Part shown: positions 1 through 45,694 of the stretch, in pieces
How positions within the stretch are numbered: the first letter of the stretch is position 1
Layout of the letters: every line of letters begins with the position of its first letter
Made by a program: the position numbers and the translations under genes
Assembly: GCA_023245335.1 (NCBI GenBank)
Contig: JAHFKK010000003.1
Span: forward strand, 1 to 45,694
Source of the DNA: Candidatus Gottesmanbacteria bacterium
Lineage (GTDB): Bacteria; Patescibacteriota; Microgenomatia; UBA10105; UBA927
Direction of reading: 5' to 3'
DNA length: 45,694 nt
Notes under the pieces: model-generated
What the model was told of the DNA's origin: nothing
What the model saw: the letters and a program-made list of their open reading frames with translations, nothing else
Databases searched by the model: none

Positions 1-25
1 TGGCCCGCGCCACTTTGTCGAGATC
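1..25. repeat. 25-bp terminal direct repeat (copy 1), circular-assembly overlap
   Basis: tggcccgcgccactttgtcgagatc at 1-25 is identical to 45670-45694. Confidence 0.97.
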
Positions 26-133
26 AAAGCCCTTTTCGATGGCAACCATCATCAGGGCTGCCGGGGATCTATCTATGTTAATTGGTGCAATAACTGGCAT
101 ATTTTCGGTTACGGGGATTGCTTCTTTATCCAT
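1..133 (-). CDS. erf: 5' part of the ERF gene, joined across the circular junction to 45041-45694
   Basis: AAGGAGG RBS, then ATG at 133: MDKEAIPVTENMPVIAPINIDRSPAALMMVAIEKGFDLDKVARA, continuing in frame into MDLQERWEA at the window end. Confidence 0.9.
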   Translation of the reverse strand, partial: MDKEAIPVTENMPVIAPINIDRSPAALMMVAIEKGFDLDKVARA

Positions 134-145
134 TGCCTTCCTCCT

Positions 146-1180
146 TTAAAGTTCCTTGGTTGCGTTGATGATAAATTTGTGTACGTTCAAAATACGCTTG
201 ATTGCCTCGTATAGGATTGCCTTCGCTTCGTCTGAATTGAGTTGTGGTCCTTCCTGCGCCATTAAACTGATTGCGAAGCTTTTGAGCTTATCTTTATCCG
301 TCCTCAACGCCTCCTGCCGCACCGCCTCGTCTTTCGCCTTCTGCTCAGCTTCGGCCTTGGCCTTGGCTTCGCGCTCGGCTTTCTCAGCAGTTTCGATGAT
401 AACTTTTTCAGCAGCTTCTTTCTTGGCCTTCTCCAGTTCGGACAAGCGGTCACGTTCGCGCTTTTCATCCTCGATGGCCTTGCGTTCTGCGGCAAGCTTG
501 TCCTGTTCGTCTTTCAGTATCGCCGCCTGTTCTTTCTGCTTGCGGTCCTGCTCGGCGCGTTCTTCATCTAGTTTTTTGCGTTCGGCCGCCAAACGTGCAG
601 CTTCTTCATCGCGGGCCTTTTTCTCGGTCGCAGACTTCTCGTCGGCGAGACGTTTTTCTTCGGCCAGACTGGCCTGCTCCTTCTTATATTCATCCTCGGC
701 GATAATCAGTCGCGCATTGAAATCTCCCTGTGAAATTTCTAACGCTTCCGCAAAAGGAAGTATTACACCAAATGACATTATTTTGTTAACTCGCTCTTGC
801 GCTTGTTCTTGACGTTTGCGCTCGGCTTCGGCCTTCTGGCTCGCCTCGTATTCTTCCCAATCTGTCAGCGGCTTGCGTACCTTCTTTTTTAGGTCGTCCA
901 AAAAGTCCCGCGCAAGTTTGCGATTTCCGTCAATAAGCTTCACTTTCTTCTTGGAATCATCGGCCACGACAATCCCCATGTCGTCAATCAATGTTTTGGA
1001 CTGCGCCACCTTGTAGGCCAGGGAAGCTATTTCCTTGCGTCCTACCGCAGTTTCTTCCGATAACGTGGAACAGTAAGCGAGTGCCTTTTCCTCGATCTCC
1101 TTTAGGATCTTCGGCATCCCGTCGCCAGTAAAAATTATGATAGGGTCAATCTTTTCGGCTACAATCAATTCATTTTCCAT
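146..1180 (-). CDS. Conserved phage early coiled-coil protein (often labelled TolA-like)
   Basis: GRKEIASLAYKVAQSKT...VRKPLTDWE motif followed by a long E/K/A-rich coiled coil; next to the recombination genes. Confidence 0.7.
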   Translation of the reverse strand: MENELIVAEKIDPIIIFTGDGMPKILKEIEEKALAYCSTLSEETAVGRKEIASLAYKVAQSKTLIDDMGIVVADDSKKKVKLIDGNRKLARDFLDDLKKKVRKPLTDWEEYEASQKAEAERKRQEQAQERVNKIMSFGVILPFAEALEISQGDFNARLIIAEDEYKKEQASLAEEKRLADEKSATEKKARDEEAARLAAERKKLDEERAEQDRKQKEQAAILKDEQDKLAAERKAIEDEKRERDRLSELEKAKKEAAEKVIIETAEKAEREAKAKAEAEQKAKDEAVRQEALRTDKDKLKSFAISLMAQEGPQLNSDEAKAILYEAIKRILNVHKFIINATKEL

Positions 1181-1328
1181 GTTTATCTTCCTCCTGTTTT
1201 AGTTCGTCATCCTCCCAAAATCCGCTGTCCTCGAACTCGGTTATCCGGTCACGCTCACGCTTGCGGCGCAGGTAGTCTTCGAGTGCGATGTCGGCGGCGT
1301 GGTCGTCTGTGATTAGGTAGCGCGTCAT
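1170..1328 (-). CDS. Small acidic hypothetical protein (52 aa, not in ORF track)
   Basis: MTRYLITDDHAADIALEDYLRRKRERDRITEFEDSGFWEDDELKQEEDKHGK; ATGA overlap with the upstream gene. Confidence 0.6.
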   Translation of the reverse strand: MTRYLITDDHAADIALEDYLRRKRERDRITEFEDSGFWEDDELKQEEDKHGK

Positions 1329-1516
1329 TTTGAATTACGACCTGCTTTGAATCCACAAACAAATAGAGTAACAAGCGTTCCCATCATTAATGCAACATCG
1401 ATATAGTCATATGGTTCAATGCAGTTCTTTGGGATCTCTCCAACCTTTATCAAAGCCGATCCCAAAAATAGGGCTATCACTGCAATCCCCATTACAAATT
1501 CGACTGTTATTTTCAT
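1325..1516 (-). CDS. Small two-TM membrane protein
   Basis: MKITVEFVMGIAVIALFLGSALI...; two hydrophobic stretches; GGGGAG RBS. Confidence 0.6.
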   Translation of the reverse strand: MKITVEFVMGIAVIALFLGSALIKVGEIPKNCIEPYDYIDVALMMGTLVTLFVCGFKAGRNSK

Positions 1517-1520
1517 ATTA

Positions 1521-1700
1521 TCATCTCCCCGCCAGCGCCTTCTGCATAGTCTCATGGTTGCGCCCGAACTCGGCTTGCTCCAATTCCACCGCCATGCAGT
1601 TTAACGTTAGCTCCAGTATGTTTTCGTCAAGCTGCTCCTGCTCGAACAACACTATGATTTCCGCCGCCGTTTGTTTTATGATTTCGGCTCGGGTTGGCAT
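1521..1700 (-). CDS. Hypothetical protein
   Basis: AGGAGG RBS before MPTRAEII; tightly packed. Confidence 0.6.
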   Translation of the reverse strand: MPTRAEIIKQTAAEIIVLFEQEQLDENILELTLNCMAVELEQAEFGRNHETMQKALAGR

Positions 1701-1711
1701 GGGGCCTCCTG

Positions 1712-1912
1712 TTATATTTTTCCAGTGGTAATCATTCCCGCCAGCTTCAAAATGTCTTTTTCGCTTATTAGCCAACTTCCACTATGGTCATGTTCAAACA
1801 ATATTCCGTCCTTTATCTTGCCGCATTCCCAGCGGCCCGAATCGACATACAAATTATCGTCATCAGAAAAACCAGCCGTCTTGATGATCCACCGCTTGCC
1901 AACTTTCCTCAT
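1712..1912 (-). CDS. Hypothetical protein
   Basis: GGAGG RBS before MRKVGKRW. Confidence 0.55.
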   Translation of the reverse strand: MRKVGKRWIIKTAGFSDDDNLYVDSGRWECGKIKDGILFEHDHSGSWLISEKDILKLAGMITTGKI

Positions 1913-1922
1913 AATCCCCTCC

Positions 1923-2204
1923 CTACCGCGCCACGCCGACGCGGAATTGATACCACAGTTTGCCTTGTAGCCGGCAGTTTTCTCCCCGAAGTTGGTAGAT
2001 GGAGCGCTTGAGCGATTGACATTTTTCGTCCAGCGCCTTGACGTCCAATCTCGCGTTCTGCCACTTGTCACAGGCACCGCATATTTCGCTTTTGCACTTC
2101 TCGCAGAAGTCGATTCCACAGAGCGGCTCGCGCTTGCTGCAAATCAGAATTGACATGCATAGTGCGCCCATGATAAACCCCACTATCAATCCGATCCATC
2201 CCAT
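1923..2204 (-). CDS. Membrane-anchored Cys-rich coiled-coil protein
   Basis: N-terminal TM (GLIVGFIMGALCMSIL), CxxC motifs, coiled coil. Confidence 0.6.
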   Translation of the reverse strand: MGWIGLIVGFIMGALCMSILICSKREPLCGIDFCEKCKSEICGACDKWQNARLDVKALDEKCQSLKRSIYQLRGENCRLQGKLWYQFRVGVAR

Positions 2205-2238
2205 ATTATGTTACTCCCTTTGGTTATCGGTTCTCACT

Positions 2239-2445
2239 TTAAAAGAAAATCCCCAAAATTGACCCGAGTGGTATTATAAAAATGCCCGCAATTCGTAAGA
2301 CAAAAAGCCCCGTAAGCGGCAGATCGATGGTGCGCGCTATAACAATAATGTTTATGATCCAACCAATAGCACCGATGATAAAAACAGCGATTCCGCCTAC
2401 TCCAAAAATTAATTCAATTAGCGTAAAACCGCCCTCATTCTTCAT
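2239..2445 (-). CDS. Small membrane protein with a type IV prepilin-like cleavage/N-methylation motif
   Basis: MKNEGG|FTLIELI followed by hydrophobic helices; AAGGAGG RBS. Confidence 0.75.
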   Translation of the reverse strand: MKNEGGFTLIELIFGVGGIAVFIIGAIGWIINIIVIARTIDLPLTGLFVLRIAGIFIIPLGSILGIFF

Positions 2446-2450
2446 GGTTT

Positions 2451-2729
2451 CTACCTCCTTATCTCGCGTTGGCTTCGATAATATTCATGCCCCGGCGAGT
2501 AATTCTCGCCAGACATTTTGACCTGCATGTGGTGAGCCCGCCGCGCCTGATCGACGTACTCCTGCCGCTCCCAGCCCTTCACGAGTGCCCACGCGAAGAC
2601 CGTCATGACGATAGCGGTGGCGATGAATGATAGGACAGCCTTGATGGCGGTACGCCAGACGTGGCGCTTCGTAGACGCGTTGATTATCCAATGGCCTTTA
2701 TCGTAAATGTAATCGAAATTCATAGCCAT
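2451..2729 (-). CDS. Hypothetical membrane protein
   Basis: ORF with one TM segment, packed in the early operon. Confidence 0.55.
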   Translation of the reverse strand: MAMNFDYIYDKGHWIINASTKRHVWRTAIKAVLSFIATAIVMTVFAWALVKGWERQEYVDQARRAHHMQVKMSGENYSPGHEYYRSQREIRR

Positions 2730-2735
2730 AATCCT

Positions 2736-3020
2736 TTAATCTCGATTCCACAAAAACATCGCAAAGTTGGCAACATCGACAGGATCTCCCTTGTCAATGT
2801 GCTCATACATTCTTCGTCTGATATCATCTTTCGGCCAATCAGGACTATCCCAACCGTGCCTGCCTTCAAGAAATTTTTGACGCAACTTTTTCTTCATTTC
2901 GAGCGCAAAGGCGTCGACGCAAGTATTCAATGCTTTCATCCATGCGAAATCGTTATGTTCACATTCGCCCACTGAACGGCATGAACATTTAACCCTAAAA
3001 TATTCAGTCTTGAATTTCAT
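2736..3020 (-). CDS. Conserved phage protein, possibly MazG-like all-alpha fold
   Basis: MKKKL...GRHGW...DPVDVANFAMFLW motif common in phage early proteins; fold assignment is tentative. Confidence 0.5.
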   Translation of the reverse strand: MKFKTEYFRVKCSCRSVGECEHNDFAWMKALNTCVDAFALEMKKKLRQKFLEGRHGWDSPDWPKDDIRRRMYEHIDKGDPVDVANFAMFLWNRD

Positions 3021-3352
3021 GTGAATACCTTTTTGGAAATCCCATTAGGAGGATTATTCAGAAAAAAGTTGCACCATGACTTAGCTTTAATAAAAGAATA
3101 CTTACCATTGAAATGACGATGAATATCAAACCCCCATTTTTGATGATTGATAGTGGGCCATTCAACCGACCACGATATCTCAGCAAACGCAGTGTTGAAT
3201 CCATTAATGCGAGAGCATATGCGCGCTTTCAAAAAAAGTTTTCTGTATGGTTCGAATATAATCTCTTTTTTACTGATATAATTGCATGGATAAGTTCGTT
3301 TAAGACGTTCATTCTTTTTAACCCATTTGAAATAATTTGGTTTTTGTTTCAT
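3017..3352 (-). CDS. Hypothetical protein (AT-rich)
   Basis: ORF coupled to both neighbours by 4-bp overlaps. Confidence 0.55.
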   Translation of the reverse strand: MKQKPNYFKWVKKNERLKRTYPCNYISKKEIIFEPYRKLFLKARICSRINGFNTAFAEISWSVEWPTINHQKWGFDIHRHFNGKYSFIKAKSWCNFFLNNPPNGISKKVFT

Positions 3353-3759
3353 GATTGGCCTCGCGCTTTCTGCAGAACGTTCGCTACTTTAACTATAATG
3401 TCAGTTAATTTTAGGCTATAATATTCGTTTCCTGGCATCTTGTCGCCCCCCGTATTGCTCTCATATTCAATTTGGAAATTTATAAGATTCTCCAGCGCGG
3501 CGTAAAGGTCGGGCGCAGCGGCAATTAGATTTATGTTGGCTATTGCCGTTTCCTCTTTTATGTTCCAATATTCAATAATTTCCATCCTTGCTTCCTGCTT
3601 ACCGTCAATTTCCTTAATAACTGGATATTCATCTCCGGTAGGTCCAGATTCAACAACGCAAACAGGACAATCTGCGGGTACGCTCCATACCTGTTTGCAT
3701 TTGCATTTACCATCTTGACATGCATGCCACGGGCCAGGCATAAACTTGGTTTCGCTCAT
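3349..3759 (-). CDS. Conserved phage early protein (PGPW...ANINLIAAAPDLYAAL family)
   Basis: Characteristic PGPW and IAAAPDL motifs; GGAGG RBS before MSETKF. Confidence 0.75.
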   Translation of the reverse strand: MSETKFMPGPWHACQDGKCKCKQVWSVPADCPVCVVESGPTGDEYPVIKEIDGKQEARMEIIEYWNIKEETAIANINLIAAAPDLYAALENLINFQIEYESNTGGDKMPGNEYYSLKLTDIIVKVANVLQKARGQS

Positions 3760-3956
3760 TGTCCTGCCTCCTCTAATAGTTCCGCGACGGGTGCACCGCA
3801 CCACGGACAGAAGTTGAACTTTATGTAGCCATCCCACTTAGACTTAATTTCTGCTTGGTTTGTGAAAATAAAATCAATGTATGGCATCTGGTCTCCATGA
3901 AGTAACGCGCCAACCGCATGTTCGCACTCCAACTGCTTGTCGCTTAGGAACACCAT
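3756..3956 (-). CDS. Small Zn-ribbon protein
   Basis: C-terminal FCPWCG. Confidence 0.55.
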   Translation of the reverse strand: MVFLSDKQLECEHAVGALLHGDQMPYIDFIFTNQAEIKSKWDGYIKFNFCPWCGAPVAELLEEAGQ

Positions 3957-4156
3957 TTTCCCTCCCTAACGTCATAGCCTTCCATGGCCGCAAACAGGCT
4001 TGCGGCAGAAAGCCAGTCAAAGGTTTGGACTACGCCGGTATCATCCCGCAGCACGTACTGCGTCCGGCCGTCTATCGTCTCGGGGGTGATGGTCGCGGGC
4101 ATGGTGGCTACTACTTTTCGCAGTCTTCCGGGTTTAGCAAAATATGTCTGTGCCAT
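3944..4156 (-). CDS. Hypothetical protein
   Basis: ORF packed in the early operon. Confidence 0.5.
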   Translation of the reverse strand: MAQTYFAKPGRLRKVVATMPATITPETIDGRTQYVLRDDTGVVQTFDWLSAASLFAAMEGYDVREGKWCS

Positions 4157-4323
4157 GAATCGCCCTCTGGGAATGCCTCAAGGCTTTTTGCCGGTTCGCA
4201 GTCCATATTAACCCACGCCCATTCATCGGCAAACCGTAGGCGCGCTACTGTTCCGTGGGTCTCATACATGGGATGATCTTTTGCAGATATCTTTATTCTA
4301 CCACCATGTTCGAAACTTTTCAT
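4111..4323 (-). CDS. Hypothetical protein
   Basis: GGAGG RBS. Confidence 0.55.
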   Translation of the reverse strand: MKSFEHGGRIKISAKDHPMYETHGTVARLRFADEWAWVNMDCEPAKSLEAFPEGDSWHRHILLNPEDCEK

Positions 4324-4376
4324 AACGTCCTCCCTCGGTTAGTTCAGCAAATCGACAACTGCATCGCCCTTATAAT

Positions 4377-4736
4377 TCATGAATCAATTCCATCCACCCA
4401 CCATACATAATCGCATTTTTTGCAACGGTACTTTTCATCATCATATCCGCCACAGCTTGATTCTTTTATTTCATACACACATTTGCGTGATCTGCATCTT
4501 GGGCAGGGCCTATTACATTGTAAAGGTTCACTCAATTCCGGTTCGAACATCAGAAACGCTTCGAATTCGGCGATAGTGTTGAAATAGATAATCTCACCAA
4601 CATGAGCTGCGTCTCTGAAAATAATGCATCTAATATTTTCGCTTCCATCATGGAGAAAGTAGATACTTGCCCACATGTGATGCCCGAGTATCGCCGTCTC
4701 GCGCCGCAGCGCTTCCTTGATTTCGGTCGGGGTCAT
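4377..4736 (-). CDS. Hypothetical protein with C-terminal Zn ribbon
   Basis: Start MTPTEIK (ATGA overlap); CPRC...CKKCDYVW. Confidence 0.6.
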   Translation of the reverse strand: MTPTEIKEALRRETAILGHHMWASIYFLHDGSENIRCIIFRDAAHVGEIIYFNTIAEFEAFLMFEPELSEPLQCNRPCPRCRSRKCVYEIKESSCGGYDDEKYRCKKCDYVWWVDGIDS

Positions 4737-5071
4737 GGGGTGCCTTCCTTGAGATATTCGCGCTTGAACTTCTCGATGGCCTTGATGTATCCAGACTCGC
4801 CGTTTTTGAGCAGCTTTGCGCGGGCAGCGTCTATGGCGTCTTCCTTGGTAAATAAATCTTTCGCAATGCAAAGTCCTGTTGCCATATCGGAGACTGACCA
4901 ACTTCTTTCACCGTCAGGCAAAACCAAACAACTCATTCCTGCATTGCCGAAAATAGTGCGATGCACGCCGGTCCGCACCCACGGGACAATATCGACAATC
5001 TCGGACCGCATTTTCTTGGTTTCGGCATTTGGATAGCACCGCGCCGTGAATGTGACTCGTTCGGGCTTCAT
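4733..5071 (-). CDS. Hypothetical protein
   Basis: ORF with RBS, coupled to the downstream gene. Confidence 0.55.
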   Translation of the reverse strand: MKPERVTFTARCYPNAETKKMRSEIVDIVPWVRTGVHRTIFGNAGMSCLVLPDGERSWSVSDMATGLCIAKDLFTKEDAIDAARAKLLKNGESGYIKAIEKFKREYLKEGTP

Positions 5072-5082
5072 GGCTCATTCTC

Positions 5083-5409
5083 CTATGGCGTCGAAATACG
5101 ATACGGCCCACCATCTATGCTGCCGTTCATCTTGTTCCGAAAAGCCTTAGCGTCACGCTTTGATTTGCCGAATTCCTTGACCACCATATCGCCGCGCCGG
5201 ACACAGTATTTCGGCGATTTGGTGGCAACATGAATGCCGGATGGTTGATATCCAATAGTCGAAGCCGTGTACGATTTGGCAATGATGGAATTTCCGCGCC
5301 GCCACGAGTTGATAAACGGAATCAAGGCTACGCGGAGATAGTGCAACATCAGGTTGTCTCTCTTGGAAATGGGCATCACAACTTGCGGCTTACGAGCGTG
5401 CTGTTTCAT
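5083..5409 (-). CDS. Hypothetical basic protein
   Basis: GGAGG RBS; second gene after the early promoter. Confidence 0.55.
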   Translation of the reverse strand: MKQHARKPQVVMPISKRDNLMLHYLRVALIPFINSWRRGNSIIAKSYTASTIGYQPSGIHVATKSPKYCVRRGDMVVKEFGKSKRDAKAFRNKMNGSIDGGPYRISTP

Positions 5410-5455
5410 ATTCCCTCCTATTCTATGGCGTCGAGGACGCGCTGGATGGTGGTTC

Positions 5456-5653
5456 TCATTCCGTCGACCTAACTATTTTAGCGAGACGTTTAAAATTCTT
5501 GGACGCAAACAACCAATCCAATAGTTTAGTTCCAAGCACGGCACGTTCGAGTCGAATTGCGCCGACCTTAGATGCGTCACGCTTTCCGGCGAGTATTCTG
5601 CTTATCATAAATCGTGAATAGCCTGTCCGTTTTGCGAGTTCTGATTGGTTCAT
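5456..5653 (-). CDS. Cro-like XRE helix-turn-helix regulator
   Basis: MNQSELAKRTGYSRFMISRILAGKR, a canonical HTH_3 pattern. Confidence 0.85.
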   Translation of the reverse strand: MNQSELAKRTGYSRFMISRILAGKRDASKVGAIRLERAVLGTKLLDWLFASKNFKRLAKIVRSTE

Positions 5654-5659
5654 GGTTGT

Positions 5660-5688
5660 ATCTTACCTCGTAGTTGCCATCATGTCAA
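5660..5688 (-). promoter_or_regulatory. Sigma70 early promoter giving a probably leaderless cro-like mRNA
   Basis: TTGACA (5683-5688), 17 bp, TAAGAT (5660-5665), 6 nt, ATG; inverted repeat tagttgccat (5671-5680) / atggtaacta (5713-5722) is an operator candidate. Confidence 0.75.
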
Positions 5689-5750
5689 CACAATAATGAA
5701 ATAAAAATTGTCATGGTAACTATAACATTTGGTTATGATAGGCATGAACT

Positions 5751-5795
5751 AAAAAGGGCCGAGGCAGGATCAGGAGGAAACCCGCGCTCGGCCCC
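5751..5795 (-). terminator. Rho-independent terminator ending the late operon
   Basis: GGGCCGAG...CTCGGCCC stem followed by TTTTT on the minus strand. Confidence 0.75.
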
Positions 5796-5914
5796 AGCGG
5801 CCCGCCTGATGGGGTAGGCGGCCGCTTAGTGGAAGTCTGCCGCAGCCTGGATCTGGCGGGGCGGTCCATTTGAGGTTGCTCCCCCTGTCTCTCAGGACTG
5901 CGACAGGCACGGGG

Positions 5915-6328
5915 TTAAACGAAACCGTCTGAATGGCGATAGGCGCCTAATAAGATGACGCCCATTTCTTCCGGTTTATTTTTACCTTTCCAGAAAGCGG
6001 GTCCGCCGAAGTGGGATACAGCCTCATAATAATCATGGGCAAACCGTAGGCGCATCTTCTGGAGCCAATCATAGCCTCCGCAAGTTTCCACCAATCGAAT
6101 CAGGTTGTTTAGGAAAATCAAGTCGGCGTCAGCCTTGTCCTGATTGGCCCGGCCTTGGCTGTAACAGAAATCGTGGATACCGCAAGCCGGTCCGACATCT
6201 ACCCCGAGTATGCGATCAGGCACAAGCTTTTCGAGGATACCACGCCCAGGACCGCACCTGAACTGGCGGCGCTCATCATCCGTCAATTTCCAGTATTCGG
6301 GTGGAGCGAATAGTTCGACGGGTTTCAT
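5915..6328 (-). CDS. Phospholipase A2-like phage protein
   Basis: CGPG loop and ACGIHDFCY catalytic-type motif, later AD..FL; start MKPVELF. Confidence 0.6.
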   Translation of the reverse strand: MKPVELFAPPEYWKLTDDERRQFRCGPGRGILEKLVPDRILGVDVGPACGIHDFCYSQGRANQDKADADLIFLNNLIRLVETCGGYDWLQKMRLRFAHDYYEAVSHFGGPAFWKGKNKPEEMGVILLGAYRHSDGFV

Positions 6329-6332
6329 GGCG

Positions 6333-6635
6333 TCACCCCTTGGCCGATAACGTCTTAGAAGCCTCGATACGGGCCTTTCTGAGACGCACAAGCTCGACAA
6401 TCGCCTCAGAGGACAGGATGACATTCAGTTCGTCGGGAGTGGGAATTTTGGGCTTCCTGGACGTGTTGTCGTAGAATCCGTTAACGATAGCCAGGAAGGC
6501 GAGGATTCCAAGGATAATCTCCTGGAACTTGGTAGGATCGAAATAGACACCCAGCAACCCCGTCGCACTGCCTAACATCTTAATGGTGGATGGTTGCTTG
6601 AGCCATTCTAACAAAGTCGTCAGTTTATCAGGCAT
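6333..6635 (-). CDS. Holin-like small membrane protein
   Basis: WLKQPST motif, two TM segments, basic C-terminus; in the lysis region. Confidence 0.55.
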   Translation of the reverse strand: MPDKLTTLLEWLKQPSTIKMLGSATGLLGVYFDPTKFQEIILGILAFLAIVNGFYDNTSRKPKIPTPDELNVILSSEAIVELVRLRKARIEASKTLSAKG

Positions 6636-6644
6636 TTCGTCACC

Positions 6645-6893
6645 TCATTTCTGTAAAATCTCAATGGCTTGCTTAACTCGACCGTTGATATATGCTGAAA
6701 TTATGCAAGCGAATTTATCCAAGGCCACACTTTCGCTCTCTTTATCGATGTCCATTTTCAGATTATTGACGCGTTTCAATTCAATGGCGAAACTCGTTAG
6801 ATAATTGAGTACGTCACCGGATTCGTGCTCGAAAACAAATGGACAGTGATGATAAGGGGATTGCGATACGGGGCAGTGGCCGTCAGGTTCCAT
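6645..6893 (-). CDS. Hypothetical protein
   Basis: GAGGTGA RBS. Confidence 0.5.
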   Translation of the reverse strand: MEPDGHCPVSQSPYHHCPFVFEHESGDVLNYLTSFAIELKRVNNLKMDIDKESESVALDKFACIISAYINGRVKQAIEILQK

Positions 6894-6912
6894 TCGTCAC
6901 CTCATCGAGTTA

Positions 6913-7096
6913 ATCCCAGCAGGCCGCCACTGCGGGAGGTGCGACCGCGCCTTATCGTGACGTACCCGCCGGGAACTGATTGCCGCACCCGCACCGTGTG
7001 GCAAAATGTATTGCCAGTTAAGACTGAACGAGACGCACCACTTCCCTTGGCGACTCTGGAAGACGCTAAGCGACTCCCTCTAACCTTAACTGGCAA
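6913..7096 (-). ncRNA. Putative structured RNA (three consecutive hairpins)
   Basis: 12-bp perfect inverted repeat 7011-7022/7085-7096 closing a long stem; further stems at 6980-7004 and 6914-6974. Confidence 0.4.
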
Positions 7097-7100
7097 AGTG

Positions 7101-7277
7101 TTAAGCATCGGGCAGTTTATCCGGTGTATTCGCGTTGAACTTCGTCAACTCGGAAATGAACAGCGCGTTAAGTTGGTCCTCGGTCATCCCGTTCATGCGG
7201 GCCATCGTGATCCACGCCTGCAATCCCTGAATCAGAACGGCGGTAAGAGCCGGAATCGCAATTTCGGCTATCGGCAT
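7101..7277 (-). CDS. Small hypothetical protein (58 aa, not in ORF track)
   Basis: AGGAGG RBS; MPIAEIAIPALTAVLIQGLQAWITMARMNGMTEDQLNALFISELTKFNANTPDKLPDA. Confidence 0.7.
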   Translation of the reverse strand: MPIAEIAIPALTAVLIQGLQAWITMARMNGMTEDQLNALFISELTKFNANTPDKLPDA

Positions 7278-7287
7278 AATGCACCTC

Positions 7288-7659
7288 CTAAGAAAGTTTG
7301 GCGATTAGGATCGCCTGAAGTTGATAAATAATCTGGATGATTTGCTGTTCCTGTTCCGGCGTCGGAGTACCGCCAACATTCACGATTGCGGTATAAGCTG
7401 AAATAACCGGCCAAGTGGCCTCCATTGCATTTTTGTAGCCTTGGAAATAGTTCACCATGTCCTTAGCCATGGGCTTCGGGGTGGCCGCGAATTGGGCGTT
7501 GTAATTGGTGAAAGCATTATTGTAGAGCGTCAGAACGAATGTTCCCTTGTCCTTCGCCGACATCTTGTCGGGCGTCATCACCTGCTGATTAGCGCACCCG
7601 GCCACCAACGCCAGCGCTACGATTATCACCGCCAGACCGCAAAGCTTACCGTTTTTCAT
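7288..7659 (-). CDS. Lipoprotein (possible spanin-like or accessory lysis protein)
   Basis: Signal peptide with lipobox LVAG|C; downstream of the endolysin. Confidence 0.7.
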   Translation of the reverse strand: MKNGKLCGLAVIIVALALVAGCANQQVMTPDKMSAKDKGTFVLTLYNNAFTNYNAQFAATPKPMAKDMVNYFQGYKNAMEATWPVISAYTAIVNVGGTPTPEQEQQIIQIIYQLQAILIAKLS

Positions 7660-7787
7660 TTCGCATCTCCCTTTTTGGCTTTCTTGATTCGTTCGATTTC
7701 CCTGTCGGCCGCAGCATCGATTTTAGCACACGCCTCCATCTTGGCTTTCGCCACATCCTTTGTTTTGTAGGGTACCGGCTTTTTCAC
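7656..7787 (-). CDS. Small basic protein (43 aa, GTG start, not in ORF track)
   Basis: AGGAGG RBS; MKKPVPYKTKDVAKAKMEACAKIDAAADREIERIKKAKKGDAK; ATGA overlap. Confidence 0.55.
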   Translation of the reverse strand: MKKPVPYKTKDVAKAKMEACAKIDAAADREIERIKKAKKGDAK

Positions 7788-7805
7788 ATCGCACCTCCTG
7801 TTGAG

Positions 7806-8069
7806 TTAGCGCATTTTTTCGCGCAGATATTCACGACTTTTCGAGATCCCTTCGGCCGCGACATTGATTTCTACAGCAAGGGAATCCCAAAGGTTAAACT
7901 CCGGGCGTGTCGCGCTAGGTGCCGACACTAATTTTTCAGACTTAGCTGATGTGGGAATAGGCCCATCAAAGCTACTGATTAATTCGTCCAATTTTCTAAC
8001 GGCACTCGATAAATTGTTAAGTGCATTTTCAATCGTACTCGCCCGCGATTCTCTTGACGCTTCGTTCAT
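7806..8069 (-). CDS. Hypothetical protein
   Basis: GAGGTG RBS. Confidence 0.55.
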   Translation of the reverse strand: MNEASRESRASTIENALNNLSSAVRKLDELISSFDGPIPTSAKSEKLVSAPSATRPEFNLWDSLAVEINVAAEGISKSREYLREKMR

Positions 8070-8197
8070 TTCGCACCTCTCCTGTTTTGGTTGTTGATTC
8101 TTTTTTCACTCCCGGACACCCGCACTGCTCGGCCAGCCACTTGCGGAAATGCGGCAGGCACTCGGACTGCTTCGCACAATTGCGGCAGTTGGCGGGT

Positions 8198-8626
8198 TCA
8201 GGTTTCAAGGCTCTCCCACGTTCCATCTCTAATAAGCTTGCAGATACGCGGCCCACGTCGGCCAACCTGCTTGTACCAAGCCGAGTTTTCCAGATGATTG
8301 GCCGCAGCTAACCAGTCCTTCATTTTCAAGGCACCAAGAGTCCCGATGAATTTAAGAAATTTTGGAGTACCGAGATTATAAAGTAGATCCACAACAGCAC
8401 TGCGACGAACAGCATCAAGGTCAAGTCCCAACGTATCGTATGCTTTCTCGGCTTTGGCATATTCTTGACTGAATTTGTGTTCGTGCCATTCCTTGACTGT
8501 CTGGAATGATAACACAGGGTCGAGACAAAAGCCATAGCCGGTTGTGGGGTGGCCCTGACTATCCAAGTAGACACCCTCAACGTAGCCTTCGTGATTCTTG
8601 GTTAGGGCCAGGCCGGAATCTATCAT
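8198..8626 (-). CDS. Endolysin, GH24/T4-like lysozyme
   Basis: HEG...YLDSQGHPTTGYG catalytic E-x8-D-x5-T pattern; YNLG; SAWYKQVGRR. Confidence 0.92.
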   Translation of the reverse strand: MIDSGLALTKNHEGYVEGVYLDSQGHPTTGYGFCLDPVLSFQTVKEWHEHKFSQEYAKAEKAYDTLGLDLDAVRRSAVVDLLYNLGTPKFLKFIGTLGALKMKDWLAAANHLENSAWYKQVGRRGPRICKLIRDGTWESLET

Positions 8627-8638
8627 TTTATTTTCCCC

Positions 8639-8667
8639 TTGACATCAGGTTCGGGTTGATATATGAT
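8639..8667 (+). promoter_or_regulatory. Plus-strand sigma70 promoter
   Basis: TTGACA (8639-8644), 17 bp, TATGAT (8662-8667). Confidence 0.75.
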
Positions 8668-8672
8668 TTAAT

Positions 8673-8790
8673 CATTCTGTGGGCACCGTCCCCGGATTCC
8701 AATCACTCCCACATTGGCCAATGATGGAGGTGTATCATGCGAAAGTAAACTATTCTGTTCGGGAAGGCCGGATGAAAGTCCGGCCTTTTC
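8673..8790 (+). ncRNA. Putative antisense sRNA carrying a Met-Arg-Lys minigene
   Basis: Bounded by the promoter and terminator; GGAGG 8726-8730 and ATG CGA AAG TAA 8737-8748. Confidence 0.55.
8764..8790 (+). terminator. Rho-independent terminator
   Basis: AAGGCCGGA-tgaaag-TCCGGCCTT followed by TT. Confidence 0.8.
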
Positions 8791-9112
8791 ATTTCTTGCT
8801 CTTCTTAACTGGCAACGGATAGACTGGAATCTCAAAATGCGCCATTAACCGCTTTTGATTCTCGAAAAAAACTTCCTGGCTGATTTCAACTGCAATAAGG
8901 CGCTCAGTGTTGTTGATGCTCTTGAGTGCGTTCCATCCACCAAAACCAAGCAATAATGCAATAACAGGCCCGCCTATCCAGATGAATACCCAACGTGGGA
9001 GCATTGTTTTCTCCAGTAATTTTATATCTTCACAAGTGCCATCGTGAAACTGACATGTTCTGCGTTCAGATAAACTGCGCCGTTCGCTTCCGTCCCATTG
9101 ATTATTAGCCAT
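8789..9112 (-). CDS. Single-TM membrane protein (holin/antiholin candidate)
   Basis: WDGSERR N-terminus, one TM segment, directly upstream of the endolysin. Confidence 0.55.
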   Translation of the reverse strand: MANNQWDGSERRSLSERRTCQFHDGTCEDIKLLEKTMLPRWVFIWIGGPVIALLLGFGGWNALKSINNTERLIAVEISQEVFFENQKRLMAHFEIPVYPLPVKKSKK

Positions 9113-9122
9113 GACTAATTTC

Positions 9123-9542
9123 CTATGGTGTGATTGGACGCAACCCTGAAGGCATCAGTAACGCCAACCAATACTTGAATCCAAACGCTGTTCCGCCTTG
9201 GCAATTTGCCGGTATATCAGAACCAGAAATAGCGCTTTGAGAAACAGGATCAGTCCCTATATATCGGATTGCTGACACACCAAGGAAGTAAGAACCCTCA
9301 ATAGCAAAAGATATATTAGCCTGAAGGATAATTACCTCTGATCCAACCTTTTCCCATACGATAGCCGGAGTCATCTTCCGCCATGCCTGATACTTGATTG
9401 TACTTCCAGTGGGTATAGTTGTTCCATCACTCAGTTTCGTGACAGCGTCCCATCCAAAAGTGGCTTGATTGACGGGATACCAAGTTTGGGAGAATGACGG
9501 TACTGCCATAAGTAGAATTGCCACGATGATTAGCTTTTTCAT
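9123..9542 (-). CDS. Secreted FN3/Ig-like protein
   Basis: Signal peptide MKKLIIVAILLMAVPSFS; WDAV...Y...G.YFLGVSA...S FN3-like pattern. Confidence 0.65.
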   Translation of the reverse strand: MKKLIIVAILLMAVPSFSQTWYPVNQATFGWDAVTKLSDGTTIPTGSTIKYQAWRKMTPAIVWEKVGSEVIILQANISFAIEGSYFLGVSAIRYIGTDPVSQSAISGSDIPANCQGGTAFGFKYWLALLMPSGLRPITP

Positions 9543-9551
9543 TAATCCTCC

Positions 9552-11549
9552 TTAATAAATCGTCAGCGTATTTGTCCCACCGATGGTAACAGTTTGCGAC
9601 CCAGCGCCGAGTGACAGCGCCCTGCCGCCATATTCAAACGGCCCGATGTCGGGAGGTCCTTCTATCGGATTGCCTAAAATATCTGTGGTCAGCCCAACGT
9701 CTACACCGGCGTTGATTGCTGAAGAATTTGAGAACAAATGATAATTCGAATCTGTATAGGTTTTAGTGTAGGTCATGCTATCAACGGTGGCGTGGCTTGC
9801 TTTAAGACTGTTTGCAAAATCTTCAAAAAAACCCCACTCCACTCCTAATTTATTCCATTCATCCACCACATATAAAAATTCCTCAAGCGTCAAATCTGCT
9901 ACCATGTTGTGATAACTGATGTTGATGATTCCACCGTTAGCCACTGCATTAGCCCATACAATCCTTGCACCAGCGCGGATATGGGCCTCGTCCTTGGTTC
10001 CAACCAGGGGGATGTCTCCATCTCCAAGAGTGTCCAACTCAAATAAATTAACAGACGATAGACTATCATTCGACTGCCCGGTTGCCGCAGATCCAACATA
10101 TATGCCAGTGCTTAATAGATAATCTCCGAACGCCGTTACGGGGGTTGACGGAGTGGGATACACAAAGAAATAGGCCACATCTCGGCTAAGAAATCCACGA
10201 ATCGAGTTTCGGGCCGCAATAGACTCGTCATAAAACCATCGACTTGCCCCACTGTCATCGTCAAAACTAACTGAGCATGGAAACTCTGTGCAGGTCTGGT
10301 CCTTTAACGAAGACAAGCGGTAGTAACCAGACAGAAGCTTCAAATTCGTATAGGCCCATCCTTTTCCGGTTAAGGCGCTATTTAAATCCACACCATCCAT
10401 AGTGGCATCAGCAGACCAATCCAAAGTCACGTTATTTCCTGGGTTGCCTGTGCTGGTCAGCGTGAGTGTCTTGGCAACTCCGTTAATTGTCAACGTATTG
10501 GTTCCGCCGTTTGTGGTAGAAATAGAAAACACATCTGTTGGTACTGAAATCGAATTACCAGAACCACCACGAACCATGACCTTTAAAGTTCCATCATCAA
10601 TTAAAGCCTGAACGTCTGAAAGAGAGTATGGACCACCAACACAGTTATCAGTAGATGAGCCATTGGGAACGATGGTAGACTGCACGAAACTAAAGGACCC
10701 GTAATAACTCGCCTTGACTCCATACGATTTCAAAGCCTGTGCCATGCACACGGCAAAATTCTGATCATCGGCAAATCTTAAAAGCACCTTCGGCCTATGA
10801 GGATATTGATATGAAACAAACTTAGGGTCGCTGTTATCTGTGATCTTATTGTTTCCGCCATCTGTGCAAGTGCCGCTGCTGTATTCATAACAAGCAGAAA
10901 CGACAGAGGCTATAGACGGATCAAACGTGGCGGCCATAACCATATTATTAGAGTAAACAACTTCAGCCTGAGTAGCACGAATGGGAGAATAGGGACCACC
11001 AACTCCGAAAAAGATATTATTTGTAACTGTACCTGTATAGCCAGTACCCGAGACAGTCAACGCATATTGTGGAATTTTAACAAATAGATTATTAAAAATA
11101 GAGACATCAGCATTTTGGAACGTAGACCCAATCGTTGCCATGTCGCTGACGATATTATAGGCAAACACAACGCCTGATTTTTCGTAGGAGTAAATTGGTT
11201 TTATTTTAAACCACAGACCATAGGCTGTCTGATTGGCGGCAAGAACTTCATAGGAATAGTTTGCATCCCCTGTGAAAATGGGAGGATTCCCAATACCATA
11301 CGCACCAAATTTTAGTCCTGCCTTATTGACTGCTAATTTTTCAGCCCATGTTTCCCCACGTTTAAATAGCGCCCAATCGCCAGATTGCAACGTAGCCGTC
11401 TTGGATGCTAATCCAGCCACGGTCTGCCAGGGATGGTCTATCGAACCATCATTGCCATTGTCGCCACTTGTTGCATCAACATAATAGTTGGCAGCACCGG
11501 CTAAAAAGGGCAATAGCAATAATAGTATTATTCGGATCAGAATCCCCAT
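9552..11549 (-). CDS. Secreted parallel beta-helix protein with an inserted deacetylase-like domain
   Basis: Signal peptide; YYVDATSGDNGNDGS..HPWQT, FKRGETW, NNIF repeats; RFADD...SYH; C-terminal YHL..SSAINAG...PDIGPFEY. Confidence 0.7.
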   Translation of the reverse strand: MGILIRIILLLLLPFLAGAANYYVDATSGDNGNDGSIDHPWQTVAGLASKTATLQSGDWALFKRGETWAEKLAVNKAGLKFGAYGIGNPPIFTGDANYSYEVLAANQTAYGLWFKIKPIYSYEKSGVVFAYNIVSDMATIGSTFQNADVSIFNNLFVKIPQYALTVSGTGYTGTVTNNIFFGVGGPYSPIRATQAEVVYSNNMVMAATFDPSIASVVSACYEYSSGTCTDGGNNKITDNSDPKFVSYQYPHRPKVLLRFADDQNFAVCMAQALKSYGVKASYYGSFSFVQSTIVPNGSSTDNCVGGPYSLSDVQALIDDGTLKVMVRGGSGNSISVPTDVFSISTTNGGTNTLTINGVAKTLTLTSTGNPGNNVTLDWSADATMDGVDLNSALTGKGWAYTNLKLLSGYYRLSSLKDQTCTEFPCSVSFDDDSGASRWFYDESIAARNSIRGFLSRDVAYFFVYPTPSTPVTAFGDYLLSTGIYVGSAATGQSNDSLSSVNLFELDTLGDGDIPLVGTKDEAHIRAGARIVWANAVANGGIINISYHNMVADLTLEEFLYVVDEWNKLGVEWGFFEDFANSLKASHATVDSMTYTKTYTDSNYHLFSNSSAINAGVDVGLTTDILGNPIEGPPDIGPFEYGGRALSLGAGSQTVTIGGTNTLTIY

Positions 11550-12646
11550 GCACCACCGCCAACCGCTCCACCAGATAGAGTCCCGGTATAAGATGCACTA
11601 CCATCCCAACCATAAGTAGTGCCTGTTTCAACGTCCTCTATATTTGGTACTATTGCGGCATATTTATAGTCCGTTCCCCCGTTCCATAGTTTTATATATC
11701 TAAAATCTGAATACAGTGTTCCTGGAGTCCATTTAACTTTACCCCAAATTCCAGTAGATGTAGGAGTATTTTCTACACTACCAACTAAATCAATATATCC
11801 AGTGCTTGTCGTATCTCCATAGCATCCCGTATTTCTAATATGACTCCCACCAATACATTTTCCATTAACTGTTAAAATCCCGGTGGAACTATTGTTATAA
11901 CACCCATGACTACTATTACCAGATCCGCCTATACAATTTCCGTTGAGAGTCAAATTCCATGATCCAGCATGTATCAAACCATAGGCTGTGCCTCCACTAC
12001 CTCCTGTAATGTTACCATTTATGATTACTGTACCAGCATTTGCACCTGCGGTTTGTATGACCTGACCGAAATTAGATGCACCCGCTGTTCCGGTGCAATA
12101 AATAGTAGCACTCGACGGTGATGTATAGTTTAGAAAGATAGTATTATTAGACCCCGCTCCCCCAGTTCCAGATAGGGTGACTGGATTGCCAGATGATCCA
12201 ACATTAAATGTGATATTGGCACCATTTACAAATATTCCATCGGCACCATTGGCCGATCCTCCTGTGATCGTCACACCACCAGGAATAGTGACGGTCCCAC
12301 CGGTTATAACCAGGCAGTCAGTGGTTCCTCCTGTTATATTGGCAGTCACCGTAATCGTGCCGGTGGTGATGGTAAAACCGCCGCCAGACGTAGCCGTGGA
12401 TAAAGTGACCGCTGAACCGCTAACTCCAGGATCAACATCAACCACGATTCCTGTTTGTGCGTTAGCGACAAATACATCTCCGGCAGAGCGTAAGGCCCAT
12501 ACTAAGGGAGTACCGCCACCACCTGAAGCATCATTCCAGTTTCGGGTGGACATATTTCCTGATCCGTCTTGGGCATACCAAGTCGTCGCCCAAAGCGGAG
12601 AAGCAAGTAAAAAAATTGCGATGATTGCAAGTAATATTCTTTTCAT
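11537..12646 (-). CDS. Secreted Gly/Thr-rich beta-solenoid, tail-fibre/adhesin-like
   Basis: Signal peptide ending LWA; repeated (I/V)NGN(I/C)xGG; C-terminal DVETGTTYG..YTGTL. Confidence 0.65.
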   Translation of the reverse strand: MKRILLAIIAIFLLASPLWATTWYAQDGSGNMSTRNWNDASGGGGTPLVWALRSAGDVFVANAQTGIVVDVDPGVSGSAVTLSTATSGGGFTITTGTITVTANITGGTTDCLVITGGTVTIPGGVTITGGSANGADGIFVNGANITFNVGSSGNPVTLSGTGGAGSNNTIFLNYTSPSSATIYCTGTAGASNFGQVIQTAGANAGTVIINGNITGGSGGTAYGLIHAGSWNLTLNGNCIGGSGNSSHGCYNNSSTGILTVNGKCIGGSHIRNTGCYGDTTSTGYIDLVGSVENTPTSTGIWGKVKWTPGTLYSDFRYIKLWNGGTDYKYAAIVPNIEDVETGTTYGWDGSASYTGTLSGGAVGGGAWGF

Positions 12647-12655
12647 ATTCGCCTC

Positions 12656-13609
12656 CTATTTCGTACCATATATGGTCAGCGAAATCCACGTTGAAACAGC
12701 ATTTGTGGCAACTGCTGCACATATGATGTCATTCGCCGCAACTGATTTTGTCCACCCGGTTAGTGTTTCATCATTTGCCGCAACCTTATTATCGGCAACC
12801 GTAGGAGGCGCAGAAGCATCTATGTCAGTTGTCGGAAGGGTTGTGTCGCTAAAGGCATCCTTGGTCATGGCGAGTATTGTACCACCTGCGCCGGGGTCTT
12901 GGTCAATCACCATCGTATACCCGGTTATGGTAGCAGCGTAAGGGATACAGGTGCACCGCTTTGAACCAGACGTAGCGACTGCCGAGCCTCCTCCGTCCCA
13001 CGCAAAAGAGGCGAGTTTTTCGGCCTTGACGAGAGCAATAGTTCCCGTAGCGGCCGGAAGTGTTATTGTCACATCTGCCGTGGATGCTGGTCCTATCAAC
13101 CGAACGTAATTTGTCCCGTTGTCGCTGTCTTCCTTGAAATCTATATACCCCGGTCCAGTGCTACCATTGTTAAGAATAGGGCCGACAGGAGGCAGATAAT
13201 CCGTGTTGCTTGTAGCCGCGCTGAATGCCCCGGAGGTGCCTTTAATCAGGCCCGTGAGCGTTGACACAACCAGATTGCCGCTTGCATCCGACTCGATGCC
13301 CTTGGAGACAGTGAAACCACCAAAGGTCAATCCGGTAAGCGAATTTGTAGCCTCCATCACGGCAGTGGCATTGAGCTTGATAAGGTAGTTCTCCCCGGTA
13401 AGCCCGTGCGCTTTGGTAATTAGATTAGCAGCCGTTACTTTCCTGTTTGCAGGTGTACCCGCAGGGTCGTTCACCGTAGGTATTAAATCGTCACTGGTAG
13501 GACTGGTATCTGCCGTCATAGCAGAAATTTTCGTATCAGCGGCATAGGCCATAGAAGCAAATGCCGCGACCCACAAAGCCACACATAATGCCGCTAATAG
13601 TTTTCTCAT
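12656..13609 (-). CDS. Tail-fibre-like protein with a signal peptide
   Basis: Signal peptide ending AYA; ADTKISAMTA..D.IP.V; FKEDSDNGTNYV.L.GPA...DVTITLPAATGT; WTKSVAANDII. Confidence 0.7.
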   Translation of the reverse strand: MRKLLAALCVALWVAAFASMAYAADTKISAMTADTSPTSDDLIPTVNDPAGTPANRKVTAANLITKAHGLTGENYLIKLNATAVMEATNSLTGLTFGGFTVSKGIESDASGNLVVSTLTGLIKGTSGAFSAATSNTDYLPPVGPILNNGSTGPGYIDFKEDSDNGTNYVRLIGPASTADVTITLPAATGTIALVKAEKLASFAWDGGGSAVATSGSKRCTCIPYAATITGYTMVIDQDPGAGGTILAMTKDAFSDTTLPTTDIDASAPPTVADNKVAANDETLTGWTKSVAANDIICAAVATNAVSTWISLTIYGTK

Positions 13610-13611
13610 TA

Positions 13612-13809
13612 CTAAACCTCCAATAAAATTTTATCCGTATTATTTTCTAAAAGAATAAAATCCGATCCGCTCTCCATTAACAGCGCGTCGCCTGCCTCTA
13701 TTGGTGGAGTGCTAGGCCGATCAATGGTATCTCGAAAGAAGTCAAAAAAGTCAGCGTTGGCCGCCACGGCTAAAGTAAAAATAATCAAAAATATTATTAC
13801 ATAGCGCAT
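13612..13809 (-). CDS. Small secreted protein with tail-associated LLxE repeats
   Basis: Signal peptide ending ANA; ALLMESGSDFILLENNTDKILLE. Confidence 0.65.
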   Translation of the reverse strand: MRYVIIFLIIFTLAVAANADFFDFFRDTIDRPSTPPIEAGDALLMESGSDFILLENNTDKILLEV

Positions 13810-13837
13810 GGTTTATTTCCTCAATGTATTCGACTAT

Positions 13838-14143
13838 TCAACCGCCAATGTCTCTTTCGGAATACTCAACATAGTACCACCCGCCGCCCGTTATCTCACA
13901 ATATAGACCGTTATTGGCTCTGGTAGGCGGCGTCACATTTCGACCGCCGTATTGTGAAGCGCCCGGTACGGTCCAGCCCCCAATCTGCTTTCCGTTGTTG
14001 GCGGCCGTAGCCGAGTCAAAAATAGTTACCGTACAATTATTAGCCCCGTCAGTATGCACGGATACACCACATAGGGCGCACTTACGGGCAATGATGATGG
14101 CATTGTTATTTTGCCTTCCTGAACTTGTGCTAATGATAGACAT
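13838..14143 (-). CDS. Small Asn-rich beta protein, probably virion-associated
   Basis: Start MSIISTS; TVTIFDSATAA...ANNGLYCEITG motif; four NN/NNN runs. Confidence 0.65.
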   Translation of the reverse strand: MSIISTSSGRQNNNAIIIARKCALCGVSVHTDGANNCTVTIFDSATAANNGKQIGGWTVPGASQYGGRNVTPPTRANNGLYCEITGGGWYYVEYSERDIGG

Positions 14144-14147
14144 TTTC

Positions 14148-15083
14148 TTAACCCTCCACCCGATTGATAAATTGATAGTGTTCATAAGTCCTGCGTATCC
14201 CCGTAGGCAAAGATATGACCGGGGACCAGTTCAATTCTTTCTTCGCCCTCCCGATATCAGGAACCTTGCGGGCCTTGGCGTGAATAGCGGAAGTGGTGCG
14301 ATTGTTGCTCATGGTGCCATCCACCGAAATCACGCAAACCGAACCTCCTGGCTGCTCGTAGCAAATAGATGCCTGGGCGTGTAAGACACCAATCATGGTC
14401 ATCGCCAAACGTTCGATAGTGATTCCAACCGGGTCGCCAATCTCCACCACCCCCGAGACATCGGACAGCATGAGCAGAGTGAGTGCCTTTATGGCATCAT
14501 CGACGTAGCAGAACGAATCCATCTGCTGCCCGTCTCCCCAAACCGAAATCGGTTTACCGTCCCGAATGTTGCGGCAGAAAGTCGGAATTACCCGACTGTC
14601 ATCGGGGGCCATGCGAGGGCCGTAGATGTTCCCCATGCGTGCAATCTTGGCTCCCGCCGCTTGGCATAAGCGCTCACCTTCACGCTTACCGGCGATGTAG
14701 GTTGATTTGAACGAAAGTTCGTCACTGACCTTGATTGACGATGCAAACAGGAAGCGCGCACGATAGAACGCGGCCAAGTCGAGAAGCCATTCGGTGACGC
14801 GGGTATTGACATCCAACGTCATACCGGGGTGCTTGTAGGTTTCGGCTGGAGCGGTTGGGCTGGCAAAATGGAAAATGCCGTCCACCGGAATAGTCGGTAA
14901 GTCTCCACTGCACAGGTCGGACTCGATGAACTGGAACCGTGGGCAGTTCAGAAGGAACTCGATGTTTTCCTTCCGTCCGATAATACAGGAATCCATGCCG
15001 ATGACTTCATGCCCCTGCGCCAATAGGGTTTCACAGAGATGTGAACCTATAAAGCCACTTGCTCCGGTGACAAGAAATTTCAT
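14148..15083 (-). CDS. NAD-dependent epimerase/dehydratase, UDP-glucuronate decarboxylase (UXS)-like
   Basis: TGASGFIG, HFASP, YIAGK (YxxxK), NIYGPRM..DDSRVIPTF, GDGQQMDSFCYVDD. Confidence 0.9.
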   Translation of the reverse strand: MKFLVTGASGFIGSHLCETLLAQGHEVIGMDSCIIGRKENIEFLLNCPRFQFIESDLCSGDLPTIPVDGIFHFASPTAPAETYKHPGMTLDVNTRVTEWLLDLAAFYRARFLFASSIKVSDELSFKSTYIAGKREGERLCQAAGAKIARMGNIYGPRMAPDDSRVIPTFCRNIRDGKPISVWGDGQQMDSFCYVDDAIKALTLLMLSDVSGVVEIGDPVGITIERLAMTMIGVLHAQASICYEQPGGSVCVISVDGTMSNNRTTSAIHAKARKVPDIGRAKKELNWSPVISLPTGIRRTYEHYQFINRVEG

Positions 15084-16012
15084 GTTCCGAACCTTTCATT
15101 GATGGTTTCGAGGATTGACTTCTCCGGCCGCTCCATGCCCTGTCCATGTTTCATGTGGGCGGTCCAGGTGTTGCATTCGTTGATGATGAGAAACATGCCG
15201 TACTTCCCGGCGCAGCGATTGCGGTAATCGTAATCCTTGTACGCCGCCATTTTCGGCCATTCCGTGACCCGCGATAAATCGTGTATTTTGAACCGCTCCG
15301 GGTGTCGCACCTTGTCTTTCAGCATTTCGTAGTTGCCGGGGGAGATATCGTCGAAGTGCTGGACACTCGGACGTAGAGCAAGAGGGGCGGGCATACCGCA
15401 GCGCGGGCACCACTTCTCCATCTGCTCGATGTAGTCCTTTGGCGTCCGCATCCACCATTCAGGCTCTACCGTCCAGCCCTCACCCTCTCCCCACAGCATC
15501 GCCATATTGGCCGCCACTTCACAAAACCAAGCCCCGCGAAGGTTGATGGACGCACACCATGAGTTATGCACCCAACAGTTTTCAATCAGGTTCCACATTT
15601 TTCTGCGGTTCGGCTCCACTTCCTGAATCGCCACCAAGGAGGGCCAGTGATAAATGTCCGGCCGCTTATGGTCGTTAACGTAGACATGGTAGAACGTGTC
15701 GCAAATGCGTTGCGCATGGCGCTCGTAGCCCTTCGGAAGCGTAGTCCACAACCCAAGTTCGTGCGAAGTGCGCTTGCTTGCGGCATAGGCGCAAATCTCG
15801 TCGAAGTCGGGATGGAGCACCGGGTCTCCGCCCATAATGCCAGTGAAACTCGGATAACCGATTGTGGAATCAATGGCCCGCTTCACATCCTCAAGCGGCA
15901 TGAAATATTGGTCTTTGATTATGGCACAATAGCGTGTGCAGTTCCCGCATTTCTCGGGGCACTTATTGGTAATATCGATTTGGATTCCGTCCATTTGGCA
16001 AATACACTTCAA
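15080..16012 (-). CDS. Radical SAM enzyme
   Basis: CPEKCGNC (CxxxCxxC), MGGDP, C-terminal Cys cluster (CW..WC..FCE..CPRC); probable TTG start overlapping the upstream stop. Confidence 0.88.
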   Translation of the reverse strand: MKCICQMDGIQIDITNKCPEKCGNCTRYCAIIKDQYFMPLEDVKRAIDSTIGYPSFTGIMGGDPVLHPDFDEICAYAASKRTSHELGLWTTLPKGYERHAQRICDTFYHVYVNDHKRPDIYHWPSLVAIQEVEPNRRKMWNLIENCWVHNSWCASINLRGAWFCEVAANMAMLWGEGEGWTVEPEWWMRTPKDYIEQMEKWCPRCGMPAPLALRPSVQHFDDISPGNYEMLKDKVRHPERFKIHDLSRVTEWPKMAAYKDYDYRNRCAGKYGMFLIINECNTWTAHMKHGQGMERPEKSILETINERFGT

Positions 16013-16557
16013 ACTGAACCTTCCTTTCTCATGTCGTAGCTCCAAAGTGAGCCGTCATGTTTAACGTAATCCACTTTCATGTCCTGGAGGGCCGGCATAA
16101 CCCCGCCTTGATTAAGGTCGTGTCCGCACAGAATACACCGGCAAACCGGCATCCAGGCTTTCAGGTCGGCCAAAACACTTTCCCGGCCGTGGCATCCGTC
16201 GATGAATACCATATCAATCGATTTGGGAGCGAAGAAAGCGGCCGCCGCCGAGCTATCCATCCTGATAGGCACAAGATTTTTGAATTGCCCGACATTCCCC
16301 CAAAATTGAGCGAAAATATCCTGTGTCACGGCATCGGCGTGCGTCCCATTGATTTCGTCGGGAGAACCTTTCCAGGTATCCACGGCGAAAACAGGCCCCT
16401 TGCAACCGGACAAAAGCGCGGACGTGCTACGGCCTCTCCAGGAACCCACTTCGACCACCGACGCCATCTCAAGCGCAGTCGTGTAAAGCCAGTTCAATTC
16501 CTTTTCGTCCATCCAGCCGTCAATCGCCGGGTTGGGAATGATATAGGTTTCGCTCAT
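16009..16557 (-). CDS. Class I SAM-dependent methyltransferase (Methyltransf_24-like)
   Basis: IDGWM...VVEVGSWRGRST, AVDTW, DMVFIDGCH, LCGHD; start MSETYII. Confidence 0.9.
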   Translation of the reverse strand: MSETYIIPNPAIDGWMDEKELNWLYTTALEMASVVEVGSWRGRSTSALLSGCKGPVFAVDTWKGSPDEINGTHADAVTQDIFAQFWGNVGQFKNLVPIRMDSSAAAAFFAPKSIDMVFIDGCHGRESVLADLKAWMPVCRCILCGHDLNQGGVMPALQDMKVDYVKHDGSLWSYDMRKEGSV

Positions 16558-17252
16558 CCGGTCAACCCCCAACCTTTCAGGCAATCGGTTAATCTCACTA
16601 CTTTTTCCGCCGCAGAAATAGCATACAGGTGGTGCATCATGAAATTGGTTTCGTATCCGCATCGTTCCCGCAGTATTTCAACGGCTGTCGTGAACTTCAA
16701 ACCGTAGCGGGCTATATTGCGGCTCATCACATAGTCGTCTATAAGATCTGGCGATTTAACGCCCTGGATGGTCTCGCCGGCCGTCGGGAAGATGTTGGCA
16801 TAAGCCTCCTCCGGGGTCATGTCATCCAGTGGATGCCAGATATCGAGGCACCAATCGGAAGCGATGGTAAACCAGTTGCAGGACGAAATGTGTCGGCCGT
16901 CCCGCATGGTATAAATGTCTTCACGGTAGCGGTTCCCAATGATGTCTTTGCCGTTGTGCATCACCACATCTTTCGGCAGATAAGTCGTCATGTCCAGCAT
17001 GTCGGGGTGCACCAGTGCGTCCGAGTCGAGGTAAATGTTCCAGTCATTTTCATGCAGTTTTCCGAGTTCATAAATCTGGAATTTCTCGTAGCGCCCCGGA
17101 AGGTCCGGGAACTTGCGCTCGTTGATAACATGAAAATCCGCTCCAATCTTGTGAGCGTAGGCTTTGATAAACGGGAATGTGAGTTTAGTCACCTCCGGGG
17201 CATAGTTATCGATGCTGACCGTGTAAATGGTTTTCTTGACCTTTCGAGCCAC
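16554..17252 (-). CDS. GT-A fold glycosyltransferase-like protein
   Basis: YAHKIGADF, EKFQIY, IYLDSDALV (DxD) pattern of GT8/GT34-like enzymes. Confidence 0.7.
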   Translation of the reverse strand: MARKVKKTIYTVSIDNYAPEVTKLTFPFIKAYAHKIGADFHVINERKFPDLPGRYEKFQIYELGKLHENDWNIYLDSDALVHPDMLDMTTYLPKDVVMHNGKDIIGNRYREDIYTMRDGRHISSCNWFTIASDWCLDIWHPLDDMTPEEAYANIFPTAGETIQGVKSPDLIDDYVMSRNIARYGLKFTTAVEILRERCGYETNFMMHHLYAISAAEKVVRLTDCLKGWGLTG

Positions 17253-17269
17253 AAAACATCCTTTCTGCC

Positions 17270-20200
17270 CTATTGGGCGTTGAGAGAATCCTGCGCCAGA
17301 ATGTCCACCGTCTGGCGAATCACCGCGTCGGTTTCGTAAAGCTTCCGCAAACCCATGATTTTGGCCTCGCGGAGATGGTCACGGATCATGTCTATCTTTT
17401 CGTCCTTGTCCTTCAAGTCCTTGTAATCAGAGGAACGAACCAACTGATCCAGACTCGGCTTGAGCTTCGAGCCGGTGGAATCGAGCGGGGTGTCGTTCAT
17501 GTAGATGAGAAGTTTTTCGTACTGCGCCGGGTTGAGCTCGAATGGCTGCGGCTTGCCTCCCATGTCAGACGCAAACGATTGGTCATGCGCCGGCATGGGG
17601 AGTCCCCGCTTGAGATTGTACAATTCCTTGTCAATGGGAGAGTCCGTCCGCTTGCTGATATAGATAGGAGATATAGTCCGGTAAGCGGTCTGTAAATACG
17701 ACTCGCCCTTTTCGATTTCCTTGCTCAACGTCCGTCCCCACAAGTCGCGCTGCTTGGGGAGAGTGTCGGAAAGTCCAGGGATCTCGGAACGTATCGCGTC
17801 CATGACGGTATCGACAGACTTACGTTCAGGCGACATGATTTGTTCCACACCGCGCAGGGCCGATGAAAACGGCACCGATGTTTTAGCGACACTTTGCATA
17901 AGCTTTTCCATTTTGTTAACGTCGGCTTCGTAGGCGGCATTGATTCCTTGGCTGATGCCCTGCATGAATGTCTTGCTCATGTAGTTTTGTGAAGTGGAGG
18001 CCATAAATGCCGGGAAGATCTTGTCGGTTTCCGGGGCAAGCTTTGGGTCGGCAAGGCCCACAATCTCGGACGCATCGGCGGCCACTCCGAACACTGACGA
18101 AAACGGTTCCAGTCGCCCATACTCAACTACCGTGTCACCGACATTGAACGAATACGGTTTATGGCCGTCACGCAACCAAGCCTTCCTAACGTTCGGATCA
18201 CGCGGTCCGTACCCGTTGACCATCCCGGCCATAGTCATTCCGACCGCAGCACCCCACACCATCGTTCCTATGGCCTGTTTTGCAAGCGCCATGTCCCGCC
18301 GCGCACCCCCCGCCTCGAAGTCCTCCCGCATTGATTTCAGCGCAAACCCGAAACCAGGAGTGCGTTCGGTAGCGTAACGGAACACGTTGTAGGGAGTGCC
18401 AGTAAATGGCACCAGCATTTTCATGAAGGGATTTTGGGAGCCGCGAATCGCTTGAACGATAAGATTTTTGATAGGAGAAGTGAAAGTCAAATACCGGGCG
18501 TGTTCTTTGGCCCCCAGGTAGACATCCGGGGCGTGGGTTTGGGGATCGGATACGATTTCGGCCATCCGGTTGGACATGGCTTTCTTGACCATCTGTTCAT
18601 CGTTCATGCCCGAGACATCGATACCGGCTTTTTCCAAATATACCTTGGAAGCATCGGCTTGTCCATTAAATTCCTGCGTGGCTTTCCGCATGGACTGCGC
18701 GTTGAGTTCGGCCCGGTATGCCATCGCTTTGAAAGCGTCATCCTCGGCCATTAGGAAGCGCCCAGGCGTGCGAACGACTTCGCCCATGGCGTCTATGCCT
18801 TGCTTCAAGAAAGACCCTTCTGCGAACTCCTGCGGTGCCAATTTTCCGATTACCGGAATCTTTTTCAGGTTGGCCGCAACGTTCTCGGCGGTGATGGCTT
18901 TCCGTCCTATGCCCGACAACTCCAGCTTGCTCATCTGGTCTGACGGCTCCCCCGACACAATCCCGCGCCCAAGGATTCTAAAAAAGTCGGTGGACCCCTG
19001 CATCATGCCATAGGCGTAATACTGAGCTTCCTTAGTGTTTATCTCACCCGAGCCGATAGGCGATTTACTGATACCCGCCGCGATGTATCTCTCTCCGATA
19101 CTCATCACGTCGGTAATAAAGTTACTGGCTGTATTCGCCATGTGGGTGGTTGGAAGCCAGAGCATCCCGTTGATATAGGACTCATTCCACATATCCACGG
19201 TAGTGGCTTTCTTGGCCTGTTTCACGAACGCGGAAACTTTGCCGGGATTGTCCATCGTTGACAATCTATCGGCAATGAACTCTGGAGACACGCCGCCCGG
19301 AATGGCCTGCATGAAGTCTTTAAGTTGCCCCATGCGGAGGTCGGAAGACGCAGCTGTTTTACGGAATATTTGCAGGGCGCGCCCGGCTTCTGCGGCAATC
19401 CCGCTCATTTGCATCTGAATGGCGTAATGAACGTTGAATGCCCGCATGAACTCCATTTTTTGGAGGTCGTTTGCCATGCCACCGCGAACAGCATCGGCCA
19501 TACCTTTGAGGCTTGCAGCGGACGTTACCAGCATTTGACGGCCGGCTTCTATCTGCTCCGCATTGAACGACTGTCCCGCTTTACGTCCAAGTAGGTCAGT
19601 AATGCCGTATTTCTTGGCCGCTTCCTCCGTCATACCCCATGATTGCACCCCGCGCGCGGCAGTTTCCTTCTGTGCGGCAAACGTTTCCTGCGTGGAGGTA
19701 AGCAGGCGGTCAATGTCTTCGGGAGATTCTATGTCGCTCAAAAACTTCGGCTGAAGGTCTTCGCTCCAAATGCGTATATTACCGCCTGACTTCTCGCCGG
19801 CGTAGGATGTCGTGATATCGGGGTTGCGATTAGCGGTAAACTCGCCGGCTGCTTTTTTCATGTCGGGTGGCGTGGGAATACCGGACATGGTTTTTCGTAC
19901 CTGAGACACAGGCGCGTTGTTTATTTCGGTGTTGAGTTCCTCGGCCACCACTCGTTTCGTCAAATCGTCAATCTGCCCGACAGCCCCGACTTCATTCGCC
20001 AACAGCCCACGGAATAACTGCGTTTGAACTTTTATTTCTTCCGGCGACAGCACTTTGCCAACCATCGATGCCGCCTTCACAATCCCGCGTTCCAGAATCG
20101 GTTCAATCGTAGCCCCGCTGAACAGCCCCAACACCACCGCCGTGGGCAAGGCTAATTCAGGGATGCTTGCACCAACCACATCGGTCGCCATGCCAATCGG

Positions 20201-20737
20201 AACATCAGTCGCCATATTGACGATACCGGCCGCAGTTGCTCGTGCCAAAGACGGCATCAGCGTGTTCATGGAAGCCCGCGCTATGCTGGCACCGAATCCG
20301 GCGCCGAAAGCCTGTGTGGGGTCAATCATGGGCTGCTCAAGCCCCTGAGTCTCAGTTCCGATAGCAGCCTTTTCGCTTCCGGTAGTGTGCGCTGGAACGG
20401 TCTCGGTAAGGGTCGTAGGTGCAGGTTCCCCGTGGGCCGCCTGAGTGTTTTGACGGCCACGAAGACCCTGCACCATCGACTCCGCAAAGGTGCTCTCGGC
20501 CGCCTTTCCCTCAGCCGATTTTTTAGTCTGTTCTTTGCGGAAAGTTTCTTGCTCGGTTTGAATCGCTTGCTGCCGCACCAGTTCAGCGGCACGGTCGGAC
20601 TTAATCAATTCCTGCATGGCCGGGTGGTAAAACTCATGCGCGACTTGGCGGGATAGCAGATAGTTAGCAGTTTGGTCGTCGGTTTCGTCAGGCGCCAGTT
20701 GGTTATTTTCATCGAATTTAAGGTTGATTTCAGGCAT
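17270..20737 (-). CDS. Large internal virion / DNA ejection protein
   Basis: 1155 aa; helical; PFTGTPYN, YGRLEPF, RDLWG motifs typical of podovirus ejection proteins; synteny. Confidence 0.75.
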   Translation of the reverse strand: MPEINLKFDENNQLAPDETDDQTANYLLSRQVAHEFYHPAMQELIKSDRAAELVRQQAIQTEQETFRKEQTKKSAEGKAAESTFAESMVQGLRGRQNTQAAHGEPAPTTLTETVPAHTTGSEKAAIGTETQGLEQPMIDPTQAFGAGFGASIARASMNTLMPSLARATAAGIVNMATDVPIGMATDVVGASIPELALPTAVVLGLFSGATIEPILERGIVKAASMVGKVLSPEEIKVQTQLFRGLLANEVGAVGQIDDLTKRVVAEELNTEINNAPVSQVRKTMSGIPTPPDMKKAAGEFTANRNPDITTSYAGEKSGGNIRIWSEDLQPKFLSDIESPEDIDRLLTSTQETFAAQKETAARGVQSWGMTEEAAKKYGITDLLGRKAGQSFNAEQIEAGRQMLVTSAASLKGMADAVRGGMANDLQKMEFMRAFNVHYAIQMQMSGIAAEAGRALQIFRKTAASSDLRMGQLKDFMQAIPGGVSPEFIADRLSTMDNPGKVSAFVKQAKKATTVDMWNESYINGMLWLPTTHMANTASNFITDVMSIGERYIAAGISKSPIGSGEINTKEAQYYAYGMMQGSTDFFRILGRGIVSGEPSDQMSKLELSGIGRKAITAENVAANLKKIPVIGKLAPQEFAEGSFLKQGIDAMGEVVRTPGRFLMAEDDAFKAMAYRAELNAQSMRKATQEFNGQADASKVYLEKAGIDVSGMNDEQMVKKAMSNRMAEIVSDPQTHAPDVYLGAKEHARYLTFTSPIKNLIVQAIRGSQNPFMKMLVPFTGTPYNVFRYATERTPGFGFALKSMREDFEAGGARRDMALAKQAIGTMVWGAAVGMTMAGMVNGYGPRDPNVRKAWLRDGHKPYSFNVGDTVVEYGRLEPFSSVFGVAADASEIVGLADPKLAPETDKIFPAFMASTSQNYMSKTFMQGISQGINAAYEADVNKMEKLMQSVAKTSVPFSSALRGVEQIMSPERKSVDTVMDAIRSEIPGLSDTLPKQRDLWGRTLSKEIEKGESYLQTAYRTISPIYISKRTDSPIDKELYNLKRGLPMPAHDQSFASDMGGKPQPFELNPAQYEKLLIYMNDTPLDSTGSKLKPSLDQLVRSSDYKDLKDKDEKIDMIRDHLREAKIMGLRKLYETDAVIRQTVDILAQDSLNAQ

Positions 20738-20760
20738 GTTTTATCCTATGCTATCAGGCA

Positions 20761-20910
20761 ATGAATCGCGCAAAAAGGGAATACTTTTTAGGTGCCGCCC
20801 TGTACTGGTTTTCGGTTGGTATCGTGCGTCTCATGTGGTTCATCACCTGCACCGTGGCACTCCATATCTTTTTCAGATTTACCGGGATTCACTTCCCGCC
20901 GTTCTTCTAA
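20761..20910 (+). CDS. Small hydrophobic membrane protein on the opposite strand (49 aa, not in ORF track)
   Basis: MNRAKREYFLGAALYWFSVGIVRLMWFITCTVALHIFFRFTGIHFPPFF; fills the intergenic gap; TTGATT-17-TATGCT promoter at 20724-20752. Confidence 0.6.
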   Translation: MNRAKREYFLGAALYWFSVGIVRLMWFITCTVALHIFFRFTGIHFPPFF

Positions 20911-22667
20911 TAGTTCAATCTCTGCCTTTGCCTTTCAACAGCCTTAGACACTTCCGAATTGTCCGCCGCAGCCCCGTCCATAAGATAATTCTGCATCGCC
21001 AAATTAGATAAGCGCTGTAGATTGTCCATTTCATCTTTATAGCGTTCCTGAACCTTCGGGTCGTTGGTATCTCCCATCAACCCGGAAGTGAACGCATCGC
21101 GGGTTTTTATCATGGCCCCACTGACTTGATTGGGGTCCTTAATGTCAATACCGGGGTCCATGAACTCAGGCATACGGCTCCCCCGCAAGGTGCGTCGAAG
21201 GCTGTGCTGATAGGACTTCACAATTTTATCGGCCAGTGCCATGGGGTCTTGTTTGGGATTTATCCGCAAGTTCTTATAGTACAGTTCCTTGGCTTCCTCG
21301 CGCCGATATCGGGCGTCCGGGGCGTTGGCTAATTGCCCAGGGTCCAAGGCTCCGTAGATATAGGAAGCACCCTCCCCGATTGGCTTGTCCTTGCTGGCCT
21401 TGACGTAATTATCGGCTGTGGTGGTCTTGATACGCCCCTCGCGTTGTCGCTGAATGGCAAGAGAAGCCACGTCCTCCTTACGGGCAACGGCGGCGTCCAG
21501 TTCTTCAAGAACGGTCAAATCGTCATCCTTCGGTCCCTGCGTGATTTCAGAGGTCAAAGCCCTGAACGCTGTAACTGATATTTTCTGCTTGGCAACCAAA
21601 TCCGGCAACTGTCCTAAAATCGCCTGCCGCTCACTTTCGTCCTTGGTGATGGACAGCCGGGATGCAAGTTGCGCTTCGTTTGATTCCTGCGCGCGGTGCA
21701 TCTGAGTGATGGATTGAGTCTCTGCGCTCTCCCGCTCAGCTATCATCCCGCGCACCCGAGTAGACAAGGTTCCGCTTGTAGCGAAATCTAAGCCCATTTT
21801 AGACCAGTTTTCCTGCCGGTTGATATGGGCCAGCATGCCGTAGTAGTTCTGCCCGTACTGCGCCTGTAAACCTGCATAGGCGACTTCCAGGTTGTTGTCC
21901 TTGGTCTGAGACTCAAGCCGTTTCTTCAACCCGGCGTACTTGTCGCCCAACTCGTCTTTCCATTCCTCGATTTTGATGGCGGCTCGTTTGGGATTGGAAG
22001 AAATCAAGTCATCGGCGGCGGCAAAGCGTAAAGCCTGCGTAGCGTCAACCTTCGCCTTGGTGCGATCGATCCCCTGCCCGAGCGCGTCAATCGCTCCCCA
22101 CACGCCCGGCGTGATGGTTCCGTCCGGTGCCGTGCTGCCGTAAATCACGCTGTCGAGCTTGGCGTCATCCTGAGAATTGGTTCGGGCATCCACTTCCGAC
22201 GTGGCAATGTAGCCTGCGACGACGGAAGTCTTGTATTTCTTGTGTTCGGTGAACTCGTGCCGGGCCAACTGGTCAAGGTCGCCCTGCATATCGCGCTGGG
22301 AGAGTTTGTCGAACAGCGACCGTTGCGAGAAAGCGTTCAGGGTGGTCTTAGCCGTGTCCTCGCTCGCCTTCTTGTAAAACTCGGAATATTCGGACTGCGC
22401 TCCCTGCGCCTGCAATCCTTCGCGGTTCAATAGTTCGGCCAGCTTCGACCGGGAAGTAGTACGCAGTTCGTTAAAGGCGGTGTACGCCCGCGTGGTGTCA
22501 TACTCGCGGATAAGCTGTTCGCCCCGCTGCTCCAACATTGCCCCAGTCTGGTTCACAGCATTTGTAAACGGTGCCCAAGTGGCAGCACCCGCAACGTCGA
22601 GCGATACCCCTCGGGCCGGATTCAGTTGGGATTCGTAAGTCGGTGTAACTGACGGTACACGAGGCAT
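20907..22667 (-). CDS. Internal virion protein
   Basis: MPRVP N-terminus, helical composition, position before the largest ejection protein. Confidence 0.7.
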   Translation of the reverse strand: MPRVPSVTPTYESQLNPARGVSLDVAGAATWAPFTNAVNQTGAMLEQRGEQLIREYDTTRAYTAFNELRTTSRSKLAELLNREGLQAQGAQSEYSEFYKKASEDTAKTTLNAFSQRSLFDKLSQRDMQGDLDQLARHEFTEHKKYKTSVVAGYIATSEVDARTNSQDDAKLDSVIYGSTAPDGTITPGVWGAIDALGQGIDRTKAKVDATQALRFAAADDLISSNPKRAAIKIEEWKDELGDKYAGLKKRLESQTKDNNLEVAYAGLQAQYGQNYYGMLAHINRQENWSKMGLDFATSGTLSTRVRGMIAERESAETQSITQMHRAQESNEAQLASRLSITKDESERQAILGQLPDLVAKQKISVTAFRALTSEITQGPKDDDLTVLEELDAAVARKEDVASLAIQRQREGRIKTTTADNYVKASKDKPIGEGASYIYGALDPGQLANAPDARYRREEAKELYYKNLRINPKQDPMALADKIVKSYQHSLRRTLRGSRMPEFMDPGIDIKDPNQVSGAMIKTRDAFTSGLMGDTNDPKVQERYKDEMDNLQRLSNLAMQNYLMDGAAADNSEVSKAVERQRQRLNY

Positions 22668-22679
22668 AATAAATTATCC

Positions 22680-24122
22680 CTATAGGTTCGCAATCACTTT
22701 CATTGCATGAGCCACCAAAGTAAGCACTTCGTCGTCGTCTTTGCGGATTCTCCAATAAGCATCGACCGGGCGTGTTACCTGGGCAATCCCGCCGCCTTCT
22801 TCCGGCAGGGTAACACCGGCAAACCCGCCAATTATCGCTCCACCCACTGGGTCGTGAATGAGGGAATTGACGCCGCCGCCAAACACGGGTATGGCTTCAC
22901 CGCCGAGTATCACGCCGCCGTTCGGTTCCGAAACCGTCCCGATGGCGTAATCGTCCGCAGCTCGAATCACGGCCCCACCAGAACCAGTGAATTGCAGCGA
23001 CCGCGTGAAAGCGATTACGGCACTGCCTCCTGAAACAACCCCCCCGGTGGGTTCGTGCTTTATACCCGCTGCCGCTACAGCGTCACCGCCTAAAACAACT
23101 CCACCGGAACCGGTAAACGAATATGTCTGTACCCCGCCAAGCGTCACATTGGCCGCGCCATTCAATACCGCCCCGCCCTGTGGAGCCGATTTTACTCCAG
23201 AGGTGTGGGCAGTTACCCCACCGGCGACCTCGCCGCCAGATCCTATCATCCGCCGCCCGGATACCGTGGACGATTGGCCTCCCGAGACCAGGCCCCCAGC
23301 AGCAGAATAGCGCCTGCCATATTTGGCCGGCATGCCACCGCCTGAAACCAATCCTCCGGAAGGAGATAGTATTCTGCCAGCCTTGCGGGCAGCAGTTCCG
23401 CCTGCTACCGTCCCGCCCAACACGGACCTTTTAATCCCATATTTTTTAGATGCTGAACCCCCGGCGACCTCGCCGCCGGAGCCGGTTAAACTAAAGCTGT
23501 TGCCTGCCGATTGTTTGATCGCTGCGGCGACTATGACGTGAGTGTCGGTATTGTCGCCTGCCACATCGATTGTGAACGCGCCTGCCGTGGCCGCCGCCCT
23601 ATCGACAACCACCCACACATCTAATTCGTTGACTCTTATTATCCCGGTGCCGTTGCTGAAGGTGGTTGTGCCGGTTTGGTTGAAAACCAGGCCAATAATT
23701 AGTTCGTTATTTTCCGTGGTGCTGTCGGACCCCGAGGTATAAGGGGTTGCCGTGTCGGTTGCCAATGTCGGGGTGTAATTCGTATCGACAGCGGAGGCTG
23801 TGGCAACTCCTGAATATTGCGCTACTCCAACAAATAAATCAGTGGTGGCAAGCCCGTATGTAATCGTCACAACATTAGAGGCGTTGCCGGTAACTCCGAA
23901 AGCGGCCCAACATTCAACCCAGTTTTGAGGACCAGCCCATTTGCCACCGATTTTAGAATAACTGTTACTTGCGGTATCCGAAACTCCCGTAATGTCATTG
24001 TTTAGACTTGTGCAGGTAAAAACGATTATGCAATTACCGGCAGTTGCCGAAATCGCGTCACAGGCGAGCGATATGCCTGCTGCGCTGTATTTAGATTCTG
24101 CATTTACGAACGCGATTGCCAT
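22680..24122 (-). CDS. Virion structural protein with an N-terminal beta domain and Gly-rich GGxVxGG repeats
   Basis: MAIAFVN..AGNCIIV..VSDTASNSY; many GGxVxGG repeats. Confidence 0.6.
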   Translation of the reverse strand: MAIAFVNAESKYSAAGISLACDAISATAGNCIIVFTCTSLNNDITGVSDTASNSYSKIGGKWAGPQNWVECWAAFGVTGNASNVVTITYGLATTDLFVGVAQYSGVATASAVDTNYTPTLATDTATPYTSGSDSTTENNELIIGLVFNQTGTTTFSNGTGIIRVNELDVWVVVDRAAATAGAFTIDVAGDNTDTHVIVAAAIKQSAGNSFSLTGSGGEVAGGSASKKYGIKRSVLGGTVAGGTAARKAGRILSPSGGLVSGGGMPAKYGRRYSAAGGLVSGGQSSTVSGRRMIGSGGEVAGGVTAHTSGVKSAPQGGAVLNGAANVTLGGVQTYSFTGSGGVVLGGDAVAAAGIKHEPTGGVVSGGSAVIAFTRSLQFTGSGGAVIRAADDYAIGTVSEPNGGVILGGEAIPVFGGGVNSLIHDPVGGAIIGGFAGVTLPEEGGGIAQVTRPVDAYWRIRKDDDEVLTLVAHAMKVIANL

Positions 24123-24132
24123 ACTTTCTGCC

Positions 24133-24543
24133 CTATGCCGGGGTGCCGTTGCTCATCTGAATACGGGGTGTGATTTTTATCGTATCCCCGTTATTGGACG
24201 GAGTGAAGCTGGTGCCGAACCGCTCCCCCCAAATCGCCGCGTTGTTGGCGTCGGTGACGAAGTACCCGAACACGGTCGCGTTGGCGGTCAGATTTGAATT
24301 GAACGTGTAGGTCTGCTCGTTCTGAGTGGATTCGCTGATGTTCCCGTTCAAAGCTGTGGTCCACGAGTTTTTATCCAGCGTGATTGCAGCGTAGTTACCG
24401 CCAGCGGCGTCGGTGAACATGTTGTTAAGCGAAGTCACCACCGGCGTGTAGTTGTTGGTGAAAAGCCGCAGCGTAAGATTCCCGCTGCCCAAATACGAAA
24501 TGAGTGTTTTGTTCGCGCCCAACTGCGTGTAACAGAGTGCCAT
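24133..24543 (-). CDS. Conserved small virion protein, very Asn-rich
   Basis: LRLFTNNYTP...GGNYAAITL...GYFVTD...WGERF...GDTIKITP. Confidence 0.7.
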   Translation of the reverse strand: MALCYTQLGANKTLISYLGSGNLTLRLFTNNYTPVVTSLNNMFTDAAGGNYAAITLDKNSWTTALNGNISESTQNEQTYTFNSNLTANATVFGYFVTDANNAAIWGERFGTSFTPSNNGDTIKITPRIQMSNGTPA

Positions 24544-24558
24544 GTCTTTGCCTCCCGG

Positions 24559-24957
24559 TTAGATTTGCTCGATAGTGACTTTTTGAATCAGTTTTGTCTG
24601 GAAGTTGCGGTCTATTTTCATTTCAAAATTGCGCGGTTTGCGAAGTTCTTCAAGAATAGCCGTGGTGGTGGTTTCGTACCGCTTTGAAACTTCCGTCAAG
24701 GCGCGATTGAACGAAGTTGTCTGCTGGTTATGAAGTGCCTGTAATGCGTCAACCACCGGCTTGCTGTTATCGGGAACGTCAAATTTCAATGCTTCTATAT
24801 TGGCAGAAATCTCTCGCGCCACCGCCACCATTTCGGACTTGGCCGACTCGATGAAACGATTCATGATGGCGGGCTGTTCCTTCACCACCCGCATAAGTTC
24901 AGGGAACCGCTTCTCGATTGCATCCAGGAAAATCAATGCTGCGTCTCCGCTATTCAT
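24559..24957 (-). CDS. Hypothetical protein
   Basis: ORF with AGGTGA RBS in the tail operon. Confidence 0.6.
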   Translation of the reverse strand: MNSGDAALIFLDAIEKRFPELMRVVKEQPAIMNRFIESAKSEMVAVAREISANIEALKFDVPDNSKPVVDALQALHNQQTTSFNRALTEVSKRYETTTTAILEELRKPRNFEMKIDRNFQTKLIQKVTIEQI

Positions 24958-24966
24958 GCGTCACCT

Positions 24967-25458
24967 TTATTCACCTGTCCACATTTTTGATGTGCGTCCT
25001 GTTGAATCGAACCATCCCGATCTGGCCCCTCCTGCCACCATACTGGTATTAAGTATTGATCCAAACCCACGCTGATATAATCCCGCCGCCACCCCGTAAC
25101 CTTGAGCCCTTGCCATTGTGCCCGCGTTTTGCAGGCGCAGCTGTTCAATTCCGCCCGCCGAACGCAGAATGGCTATATCGATTTCACCCTGGATGTCGGT
25201 ATCTATTTCAAGCTCCTGAGGAGTTCCTGCCTGCGCGAAACCGCTTGCCGCAGTCTGCGCCCGCTGTGCCGACTTAACCTGCCCGATATTGCGCTGGAGC
25301 TTGGCAACACTGATTTCAGAAGCCGCCTTCTCGTAATCCGCCTGATACCTCAGCACGTCCTGCTGGTACTTGCTCTGCTTTATCGACTGATACGCCCCGA
25401 AAGCAGACCCCCCGGATTGCATCGCGGTTCCGGCCAGCATAATCAACATGGGCCACAT
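24967..25458 (-). CDS. Internal virion protein (T7 gp14-like position)
   Basis: Gly/Ala-rich N-terminus, QRAQTAASG..GTP motif; follows tail tube B. Confidence 0.75.
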   Translation of the reverse strand: MWPMLIMLAGTAMQSGGSAFGAYQSIKQSKYQQDVLRYQADYEKAASEISVAKLQRNIGQVKSAQRAQTAASGFAQAGTPQELEIDTDIQGEIDIAILRSAGGIEQLRLQNAGTMARAQGYGVAAGLYQRGFGSILNTSMVAGGARSGWFDSTGRTSKMWTGE

Positions 25459-25460
25459 AG

Positions 25461-27170
25461 CTATTCCACCTCAATATCCGTTCCTATCGCATCGATATTC
25501 ATCGGGAACGGGTCGGATTGACGAATGAACACGGTTTTCTCGGTTGATGCGCTGTTGGCCCCCTCGCGGCGAGAGAGGTTCACCACGGGCCCGTCCGTGA
25601 AAGCATTGTTGTTGAACATGGGCGTAAGATAGGTACTGTCGGGGCCGTAACTGCCACCGGCACTTGTGCGACAACGGAGCTGCACATTCGTAATTCGTTT
25701 GGTCTTGAACATCTTGTCACCGCTCGGAAGCTCCGGGGATACCGGCATGGTTTCCAGGTCGGAGACATAGGCCAGACCTGCCCGCGCTTTAATGGACGAT
25801 GGAATCGTAATGCTGTTGTTGGCTACGGTGGCGTTCCCCGCCACACCCCCGGCAACATACTGCACCACTTCATTGTTCAGGTGCGGCAACGGGATGGAAG
25901 TGAAAGCGTTATTGTTGCTTGCCAGAATATGAGAATCCATGAAATCGGAATCGTTCCAGGCTTTGGTGGAAAACGACGCCATGCGCTCGATGTAGGTACA
26001 GACGTTGCCGTTGATGGTGCGATTGATAGCCGCCCACAACTCGGTTTCGTAGGTGCCGGGGATGGTCGCAACCGATATCACAGTGCCACTCGTATGCCTT
26101 GACCAAGCGACTACCTTGTGCTCCTGCATGTAAGTCAGCGCAAGCAGCGCCCCATCGTTCCGCAGACACCAAAGAATCTCGAATGGGTTCTGCTGGTAGG
26201 CAAGTTGGGTAATAAGTTTACCGTCGAACAGGTGGTCAGACAGAACAGACAACTCACCGCTCTTGTAATCTCCCAACTCGTTCGGGCTTAGTTCCCGCAT
26301 CTTGGTGGCCGGGTGCCCGGCGTGGATGATGGTGTCGCCGAGCTTTGCGGGCATGGGTTCGGACGTGCCGAAATACGAAAGCTTATCGGCTCGCTTGTTC
26401 GTCGGAGACAGGGCCGCAGTGCTCCCGGTTGCCGCCGCAATCGACCAAGCCCCGGAATCAGCACCGACCAACAGCGCCTTTGCACTTGCCAGCCAGAAAA
26501 TGATATCGCTGGTTCCCGACAACAGGTTCAGAGCCAAGCCGTCGCTGTCGTTGGTTCCGGTCGTCATGTTGTTGTACGACCCGACGTTGCTCAGCCAGAG
26601 CCTTGATGGGAACGCCGTGGATGATGCGAAACATAGCCGGTCCTGATAAAATGCGCAGGTGCGGGGATAGCCGTTATTGTTGCCCCATTCTGAAGGGGCA
26701 TTGTTGAAGCTAACGTTCCCGACCGTCCAGTTGTTGTGCGCGGTGCGTGTAATCTGTCGCGGAAAATAGTTCTGGTGCGTAACGAAAAGCGTGTCATAGC
26801 TCTGCGTGTATTGGAGATACGGTAAGTCTGCTGCCAGAAACGGGGTGGCCAACTCATAAGGGTTGTTGTTGGCGTCCAGAACGATACCACCATCCTTGAA
26901 CACCCGCATGGTGCCATTCTGATGCTCCAACATATACGCCTGCGTTTGAGAAAACTGGAAAGGTACAAGGCGTGTCGTGACGTTGTTGCTCTTGGCGCTG
27001 GTGATATACTCAAAGCCCGGACGACGCTGGACACCGCCTTGAGGGAGAGGCACAAAATTCAGCATGGTCTTGCAGCCGCTCTTGTGCTTGTCGATGTCCG
27101 TGCGAGCGTAGACCTTGGGAGACAGTTCGCCTGCATTGAACACGTTTTTGACTGTGCTGATCGTGCCCAC
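25461..27170 (-). CDS. Tail tubular protein B / nozzle
   Basis: FNAGELSP, PQGGVQRRPG, GYPRTCAFYQDRL, AWSRH, YIERM. Confidence 0.88.
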   Translation of the reverse strand: MGTISTVKNVFNAGELSPKVYARTDIDKHKSGCKTMLNFVPLPQGGVQRRPGFEYITSAKSNNVTTRLVPFQFSQTQAYMLEHQNGTMRVFKDGGIVLDANNNPYELATPFLAADLPYLQYTQSYDTLFVTHQNYFPRQITRTAHNNWTVGNVSFNNAPSEWGNNNGYPRTCAFYQDRLCFASSTAFPSRLWLSNVGSYNNMTTGTNDSDGLALNLLSGTSDIIFWLASAKALLVGADSGAWSIAAATGSTAALSPTNKRADKLSYFGTSEPMPAKLGDTIIHAGHPATKMRELSPNELGDYKSGELSVLSDHLFDGKLITQLAYQQNPFEILWCLRNDGALLALTYMQEHKVVAWSRHTSGTVISVATIPGTYETELWAAINRTINGNVCTYIERMASFSTKAWNDSDFMDSHILASNNNAFTSIPLPHLNNEVVQYVAGGVAGNATVANNSITIPSSIKARAGLAYVSDLETMPVSPELPSGDKMFKTKRITNVQLRCRTSAGGSYGPDSTYLTPMFNNNAFTDGPVVNLSRREGANSASTEKTVFIRQSDPFPMNIDAIGTDIEVE

Positions 27171-28079
27171 TTATTCCCATCCTCCGGCACTCAGAGTAGG
27201 TGAAGTGTCACGAACGATATGCGCCACGTCCAACTGCGCCCCGTCGTTCTTCTTGCCCTCGGACAACACCTGCGCGTACCAGGCCGCCATGTCTTTCATG
27301 GAAGACGACTGCTTCTGCAACGGGGCGGCAAGCTCCATCGCAATCCGTGCGGCCCAGGCGCGAGCGAAGTGGTTAGGCATTTCAGAAACCAGGGTCACGT
27401 TAGCCACATACTGCAAAACGGCAAACTGCACCGGGCACAGAATCCTTCGACTGTTGCCGCTTCCCACAACTTCCCACTGAGATCCGGGAGGGACAAGCGA
27501 AATCGGTCTAAGCATATCGTCGGGAGCCTCGTAAACATACCCGTTTTGGTAGTCTGAAATGGCCTCGAACCGTATTACCTGCCCCCCGGACGTGTAGGCG
27601 TCGAACTTCCGCCCATCCAACTGGTAGCACTCGAAAGTATTGGCGTCCTTATTCGCCACACGGACGATCATCCCGTTTATCTGCGTCATGCCTGAAACGA
27701 TGTCGACTTTAACCAGCCAGCCGTTTTCGAACCCATGGGAAGCCGCCGTAACAACCACCGGGTCGGCTGCGGTGATACCCGTAATCGCCACGGCATCGGC
27801 AAGGGCTTCATCGGTCCCGGCCGCCAGGTTCAACTGCACCTCGCGTTGGGCAAACTGCCATGAGTGGTCTTCCATGACCGCCATGCGCGCCGTGTCATAA
27901 ACCACGTTGCAGAGAACCTCTTCCTTTGTGCTGCCCGTGGTAATGGTCGCCACATCGGAAAGCGAATCAGGGTCGGCCCCCAGCCATGTCATGGCAAGTT
28001 TGCAAACCGCCAGTTCAGTCGAAAGTCCAGAACCGGCCGCTGTGATAATCCCCGCACTGGAAGCCCAATACACCGGCAT
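27171..28079 (-). CDS. Tail tubular protein A with an inserted E1-FCCH-like domain
   Basis: VCKLAMTWLG, HSWQFA, YEAPDDMLR, AARIAMELA; insert ITGITAADPVVVT..HG...GMTQING...AYTSGG. Confidence 0.82.
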   Translation of the reverse strand: MPVYWASSAGIITAAGSGLSTELAVCKLAMTWLGADPDSLSDVATITTGSTKEEVLCNVVYDTARMAVMEDHSWQFAQREVQLNLAAGTDEALADAVAITGITAADPVVVTAASHGFENGWLVKVDIVSGMTQINGMIVRVANKDANTFECYQLDGRKFDAYTSGGQVIRFEAISDYQNGYVYEAPDDMLRPISLVPPGSQWEVVGSGNSRRILCPVQFAVLQYVANVTLVSEMPNHFARAWAARIAMELAAPLQKQSSSMKDMAAWYAQVLSEGKKNDGAQLDVAHIVRDTSPTLSAGGWE

Positions 28080-28090
28080 GTTGAAAACTC

Positions 28091-29611
28091 CTAAATGTTA
28101 TTAGTAATGATCCTGGTTGACGAGGTGGAACCCATGTTATTTGTAGAGGCCGAATCACCGTCCACGAAATCGTTCCCTGTGATTATGATATTGGTAGAGT
28201 TCAGGGCGTTTGAAATACCGTACTTGTGCTGGCTGCCGATGCGGTTATTGGTGATATTTACATGGTCGTGCGCGAGGCTGTTCAACTCAATACCGGCGTA
28301 GGTATTGGCGTTCTTGAGACCACCTCTAAGGCTTTGGCAGCCTTGAATCAAAAGGTTGGTGACTACTGCATTAAAGTTAGCAAATCTCTGCCGTAAGTCA
28401 CGGGCCGAAACATTTCTGAGTTCTATCCCGTCAATTCCTCCCGAACCTGAATTTTCCACTAAAATACCGTCCGTGTCACCGCTTCCAACCGTGTCGTATA
28501 TCTTCAGCCCATTTACATAAACCCCGTTGATAACGGCCGTCCCGCTGATGTTTATTCTGAGAGCCGCCACAAGCGGACGGTCGAACGCACACCCGTTCAG
28601 GAAGATGTTGGCAACCGAGCCTGCCGCATGCACAATCTCAAATGAATTGTCGTGTGTCTCGATGGTGGTTTCCGAATCCAGCCACAAGCCGTCGAATGCG
28701 TAGGGAAGCTTTATCCCCCGAGTATTATTACCGGCTGTCCCGTTGATTCTGCAATGCTCAAGAAAGAGGGACGCCTGATTGGTGCAGATGATTCCGTCCC
28801 CGGTGCCTTGACCATGAAAGTTTCTGAGAGTACAGTCTGACGTTTCCAGGGGATATGCCGCCGACCCGTAGGCCAACAGGTTGAACGCCGCCGATACCGA
28901 AACATTTTCCAAGCAACATCTTGCGAGATTGCGACCGAAAGCGAACGTATTCCCAGCGTTTCTTGTTCCTATATGGACAATCCCCATGCCACGCATTCCG
29001 GTATCTTCGACAAGGGAAGCGGTCCCGCCAAAAGTGACAATGGCATCTGTATTGAACGTCGGGCAAAGGATCGCAGATTTTGGGCCGTCTCCCACGAGCA
29101 CAACACCGCTTTTCTCAATCGTAAGCCCTGAGTCGATCCGATATCCGGCGACCGATTTAGGGAAGTAGACAAATCCGCAGTTGGCGGCTTCTGCCGCGTC
29201 TATGGCCGCCTGAATAGCCGCCTGGTCGTTGGTGTTGCTCGGGCCGTCGCCCACGGCCCCGAAATCAGTTACCGAAAATATCTCCTTCGACTTTGCAAGC
29301 ATTGTGCGAGAGACAGCCCCGGTCCCAGCCTGAACGAACGAAATGGCGCCCGAGGTGGCGGTTGTTCCGAACACCCCCCCAAACGACATAAGAATCCAGC
29401 GCTTGTCGCCCGCGTTGCTGTCGGGTGAAATGACGGCCGGTGAGCTTTCCGCAGCAGCACTCGTAGCGTTGCAGCGGTAGACGAACACTCCGGTATTGGT
29501 CGTGACCACCGCCCAATCGCCGTCTTTAATCAGCGATCCATCCAGCGAATCGAGAGCACCGTCACCGCCGCCGGTGAGCAAAATGTAGGGATAGGCGTAA
29601 TAATTAGTCAT
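28091..29611 (-). CDS. Tailspike with a pectate-lyase-like beta-helix
   Basis: SVTDFGAVGDG..NDQAAIQAAIDA..VYFP; Asn-ladder repeats. Confidence 0.82.
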   Translation of the reverse strand: MTNYYAYPYILLTGGGDGALDSLDGSLIKDGDWAVVTTNTGVFVYRCNATSAAAESSPAVISPDSNAGDKRWILMSFGGVFGTTATSGAISFVQAGTGAVSRTMLAKSKEIFSVTDFGAVGDGPSNTNDQAAIQAAIDAAEAANCGFVYFPKSVAGYRIDSGLTIEKSGVVLVGDGPKSAILCPTFNTDAIVTFGGTASLVEDTGMRGMGIVHIGTRNAGNTFAFGRNLARCCLENVSVSAAFNLLAYGSAAYPLETSDCTLRNFHGQGTGDGIICTNQASLFLEHCRINGTAGNNTRGIKLPYAFDGLWLDSETTIETHDNSFEIVHAAGSVANIFLNGCAFDRPLVAALRINISGTAVINGVYVNGLKIYDTVGSGDTDGILVENSGSGGIDGIELRNVSARDLRQRFANFNAVVTNLLIQGCQSLRGGLKNANTYAGIELNSLAHDHVNITNNRIGSQHKYGISNALNSTNIIITGNDFVDGDSASTNNMGSTSSTRIITNNI

Positions 29612-29623
29612 AATTTCATCCCG

Positions 29624-29986
29624 TTAGGCTTCCTTGGCCGGGCGCCCCGGTCCACGTTTTTCGGTGCGTACCTCGGCGTTCTCGCGTTGTTTGAGTGCCG
29701 CCCAAATCCGCTTGCGGTTCCAGTCCTTCGGGATGTCTCCCATGAACTTCGACAAGCCTTCGACCAACATTGCCGTGGTGCGCGGGTCGTCGGCCGCAGA
29801 GTAGATCGTGCGTGACGCCTTAACCTGCGTCCGCATGAAGTCTTCATAGTCCTCAGCCGCGATAAAATACTCGGGTTGCGGAACGTATCCGCTATCCAGC
29901 CAAAGCACCGGGAAGAACTCGCCTTTCTTGAAGCGCTTATTGTAGGCGAAACACTCCTTGAAACATCTGAACTTCTTCGTAGCCAT
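29624..29986 (-). CDS. Hypothetical virion-module protein
   Basis: ORF with AAGGAG RBS, C-terminal GPGRP. Confidence 0.6.
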   Translation of the reverse strand: MATKKFRCFKECFAYNKRFKKGEFFPVLWLDSGYVPQPEYFIAAEDYEDFMRTQVKASRTIYSAADDPRTTAMLVEGLSKFMGDIPKDWNRKRIWAALKQRENAEVRTEKRGPGRPAKEA

Positions 29987-30023
29987 CGGTGGCTCCTTTC
30001 AGGTAGGTGTGGGGTATTCCGTT

Positions 30024-30209
30024 TTAGGTGCCGTCCACTAAAGTTACCGTCAGCGTGTCGTTGCTGGCAAGCGTGGTGGCCGCCTTGTTAATGCAGATTT
30101 CGCCCTGCACGTTGTTGCTCGTAATGTCGTATCGATACATCAAATCCTTTTTGATGACCTTTTTCGGACCTGATTTCCGTTTGGTGGCGGTGACTGCATA
30201 ATTCGTCAT
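30024..30209 (-). CDS. Small hypothetical virion-module protein
   Basis: AAGGAG RBS; 61 aa. Confidence 0.55.
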   Translation of the reverse strand: MTNYAVTATKRKSGPKKVIKKDLMYRYDITSNNVQGEICINKAATTLASNDTLTVTLVDGT

Positions 30210-30262
30210 GGTTCACGCTCCTTGAGAGAGCCGGGAGGCTGTCACACCCCCCGGCGTTGAAG

Positions 30263-30700
30263 TTAATCGGTCAGAAGGCCCTTATCCGCCGTCAGGAAGG
30301 CGTTGACGTTACCGGCCGCGATGTTACCTGAACCGACCACCACCACCCCCAGGTAGGCCGCCCGCTTGGTGCCTACGGGAACCGGTGCACGATGAATGGT
30401 CCCGGCCGCCTCGTTCGCCGCGATGTTCACACTGACGAGGTTGTTACCTGAAGTCAGCGTGTTGGTGGAATGAGTCGCCAGATAAACAACGGCCGACATG
30501 GCCGCCGTAAGCGCCGTGGTGACTTCCACCACGAAGGTGGAGCCTCCGATTTCGGCTGCGGTGTTCGCGTTGTTGCCGGGGAAGCACAGTTTGTTGGTTG
30601 CCGCGTTCGCCTTGTAGTTGGTCGTTCCGCGGGTCAGGGTGTTGTTGTTGCCGATGATGCTGGTCGCATCGCAAAACTCAAGTTCGTATTGAACAGTCAT
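30263..30700 (-). CDS. Capsid cement/decoration protein (BPP-1 Bbp16-like), Asn-rich
   Basis: Follows the major capsid gene; VEVTTAL...YLGV.V.GSGNIAAGNVNAFL; start MTVQYEL. Confidence 0.7.
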   Translation of the reverse strand: MTVQYELEFCDATSIIGNNNTLTRGTTNYKANAATNKLCFPGNNANTAAEIGGSTFVVEVTTALTAAMSAVVYLATHSTNTLTSGNNLVSVNIAANEAAGTIHRAPVPVGTKRAAYLGVVVVGSGNIAAGNVNAFLTADKGLLTD

Positions 30701-30735
30701 GCTTTTATCTCCTTCGCCCAAAGGGCGGTTGTCAG

Positions 30736-31701
30736 TTAGGCAATCACAGTCTCGGTGTCGAGGATCTGTTCGACCTTCCGCACCGGAACCCCCTGGAAAC
30801 GCAGCACCGGGCCGCCACCATCCAAACCTTGGTCGCGGGTGAAGTACACGTTGGTCTTGTCCTTCAGCCGGATCTGCATTTGGGTCATCATGTTGATGGA
30901 GGCGTAAATCCGGGAACCTTCGTTAATCACCATGCGGTTGAGGAGCCGGATAAGCTCGTCCTCGTCAAACGTGGTCGTGGTGCCCGTGGGCTCAAGGTTC
31001 GCGTAACGGCCGATGCAGCGGGTGTTCTTGACCACCATTCCGGCTCTCCACACAAACCGGTCCACATAGGCCCGGAACTTGTTGTTAGAATCGTCGAGTG
31101 CGTCCTGGATGCCCAGGTCTTCATGCTGCAATCCGCCCGTGGTATTGCGCGGGTAGGCCATGAACACGCTGTTCACCCCCCAGGTGACGATATAAATCGA
31201 GGTAAGCGTGGTGGAACCTCCCCCGCCGATCACGTTCTCGCCGGCAGCAAGTCCGTCCATGCGCGGGGCAAGTCCGGTGAACTCCTCGGGAGCGGTTGCC
31301 GCATTGCCATACAGCATGGTCGCGGCCATTTCCTGGGACAAACCTTCGATAATGGAGCTCGCTTCGTCCATGCGGGCCTGCTGAGGGTTGGAAAAGGCGT
31401 TGATGATCTCAACATCGTTCTCGGCGCGGTTTTCAAGGATGCCGATGGTGTCGATCAGCTCCACGGTATCACTCGACTGGGGAGCTACACCGCGATTGAG
31501 CTTGCGCCAGGTGCCGGAAGGAAGCGAGGACCGGCGCACAGTTTTGTTGCTGAAAATGTCGTTGCCTTCCTTCCAGACTGCATCGGTAACGATATCGTTG
31601 TTTTGGGTCAAAACCTCAGCGATGGTCGCCAGGTTTCCGTTGGGGTCGTGGCGCTTGACCACTTCGACCAGGGACATTCTGCTGTCAGTGACATCTCCCA
31701 T
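30736..31701 (-). CDS. Major capsid protein (BPP-1 Bbp17-like)
   Basis: IAEVLTQNNDIV.DA.W.EGN, LPSGTWRKLNRGV, EEFTGLAPR, TSIYIVTWG, FQGVPVRKVEQILDTE. Confidence 0.92.
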   Translation of the reverse strand: MGDVTDSRMSLVEVVKRHDPNGNLATIAEVLTQNNDIVTDAVWKEGNDIFSNKTVRRSSLPSGTWRKLNRGVAPQSSDTVELIDTIGILENRAENDVEIINAFSNPQQARMDEASSIIEGLSQEMAATMLYGNAATAPEEFTGLAPRMDGLAAGENVIGGGGSTTLTSIYIVTWGVNSVFMAYPRNTTGGLQHEDLGIQDALDDSNNKFRAYVDRFVWRAGMVVKNTRCIGRYANLEPTGTTTTFDEDELIRLLNRMVINEGSRIYASINMMTQMQIRLKDKTNVYFTRDQGLDGGGPVLRFQGVPVRKVEQILDTETVIA

Positions 31702-31713
31702 TTAGAAATCTCC

Positions 31714-32379
31714 TTATGCGTGAGACGGGCCGGGAGTCGTCTTAGAATAATCGAGTATCGGACGGCCATCAACTCCATGAGGCCGCGAATCCGCTCCCGC
31801 GCCGCTTCCGCTCTTTAACGTGTCTTCAGTTAGTTTTTCCGCTATTTTGAACAGGCCACGAATCACCGCCGGGTTGTTTCTGATTGCGTCGTTCGTGAAA
31901 GCGTCCTTGCCGAAAAACTGCTCGGCCGCCCTGTTCACCTTTGCCAGATTCGCGTCGAACTTCTGAGGCCCCCACTCCTTAACGAACTCGGCCTTGACAC
32001 TTTCGGCTTTGGCAGCCACTTCCTGCGCCATGCGGGCGTACTCCGAGAGGGCGTGCTTTTGCATCCCCTCGAACTGCGCCTGCGTCAGCCCCAGGCTTTT
32101 GGCGGCCTCCTTCTCAAGCTTCAAAGCGGCTTCGTCCAGCGGGAAATCCTTGGGAAACTCGAAGCTATAGTCGTCGGCTTTCGCCGGAACTACCGGAATT
32201 TTGGAAATCGTGTCGGCATAGGATTTGCCCAGCGCCGCAACGTCGAAAGACTTATCCTGTTTGAAAAACGGCTTGTAGCTTTCCATCTCGGACCACTCCG
32301 CGGGAGGAGTGAATCCGGGTTGCGCCGTCGCGCTCTCCGTGCCGCTCACCACCGACGTGGCGCTTGCGTTATCTGCCAT
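31714..32379 (-). CDS. Capsid scaffolding protein
   Basis: AKSLGLTQAQ, EWG..FDANL, NNPAVIRGLFKIA; directly upstream of the capsid gene. Confidence 0.8.
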   Translation of the reverse strand: MADNASATSVVSGTESATAQPGFTPPAEWSEMESYKPFFKQDKSFDVAALGKSYADTISKIPVVPAKADDYSFEFPKDFPLDEAALKLEKEAAKSLGLTQAQFEGMQKHALSEYARMAQEVAAKAESVKAEFVKEWGPQKFDANLAKVNRAAEQFFGKDAFTNDAIRNNPAVIRGLFKIAEKLTEDTLKSGSGAGADSRPHGVDGRPILDYSKTTPGPSHA

Positions 32380-32692
32380 GGTTCAGTATCCTTTGCTTTT
32401 CGGAGTTTCTGACCGCTTCGGCTTGCCGCCGCTTGCGGTCAAGTTGAGCATGGGCGATATCGGCATCGGCCATGCAAATCTGGTTGAAGACAAACCGGCC
32501 AAGCTCGAACTTCCCAAGCTGCCGTTCGGTTTCAAGGGTGCTTCGCCAGAAACCTGAGATTTCAAGTAGCCATTCGAGCACGTCTTGGCCCTCGGGCGTT
32601 CCGAACACCCGGCACAGAGAGGCATAATGCGCTTCCTCTTTGAGCAACCCTGCGCGTTGGGCTTCAAGGCGCTTTTCGTCATCGTCAATCAC
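32369..32692 (-). CDS. Conserved head-module protein (BPP-1 Bbp19-like)
   Basis: VFGTPEGQDVLEWL motif between portal and scaffold. Confidence 0.75.
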   Translation of the reverse strand: MIDDDEKRLEAQRAGLLKEEAHYASLCRVFGTPEGQDVLEWLLEISGFWRSTLETERQLGKFELGRFVFNQICMADADIAHAQLDRKRRQAEAVRNSEKQRILNHGR

Positions 32693-34392
32693 GCGGTGCC
32701 TTCGCTTTCGGATTCGAGCTTATCCAAAGCAGTACCGTCGCCGGAGGGCGTTTTGCCAAGCTTCTGCATGTTGTCCACCCCCTGAGCCATGGCCATCTGC
32801 TGCTGCGCCTGCGCCTGCTGGTCGGCAATCTGCTTGCGTATAGCACCCACTTCGTCTTCGGTGCGCACCACCTTCGAGGGCATCGACACCATGTCGGCAG
32901 TTTCTTCCAGGTACTTGTCCCAGTTCGTCTTGGTGACACTACCTGGGTCCACCGCAGCCACGCGTTCGGCCAACCCGAGGTAGGACTGCATGGACTGTGC
33001 ACCGATGAGTTTTTGGGCCTGGGCGAGAAGACTTACGAAGTCTATTTTGTACTCGGCGTTAGCGAGTTCGGGCGGTGGAGGCGGTAGTTTGCCCTGTCGC
33101 GCGAGAATGGCGAACACGCGCTCCACGATCGGAGCTAAATGCTCGTATTCCAGACGCTCGATGGTAGGCCCGACCATGAGCATCTTTTCTTCCTTGCGGG
33201 CAATGACCTCGGTTGCCGTCATTTTCGCCGGGTCTTCCTGCGCTATCATCAGGAACAGTTCGTTGTGGAAGTTGCGGCGGATTTTACCCTCAATCGAGTC
33301 GATGTTCTCCCGATAAACCTGCATCGCGGCCGGAATGATCTGCACCATGGGCTGGATTTTGGCGTTGGGCTCGTCGTAAACGTTCTTTCCACCCGGAGAT
33401 AGGTCCAACATTCGGTCCTTCATGCTCGAAGGAAGTGCTAATGGAGGCTCAAGCATCTTATCCGACGCCATGAATGATTGTTTCTCCATGCGCTGAATGG
33501 CCTTGGCAAGCCCGATGGACTCCAGACCGGGCCCCCAGCCGTAGGCTTCATGCGACAGCGCCTGCCAACGCGGAGTGACTACCGGCATTTCGTCATAACC
33601 TTTATCGCTGAGGCGCTTGTCACCTTCCTTCATCTCGAAATAGACCGACACGAATGGCTTGTTGTCCATCTTGTCGGGGTTATACGCCGCATTAGGCTCA
33701 ATGACGTGCTGAACTTCAACCCACTCGTATGGGTTGGTCTCAAGCAGCCGCTTCACCTTGTCGGAGCAGGATTCTTTCCCGAATGACTGTAATATCTGGA
33801 CCGCCTGCATCTTAAAGCGTCGGTAAAAACAATGTGTTCGGCCATCCACCTTGACGGCAAAGCGGTAGTCGCCCACCGTGAAATAGTGGAATAACAATCC
33901 ATGCTCGGGCGAATCGTCCACCATCATCGACCCGGTGCCGAACCCGCCTATTTCCTCGTAAACGCTGTGGATGATAGTGTAGAAGTTGGACCGCTTGAAA
34001 GCCGCGTACATAACCTTTTCGCATGAGTCCAGCCAGCCTTTGAACGTGCTGAACGTGCCCAGGTCTTCGTCAACGAACCCAAGCTGGAACCACGGCCGCG
34101 CCGGTGAACTCAACCCTCCATGCAGCCCGGCGCCGAGCATGTGGAGCGCGTCGGTCGCCGTGTTGTTGATGACCTTGGAGGCCGCCCGCGACTTCTGGTT
34201 CTCGCGCTCGCCGTAGTCCGTGAATCGACCGCGCCCAAGTGCGATATAATCAGCCACTTCCTTGTAAGCCGCTTTCCAGGTGTCATACTGCGTATCAAGC
34301 TGCTTGAAATTGCGGCGATAGCGGTCGTTCGGGCTGGCAAATGCGTTGCCCCGGAACAGTTCGGCTTCTTCTGTGAGGTTGGATACTGGCAT
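32689..34392 (-). CDS. Portal (head-to-tail connector)
   Basis: GLSSPARPWF, SNFY, PRW..YGWGPG, MTATEV..RKEEK..GP, SLLAQAQK. Confidence 0.93.
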   Translation of the reverse strand: MPVSNLTEEAELFRGNAFASPNDRYRRNFKQLDTQYDTWKAAYKEVADYIALGRGRFTDYGERENQKSRAASKVINNTATDALHMLGAGLHGGLSSPARPWFQLGFVDEDLGTFSTFKGWLDSCEKVMYAAFKRSNFYTIIHSVYEEIGGFGTGSMMVDDSPEHGLLFHYFTVGDYRFAVKVDGRTHCFYRRFKMQAVQILQSFGKESCSDKVKRLLETNPYEWVEVQHVIEPNAAYNPDKMDNKPFVSVYFEMKEGDKRLSDKGYDEMPVVTPRWQALSHEAYGWGPGLESIGLAKAIQRMEKQSFMASDKMLEPPLALPSSMKDRMLDLSPGGKNVYDEPNAKIQPMVQIIPAAMQVYRENIDSIEGKIRRNFHNELFLMIAQEDPAKMTATEVIARKEEKMLMVGPTIERLEYEHLAPIVERVFAILARQGKLPPPPPELANAEYKIDFVSLLAQAQKLIGAQSMQSYLGLAERVAAVDPGSVTKTNWDKYLEETADMVSMPSKVVRTEDEVGAIRKQIADQQAQAQQQMAMAQGVDNMQKLGKTPSGDGTALDKLESESEGTA

Positions 34393-34395
34393 CGT

Positions 34396-34791
34396 CTACC
34401 CCAGCACCGAGCGACGCACATTCGCACCGCCCGATATCCCCAGGTACGAATTGAGAAGCGTCGATGGAGTCTGCGTTCCCTGTAGAGCAAGACGGCGCTT
34501 GCGCTCCTCCTCGGTCTCGGCCACCTTGCGGGCTGTCTCCTCGGCCGCTGCCGTCTCTGCCGCGTACTGAGACGCCGCTTGGTCGCGGGCTTTCTTGGCC
34601 TCCTCGGTAGCGTCCTTCTGAGCGATGTAGCCGCCCGTTACGAGGTTGCCAATGCCCTTGTGGATGTCCTCGTAGAGCTTGTTTCCCTGGTCCTGGGTGA
34701 TGGCGATGTCCACACCGGGCAGAAGCCCTCCAGTCCCAAGGAACGACTGAATTCCGCGCTTGCTGAATATCTTCTTGAATGAGAACCCCAT
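34396..34791 (-). CDS. Small virion protein upstream of the portal
   Basis: Start MGFSFKK; ERKRR...STLL...SVLG C-terminus typical of pre-portal genes. Confidence 0.7.
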   Translation of the reverse strand: MGFSFKKIFSKRGIQSFLGTGGLLPGVDIAITQDQGNKLYEDIHKGIGNLVTGGYIAQKDATEEAKKARDQAASQYAAETAAAEETARKVAETEEERKRRLALQGTQTPSTLLNSYLGISGGANVRRSVLG

Positions 34792-34807
34792 ATCATCCCC
34801 CTTAAAA

Positions 34808-34848
34808 TGAAAAACCCCGGACAACGGCAACTGCCGTCAACCGGGGCT
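34808..34848 (-). terminator. Long hairpin terminator between terL-linked genes and the head operon
   Basis: CCCCGG-TTGACGGCA/TGCCGTTGT-CCGGGG followed by a T run on the minus strand. Confidence 0.65.
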
Positions 34849-34900
34849 TCCTGATTCGGGAGTATCCCCTAAAAAACTTCTACACTATAAAAACCATGGG

Positions 34901-35113
34901 TTATGGATATTTTTTGAAAACGATAGATATTTCCTCGCCTTGTGTCATCATACCTTCACATATATCACAATCGCATGTTTTGCTATTTATTGGGTAGTCC
35001 TTGTCCAAACTCAATACGATTAATTTTTCTCCATCCTCGAAAACCTTTTTTTTAAACCTTACCCTACAATAATATTTAAGCCCTAAAAGAATTAACTTTA
35101 TCATCGCATCCAC
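34901..35113 (-). CDS. Hypothetical protein (AT-rich)
   Basis: ORF; start codon uncertain. Confidence 0.45.
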   Translation of the reverse strand: MDAMIKLILLGLKYYCRVRFKKKVFEDGEKLIVLSLDKDYPINSKTCDCDICEGMMTQGEEISIVFKKYP

Positions 35114-35249
35114 CCTCTTTCTCGGTCTTGATGCACTGCGTTAGGTTAATGTTGCTGATCCCGCCCCTGAACATATTCACCTGGACACTGCCGGTGCGCT
35201 TCTCCTGTATCCAAACTGCGAGGTGCTTGACGACTTCTTCCAGCGTCAT
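35076..35249 (-). CDS. Small hypothetical protein (57 aa, not in ORF track)
   Basis: MTLEEVVKHLAVWIQEKRTGSVQVNMFRGGISNINLTQCIK...; the G.V.VN...GGI pattern recalls DUF2292-type proteins. Confidence 0.55.
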   Translation of the reverse strand: MTLEEVVKHLAVWIQEKRTGSVQVNMFRGGISNINLTQCIKTEKEGGCDDKVNSFRA

Positions 35250-35250
35250 A

Positions 35251-35409
35251 TTATGGCCTTACGATATAATTATCGTCTAATTTTGTATTCCAGTTGCCAT
35301 CGTCTTCAAAAACAAAAATAGCATCAAAATCGTGGCCCTTGATATATACTTTATCGCCTATATTGATTTTTTCGGCCTCTATTTTCTCTAAATATTCCTT
35401 GATCGTCAT
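35251..35409 (-). CDS. Small hypothetical protein (52 aa, not in ORF track)
   Basis: MTIKEYLEKIEAEKINIGDKVYIKGHDFDAIFVFEDDGNWNTKLDDNYIVRP; ATGA overlap with terL. Confidence 0.55.
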   Translation of the reverse strand: MTIKEYLEKIEAEKINIGDKVYIKGHDFDAIFVFEDDGNWNTKLDDNYIVRP

Positions 35410-36731
35410 GCGCTCTGCCTTTCATCCAGCACCGCCCACGGCTCCCACTTCTTCGGTTTGTCGAGGAAGGCGTGGCGGCGCTTCTGAACCGGTTGCGCGA
35501 ACGTTAAGGCCAACGCATCGGCCGTGTCGGGGCTTTTAATGCCACGGGCTTTCATGTCTTCCTTGCGCTCGAGCTTCATGCGGTTTGCAGCGTCGTAGCT
35601 ATAAAGTGGAGAAACCAGGTCCACCCGCAACTCGGGATCTATTGATAGGCACCCCCCCAATTCTATCCACTCACGCATCCGCACCCACATTTCAATGCGC
35701 TTGTTAATGTAAAGCTGCTCGTTCGAAGGCTTGTTGCCACTGTTGATTCCCGTAATGCGGTCCCCGTACTGTTGGCGACGCAGCATGTCAACCACGCCGG
35801 CGCCAACACCCACCACATCGATAAACACGGCGTCCGGGTTGTGCTCGATAATCTTGTGCATCACGTTTTCAGAGAATTGCGCCAAATCTATACCGCTGTA
35901 TTTCTTGATTTCAAGGGTGGCAAGGCCCTGCCGGACATAGATTACGCTTTTATCGTCGCCGAACCGAGCCACGTCAACGCCCATGATAATAGGTTGCTGG
36001 GCATGAGAGGCCTGCGGGATTGTGCGTCCGTAAGCCAACTCCACCGCGTCGATGGTGATAAGCGCATCCTCCACCGAGGCCGTGAAGTCGCACATGTACT
36101 CCTGCCGGAATTTATTATCGGATTGAATGGATTTTTGGAGTGCAATTTCGTCAGCGTCCAGGGCGTCGGTGCCAGTCACGGTGAAAACATCGGAATAATA
36201 GCGCTCAGGGTCAGATACCGCAGCGGTGTAAATCTCATAGAACGAGTTGATTCCCTTCGGTGTGCCGATGAACACAGCCCAACCTTTGCGGTCCGCCAGG
36301 GCCGGCAATACAATTTCGTCCCACACTTCCGGCTTCATTTGGGCGACTTCGTCCATCACCACACCGTCGAAATACATTCCGCGCAGGGCATCAGGATTGT
36401 CAGCCCCGTAAATGCGAATTACGGCTTTATTCGGAAGTGTGATATCAAGCTCGGATTCATTGATTTTGACGCCGGGAATGACTTGGCAGAACCGCTTTAG
36501 GTACATCCAGGCCAGTTGCTTACCTTGGTTGCGGTAGGGAGCCACATATCCATAGCGCGGGTCCTGGAGCTTGCACAGAAGGGCTTGCTTGATGATATGA
36601 TTTACGACGGCAACCGTTTTACCCCAGCGTCGGTGAGCCACAATAATTGAAAAGCGCCGCGACTCCATGCCGGAGTGCATGCGCTTTTGTTGTGGGCGCG
36701 GACGATAAGGGATTGTTATGAGTTGTCCCAT
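35406..36731 (-). CDS. terL: Terminase large subunit
   Basis: HRRWGKT Walker A, LRGMYFDGVVMDE Walker B, IGTPKG, GVDVARFGDD, SPDTADAL. Confidence 0.96.
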   Translation of the reverse strand: MGQLITIPYRPRPQQKRMHSGMESRRFSIIVAHRRWGKTVAVVNHIIKQALLCKLQDPRYGYVAPYRNQGKQLAWMYLKRFCQVIPGVKINESELDITLPNKAVIRIYGADNPDALRGMYFDGVVMDEVAQMKPEVWDEIVLPALADRKGWAVFIGTPKGINSFYEIYTAAVSDPERYYSDVFTVTGTDALDADEIALQKSIQSDNKFRQEYMCDFTASVEDALITIDAVELAYGRTIPQASHAQQPIIMGVDVARFGDDKSVIYVRQGLATLEIKKYSGIDLAQFSENVMHKIIEHNPDAVFIDVVGVGAGVVDMLRRQQYGDRITGINSGNKPSNEQLYINKRIEMWVRMREWIELGGCLSIDPELRVDLVSPLYSYDAANRMKLERKEDMKARGIKSPDTADALALTFAQPVQKRRHAFLDKPKKWEPWAVLDERQSA

Positions 36732-36964
36732 TTAATTGTAAGATCGCCCTCGATGTTCAAGTCAACGTTTTTGGGAATAAGGCCTTTTAAAAAGTTGCTG
36801 TAGAACCAAAGCGGGTCTTTCTGGGCACACGCGCTAAGGCCCTTGCCTCTTTTTTCGAGTTCGGCGGTTACTTTAAGAATGCGCTCAACAATATTAGTGG
36901 GTATTTTGTTCTTTGACCCCCTTGGACGACCAAGCGCCTTAGTATGTCCCTTCTCGAATTTCAT
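36716..36964 (-). CDS. terS: Terminase small subunit
   Basis: FEKGH...GRPRGSKNK N-terminus; directly upstream of terL. Confidence 0.75.
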   Translation of the reverse strand: MKFEKGHTKALGRPRGSKNKIPTNIVERILKVTAELEKRGKGLSACAQKDPLWFYSNFLKGLIPKNVDLNIEGDLTIKWDNS

Positions 36965-37086
36965 TGCGCGCCATTAAAAAATTGTCACTCATAAAGTTCT
37001 GCCCCGAGCCGGACGATTCTCTCACAGAGCATCCGGCCCGAGGCCACCACAAAGGAGAAACGGCGGGAACCACCCCGCTGATATGA

Positions 37087-37116
37087 ATTATATGCATAAC
37101 AGAAACATAAAGTCAA
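37087..37116 (-). promoter_or_regulatory. Late promoter upstream of terS, followed by leader hairpins
   Basis: TTGACT (37111-37116), 18 bp, TATAAT (37087-37092); hairpins at 37061-37080 and 37001-37044. Confidence 0.65.
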
Positions 37117-37138
37117 GGATTATTTTAATCTGTTACGT

Positions 37139-37390
37139 TCACCTCCTTTCGTTTGCGCGCACCTCTGCGCCCCGAGCCGTGCTGATTGCCGCGTATTTGT
37201 GGTATTCGCCCGAGTTGTCCAGGCCGGATTGCATCAACTCGTTATTGCGCTTGCAGTCGTCGCAGTAGATGCGCGGCATGCCGTTGCCTATCCATTTCAG
37301 GCGCACCCAATGTTCGCCTTCGCATGTTGGACATTTGGCGACCATCTTCGTGCCGTAAATTTCCGCGTTGGCTTTGTTGTAGTTGGGCAT
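37139..37390 (-). CDS. Zn-finger protein
   Basis: CPTC...H...YCDDC; last gene before the late promoter. Confidence 0.6.
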   Translation of the reverse strand: MPNYNKANAEIYGTKMVAKCPTCEGEHWVRLKWIGNGMPRIYCDDCKRNNELMQSGLDNSGEYHKYAAISTARGAEVRANERR

Positions 37391-37399
37391 GGCGGATTC

Positions 37400-37639
37400 C
37401 TAAAAATCCTTAACGCATTCTTGGCATAAAAATTTATTACCATTGCCAATAATTTCACCAATAGCCATCATGTCTTCAGGTAAAAAACCATGACCGCACC
37501 AGAAACATTTTTTAAATCTTCTTAGCCCCATTCGCTCCCTTGCGTCATCAAAATCCTTGAAGTTCATAAAGTCTTTTTTAACCCAATTAAATTCTATCGT
37601 TTTGGTGTGAGACGGATTTTTGCGTGATAATTTAAACAT
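37400..37639 (-). CDS. Zn-binding hypothetical protein
   Basis: GGAGG RBS, MFKLSRK start; CFWC...LCQEC. Confidence 0.6.
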   Translation of the reverse strand: MFKLSRKNPSHTKTIEFNWVKKDFMNFKDFDDARERMGLRRFKKCFWCGHGFLPEDMMAIGEIIGNGNKFLCQECVKDF

Positions 37640-37649
37640 CTCATCCTCC

Positions 37650-37880
37650 TTACGGTTGCGGCAGCGGCTTCCAGTGGGTTGGTCCATCTTTAAGCCATCC
37701 CACAACATACGCATCTTTATATCCATGCCCTTTATTAAAAACTCTCCACGGAAATTCTGAATCGTAGGAATGATATGAACCAACAGAAATATCGCCGCAT
37801 CCTTGTTTCAGCAGCACCGCCGTCCCGTCCCGCGGCGCCGTTGCGATTGGTTGCCAGCCATCAGCCTGTTTTTTCTTCAT
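37650..37880 (-). CDS. DUF551-like phage protein
   Basis: WQPIATAPRDGT...PTHWKPLP. Confidence 0.8.
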   Translation of the reverse strand: MKKKQADGWQPIATAPRDGTAVLLKQGCGDISVGSYHSYDSEFPWRVFNKGHGYKDAYVVGWLKDGPTHWKPLPQP

Positions 37881-38319
37881 TGGTAGGCTCCTTGAGTAGG
37901 TTACTGTTTTCGTAGACATTTCCGATTACCTCAATGTCCATGTTAAAAACCTCGCAACTATCCAATGTTGCGATAAACGCACCGCGTGGTCTCATTAAAG
38001 CGAAACCTCCATCATCCCATTCCACTATACATTTCCATTCAGGCTCAAAGCAATCTCCGTTATATCCTTCTGACCGCTTTACGATGTCCCCCTCGTAAAT
38101 TTCCTTGCCATGGCGATCTGTTAAGCCCGTCCACTGCATAATTTCCACACAATCAAGTGGGAATATGTGTTGCGCAAATAAAGATGCTCTTTTTACAACA
38201 CACGTTTTTTGTTCAAGCGCGATAACATCGTACATGCCAGAATATGATTGAAGCGGGTTGTCTGGTTTAATCCACGCCCGGAACTTAAACCGCTCTGTAG
38301 CCTGTTTTTTAGGTGCCAT
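37861..38319 (-). CDS. YopX family protein
   Basis: FKFRAW, MQWTGLTD.HGKEIYEGDIV, EVIGNVYEN. Confidence 0.9.
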   Translation of the reverse strand: MAPKKQATERFKFRAWIKPDNPLQSYSGMYDVIALEQKTCVVKRASLFAQHIFPLDCVEIMQWTGLTDRHGKEIYEGDIVKRSEGYNGDCFEPEWKCIVEWDDGGFALMRPRGAFIATLDSCEVFNMDIEVIGNVYENSNLLKEPTNEEKTG

Positions 38320-38419
38320 TTCGCCCTCACTGCTCTGTACAGATGGTTTTTGGGTAGGTCCGCCAACAGCCACCCCTAATTTATCACGTCGTATTTGATG
38401 CCGTATTCAACGCTCGCCG

Positions 38420-38689
38420 TCATCCTGGAGTCTCATCATTCAATCCTGAACGCTGTATCTCCGGCTCACTGACCGATTCCCGGATCTCTTTCGATTTCAG
38501 CCACTCGAAAATCGATTCGGCCAGATAAAGTGGGTGCCCCTTACCGATTTTGACGTAAGGTATCCGTCCCTCGTAGCGTAACCGTTTGACGGTGCCCACC
38601 GGAACGTCGAGCGCTTTCGCCAGTTCTTCCTCCGACATTGTTTTCCCTACCAGCCACCCCTGCCCGGTCACCTGCTGATTTTCCGTCAT
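38420..38689 (-). CDS. Excisionase-like HTH DNA-binding protein
   Basis: MSEEELAKALDVPVGTVKRLRYEGRIPYVKIG. Confidence 0.75.
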   Translation of the reverse strand: MTENQQVTGQGWLVGKTMSEEELAKALDVPVGTVKRLRYEGRIPYVKIGKGHPLYLAESIFEWLKSKEIRESVSEPEIQRSGLNDETPG

Positions 38690-38885
38690 ATCGCACCTCC
38701 TCCAGAAACGTTTCGATTGCCGAGGCCTTCCGTGGATAGCCCCGAGAGATTGCTATGTTGTGCGCCTCGCGCAGTTTATCTTGAGGCGTGCCCAGCAGCG
38801 ACTGAACGCAACTGCCGCAGATGAAGTCCTTACCGCTGTCCACGCGTCCGCCTTCCTTCGGTGAATCACAATATAGGCAATTCAT
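38541..38885 (-). CDS. Zn-finger hypothetical protein
   Basis: CLYC...FICGSC; GGAGGTG RBS; C-terminus overlaps the next gene. Confidence 0.55.
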   Translation of the reverse strand: MNCLYCDSPKEGGRVDSGKDFICGSCVQSLLGTPQDKLREAHNIAISRGYPRKASAIETFLEEVRYDGKSAGDRAGVAGRENNVGGRTGESARRSGGHRQTVTLRGTDTLRQNR

Positions 38886-38886
38886 G

Positions 38887-39414
38887 TCACACCTCCATCC
38901 CGAGATATTCGCGTATTACTCTAATAGCCTGGTCGCTACCGGCGCAAACTTCGACTTGATATCCTTGCTCAAATAACATTTTGTGAATCATGCGCTGGTC
39001 TGGAGACACAACCCCGCCGGTTCTTTTCTTGATTTCCAAAAATAATCCGTGGTATTCAATTAAATCATCTACAAATTCAACCATTGGTACCGCCAGGAAA
39101 ATGTCAGGCCAGCCACGTATCCGCCCCGCCTTCTTCATCTTGACCGCAGCCCCGATGCTGAGGCGCACCCCGGAGCTATCCCCATGCAGCAGGACAAGGC
39201 GCGGCTCCTGTCCGGTGGAAACCATCAGGCGCGCCCATGAAACAACTTGGCACTGCTCCTGATATTCGGAAGGCATCGGTGCTTTGGATTTCGGAATAGG
39301 TTTCATAATGACCCCCTTTCCGTTGCAAGTCTTGCATGTTGTCTGTAACGCTTCGCCACCTTCATTCCATCCACAACCATCACAATCTGAACATATTTCA
39401 GACTCTTTTTTCAT
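38887..39414 (-). CDS. VRR-NUC domain nuclease with an N-terminal CxxCxGxG Zn finger
   Basis: SEYQEQ, GWPDIFL, GLFLEIK, SPDQ, GYQVEVC. Confidence 0.85.
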   Translation of the reverse strand: MKKESEICSDCDGCGWNEGGEALQTTCKTCNGKGVIMKPIPKSKAPMPSEYQEQCQVVSWARLMVSTGQEPRLVLLHGDSSGVRLSIGAAVKMKKAGRIRGWPDIFLAVPMVEFVDDLIEYHGLFLEIKKRTGGVVSPDQRMIHKMLFEQGYQVEVCAGSDQAIRVIREYLGMEV

Positions 39415-39604
39415 CTTCCACCTCGACGGTTACGGTTGGCTTGCCGCCCGGATAGCGTTTTTCAGCTTCGTGTTCGGCAATTTCGCGCTCGGCCGGGAAC
39501 ATGGTCCAGCCATCTTTGTACCAATGCCACCATTTCGCTCCGGATACGAACGCCCGGCGCATATCGTCATGGGGCCATGTGCCTTCGGTAATTGGTCCGC
39601 TCAT
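39398..39604 (-). CDS. Hypothetical protein
   Basis: AFVSGAKW motif; GGAGG RBS. Confidence 0.6.
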   Translation of the reverse strand: MSGPITEGTWPHDDMRRAFVSGAKWWHWYKDGWTMFPAEREIAEHEAEKRYPGGKPTVTVEVEDEKRV

Positions 39605-39613
39605 CTCGCCCTC

Positions 39614-39862
39614 CTACATTCCCGGCAGCGTTGCCTGAAATGGGTCCAGGTTTTCTTCTTCTGACGCCGCTTGTCGCGGAAACCGTGCCTTGAGCTTGAC
39701 CGCGTACTTGCCGGCGCCAATGGCCTTGAACGCAACCTCGAACCCGGCCTTGGCGGTTGCCTTCTCGGTGCTGTTGATTTCGTCAAGAACATCCTGCTCA
39801 TGGGCGTGCAGGCTCGTCTTAATCCATGTCATGATTCTCTCGGTCGTTTCTTGCGGCAGCAT
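39614..39862 (-). CDS. Hypothetical protein
   Basis: AAGGAGG RBS. Confidence 0.6.
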   Translation of the reverse strand: MLPQETTERIMTWIKTSLHAHEQDVLDEINSTEKATAKAGFEVAFKAIGAGKYAVKLKARFPRQAASEEENLDPFQATLPGM

Positions 39863-39873
39863 GGGGCCTCCTT

Positions 39874-40392
39874 TCAGGTTATGGATTTAAATAAACCGTT
39901 CGCTATCTGTAAAAACTCTTTAGGCGCTTCCAGTAATTCCGGGTTGCCATCGCACATATCGTTCGCCGCGGTGTATGCCTGGATGAAATCCTTGACGAAC
40001 CATTTGTTTTCGTCATCTGTCAAGGTGTCGCACAATGACCGCCATTTAAACCGGCGCTGGAATAGATGCCTTGTAATGGCGTCTTCCCATACCGGCTCAT
40101 TCAGATACCCGTTTTGGCTAACCATCAGTATGACCAAAGCCGCCTGGTCTGTTGCTTTCGATTCAAGTTGGGGAACGTGCTCTTTAAGAAGCTCGTTCAA
40201 TTCACATATTTTCGGAAACCATTTACACGTCTTGATATGCTGCCCGGTAGCAACAGCTATTGAATCAACATCGTAACTTTTTAGCGCATTATGATATAAT
40301 TCAATGACATCAGCCGTCAGTTCGATTTGGTAATAGCTTATCATTCGCATCAGAATTGCATCCACCCTCTGCTTGCGATTGGTTTCGTTCAT
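39874..40392 (-). CDS. Replication accessory protein / putative helicase loader
   Basis: Start MNETNRK; Y.ALKSY..ATGQHIKTCKWFPKICEL pattern; follows the initiator. Confidence 0.65.
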   Translation of the reverse strand: MNETNRKQRVDAILMRMISYYQIELTADVIELYHNALKSYDVDSIAVATGQHIKTCKWFPKICELNELLKEHVPQLESKATDQAALVILMVSQNGYLNEPVWEDAITRHLFQRRFKWRSLCDTLTDDENKWFVKDFIQAYTAANDMCDGNPELLEAPKEFLQIANGLFKSIT

Positions 40393-41140
40393 GCTCCCTC
40401 CTTGCAAATATCTCCATTGTGCGCTGGACACCGGATTTTTTATCTGCGACGCTTCTCTTATTTTTAAAATTTTCGTCATTTCTAATCCACGTCCTGAAAG
40501 CCAAATCCCAACGCTGCATTACATTTCCCCTTGATTGGTGATGTTCACAAAAATGGTCGAATACAGATTTAATACGATCACCATTTACACCATGTTCTTT
40601 AGCGAATTGGATTAGTTTTTCAGAAAGGATAAAATCAGAGGGAAGTTGATGGCGGCGCTTTTTTTCTTCGCCGCCAATATCTTTATTCTTTTCATTATTA
40701 ACATTCTTATCATTCTTGTTATGTACGGTCACTGCCGCACCCTTGAACGGTCCCTCTTGCGTTCGTTGAACGGTTCGTGATTCTTGATTAGGCTGTAACT
40801 TATCGTAATTTATTATTTTAAATAGTGTCCCGCAGTGAACGGTTCGTTGAACGATTCGCTGCTCCTTCGTCAAAGCTTCGCAGATTCTTCGTACAGTGTC
40901 GAAAGAGGGCTTTTTTAGGCGGTATCCAATCATGTATCCGCATTCATCCGCAATGGTGCGGTAAGACCGAATCAACTCTCCGCGCAATATTTCTATCCCC
41001 ATGAAATGTCCTGTATCGTGATTTGCATTTCCTACTAAATAGATAAAGATTTTCAATTTCCAAGGGCTATCAAACCAAAGGCTCGATGTGAAAAGCTTTC
41101 GGTCAAGAGCAAACCATGTTCCTTCTCCTACACGTTCCAC
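40310..41140 (-). CDS. Phage replication initiator (replisome organiser)
   Basis: WFALDRKL, LKIFIYLVGNAN, RGELIRSYRTIA, IINYDKLQ; C-terminal F.EHH...WDLAFRTWIRN. Confidence 0.8.
   Translation of the reverse strand: MERVGEGTWFALDRKLFTSSLWFDSPWKLKIFIYLVGNANHDTGHFMGIEILRGELIRSYRTIADECGYMIGYRLKKPSFDTVRRICEALTKEQRIVQRTVHCGTLFKIINYDKLQPNQESRTVQRTQEGPFKGAAVTVHNKNDKNVNNEKNKDIGGEEKKRRHQLPSDFILSEKLIQFAKEHGVNGDRIKSVFDHFCEHHQSRGNVMQRWDLAFRTWIRNDENFKNKRSVADKKSGVQRTMEIFARREHERNQSQAEGGCNSDANDKLLPNRTDG
40743..40859. repeat. Iteron-like repeats (TGAACGGTTCGT consensus), candidate replication origin
   Basis: Copies at about 40743, 40766, 40835 and 40848 inside the initiator gene, next to AT-rich tracts. Confidence 0.6.
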
Positions 41141-41532
41141 TTAGCACCCTTCTTAGAATTGCATGGCTTACATAAAATTTGCAGGTTTTCAAACTTATCC
41201 GATCCACCTTTAGATACAGGGTGAATATGGTCAACGGTAAGATTTTGTGTTGATTCACAATGAACGCATTTAAAATTATATTTATATTTCAACCGTTCAA
41301 AAAGTTTTTTATTTTGGCTTAATGATGGGTGCTTCTTACGATTGTGCCCTGACTTGACAAGGGAAGAATAAATTAGATGTACTATTCCACCATTTCCAAA
41401 ACACATTTTTAAATAAATCTCACTACTTAAACACAAAAAACATTCTGCACAAATAAATTTATTTTTGAATGGCAAATAAGGTTCACCTGTTTTTTCTTGT
41501 TCTATCAATCTTTCACAAATAGAACATTTCAT
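41128..41532 (-). CDS. HNH endonuclease
   Basis: CVHC...LTVDHIHPVSKGGSDKFENLQILCKPCNSKKG; start MKCSIC. Confidence 0.9.
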   Translation of the reverse strand: MKCSICERLIEQEKTGEPYLPFKNKFICAECFLCLSSEIYLKMCFGNGGIVHLIYSSLVKSGHNRKKHPSLSQNKKLFERLKYKYNFKCVHCESTQNLTVDHIHPVSKGGSDKFENLQILCKPCNSKKGAKWNV

Positions 41533-41540
41533 AGCAACCC

Positions 41541-41699
41541 CTACAAACGAAAACGCCCGCTCCACCGTGTGTCTATCGAAGGGTGCCTATGGCGTCTTCG
41601 CACGATGAAGCGGGCGTCACTGAGATTGTTGGTTGTTGCCATAAAAAACACCCTTTCGATAGACACCCCCACCGTACCACACCGCCCCCTGCATGTCAA
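41541..41699 (-). promoter_or_regulatory. Promoter, 33-aa uORF and alternative-hairpin leader
   Basis: TTGACA-17-TACGGT (41671-41699); uORF 41541-41642; stem 41553-41569/41601-41617 whose loop is complementary to 41638-41666. Confidence 0.6.
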
Positions 41700-41962
41700 C
41701 CCCTAAGTGACTCGACGTACCGCATCAGCAACTCGATTATGCACCGCTCCACTTCCAGTTCCCGCTCCACCCTCGCGCTATGGTGCTCAGCGCACAACGG
41801 TATCGTAACGTAGTCGTGCGGCTTTATCGCCATGCCGGAGCCCCAGTAGCTGCGCCTGACGTGGTGCGCCTGGGACTTGCGACCGCACAGCGGGCAGGGT
41901 TGGGAGCGCACGAATTTTAGATAAGCGGCGTTGCGGTGCGGGGTGAGTTTTTTGATTTCCAT
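41696..41962 (-). CDS. DUF968-like HNH-related nuclease
   Basis: YLKFVRSQPCPLCG..AHH..GSGMAIKPHDYVTIPLCAEHH. Confidence 0.8.
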   Translation of the reverse strand: MEIKKLTPHRNAAYLKFVRSQPCPLCGRKSQAHHVRRSYWGSGMAIKPHDYVTIPLCAEHHSARVERELEVERCIIELLMRYVESLRG

Positions 41963-41967
41963 TTCAC

Positions 41968-42263
41968 GCCTCCATCACAGCGCGGATGAACAATGGTTAA
42001 TACCACCTATCTTGTTCACCCCAATACCTTTCATCTTTTTCTTGCTGTTCTATCAATGCATCGCGGCAATCATCGCACATATCTGAAATTCCGTTACCAT
42101 CGCATTCGGGGCATTCTTCGATTTCGTCCTGGTCATCGCAACGGTGATTTCCAAGATATTCGCCGCTAAATGAAATCCAGATATTTCCGGTCCCATCACA
42201 TTCTGCACAGATTATACATTTACAATTAAGCGTCATAATGCCTCCATCACGGCGCGGATGAAC
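41968..42263. repeat. 24-bp direct repeat (1 mismatch) containing an RBS and flanking one gene
   Basis: gcctccatcac(a/g)gcgcggatgaac at 41968-41991 and 42240-42263. Confidence 0.85.
41997..42236 (-). CDS. DnaJ-type Zn-finger small protein
   Basis: CAECDGTG...CPECDGNG; start MTLNCKC. Confidence 0.65.
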   Translation of the reverse strand: MTLNCKCIICAECDGTGNIWISFSGEYLGNHRCDDQDEIEECPECDGNGISDMCDDCRDALIEQQEKDERYWGEQDRWY

Positions 42264-42270
42264 GCCTCGG

Positions 42271-42567
42271 CTAATCCACGAAGGGCTTGATGGATTTCTT
42301 GGCTTTGTCAATAATGCTTTTCCACCTATTGGGCCAATGATAACGAGCATCCTCATTGTGGCTATGTTCTAATGGGAAATCTTTATATGGCTGGTTGCTA
42401 ATCAGATATTCTACAAACTCCACCAGCGCGTCAACCTCGGCGGCGGGGTAGTAGTAGCCGGAACGCCCTGTTATATCGCTTTCCCAATAATGACCTGGAG
42501 ACGTTCCCGTAATATTAGACAAACAAATATATTTGAACTGTATCTTTTTCACGTTTCCTCCTGTCAC
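42271..42567 (-). CDS. Hypothetical protein
   Basis: ORF; start probably the internal GTG (VKKIQ). Confidence 0.5.
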   Translation of the reverse strand: MTGGNVKKIQFKYICLSNITGTSPGHYWESDITGRSGYYYPAAEVDALVEFVEYLISNQPYKDFPLEHSHNEDARYHWPNRWKSIIDKAKKSIKPFVD

Positions 42568-42812
42568 TATTCCGTCAGCGCATAGGCCCCGCCGTGGCGA
42601 AACGGGGAGTCTGATAGCCGCTTGGTTATGGTATTATCGTCCACTTCCTCAACCTGCCGCACGTCGCCGCAGATTGGGCAGGTGAAGACTACCGTGTTGC
42701 TCTCGCGCCGGGCGGTGCAAATGTGCTCGGAGATGGTGAAGTCAAGATTGAAGATGTTCATCGGTATATAGGCGATCCCGAAGACCTTGGTTCTTGATCG
42801 CACTTCGGGCAA
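42567..42812 (-). CDS. Small Zn-ribbon hypothetical protein
   Basis: FTCPICG; true start probably MNIFNLD. Confidence 0.5.
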   Translation of the reverse strand: MPEVRSRTKVFGIAYIPMNIFNLDFTISEHICTARRESNTVVFTCPICGDVRQVEEVDDNTITKRLSDSPFRHGGAYALTE

Positions 42813-42970
42813 TATGGTTCTATGCTACGACTGCACTTACCACTTCCAGAGCAAGGAAAGGGTCCGTCCCATATAGGATGATTCACTTCTTTTCCAAGGA
42901 TATCACTACCACAAACCTTGCATTTATAACTACCATCTTCTTGAGGGATATCATCTTTAATATTTCTCAT
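42758..42970 (-). CDS. Small Zn-finger hypothetical protein
   Basis: AAGGAGG RBS, MRNIKDD; CKVCG...YCPKC. Confidence 0.55.
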   Translation of the reverse strand: MRNIKDDIPQEDGSYKCKVCGSDILGKEVNHPIWDGPFPCSGSGKCSRSIEPYCPKCDQEPRSSGSPIYR

Positions 42971-43458
42971 TAATCCTCCTTTAGCGCAGTGAGGGCGGCG
43001 CGGCATAAAACTAAGGCAAGATTGGAGTTATCATAATCTCCATTAAAGCCATCGTCTATGATAAAAGCATCGTTATTTTTAAAATACGCTCCATGGCAAC
43101 TATATGCCCATTTAGCATCGTCTTGAAGGAATCGTTCAATTTTATACCAGCCAAATGCCTTATCTGCTACCATGAAGGCTTGTTCGATGGAAGTGTCGGG
43201 GTGCCAATCCTGCCAGCGATCTAACTTTTCATCCCATATGCACGGGCAGGTATTGACTAACTCGAATTTATATCCGCACAACTCCGCCAGCTTCTTGAGT
43301 TCGTCAGGATTGAGCATCTTTGGCCTCCTTAGCAAGCTTCTCGTCTGCCATCCGCCAGCCATTTTTCTCGGGGTACTGTCTTCTCCTATACAGACAAGGT
43401 TTACCTGCCATTCTATCGTCATATCCTTTTTGAGTTCGCTGTTTAAGGATTTTTCCAA
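42970..43458 (-). CDS. Phage protein with a WHPDTSIEQAF...LCRAAL motif (NinX/ABA-sandwich-like)
   Basis: Motif; true start probably MLNPDEL. Confidence 0.6.
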   Translation of the reverse strand: MEKSLNSELKKDMTIEWQVNLVCIGEDSTPRKMAGGWQTRSLLRRPKMLNPDELKKLAELCGYKFELVNTCPCIWDEKLDRWQDWHPDTSIEQAFMVADKAFGWYKIERFLQDDAKWAYSCHGAYFKNNDAFIIDDGFNGDYDNSNLALVLCRAALTALKED

Positions 43459-43502
43459 GACCTGAAATTAAAGATTCTGCCGTTTCAACATAACCAGCAT
43501 AA

Positions 43503-43952
43503 TTATGTTTTATTTACACCTTCGGACTCCTTGAGGGCTTGTCTGGCTCTATCTCTAATAGCGCGCTGAATATCGTCTTCAGGAAAAGAGCACCCCCTCT
43601 CGATGCTTTTCAATGCCTCCACCAGCATCCGATTATGCTGCTCACATATTCTTAGATCAGATAAAATCGAATCAGCCTCACTACAAGCACATTTATACAT
43701 AGACTCAAGCTCGGCAATGCGTCTAATGCACCCATTGAGTGCCTCATAGTGTTCGCACTTGCATTCGGCATCGCGGGCCTTTAAGGTCGCCTCAAGCTCC
43801 TGCGAATAAAGTGATAATTCATTGACTGATTTTTGCTCACGTTGTAGTTGGGCTTCAAGCTCGGCAATGCGAGATTTAAGTTTTTTAAAATTTACACACT
43901 CGCTTACTTCACTCCATACTGGTTGTTCGGGCGGTAACTGCTCCCATCCCAT
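43503..43952 (-). CDS. Coiled-coil protein (RIAELE repeats)
   Basis: AAGGAGG RBS; heptad repeats. Confidence 0.6.
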   Translation of the reverse strand: MGWEQLPPEQPVWSEVSECVNFKKLKSRIAELEAQLQREQKSVNELSLYSQELEATLKARDAECKCEHYEALNGCIRRIAELESMYKCACSEADSILSDLRICEQHNRMLVEALKSIERGCSFPEDDIQRAIRDRARQALKESEGVNKT

Positions 43953-43974
43953 AACATCCTCCTTTTCGGGCCGG

Positions 43975-44430
43975 TTAAGCGAACATCAAAAACTGCTCCG
44001 TCATGTGCTCGATTTCTTCCTTGCTGGTGTTGGGCAGAATCTTTTGCATGATAACATTTAAAACCCGTTGGTATAGATCCTCAAATTGTTCCTGGGACAT
44101 TGCCGCAAAACTGATCGAGTCGGATTCTACCCGCACCGTGCCGTCCACCCGGATCTCAGTATGAAACGATCCCGCTAAAATTTGAAGATCGGCCCGGAAG
44201 CGGTCAAACGATTTCTCGGGCTTGCCGTACTTTGAGTTGATTTCTCCAGGCTCCCAAAGATCGAAAGCGATGGTAAGCAACGCGAAATACCGTCGATGAA
44301 AACCGCTATTGCGAGCCTTCTTGAAATCGGAATGTACCTCCTGCCCGATCTTGATTTTATCAGCCCACTCCTGGCTTTTCGGGTCGGACGGCACAAATCC
44401 GTTGAAAGTTTTGGTGAGGCAGATTTCCAT
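43975..44430 (-). CDS. DUF1367/NinB-like protein
   Basis: RNSGFHRRYFALL, SFDRFR..L.ILAG, SISFAAMSQEQFEDLY. Confidence 0.82.
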   Translation of the reverse strand: MEICLTKTFNGFVPSDPKSQEWADKIKIGQEVHSDFKKARNSGFHRRYFALLTIAFDLWEPGEINSKYGKPEKSFDRFRADLQILAGSFHTEIRVDGTVRVESDSISFAAMSQEQFEDLYQRVLNVIMQKILPNTSKEEIEHMTEQFLMFA

Positions 44431-45044
44431 TACTGGCGCATCCTATCGACCATGGCGAGCATTTCAGAAATGAACTCGTCAGCTCCCGCTTCCAGTTCGG
44501 CTATTTCTTTTTCATCGCGTGTCAGCCTGATAACCAAAAGCGGGTCTATGTCTTTAACGTATGGACAATACACAATGTAGTCGCAAAAAGAGCGCCCCGA
44601 GCGTTTAAGCCCCCAAAGAATTTGTTTTCTATATGCGGTCGGGATCTTGCCGGTGAGCTTGGATTCTACGTAAACGGAAGGTATCACTGTTTTGATTTCG
44701 ATCATTCCATCCGTTCCAACGATACCGTCTGGCGAGGCATGTTTATGGAGTCCATCTCGAAACATGGCGATCTGCTCTACTTCTACGTCATTTCGGAAAG
44801 CGTACAGGCTGCGGGCTTCGTCCTCGTACTTCAATCCATTTTCAGTGTGGATATTGTGAAAGCCGTCTTTTTTCTCGCCTGACAATATCTCCCCGGTCAT
44901 GTCATACAAAAGCTGCTTACGAACCTTTCCCTCACCTTTGGCGACGGCCTTTCCTATGGACGATCCACCGATAGAACCAATACGGGCCTGATGCCATTCA
45001 GGGCTGCCCTGCTCAAAGCTCGTTATGATTTGAGACATTTTCAT
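44430..45044 (-). CDS. YqaJ / lambda-exonuclease family recombination nuclease
   Basis: QGSPEWHQARIG, G..YEDEAR, ASPDG, IEIK, Q. Confidence 0.92.
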   Translation of the reverse strand: MKMSQIITSFEQGSPEWHQARIGSIGGSSIGKAVAKGEGKVRKQLLYDMTGEILSGEKKDGFHNIHTENGLKYEDEARSLYAFRNDVEVEQIAMFRDGLHKHASPDGIVGTDGMIEIKTVIPSVYVESKLTGKIPTAYRKQILWGLKRSGRSFCDYIVYCPYVKDIDPLLVIRLTRDEKEIAELEAGADEFISEMLAMVDRMRQ

Positions 45045-45694
45045 TCTCCAGGTTGACGTGGCAAGTTCTTCTTTTTGCCCAGCGCCTGAATCGCCTTACC
45101 ATAATGCTCCGCGAGAATCTTTTCGATAGATTCAGCACCCATGTATTCCAAAAATAAACTAAGGTTGGATTTTGTTTCCTTGATCATATCATGTATCTGA
45201 ATGGATTGATCCGTGGTAACGTAGGCCGGTTCTGCTCCGATGGATTTTCCGTCATCGTCATCATGAGTCGCCAGCCCGGTCAAGGCCAATAGTGTATAGC
45301 GTTCCAAATATGAGATCGTGGAACCAACGGCTTGGATCGAGTTCTTGCTTCCCGAATCGTCCGGCAACGCCGAAAGTGAAGTGCTCTCAGCATGCCCGAG
45401 CCGGTGAGTGATCGTACAGGTGACGGTGATAACCTTTTCCGCCTGAGATACCTTCCATGCTGCCGAAAGCCCGTGCTGGCTCATTGCCGAGTTGATTTTA
45501 TGGGTCACGTTTGCGAGCGAGGCGTGATCGTATTCCGTGACCCCCTTCGAGGTCTGGAATTTAACATGCCGGTCCTTTTCGATCTCGGGCGGGTTCGCCT
45601 TGAAGCCACTCATCGCGTCGTGATAGGCTTTGCGGGCCTCATTGGCCTCCCATCGCTCCTGCAAATCCATGGCCCGCGCCACTTTGTCGAGATC
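45041..45694 (-). CDS. erf: ERF family ssDNA-annealing protein (3' part; gene starts at 133 across the junction)
   Basis: VTCTITH..GHAEST, QAVGSTISYLERYTLLALTGLA..DDDG. Confidence 0.92.
   Translation of the reverse strand, partial: DLDKVARAMDLQERWEANEARKAYHDAMSGFKANPPEIEKDRHVKFQTSKGVTEYDHASLANVTHKINSAMSQHGLSAAWKVSQAEKVITVTCTITHRLGHAESTSLSALPDDSGSKNSIQAVGSTISYLERYTLLALTGLATHDDDDGKSIGAEPAYVTTDQSIQIHDMIKETKSNLSLFLEYMGAESIEKILAEHYGKAIQALGKKKNLPRQPGE
45670..45694. repeat. 25-bp terminal direct repeat (copy 2)
   Basis: Identical to 1-25. Confidence 0.97.

Follow-up and report, generated by a model that had tools for sequence, protein, structure and literature searches.

Conserved asparagine-rich turns in the outer virion proteins of a podophage with a neighbouring sugar-transferase cassette

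Asparagine-rich virion proteins and cassette enzymes of the window

The window, i.e. the whole stretch of 45,694 nucleotides analysed here, is a complete BPP-1-like podophage genome. Its virion genes, control genes and the four enzyme genes of the cassette are listed in Table 1.

Table 1. Positions and assignments of the genes considered in the window.
Feature	Position	Strand	Assignment and remarks
Tail tubular protein B (tube B, nozzle)	25461..27170	-	569 aa; phrog_376, E 3e-152
136-aa virion-module protein	24133..24543	-	14% Asn; without Pfam or PHROG hit
Cement/decoration protein (Bbp16-like), 145 aa	30263..30700	-	directly follows MCP gene
101-aa protein	13838..14143	-	directly downstream of cassette; without family hit
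Major capsid protein (MCP)	30736..31701	-	phrog_212, E 2e-56; 7.2% Asn
Tailspike-like protein, pectate-lyase-type beta-helix	28091..29611	-	PF12708, E 2e-15; 8.5% Asn
TerL (control)	35406..36731	-	phrog_2; 3.2% Asn, 0 NN runs
Portal (control)	32689..34392	-	phrog_332; 3.5% Asn, 1 NN run
Internal virion proteins, 1155 aa and 586 aa (controls)	17270..22667	-	1155-aa protein matches phrog_6651
Soluble GT-A glycosyltransferase (GT)	16554..17252	-	without Pfam family; AF2 model pLDDT 94.6
SAM-dependent methyltransferase (MT)	16009..16662 (probable start 16557)	-	PF13578, E 1e-15
Radical SAM enzyme	15080..16045	-	PF04055, E 2e-6, 28.8 bits (cut-off 29.5); CxxxCxxC motif present
NAD-dependent sugar-nucleotide SDR	14148..15083	-	PF01370, E 2e-37

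In agreement with the hand counts of the initial annotation, every one of which (Asn, NN runs and sequons) was reproduced by script, tube B contains 46 Asn (8.1%) with 10 NN/NNN runs, four of them NNN, and 11 N-x-S/T sites. The 136-aa protein has 19 Asn, four NN runs and seven sequons, the cement protein 17 Asn (11.7%) with GNNNT, GNNA and GNNL all present, and the 101-aa protein 9.9% Asn with four NN/NNN runs. Among the controls, the internal proteins contain 3.6% (1155 aa, two NN runs) and 4.3% Asn (586 aa, one NN run), and their Asn content is similar in the orthologues of the related loci L004, L022 and L009. The MCP has an Asn residual of +3.1 above the GC expectation. In cassette-free phages, too, the Asn content of fibres and beta-helix proteins reaches 8-11.4%, and the tailspike-like protein is therefore not diagnostic.

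Expected numbers of NN runs and sequons were obtained from 2000 shuffles per protein. The 10 NN runs of tube B, compared with 3.3 expected, were reached in 0/2000 shuffles, and the four runs of the 101-aa protein exceed the expected 0.84 (p=0.001), while clustering beyond the Asn content was absent in the 136-aa (p=0.12) and cement (p=0.22) proteins. No single window protein was enriched in sequons beyond its composition, with 11 observed vs 7.7 expected in tube B (p=0.12), 7 vs 4.1 in the 136-aa protein (p=0.075) and 1 vs 3.1 in the cement protein (p=0.98).

Of the cassette enzymes, the GT model has its best PDB matches in the capsid-glycan transferase A64R of the chlorovirus PBCV-1 (2p73/2p6w, E 2e-7, TM 0.51-0.58), followed by other GT-A enzymes, and residues D76 and D78 of its DSD motif are invariant in 30 homologues. 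Hydrophobic segments are absent from the GT (maximum KD19 0.60), as from all four enzymes. Seven of ten long GT homologues examined are fused to TylF/Methyltransf_24 and two to GT8 and GT9 domains. The SDR is closest to UDP-glucuronate decarboxylase (UDP-xylose synthase), with human UXS1 giving the best PDB sequence matches (4gll, 2b69, E 5e-40). Between diverse phages the GT retains 50-80% identity, a degree of conservation that none of the virion proteins approaches; a search of 50,697 deposited phage records gave just one match, in an uncultured marine virus at 34% identity. An STT3-family OST was not found in the binned genome or the window. Five genes shortly downstream of the cassette begin with signal-peptide-like segments, and the same is seen in the clade member L183.

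Conservation of the asparagine excess and its association with the cassette

To relate Asn to base composition, 156 distant tube B homologues, each below 50% identity, were used for a regression on GC. They contain on average 4.2% Asn, which falls as GC rises (r = -0.70), and the regression predicts 4.1% at the GC of the window (residual SD 0.91). Tube B of eight loci in the window's clade has 6.9-9.2% Asn, 3 to 5.5 residual SDs above the regression, and 1.4-2.3 NN runs per 100 aa vs at most 0.93 in the 156 distant sequences. Lys, Ile, Phe and Tyr do not rise alongside Asn, and AAC and AAT codons number 35/11 in tube B, 17/0 in the cement, 15/4 in the 136-aa and 4/6 in the 101-aa protein. As judged from gene GC and Lys content, AT bias is ruled out, which bears out the earlier statement that base composition does not cause the pattern.

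The N-rich tube B homologues comprise 28 sequences of 51-82% identity, across which the extra Asn is, by alignment, conserved; 82-100% of them retain the NN pairs 101-102, 146-147, 165-166 and 521-522. Conservation is only slightly higher for sequon Asn than for the remaining Asn (0.70 vs 0.61). The AF2 model of tube B (pLDDT 80.7) matches podophage nozzles, namely Carin-1 (8ck1_A, E 4e-40) and T7 gp12, and exposure was judged from its secondary structure: six NN runs are wholly and two partly in coil, two lie in strands, and coil holds 29 of the 46 Asn in this predicted model. An N-poor trio (P0030, P0037, P0042) is sister to the whole N-rich tube B clade. In these three sisters, the 39 columns with Asn as consensus amount to 117 cells, which contain 24 N, 23 G, 17 D, 13 A, 11 S and 9 T, so that, to judge from the aligned sequences, the extra Asn stands mostly in place of Gly, Asp, Ala, Ser or Thr in turns. 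The Gly/Ser/Glu turns named for homologues in the initial annotation are indeed found here, with PHLNNE aligned to HLEGE/HLEGC and VANNSIT to VSGGEIT, VDSNQIV and VSGGQIT. With the N-poor trio as sister to the whole N-rich clade, the tube B shift is one evolutionary event, and its association with the cassette counts once.

Other outer proteins of the clade are shifted as well. Cement orthologues contain 8.5-12.6% Asn in the clade vs 3.5-5.8% in L009-L012, and homologues of the 136-aa protein in L002 and L022 have 12.1-14.0% with conserved positions; atlas look-alikes of the latter protein carry PF23140 Gp80, which is a lead only. A homologue of the 101-aa protein, 38-39% identical, lies within the structural modules of L008 and L009. 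The Asn content of TerL, portal, scaffold and internal proteins is unchanged in the clade. The outer virion proteins have about twice the usual Asn, sited in conserved surface turns, and the shifted set consists of the nozzle, the Bbp16-like cement protein, the 136-aa and 101-aa proteins and, to a lesser degree, the capsid protein.

The GT is present in all three clade genomes that reach the site (the window, L004 and L022), and eight further N-rich tube B entries coincide in the length of their longest contig with a GT or radical SAM entry. The GT is found in 0/156 distant tube B loci, including 39 whose flanks extend for 8 kb or more to either side, and no cassette follows the internal protein gene in the syntenic relative L009. 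Five relatives with annotation, of which four are cultured and one is an uncultured assembly, all absent among the matches of the GT search in the phage collection, have 3.1-5.3% Asn in tube B; the protein adjoining the MCP has 2.1-4.2% in four of them, and none is listed for YeP5. Orthologues without the cassette are thus not equally NN-rich, and the proposed link survives this comparison. A counter-example is probably given by the N-poor tube B P0056 (3.2% Asn, 0 NN runs), which appears to share a contig with the cassette's radical SAM gene: it and the radical SAM homologue P0264, 65% identical to that of L183, agree in their sources, in member count and in a longest contig of 10610 bp. Tube B in other GT-bearing lineages (L201, L210, L218) reaches only 5.3-5.5% Asn. 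The cement-type protein, in turn, has an Asn residual of +7 to +9 in two unrelated GT-bearing lineages, and no Asn-rich one was found among 32 GT-free loci (residuals -2.8 to +3.7); in L201 and L210 the protein after the MCP contains 12.1-12.6% Asn, or 10.2% for L210 with a longer ORF choice.

In 78 other GT-carrying phage loci, Asn-rich ORFs are about 7-fold over-represented and clustered just upstream of the GT. An Asn residual above +4 was found for 7.1% of 972 ORFs in GT loci outside the clade vs 1.1% of 1610 in GT-free loci (OR 7.2, p 3e-16; same result when regressing on gene GC), the control loci being all tube-B-type podophages and the GT loci more diverse. In 27/76 loci (43 families) the first ORF upstream of the GT is rich in Asn, compared with 6.7% of 446 ORFs more than 3 kb away (OR 7.6), and the frequency peaks within 1.5 kb of the GT; 34 of 81 GT loci are without a strongly Asn-rich ORF. 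Given the Asn-rich fibres of cassette-free phages, the enrichment may be partly due to a fibre-gene neighbourhood.

The residues around Asn were compared between 67 families of Asn-rich ORFs from GT loci and 25 GT-free Asn-rich families. A-N exceeds expectation in 51/67 (ratio 1.66) and N-x-T in 47/67 GT-locus families (ratio 1.33), while T-N is depleted (ratio 0.66); none of these deviations is seen in the 25 GT-free families (MWU p 3e-5, 9e-4 and 2e-3, respectively). The context is directional, as positions -1 and +1 differ and so do positions -2 and +2, and an acidic residue at -2 is absent from it. In the window's clade NN is enriched 1.65x (z 5.4) and N-x-T 1.46x (z 3.7), and N-x-S is enriched neither there nor in the 67 families. 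As the local context we would at present guess (A/N/G)-N-x-T, or N-N within a turn, in place of the classical N-x-S/T.

Possible roles of the asparagine-rich turns

The occurrence of Asn-rich proteins beside the same sugar-transferase gene in many uncultured phages suggests a sugar-coated virion. The reading we tentatively favour, at somewhat below an even chance, is that the mobile cassette builds a glycan in the cytoplasm and that the Asn-rich turns are its acceptor or recognition sites. The soluble GT-A transferase would add a sugar to the Asn-rich virion proteins in the cytoplasm, the UDP-xylose-synthase-like SDR would supply a pentose donor, the TylF-type MT would O-methylate the sugar and the radical SAM enzyme would modify the sugar or its nucleotide donor, so that the virion would leave the cell with a glycan coat. 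While the Asn excess as an observation is confirmed, the glycan-coat interpretation is partly supported and worth testing. The initial annotation had proposed selection for surface Asn leading to such a coat, which is strengthened by the other GT lineages and the cassette-free orthologues and weakened by the single gain in tube B and the one probable counter-example. The acceptor code it suggested, NN/NNN plus N-X-S/T, has to be revised: N-x-T is enriched but N-x-S is not, NN stands out most in the clade of the window alone, and an OST-type enzyme is absent.

Less probable, and on balance unlikely, is that the turns adapt the virion surface structurally or for adhesion (neutral polar turns in place of Asp and Gly, or glycan-binding or hydrogen-bonding surfaces) and are chemically unlinked to the cassette, which would instead modify host envelope glycans or downstream secreted proteins and would only tend to insert beside surface-protein genes in similar kinds of phage. 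Asn is intrinsically favoured in hairpin turns and replaces Gly, Asp, Ala and Ser there, and N-rich tube B is less negatively charged than N-poor tube B (net charge per 100 aa -0.7 to -1.4 vs -2.5 to -3.0). The Asn-rich fibres of cassette-free phages, the probable co-occurrence of N-poor P0056 with a radical SAM gene and the signal-peptide-like starts downstream of the cassette, likewise in L183, point the same way, and the high conservation of the GT relative to the virion proteins would fit a conserved non-virion acceptor. This explanation leaves unaccounted for, however, the directional A-N/N-x-T context with T-N depletion in GT loci only, the Asn-rich cement-type protein in two unrelated GT lineages but 0/32 GT-free loci, and the peak of Asn-rich ORFs close to the GT.

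The virion could also be glycosylated on Thr or another residue, with the Asn-rich, Ala-preceded turns as recognition context or flexible spacers, which we regard as improbable. The GT9 family includes protein O-heptosyltransferases, and two long GT homologues carry GT9 heptosyltransferase-like domains. Position +2 is enriched for Thr, not Ser, and the sole tailed-phage virion glycosylation cited here, that of Mycobacterium phages, is C-terminal according to PMC12619734. Yet the residue that rises is Asn, the Thr content of tube B being alike whether it is N-rich (8.45%) or N-poor (8.69%), and the MCP and cement protein of the window have no Ser/Thr-rich C-terminal tails.

In the maturation of proteusin peptides, radical SAM enzymes act together with an Asn N-methyltransferase. 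Asn might be the target of the radical SAM enzyme and MT themselves, through side-chain N-methylation or epimerisation, as in those peptides, or through Lys-Asn isopeptide cross-links, and not of a sugar, and a radical SAM homologue is indeed the most frequent partner of the GT, within 4 kb in 29 of the 61 GT loci with at least 2.5 kb downstream. We consider this very doubtful, as Asn-rich ORFs are equally frequent in GT loci whether or not a radical SAM or MT gene is detectable there, the MT resembles TylF (a sugar O-methyltransferase family) and is fused to the GT, and sugar chemistry is indicated by the UXS-like SDR and by the GT8/GT9 fusions. Composition, drift, mutational bias or a hand-count artefact is the least probable explanation and effectively refuted: tube B Asn does drop with GC, but the clade lies far above the regression, the amino-acid profile lacks a rise in Lys, Ile, Phe and Tyr, AAC predominates among the Asn codons, the shift is absent from proteins of these genomes that are not exposed, and the NN positions are conserved.

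Comparison with known glycosylation systems

Bordetella phage BPP-1 (Rauchvirus) has the same gene order of MCP, cement (bbp16), tube A, tube B, internal proteins and fibres. Its tube B is 31% identical to that of the window, whose cement gene takes the position of bbp16 after the MCP; language-model look-alikes of the cement protein carry PF21190 Bbp16 (score 0.95), a lead only. BPP-1 differs in its absence among the matches of the GT search in the phage collection, and Asn makes up 4.4% of its tube B and 3.6% of its cement protein, the latter with 0 NN runs.

Prokaryotic Asn-linked glycosylation uses an N-x-S/T context. The HMW1C/NGT and OST (PglB/AglB) systems thus resemble the present case in the 1.3-1.5x enrichment of N-x-T, but they employ GT41 or GT-C enzymes, whereas the GT here is GT-A. 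An STT3-family OST was found neither in the binned genome nor in the window, and N-x-S enrichment and an acidic -2 residue are absent here.

Mycobacterium phages are, like the window, tailed phages with phage-encoded glycosyltransferases, and their virion glycans are reportedly O-linked. These enzymes decorate capsid and tail proteins (Freeman et al. 2023, cited in PMC12619734), with glycans placed, according to PMC12619734, at the C-termini of capsid and tail-tube subunits, whereas here Asn in internal turns is enriched.

The proposed coat would resemble that of the chloroviruses, whose capsid protein is glycosylated on Asn outside classical sequons by soluble virus-encoded GT-A enzymes. PBCV-1 is a eukaryotic giant virus and the window a tailed phage; four specific Asn on one protein are used there, compared with a proteome-wide rise of Asn in turns here, and its glycosylation is demonstrated, whereas that of the phage is proposed. 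A radical SAM enzyme is not described for PBCV-1 in the available part of PMC5408694, which places the Asn acceptors outside the N-x-S/T sequon and xylose in the glycan core. Among PDB structures, domain 1 of A64R matches the window GT best, a likeness at the fold level only (14-15% identity). The C-terminal MT domain of A064R is paralleled by the GT-MT fusions among the long GT homologues, and the xylose of the PBCV-1 glycan core by the UXS-like SDR of the cassette.

Structural module and Asn content of the virion proteins

The window is the entire contig C22 of the bacterial bin G000 (1.55 Mb, 25 contigs). Because its opening 25 bases recur at its end, it most likely represents a complete, circularly assembled phage genome of ~45.67 kb and not an integrated prophage. 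The bin membership of such a circular contig says little on the phage host, and no homologue of the cassette GT was found in 100 relatives of G000. Genomes in the genus of G000 comprise only 0.8-1.4 Mb, and the 16S rRNA gene of the bin (C12:1037236-1039054, locus L005) contains a group I intron (RF00028, 73.5 bits).

All phage genes considered, those of the whole structural module and the cassette among them, are encoded on the minus strand. Profile matches were obtained for TerL (phrog_2), the portal (phrog_332), the MCP (phrog_212) and tube A (phrog_394). Tube B matches phrog_376 (E 3e-152), and its AlphaFold model (pLDDT 80.7) matches the Carin-1 nozzle 8ck1_A (E 4e-40, TMq 0.86) and also T7 gp12. 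For the 145-aa gene after the MCP gene, language-model look-alikes with PF21190 (Bbp16, the BPP-1 cement family; score 0.95) provide a lead towards a Bbp16-type cement protein. The gene order, with nozzle (tube B), tube A, HK97-type MCP and then the putative Bbp16-type cement gene, matches that of BPP-1 (NC_005357), and the module belongs to a BPP-1-like podophage. Within tube A, an E1_FCCH-type domain (PF16190, E 4e-9) is inserted; the same domain or a LamG-type insertion (PF13385) occurs in several distant tube B homologues. In the close relative L003 the cement gene is a tandem pair (570-995 and 1051-1467), 59% and 43% identical to the window's. The 480-aa protein has no family match, and its C-terminal half consists of Gly-rich repeats of the SGG..V.GG type; the unrelated locus L214 encodes a relative with 35% identity, 4.6 kb upstream of its GT gene.

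The counts of Asn, NN/NNN runs and N-x-S/T sites made by hand in the initial annotation were all reproduced by a recount, listed in the table. Its remark that these genes mostly use AAC codons is correct in general, AAC exceeding AAT, but not for the 101-aa protein (AAC/AAT 4/6). The 10 NN runs of tube B, compared to 3.3 expected, were reached by 0 of 2000 shuffles of the protein. NN clustering above composition was also observed for the 101-aa protein (p = 0.001, own-protein shuffles), and for the 136-aa and cement proteins the same type of shuffle gave no clustering beyond composition. Sequons (N-x-S/T) exceed composition in no single window protein, as judged by shuffles; in the cement protein 3.1 were expected. 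The observation is confirmed, and the Asn excess is clearly more than chance.

Features of the window, with Asn, NN/NNN run and N-x-S/T counts where recounted
Feature	Coordinates	Length (aa)	Asn	NN/NNN runs	N-x-S/T
End repeat, first copy	1-25				
End repeat, second copy	45670-45694				
Signal-peptide-like gene	9123-9542				
Signal-peptide-like gene	9552-11549				
Signal-peptide-like gene	11537-12646				
Signal-peptide-like gene	12656-13609				
Signal-peptide-like gene	13612-13809				
SDR	14148-15083				
Radical SAM enzyme	15080-16045				
MT (longest ORF)	16009-16662				
GT	16554-17252				
480-aa protein	22680-24122	480			
Tube B (nozzle)	25461-27170	569	46 (8.1%)	10 (4 NNN)	11
Tube A	27171-28079				
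Putative cement protein	30263-30700	145	17	3	1
136-aa protein		136	19	4	7
101-aa protein		101	10	4	2
TerL		441	14	0	1
Portal		567	20	1	2
Internal protein		1155	42	2	2
Internal protein		586	25	1	2

A GC regression was based on 156 distant tube B homologues (<50% identity) from viral, metagenome and genome contigs. Their Asn content averages 4.2% and decreases with GC (r = -0.70), leading to an expectation of 4.1% at GC 0.51 (residual SD 0.91), and they contain no more than 0.93 NN runs per 100 aa. Tube B of the window and seven relatives (55-76% identity) has 6.9-9.2% Asn and 1.4-2.3 NN runs per 100 aa; given this distance from the expectation, GC or AT bias was rejected as the cause of the excess. 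Of 120 homologues from the protein collection, those with 51-82% identity have 6.2-10.4% Asn, except for the trio P0030, P0037 and P0042 with 2.8-4.0%, and more distant ones 1.8-6.0%. In the tree, this N-poor trio is the sister group to the entire clade with N-rich tube B, to which the window belongs. Hence, the Asn shift in tube B was one event and has been retained since. In 39 columns with an Asn consensus, the 117 cells of the trio hold N (24), G (23), D (17), A (13), S (11) and T (9), among others, and the NN pairs at positions 101-102, 146-147, 165-166 and 521-522 are conserved in 82-100% of 28 tube B sequences. According to the DSSP states of the predicted model, coil accounts for 47% of tube B and for 29 of its 46 Asn residues; of its NN runs, six lie wholly and two partly in coil, and two in strands.

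Comparison of syntenic loci gave 8.5-12.6% Asn for the cement protein of clade members versus 3.5-5.8% for that of L009-L012, and 12.1-14.0% for the 136-aa protein. TerL, portal, scaffold, the 163-aa protein and the two internal proteins remain in the ordinary range inside and outside the clade, so that the contrast between Asn-rich exposed and ordinary internal proteins, initially drawn for the window, holds across these loci. Five annotated relatives were compared (BPP-1, vir555, RpY1, YeP5 and Vibrio phage 1.021.C; four cultured, one an uncultured assembly), none of which was among the matches of a GT search of the phage collection. Their tube B proteins have 3.1-5.3% Asn and 0-3 NN runs, and the protein beside the MCP, listed for all but YeP5, has 2.1-4.2% Asn and no NN run. 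In agreement with the original proposal, the tube B and cement-position proteins of phages without the GT are therefore not NN-rich. Fibre/beta-helix proteins of BPP-1, RpY1 and the Vibrio phage contain up to 8-11.4% Asn, which makes the tailspike and fibres of the window uninformative; its nozzle and cement protein are informative. The comparisons show a conserved gain of Asn in predicted turns, specific to those virion proteins that are probably exposed.

Association of the cassette with Asn-rich proteins

Of the clade genomes, three extend as far as the cassette site (the window, L004 and L022), and all three carry the GT. Eight more entries with N-rich tube B share their source and longest contig (20296, 38717, 33289, 44594, 40956, 9762, 31676 and 28927 bp) with a GT or radical SAM entry; such equality between protein lists, with 120 of 1222 GT matches listed, is a weak proxy for linkage and not a proof of it, and a partner missing from these lists carries no weight. 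No GT was found in the 156 distant tube B loci, 39 of which extend for 8 kb or more in both directions, and L009 has fibre-region genes directly after its internal-protein gene. The N-poor trio, which like the long-contig members of the N-rich subclade comes from ENA or Logan assemblies, is counted neither as GT-bearing nor as GT-free. The association of tube B with the cassette is a single evolutionary event.

To cover other phage lineages, 80 viral loci with the GT were fetched, most of them with structural genes unrelated to the window's, and ORFs were called mechanically on one strand. IMG/VR contains 244 GT-positive stretches. An Asn residual (Asn % above the GC-regression expectation) of more than +4 was observed for 7.1% of 972 ORFs in GT loci outside the clade versus 1.1% of 1610 ORFs in GT-free loci (odds ratio 7.2, p 3e-16), the latter all being tube-B-type podophages and the GT loci more varied. 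With the clade included, at least one such ORF is found in 47 of 81 GT loci versus 21 of 175 GT-free loci. Regression on the GC of the gene itself gave the same result, the Asn-rich ORFs being slightly GC-richer than their loci. As had been claimed from the start, base composition does not explain the pattern in either regression, and composition or drift was rejected as an explanation.

The Asn-rich ORFs are also concentrated near the GT. In the 1.5 kb upstream of the GT, 27% of ORFs have a residual above +3, compared to 3% at a distance of 6-11 kb on that side. In 27 of 76 loci (43 families) the direct upstream neighbour is Asn-rich, compared to 6.7% of 446 ORFs located beyond 3 kb (odds ratio 7.6, p 2e-10). 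A family match was obtained for six of ten GT-adjacent Asn-rich ORFs scanned: four are virion-type (three Gly_rich_2 / tail-fibre families, one phrog_3758 virion structural protein), one matches only an uncharacterised family and one only weakly matches tail-fibre/structural families (E about 4e-4). As a family-based control, Gly_rich_2 fibre proteins beside the GT, which are of low complexity, returned one locus, and two GT-adjacent Asn-rich proteins had no tblastn match in cultured phages. In L201 and L210, two loci of a different podophage lineage, the GT is located inside the structural module and the protein after the MCP has 12.1-12.6% Asn (by the start chosen here) and five NN runs. Among the 40 loci that encode this MCP family, the residual of the protein after the MCP is +7 to +9 in four GT loci, +4.4 to +7.7 in four clade loci not classed by GT, and -2.8 to +3.7 in the remaining 32. 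Tube B is only mildly raised in L201, L210 and L218 (5.3-5.5% Asn). No dependence of Asn-rich ORFs on a detectable radical SAM or MT gene was observed in GT loci. Statistically and by position, the GT is linked with Asn-rich virion-type proteins in many phages.

The local context of Asn was evaluated in 67 single-linkage families of Asn-rich ORFs from GT loci outside the clade and in 25 Asn-rich families from GT-free loci. In the former, A-N exceeds the shuffled expectation in 51 families (ratio 1.66, sign test p 2e-5) and N-x-T in 47 (ratio 1.33, p 0.0013), NN has a ratio of 1.54, T-N is depleted (0.66), and N-x-S is not significantly enriched (1.08). The corresponding ratios in the GT-free families are 0.80 for A-N, 0.71 for N-x-T and 0.82 for NN, and the two sets differ for each (MWU p 3e-5, 9e-4 and 0.026, respectively). 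Ala is in excess at -1 (293 vs 184 expected) but not at +1 (186 vs 184), and Thr at +2 (201 vs 153), but not at -2 (152 vs 153) or -1 (99 vs 153); because the context is directional, patchy composition is no explanation. The pattern is absent from ORFs of ordinary Asn content in the same GT loci. In the clade, NN (1.65x, z 5.4), N-x-T (1.46x, z 3.7) and [AG]-N-x-T (1.66x, z 2.4) are enriched, and the Asn-rich proteins of the window show 1.42x for N-x-T (z 2.1) and 1.0x for N-x-S. The Asn-rich virion-type proteins of GT loci thus have an A/N-N-x-T context in common. Of the code of NN and N-x-S/T motifs suggested in the initial annotation, the Asn-rich turns stand, together with a preference for A/N-N-x-T, while N-x-S drops out. 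Independent lineages and this sequence signature back the link between the cassette and Asn-rich virion proteins, in which the motifs are putative glycan acceptors. The reading as a glycan-coated virion is partly supported.

Cassette enzymes and a proposed glycosylation module

The GT has no match in Pfam, NCBIfam, PHROGs or PDB sequences, and the fold search alone was informative. Its AF2 model (pLDDT 94.6, pTM 0.91) gave 225 matches with E <= 0.001 in Foldseek against the PDB, and the top matches listed are all GT-A enzymes (A64R, B3GNT2, COLGALT1, GTA/GTB, LgtC and XXT1). The best one is the A64R domain of PBCV-1 (E 2e-7, TM 0.51-0.58), described as 'involved in the glycosylation of the major capsid'. 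Residues D76 and D78 of the DSD motif (LDSDA) are invariant in 30 homologues with 55-80% identity. The model accordingly predicts a GT-A fold with the conserved Asp-x-Asp after a beta-strand; donor and acceptor we only infer. The adjoining MT belongs to Methyltransf_24. Its longest ORF overlaps the GT gene by 109 bases (16554-16662), and translation more likely starts at the internal ATG at 16557, which gives a 182-aa product beginning at the stop codon of the GT gene. The radical SAM enzyme has a Pfam match slightly below the cut-off and 7wzv as best PDB sequence match (E 1e-3), a code mentioned in no paper in the literature searched. The closest solved relatives of the SDR are human UDP-glucuronate decarboxylases (E 5e-40). 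With maximum 19-residue hydropathies of 0.60 (GT), 1.14 (MT), 0.82 (radical SAM) and 1.51 (SDR), all four enzymes are predicted to be soluble, without a hydrophobic segment. The window hence contains a soluble GT-A / methyltransferase / UXS-like / radical SAM gene set.

The GT family yielded 1222 matches in a word-indexed search, with 50-80% identity among the 120 listed, and 809 representative clusters in an exhaustive search; 50,697 deposited phage records contained one match (uncultured marine virus, 34% identity). Seven of ten long homologues examined are fused to TylF/Methyltransf_24 sugar-methyltransferase domains, two have additional GT8 and GT9 domains, and two have inteins. The latter, P0289 and P0310, are interrupted by intein/LAGLIDADG homing-endonuclease domains. 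Of the viral loci, 61 continue for 2.5 kb or more beyond the GT on its downstream side, and in these, homologues of the radical SAM gene (29), the MT (17) and the SDR (9) were found within 4 kb.

These data suggest that the GT might build a small, partly O-methylated glycan, possibly with a pentose and in places with the contribution of further GT domains. The glycan would be made on the Asn-rich turns in the cytoplasm, before or during assembly, with Asn as the acceptor atom. In its general form the proposal is tentative, and we consider it rather doubtful as a whole: a mobile cytoplasmic module, based on a GT-A family not yet described and often accompanied by a radical SAM enzyme, a TylF-type MT and a UXS-like SDR, would be present in hundreds of uncultured tailed phages and place glycans on Asn in (A/N)-N-x-T or N-N turns, and cement, nozzle, fibre-like and other structural proteins would repeatedly have evolved Asn-rich loops for coating.

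Alternative readings and known glycosylation systems

The Asn-rich turns may instead be a surface adaptation unrelated to the cassette, which would then target something else. The extreme conservation of the GT and the Asn-rich fibres of cassette-free phages fit such an explanation, as does P0056, an N-poor tube B (3.2% Asn, no NN run) that probably co-occurs with a radical SAM gene. Its sources, member count and longest contig (10610 bp) are identical to those of P0264, a radical SAM homologue that shares 65% identity with the radical SAM gene of L183, a member of the clade. P0056 is a possible counter-example to the cassette link. Other targets could be the five proteins encoded just downstream of the cassette (9123-13809), which have a signal-peptide-like N-terminus (KD19 1.7-2.4, residues 1-4) and could be secreted. 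Signal-peptide-like N-termini are unusual for cytoplasmically assembled tail fibres. Some of the five resemble beta-helix proteins, and L183 has the same arrangement after the cassette. However, an unrelated surface adaptation leaves the directional context and the adjacency of Asn-rich ORFs to the GT unexplained. Alternatively, glycosylation may occur on Thr, with Asn merely as context. A different Asn modification by the radical SAM and MT pair is harder to reconcile with the fusion of long GT homologues to sugar MT domains and with an Asn-richness that is independent of radical SAM or MT presence. OST-type N-glycosylation was rejected, as the STT3 family (PF02516) has no match in G000 (98% complete) while four archaeal controls match; no STT3-family/OST domain was found among the window proteins scanned.

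If the link between cassette and Asn-rich proteins holds, a GT family of 809 representative clusters with essentially no cultured member gains a function, and glycan-coated virions become predictable from an Asn excess and the A/N-N-x-T context beside the GT. A glycan coat would affect phage stability, adsorption, immune recognition and escape from host surface defences. If there is no such link, the doubling of Asn in surface turns, conserved and specific to this lineage, would have to be explained in another way.

Virus-encoded virion glycosylation is already known from chloroviruses and, recently, mycobacteriophages; in the literature searched, neither Asn-linked glycosylation of virions of tailed phages nor this cassette was found described. 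PglB/AglB/STT3 systems use N-x-S/T acceptors, in the bacterial form with D/E at -2. Around Asn, N-x-T is enriched as described above, N-x-S is not, and Asp shows no enrichment at -2 (93 vs 91.7 expected). From NGT/HMW1C (GT41, GT-B type) the cassette GT, compared on its own, differs by its predicted GT-A fold. For Mycobacterium phages, PMC12619734 describes glycans on C-terminal extensions of capsid and tail-tube subunits; the MCP and cement protein of the window, in contrast, end without Ser/Thr-rich tails. For PBCV-1, PMC5408694 reports soluble viral GT-A enzymes, a GT-MT protein, and Asn-linked capsid glycans outside the sequon with xylose in the glycan core. Similarly, the cassette GT is predicted to be soluble, lies next to an MT gene and is fused to MT domains in most of the long homologues. 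By this analogy, chlorovirus glycosylation appears to be the nearest working model for the cassette, and the module, if real, would be a bacteriophage counterpart to chlorovirus capsid N-glycosylation with a code readable from genomes alone.
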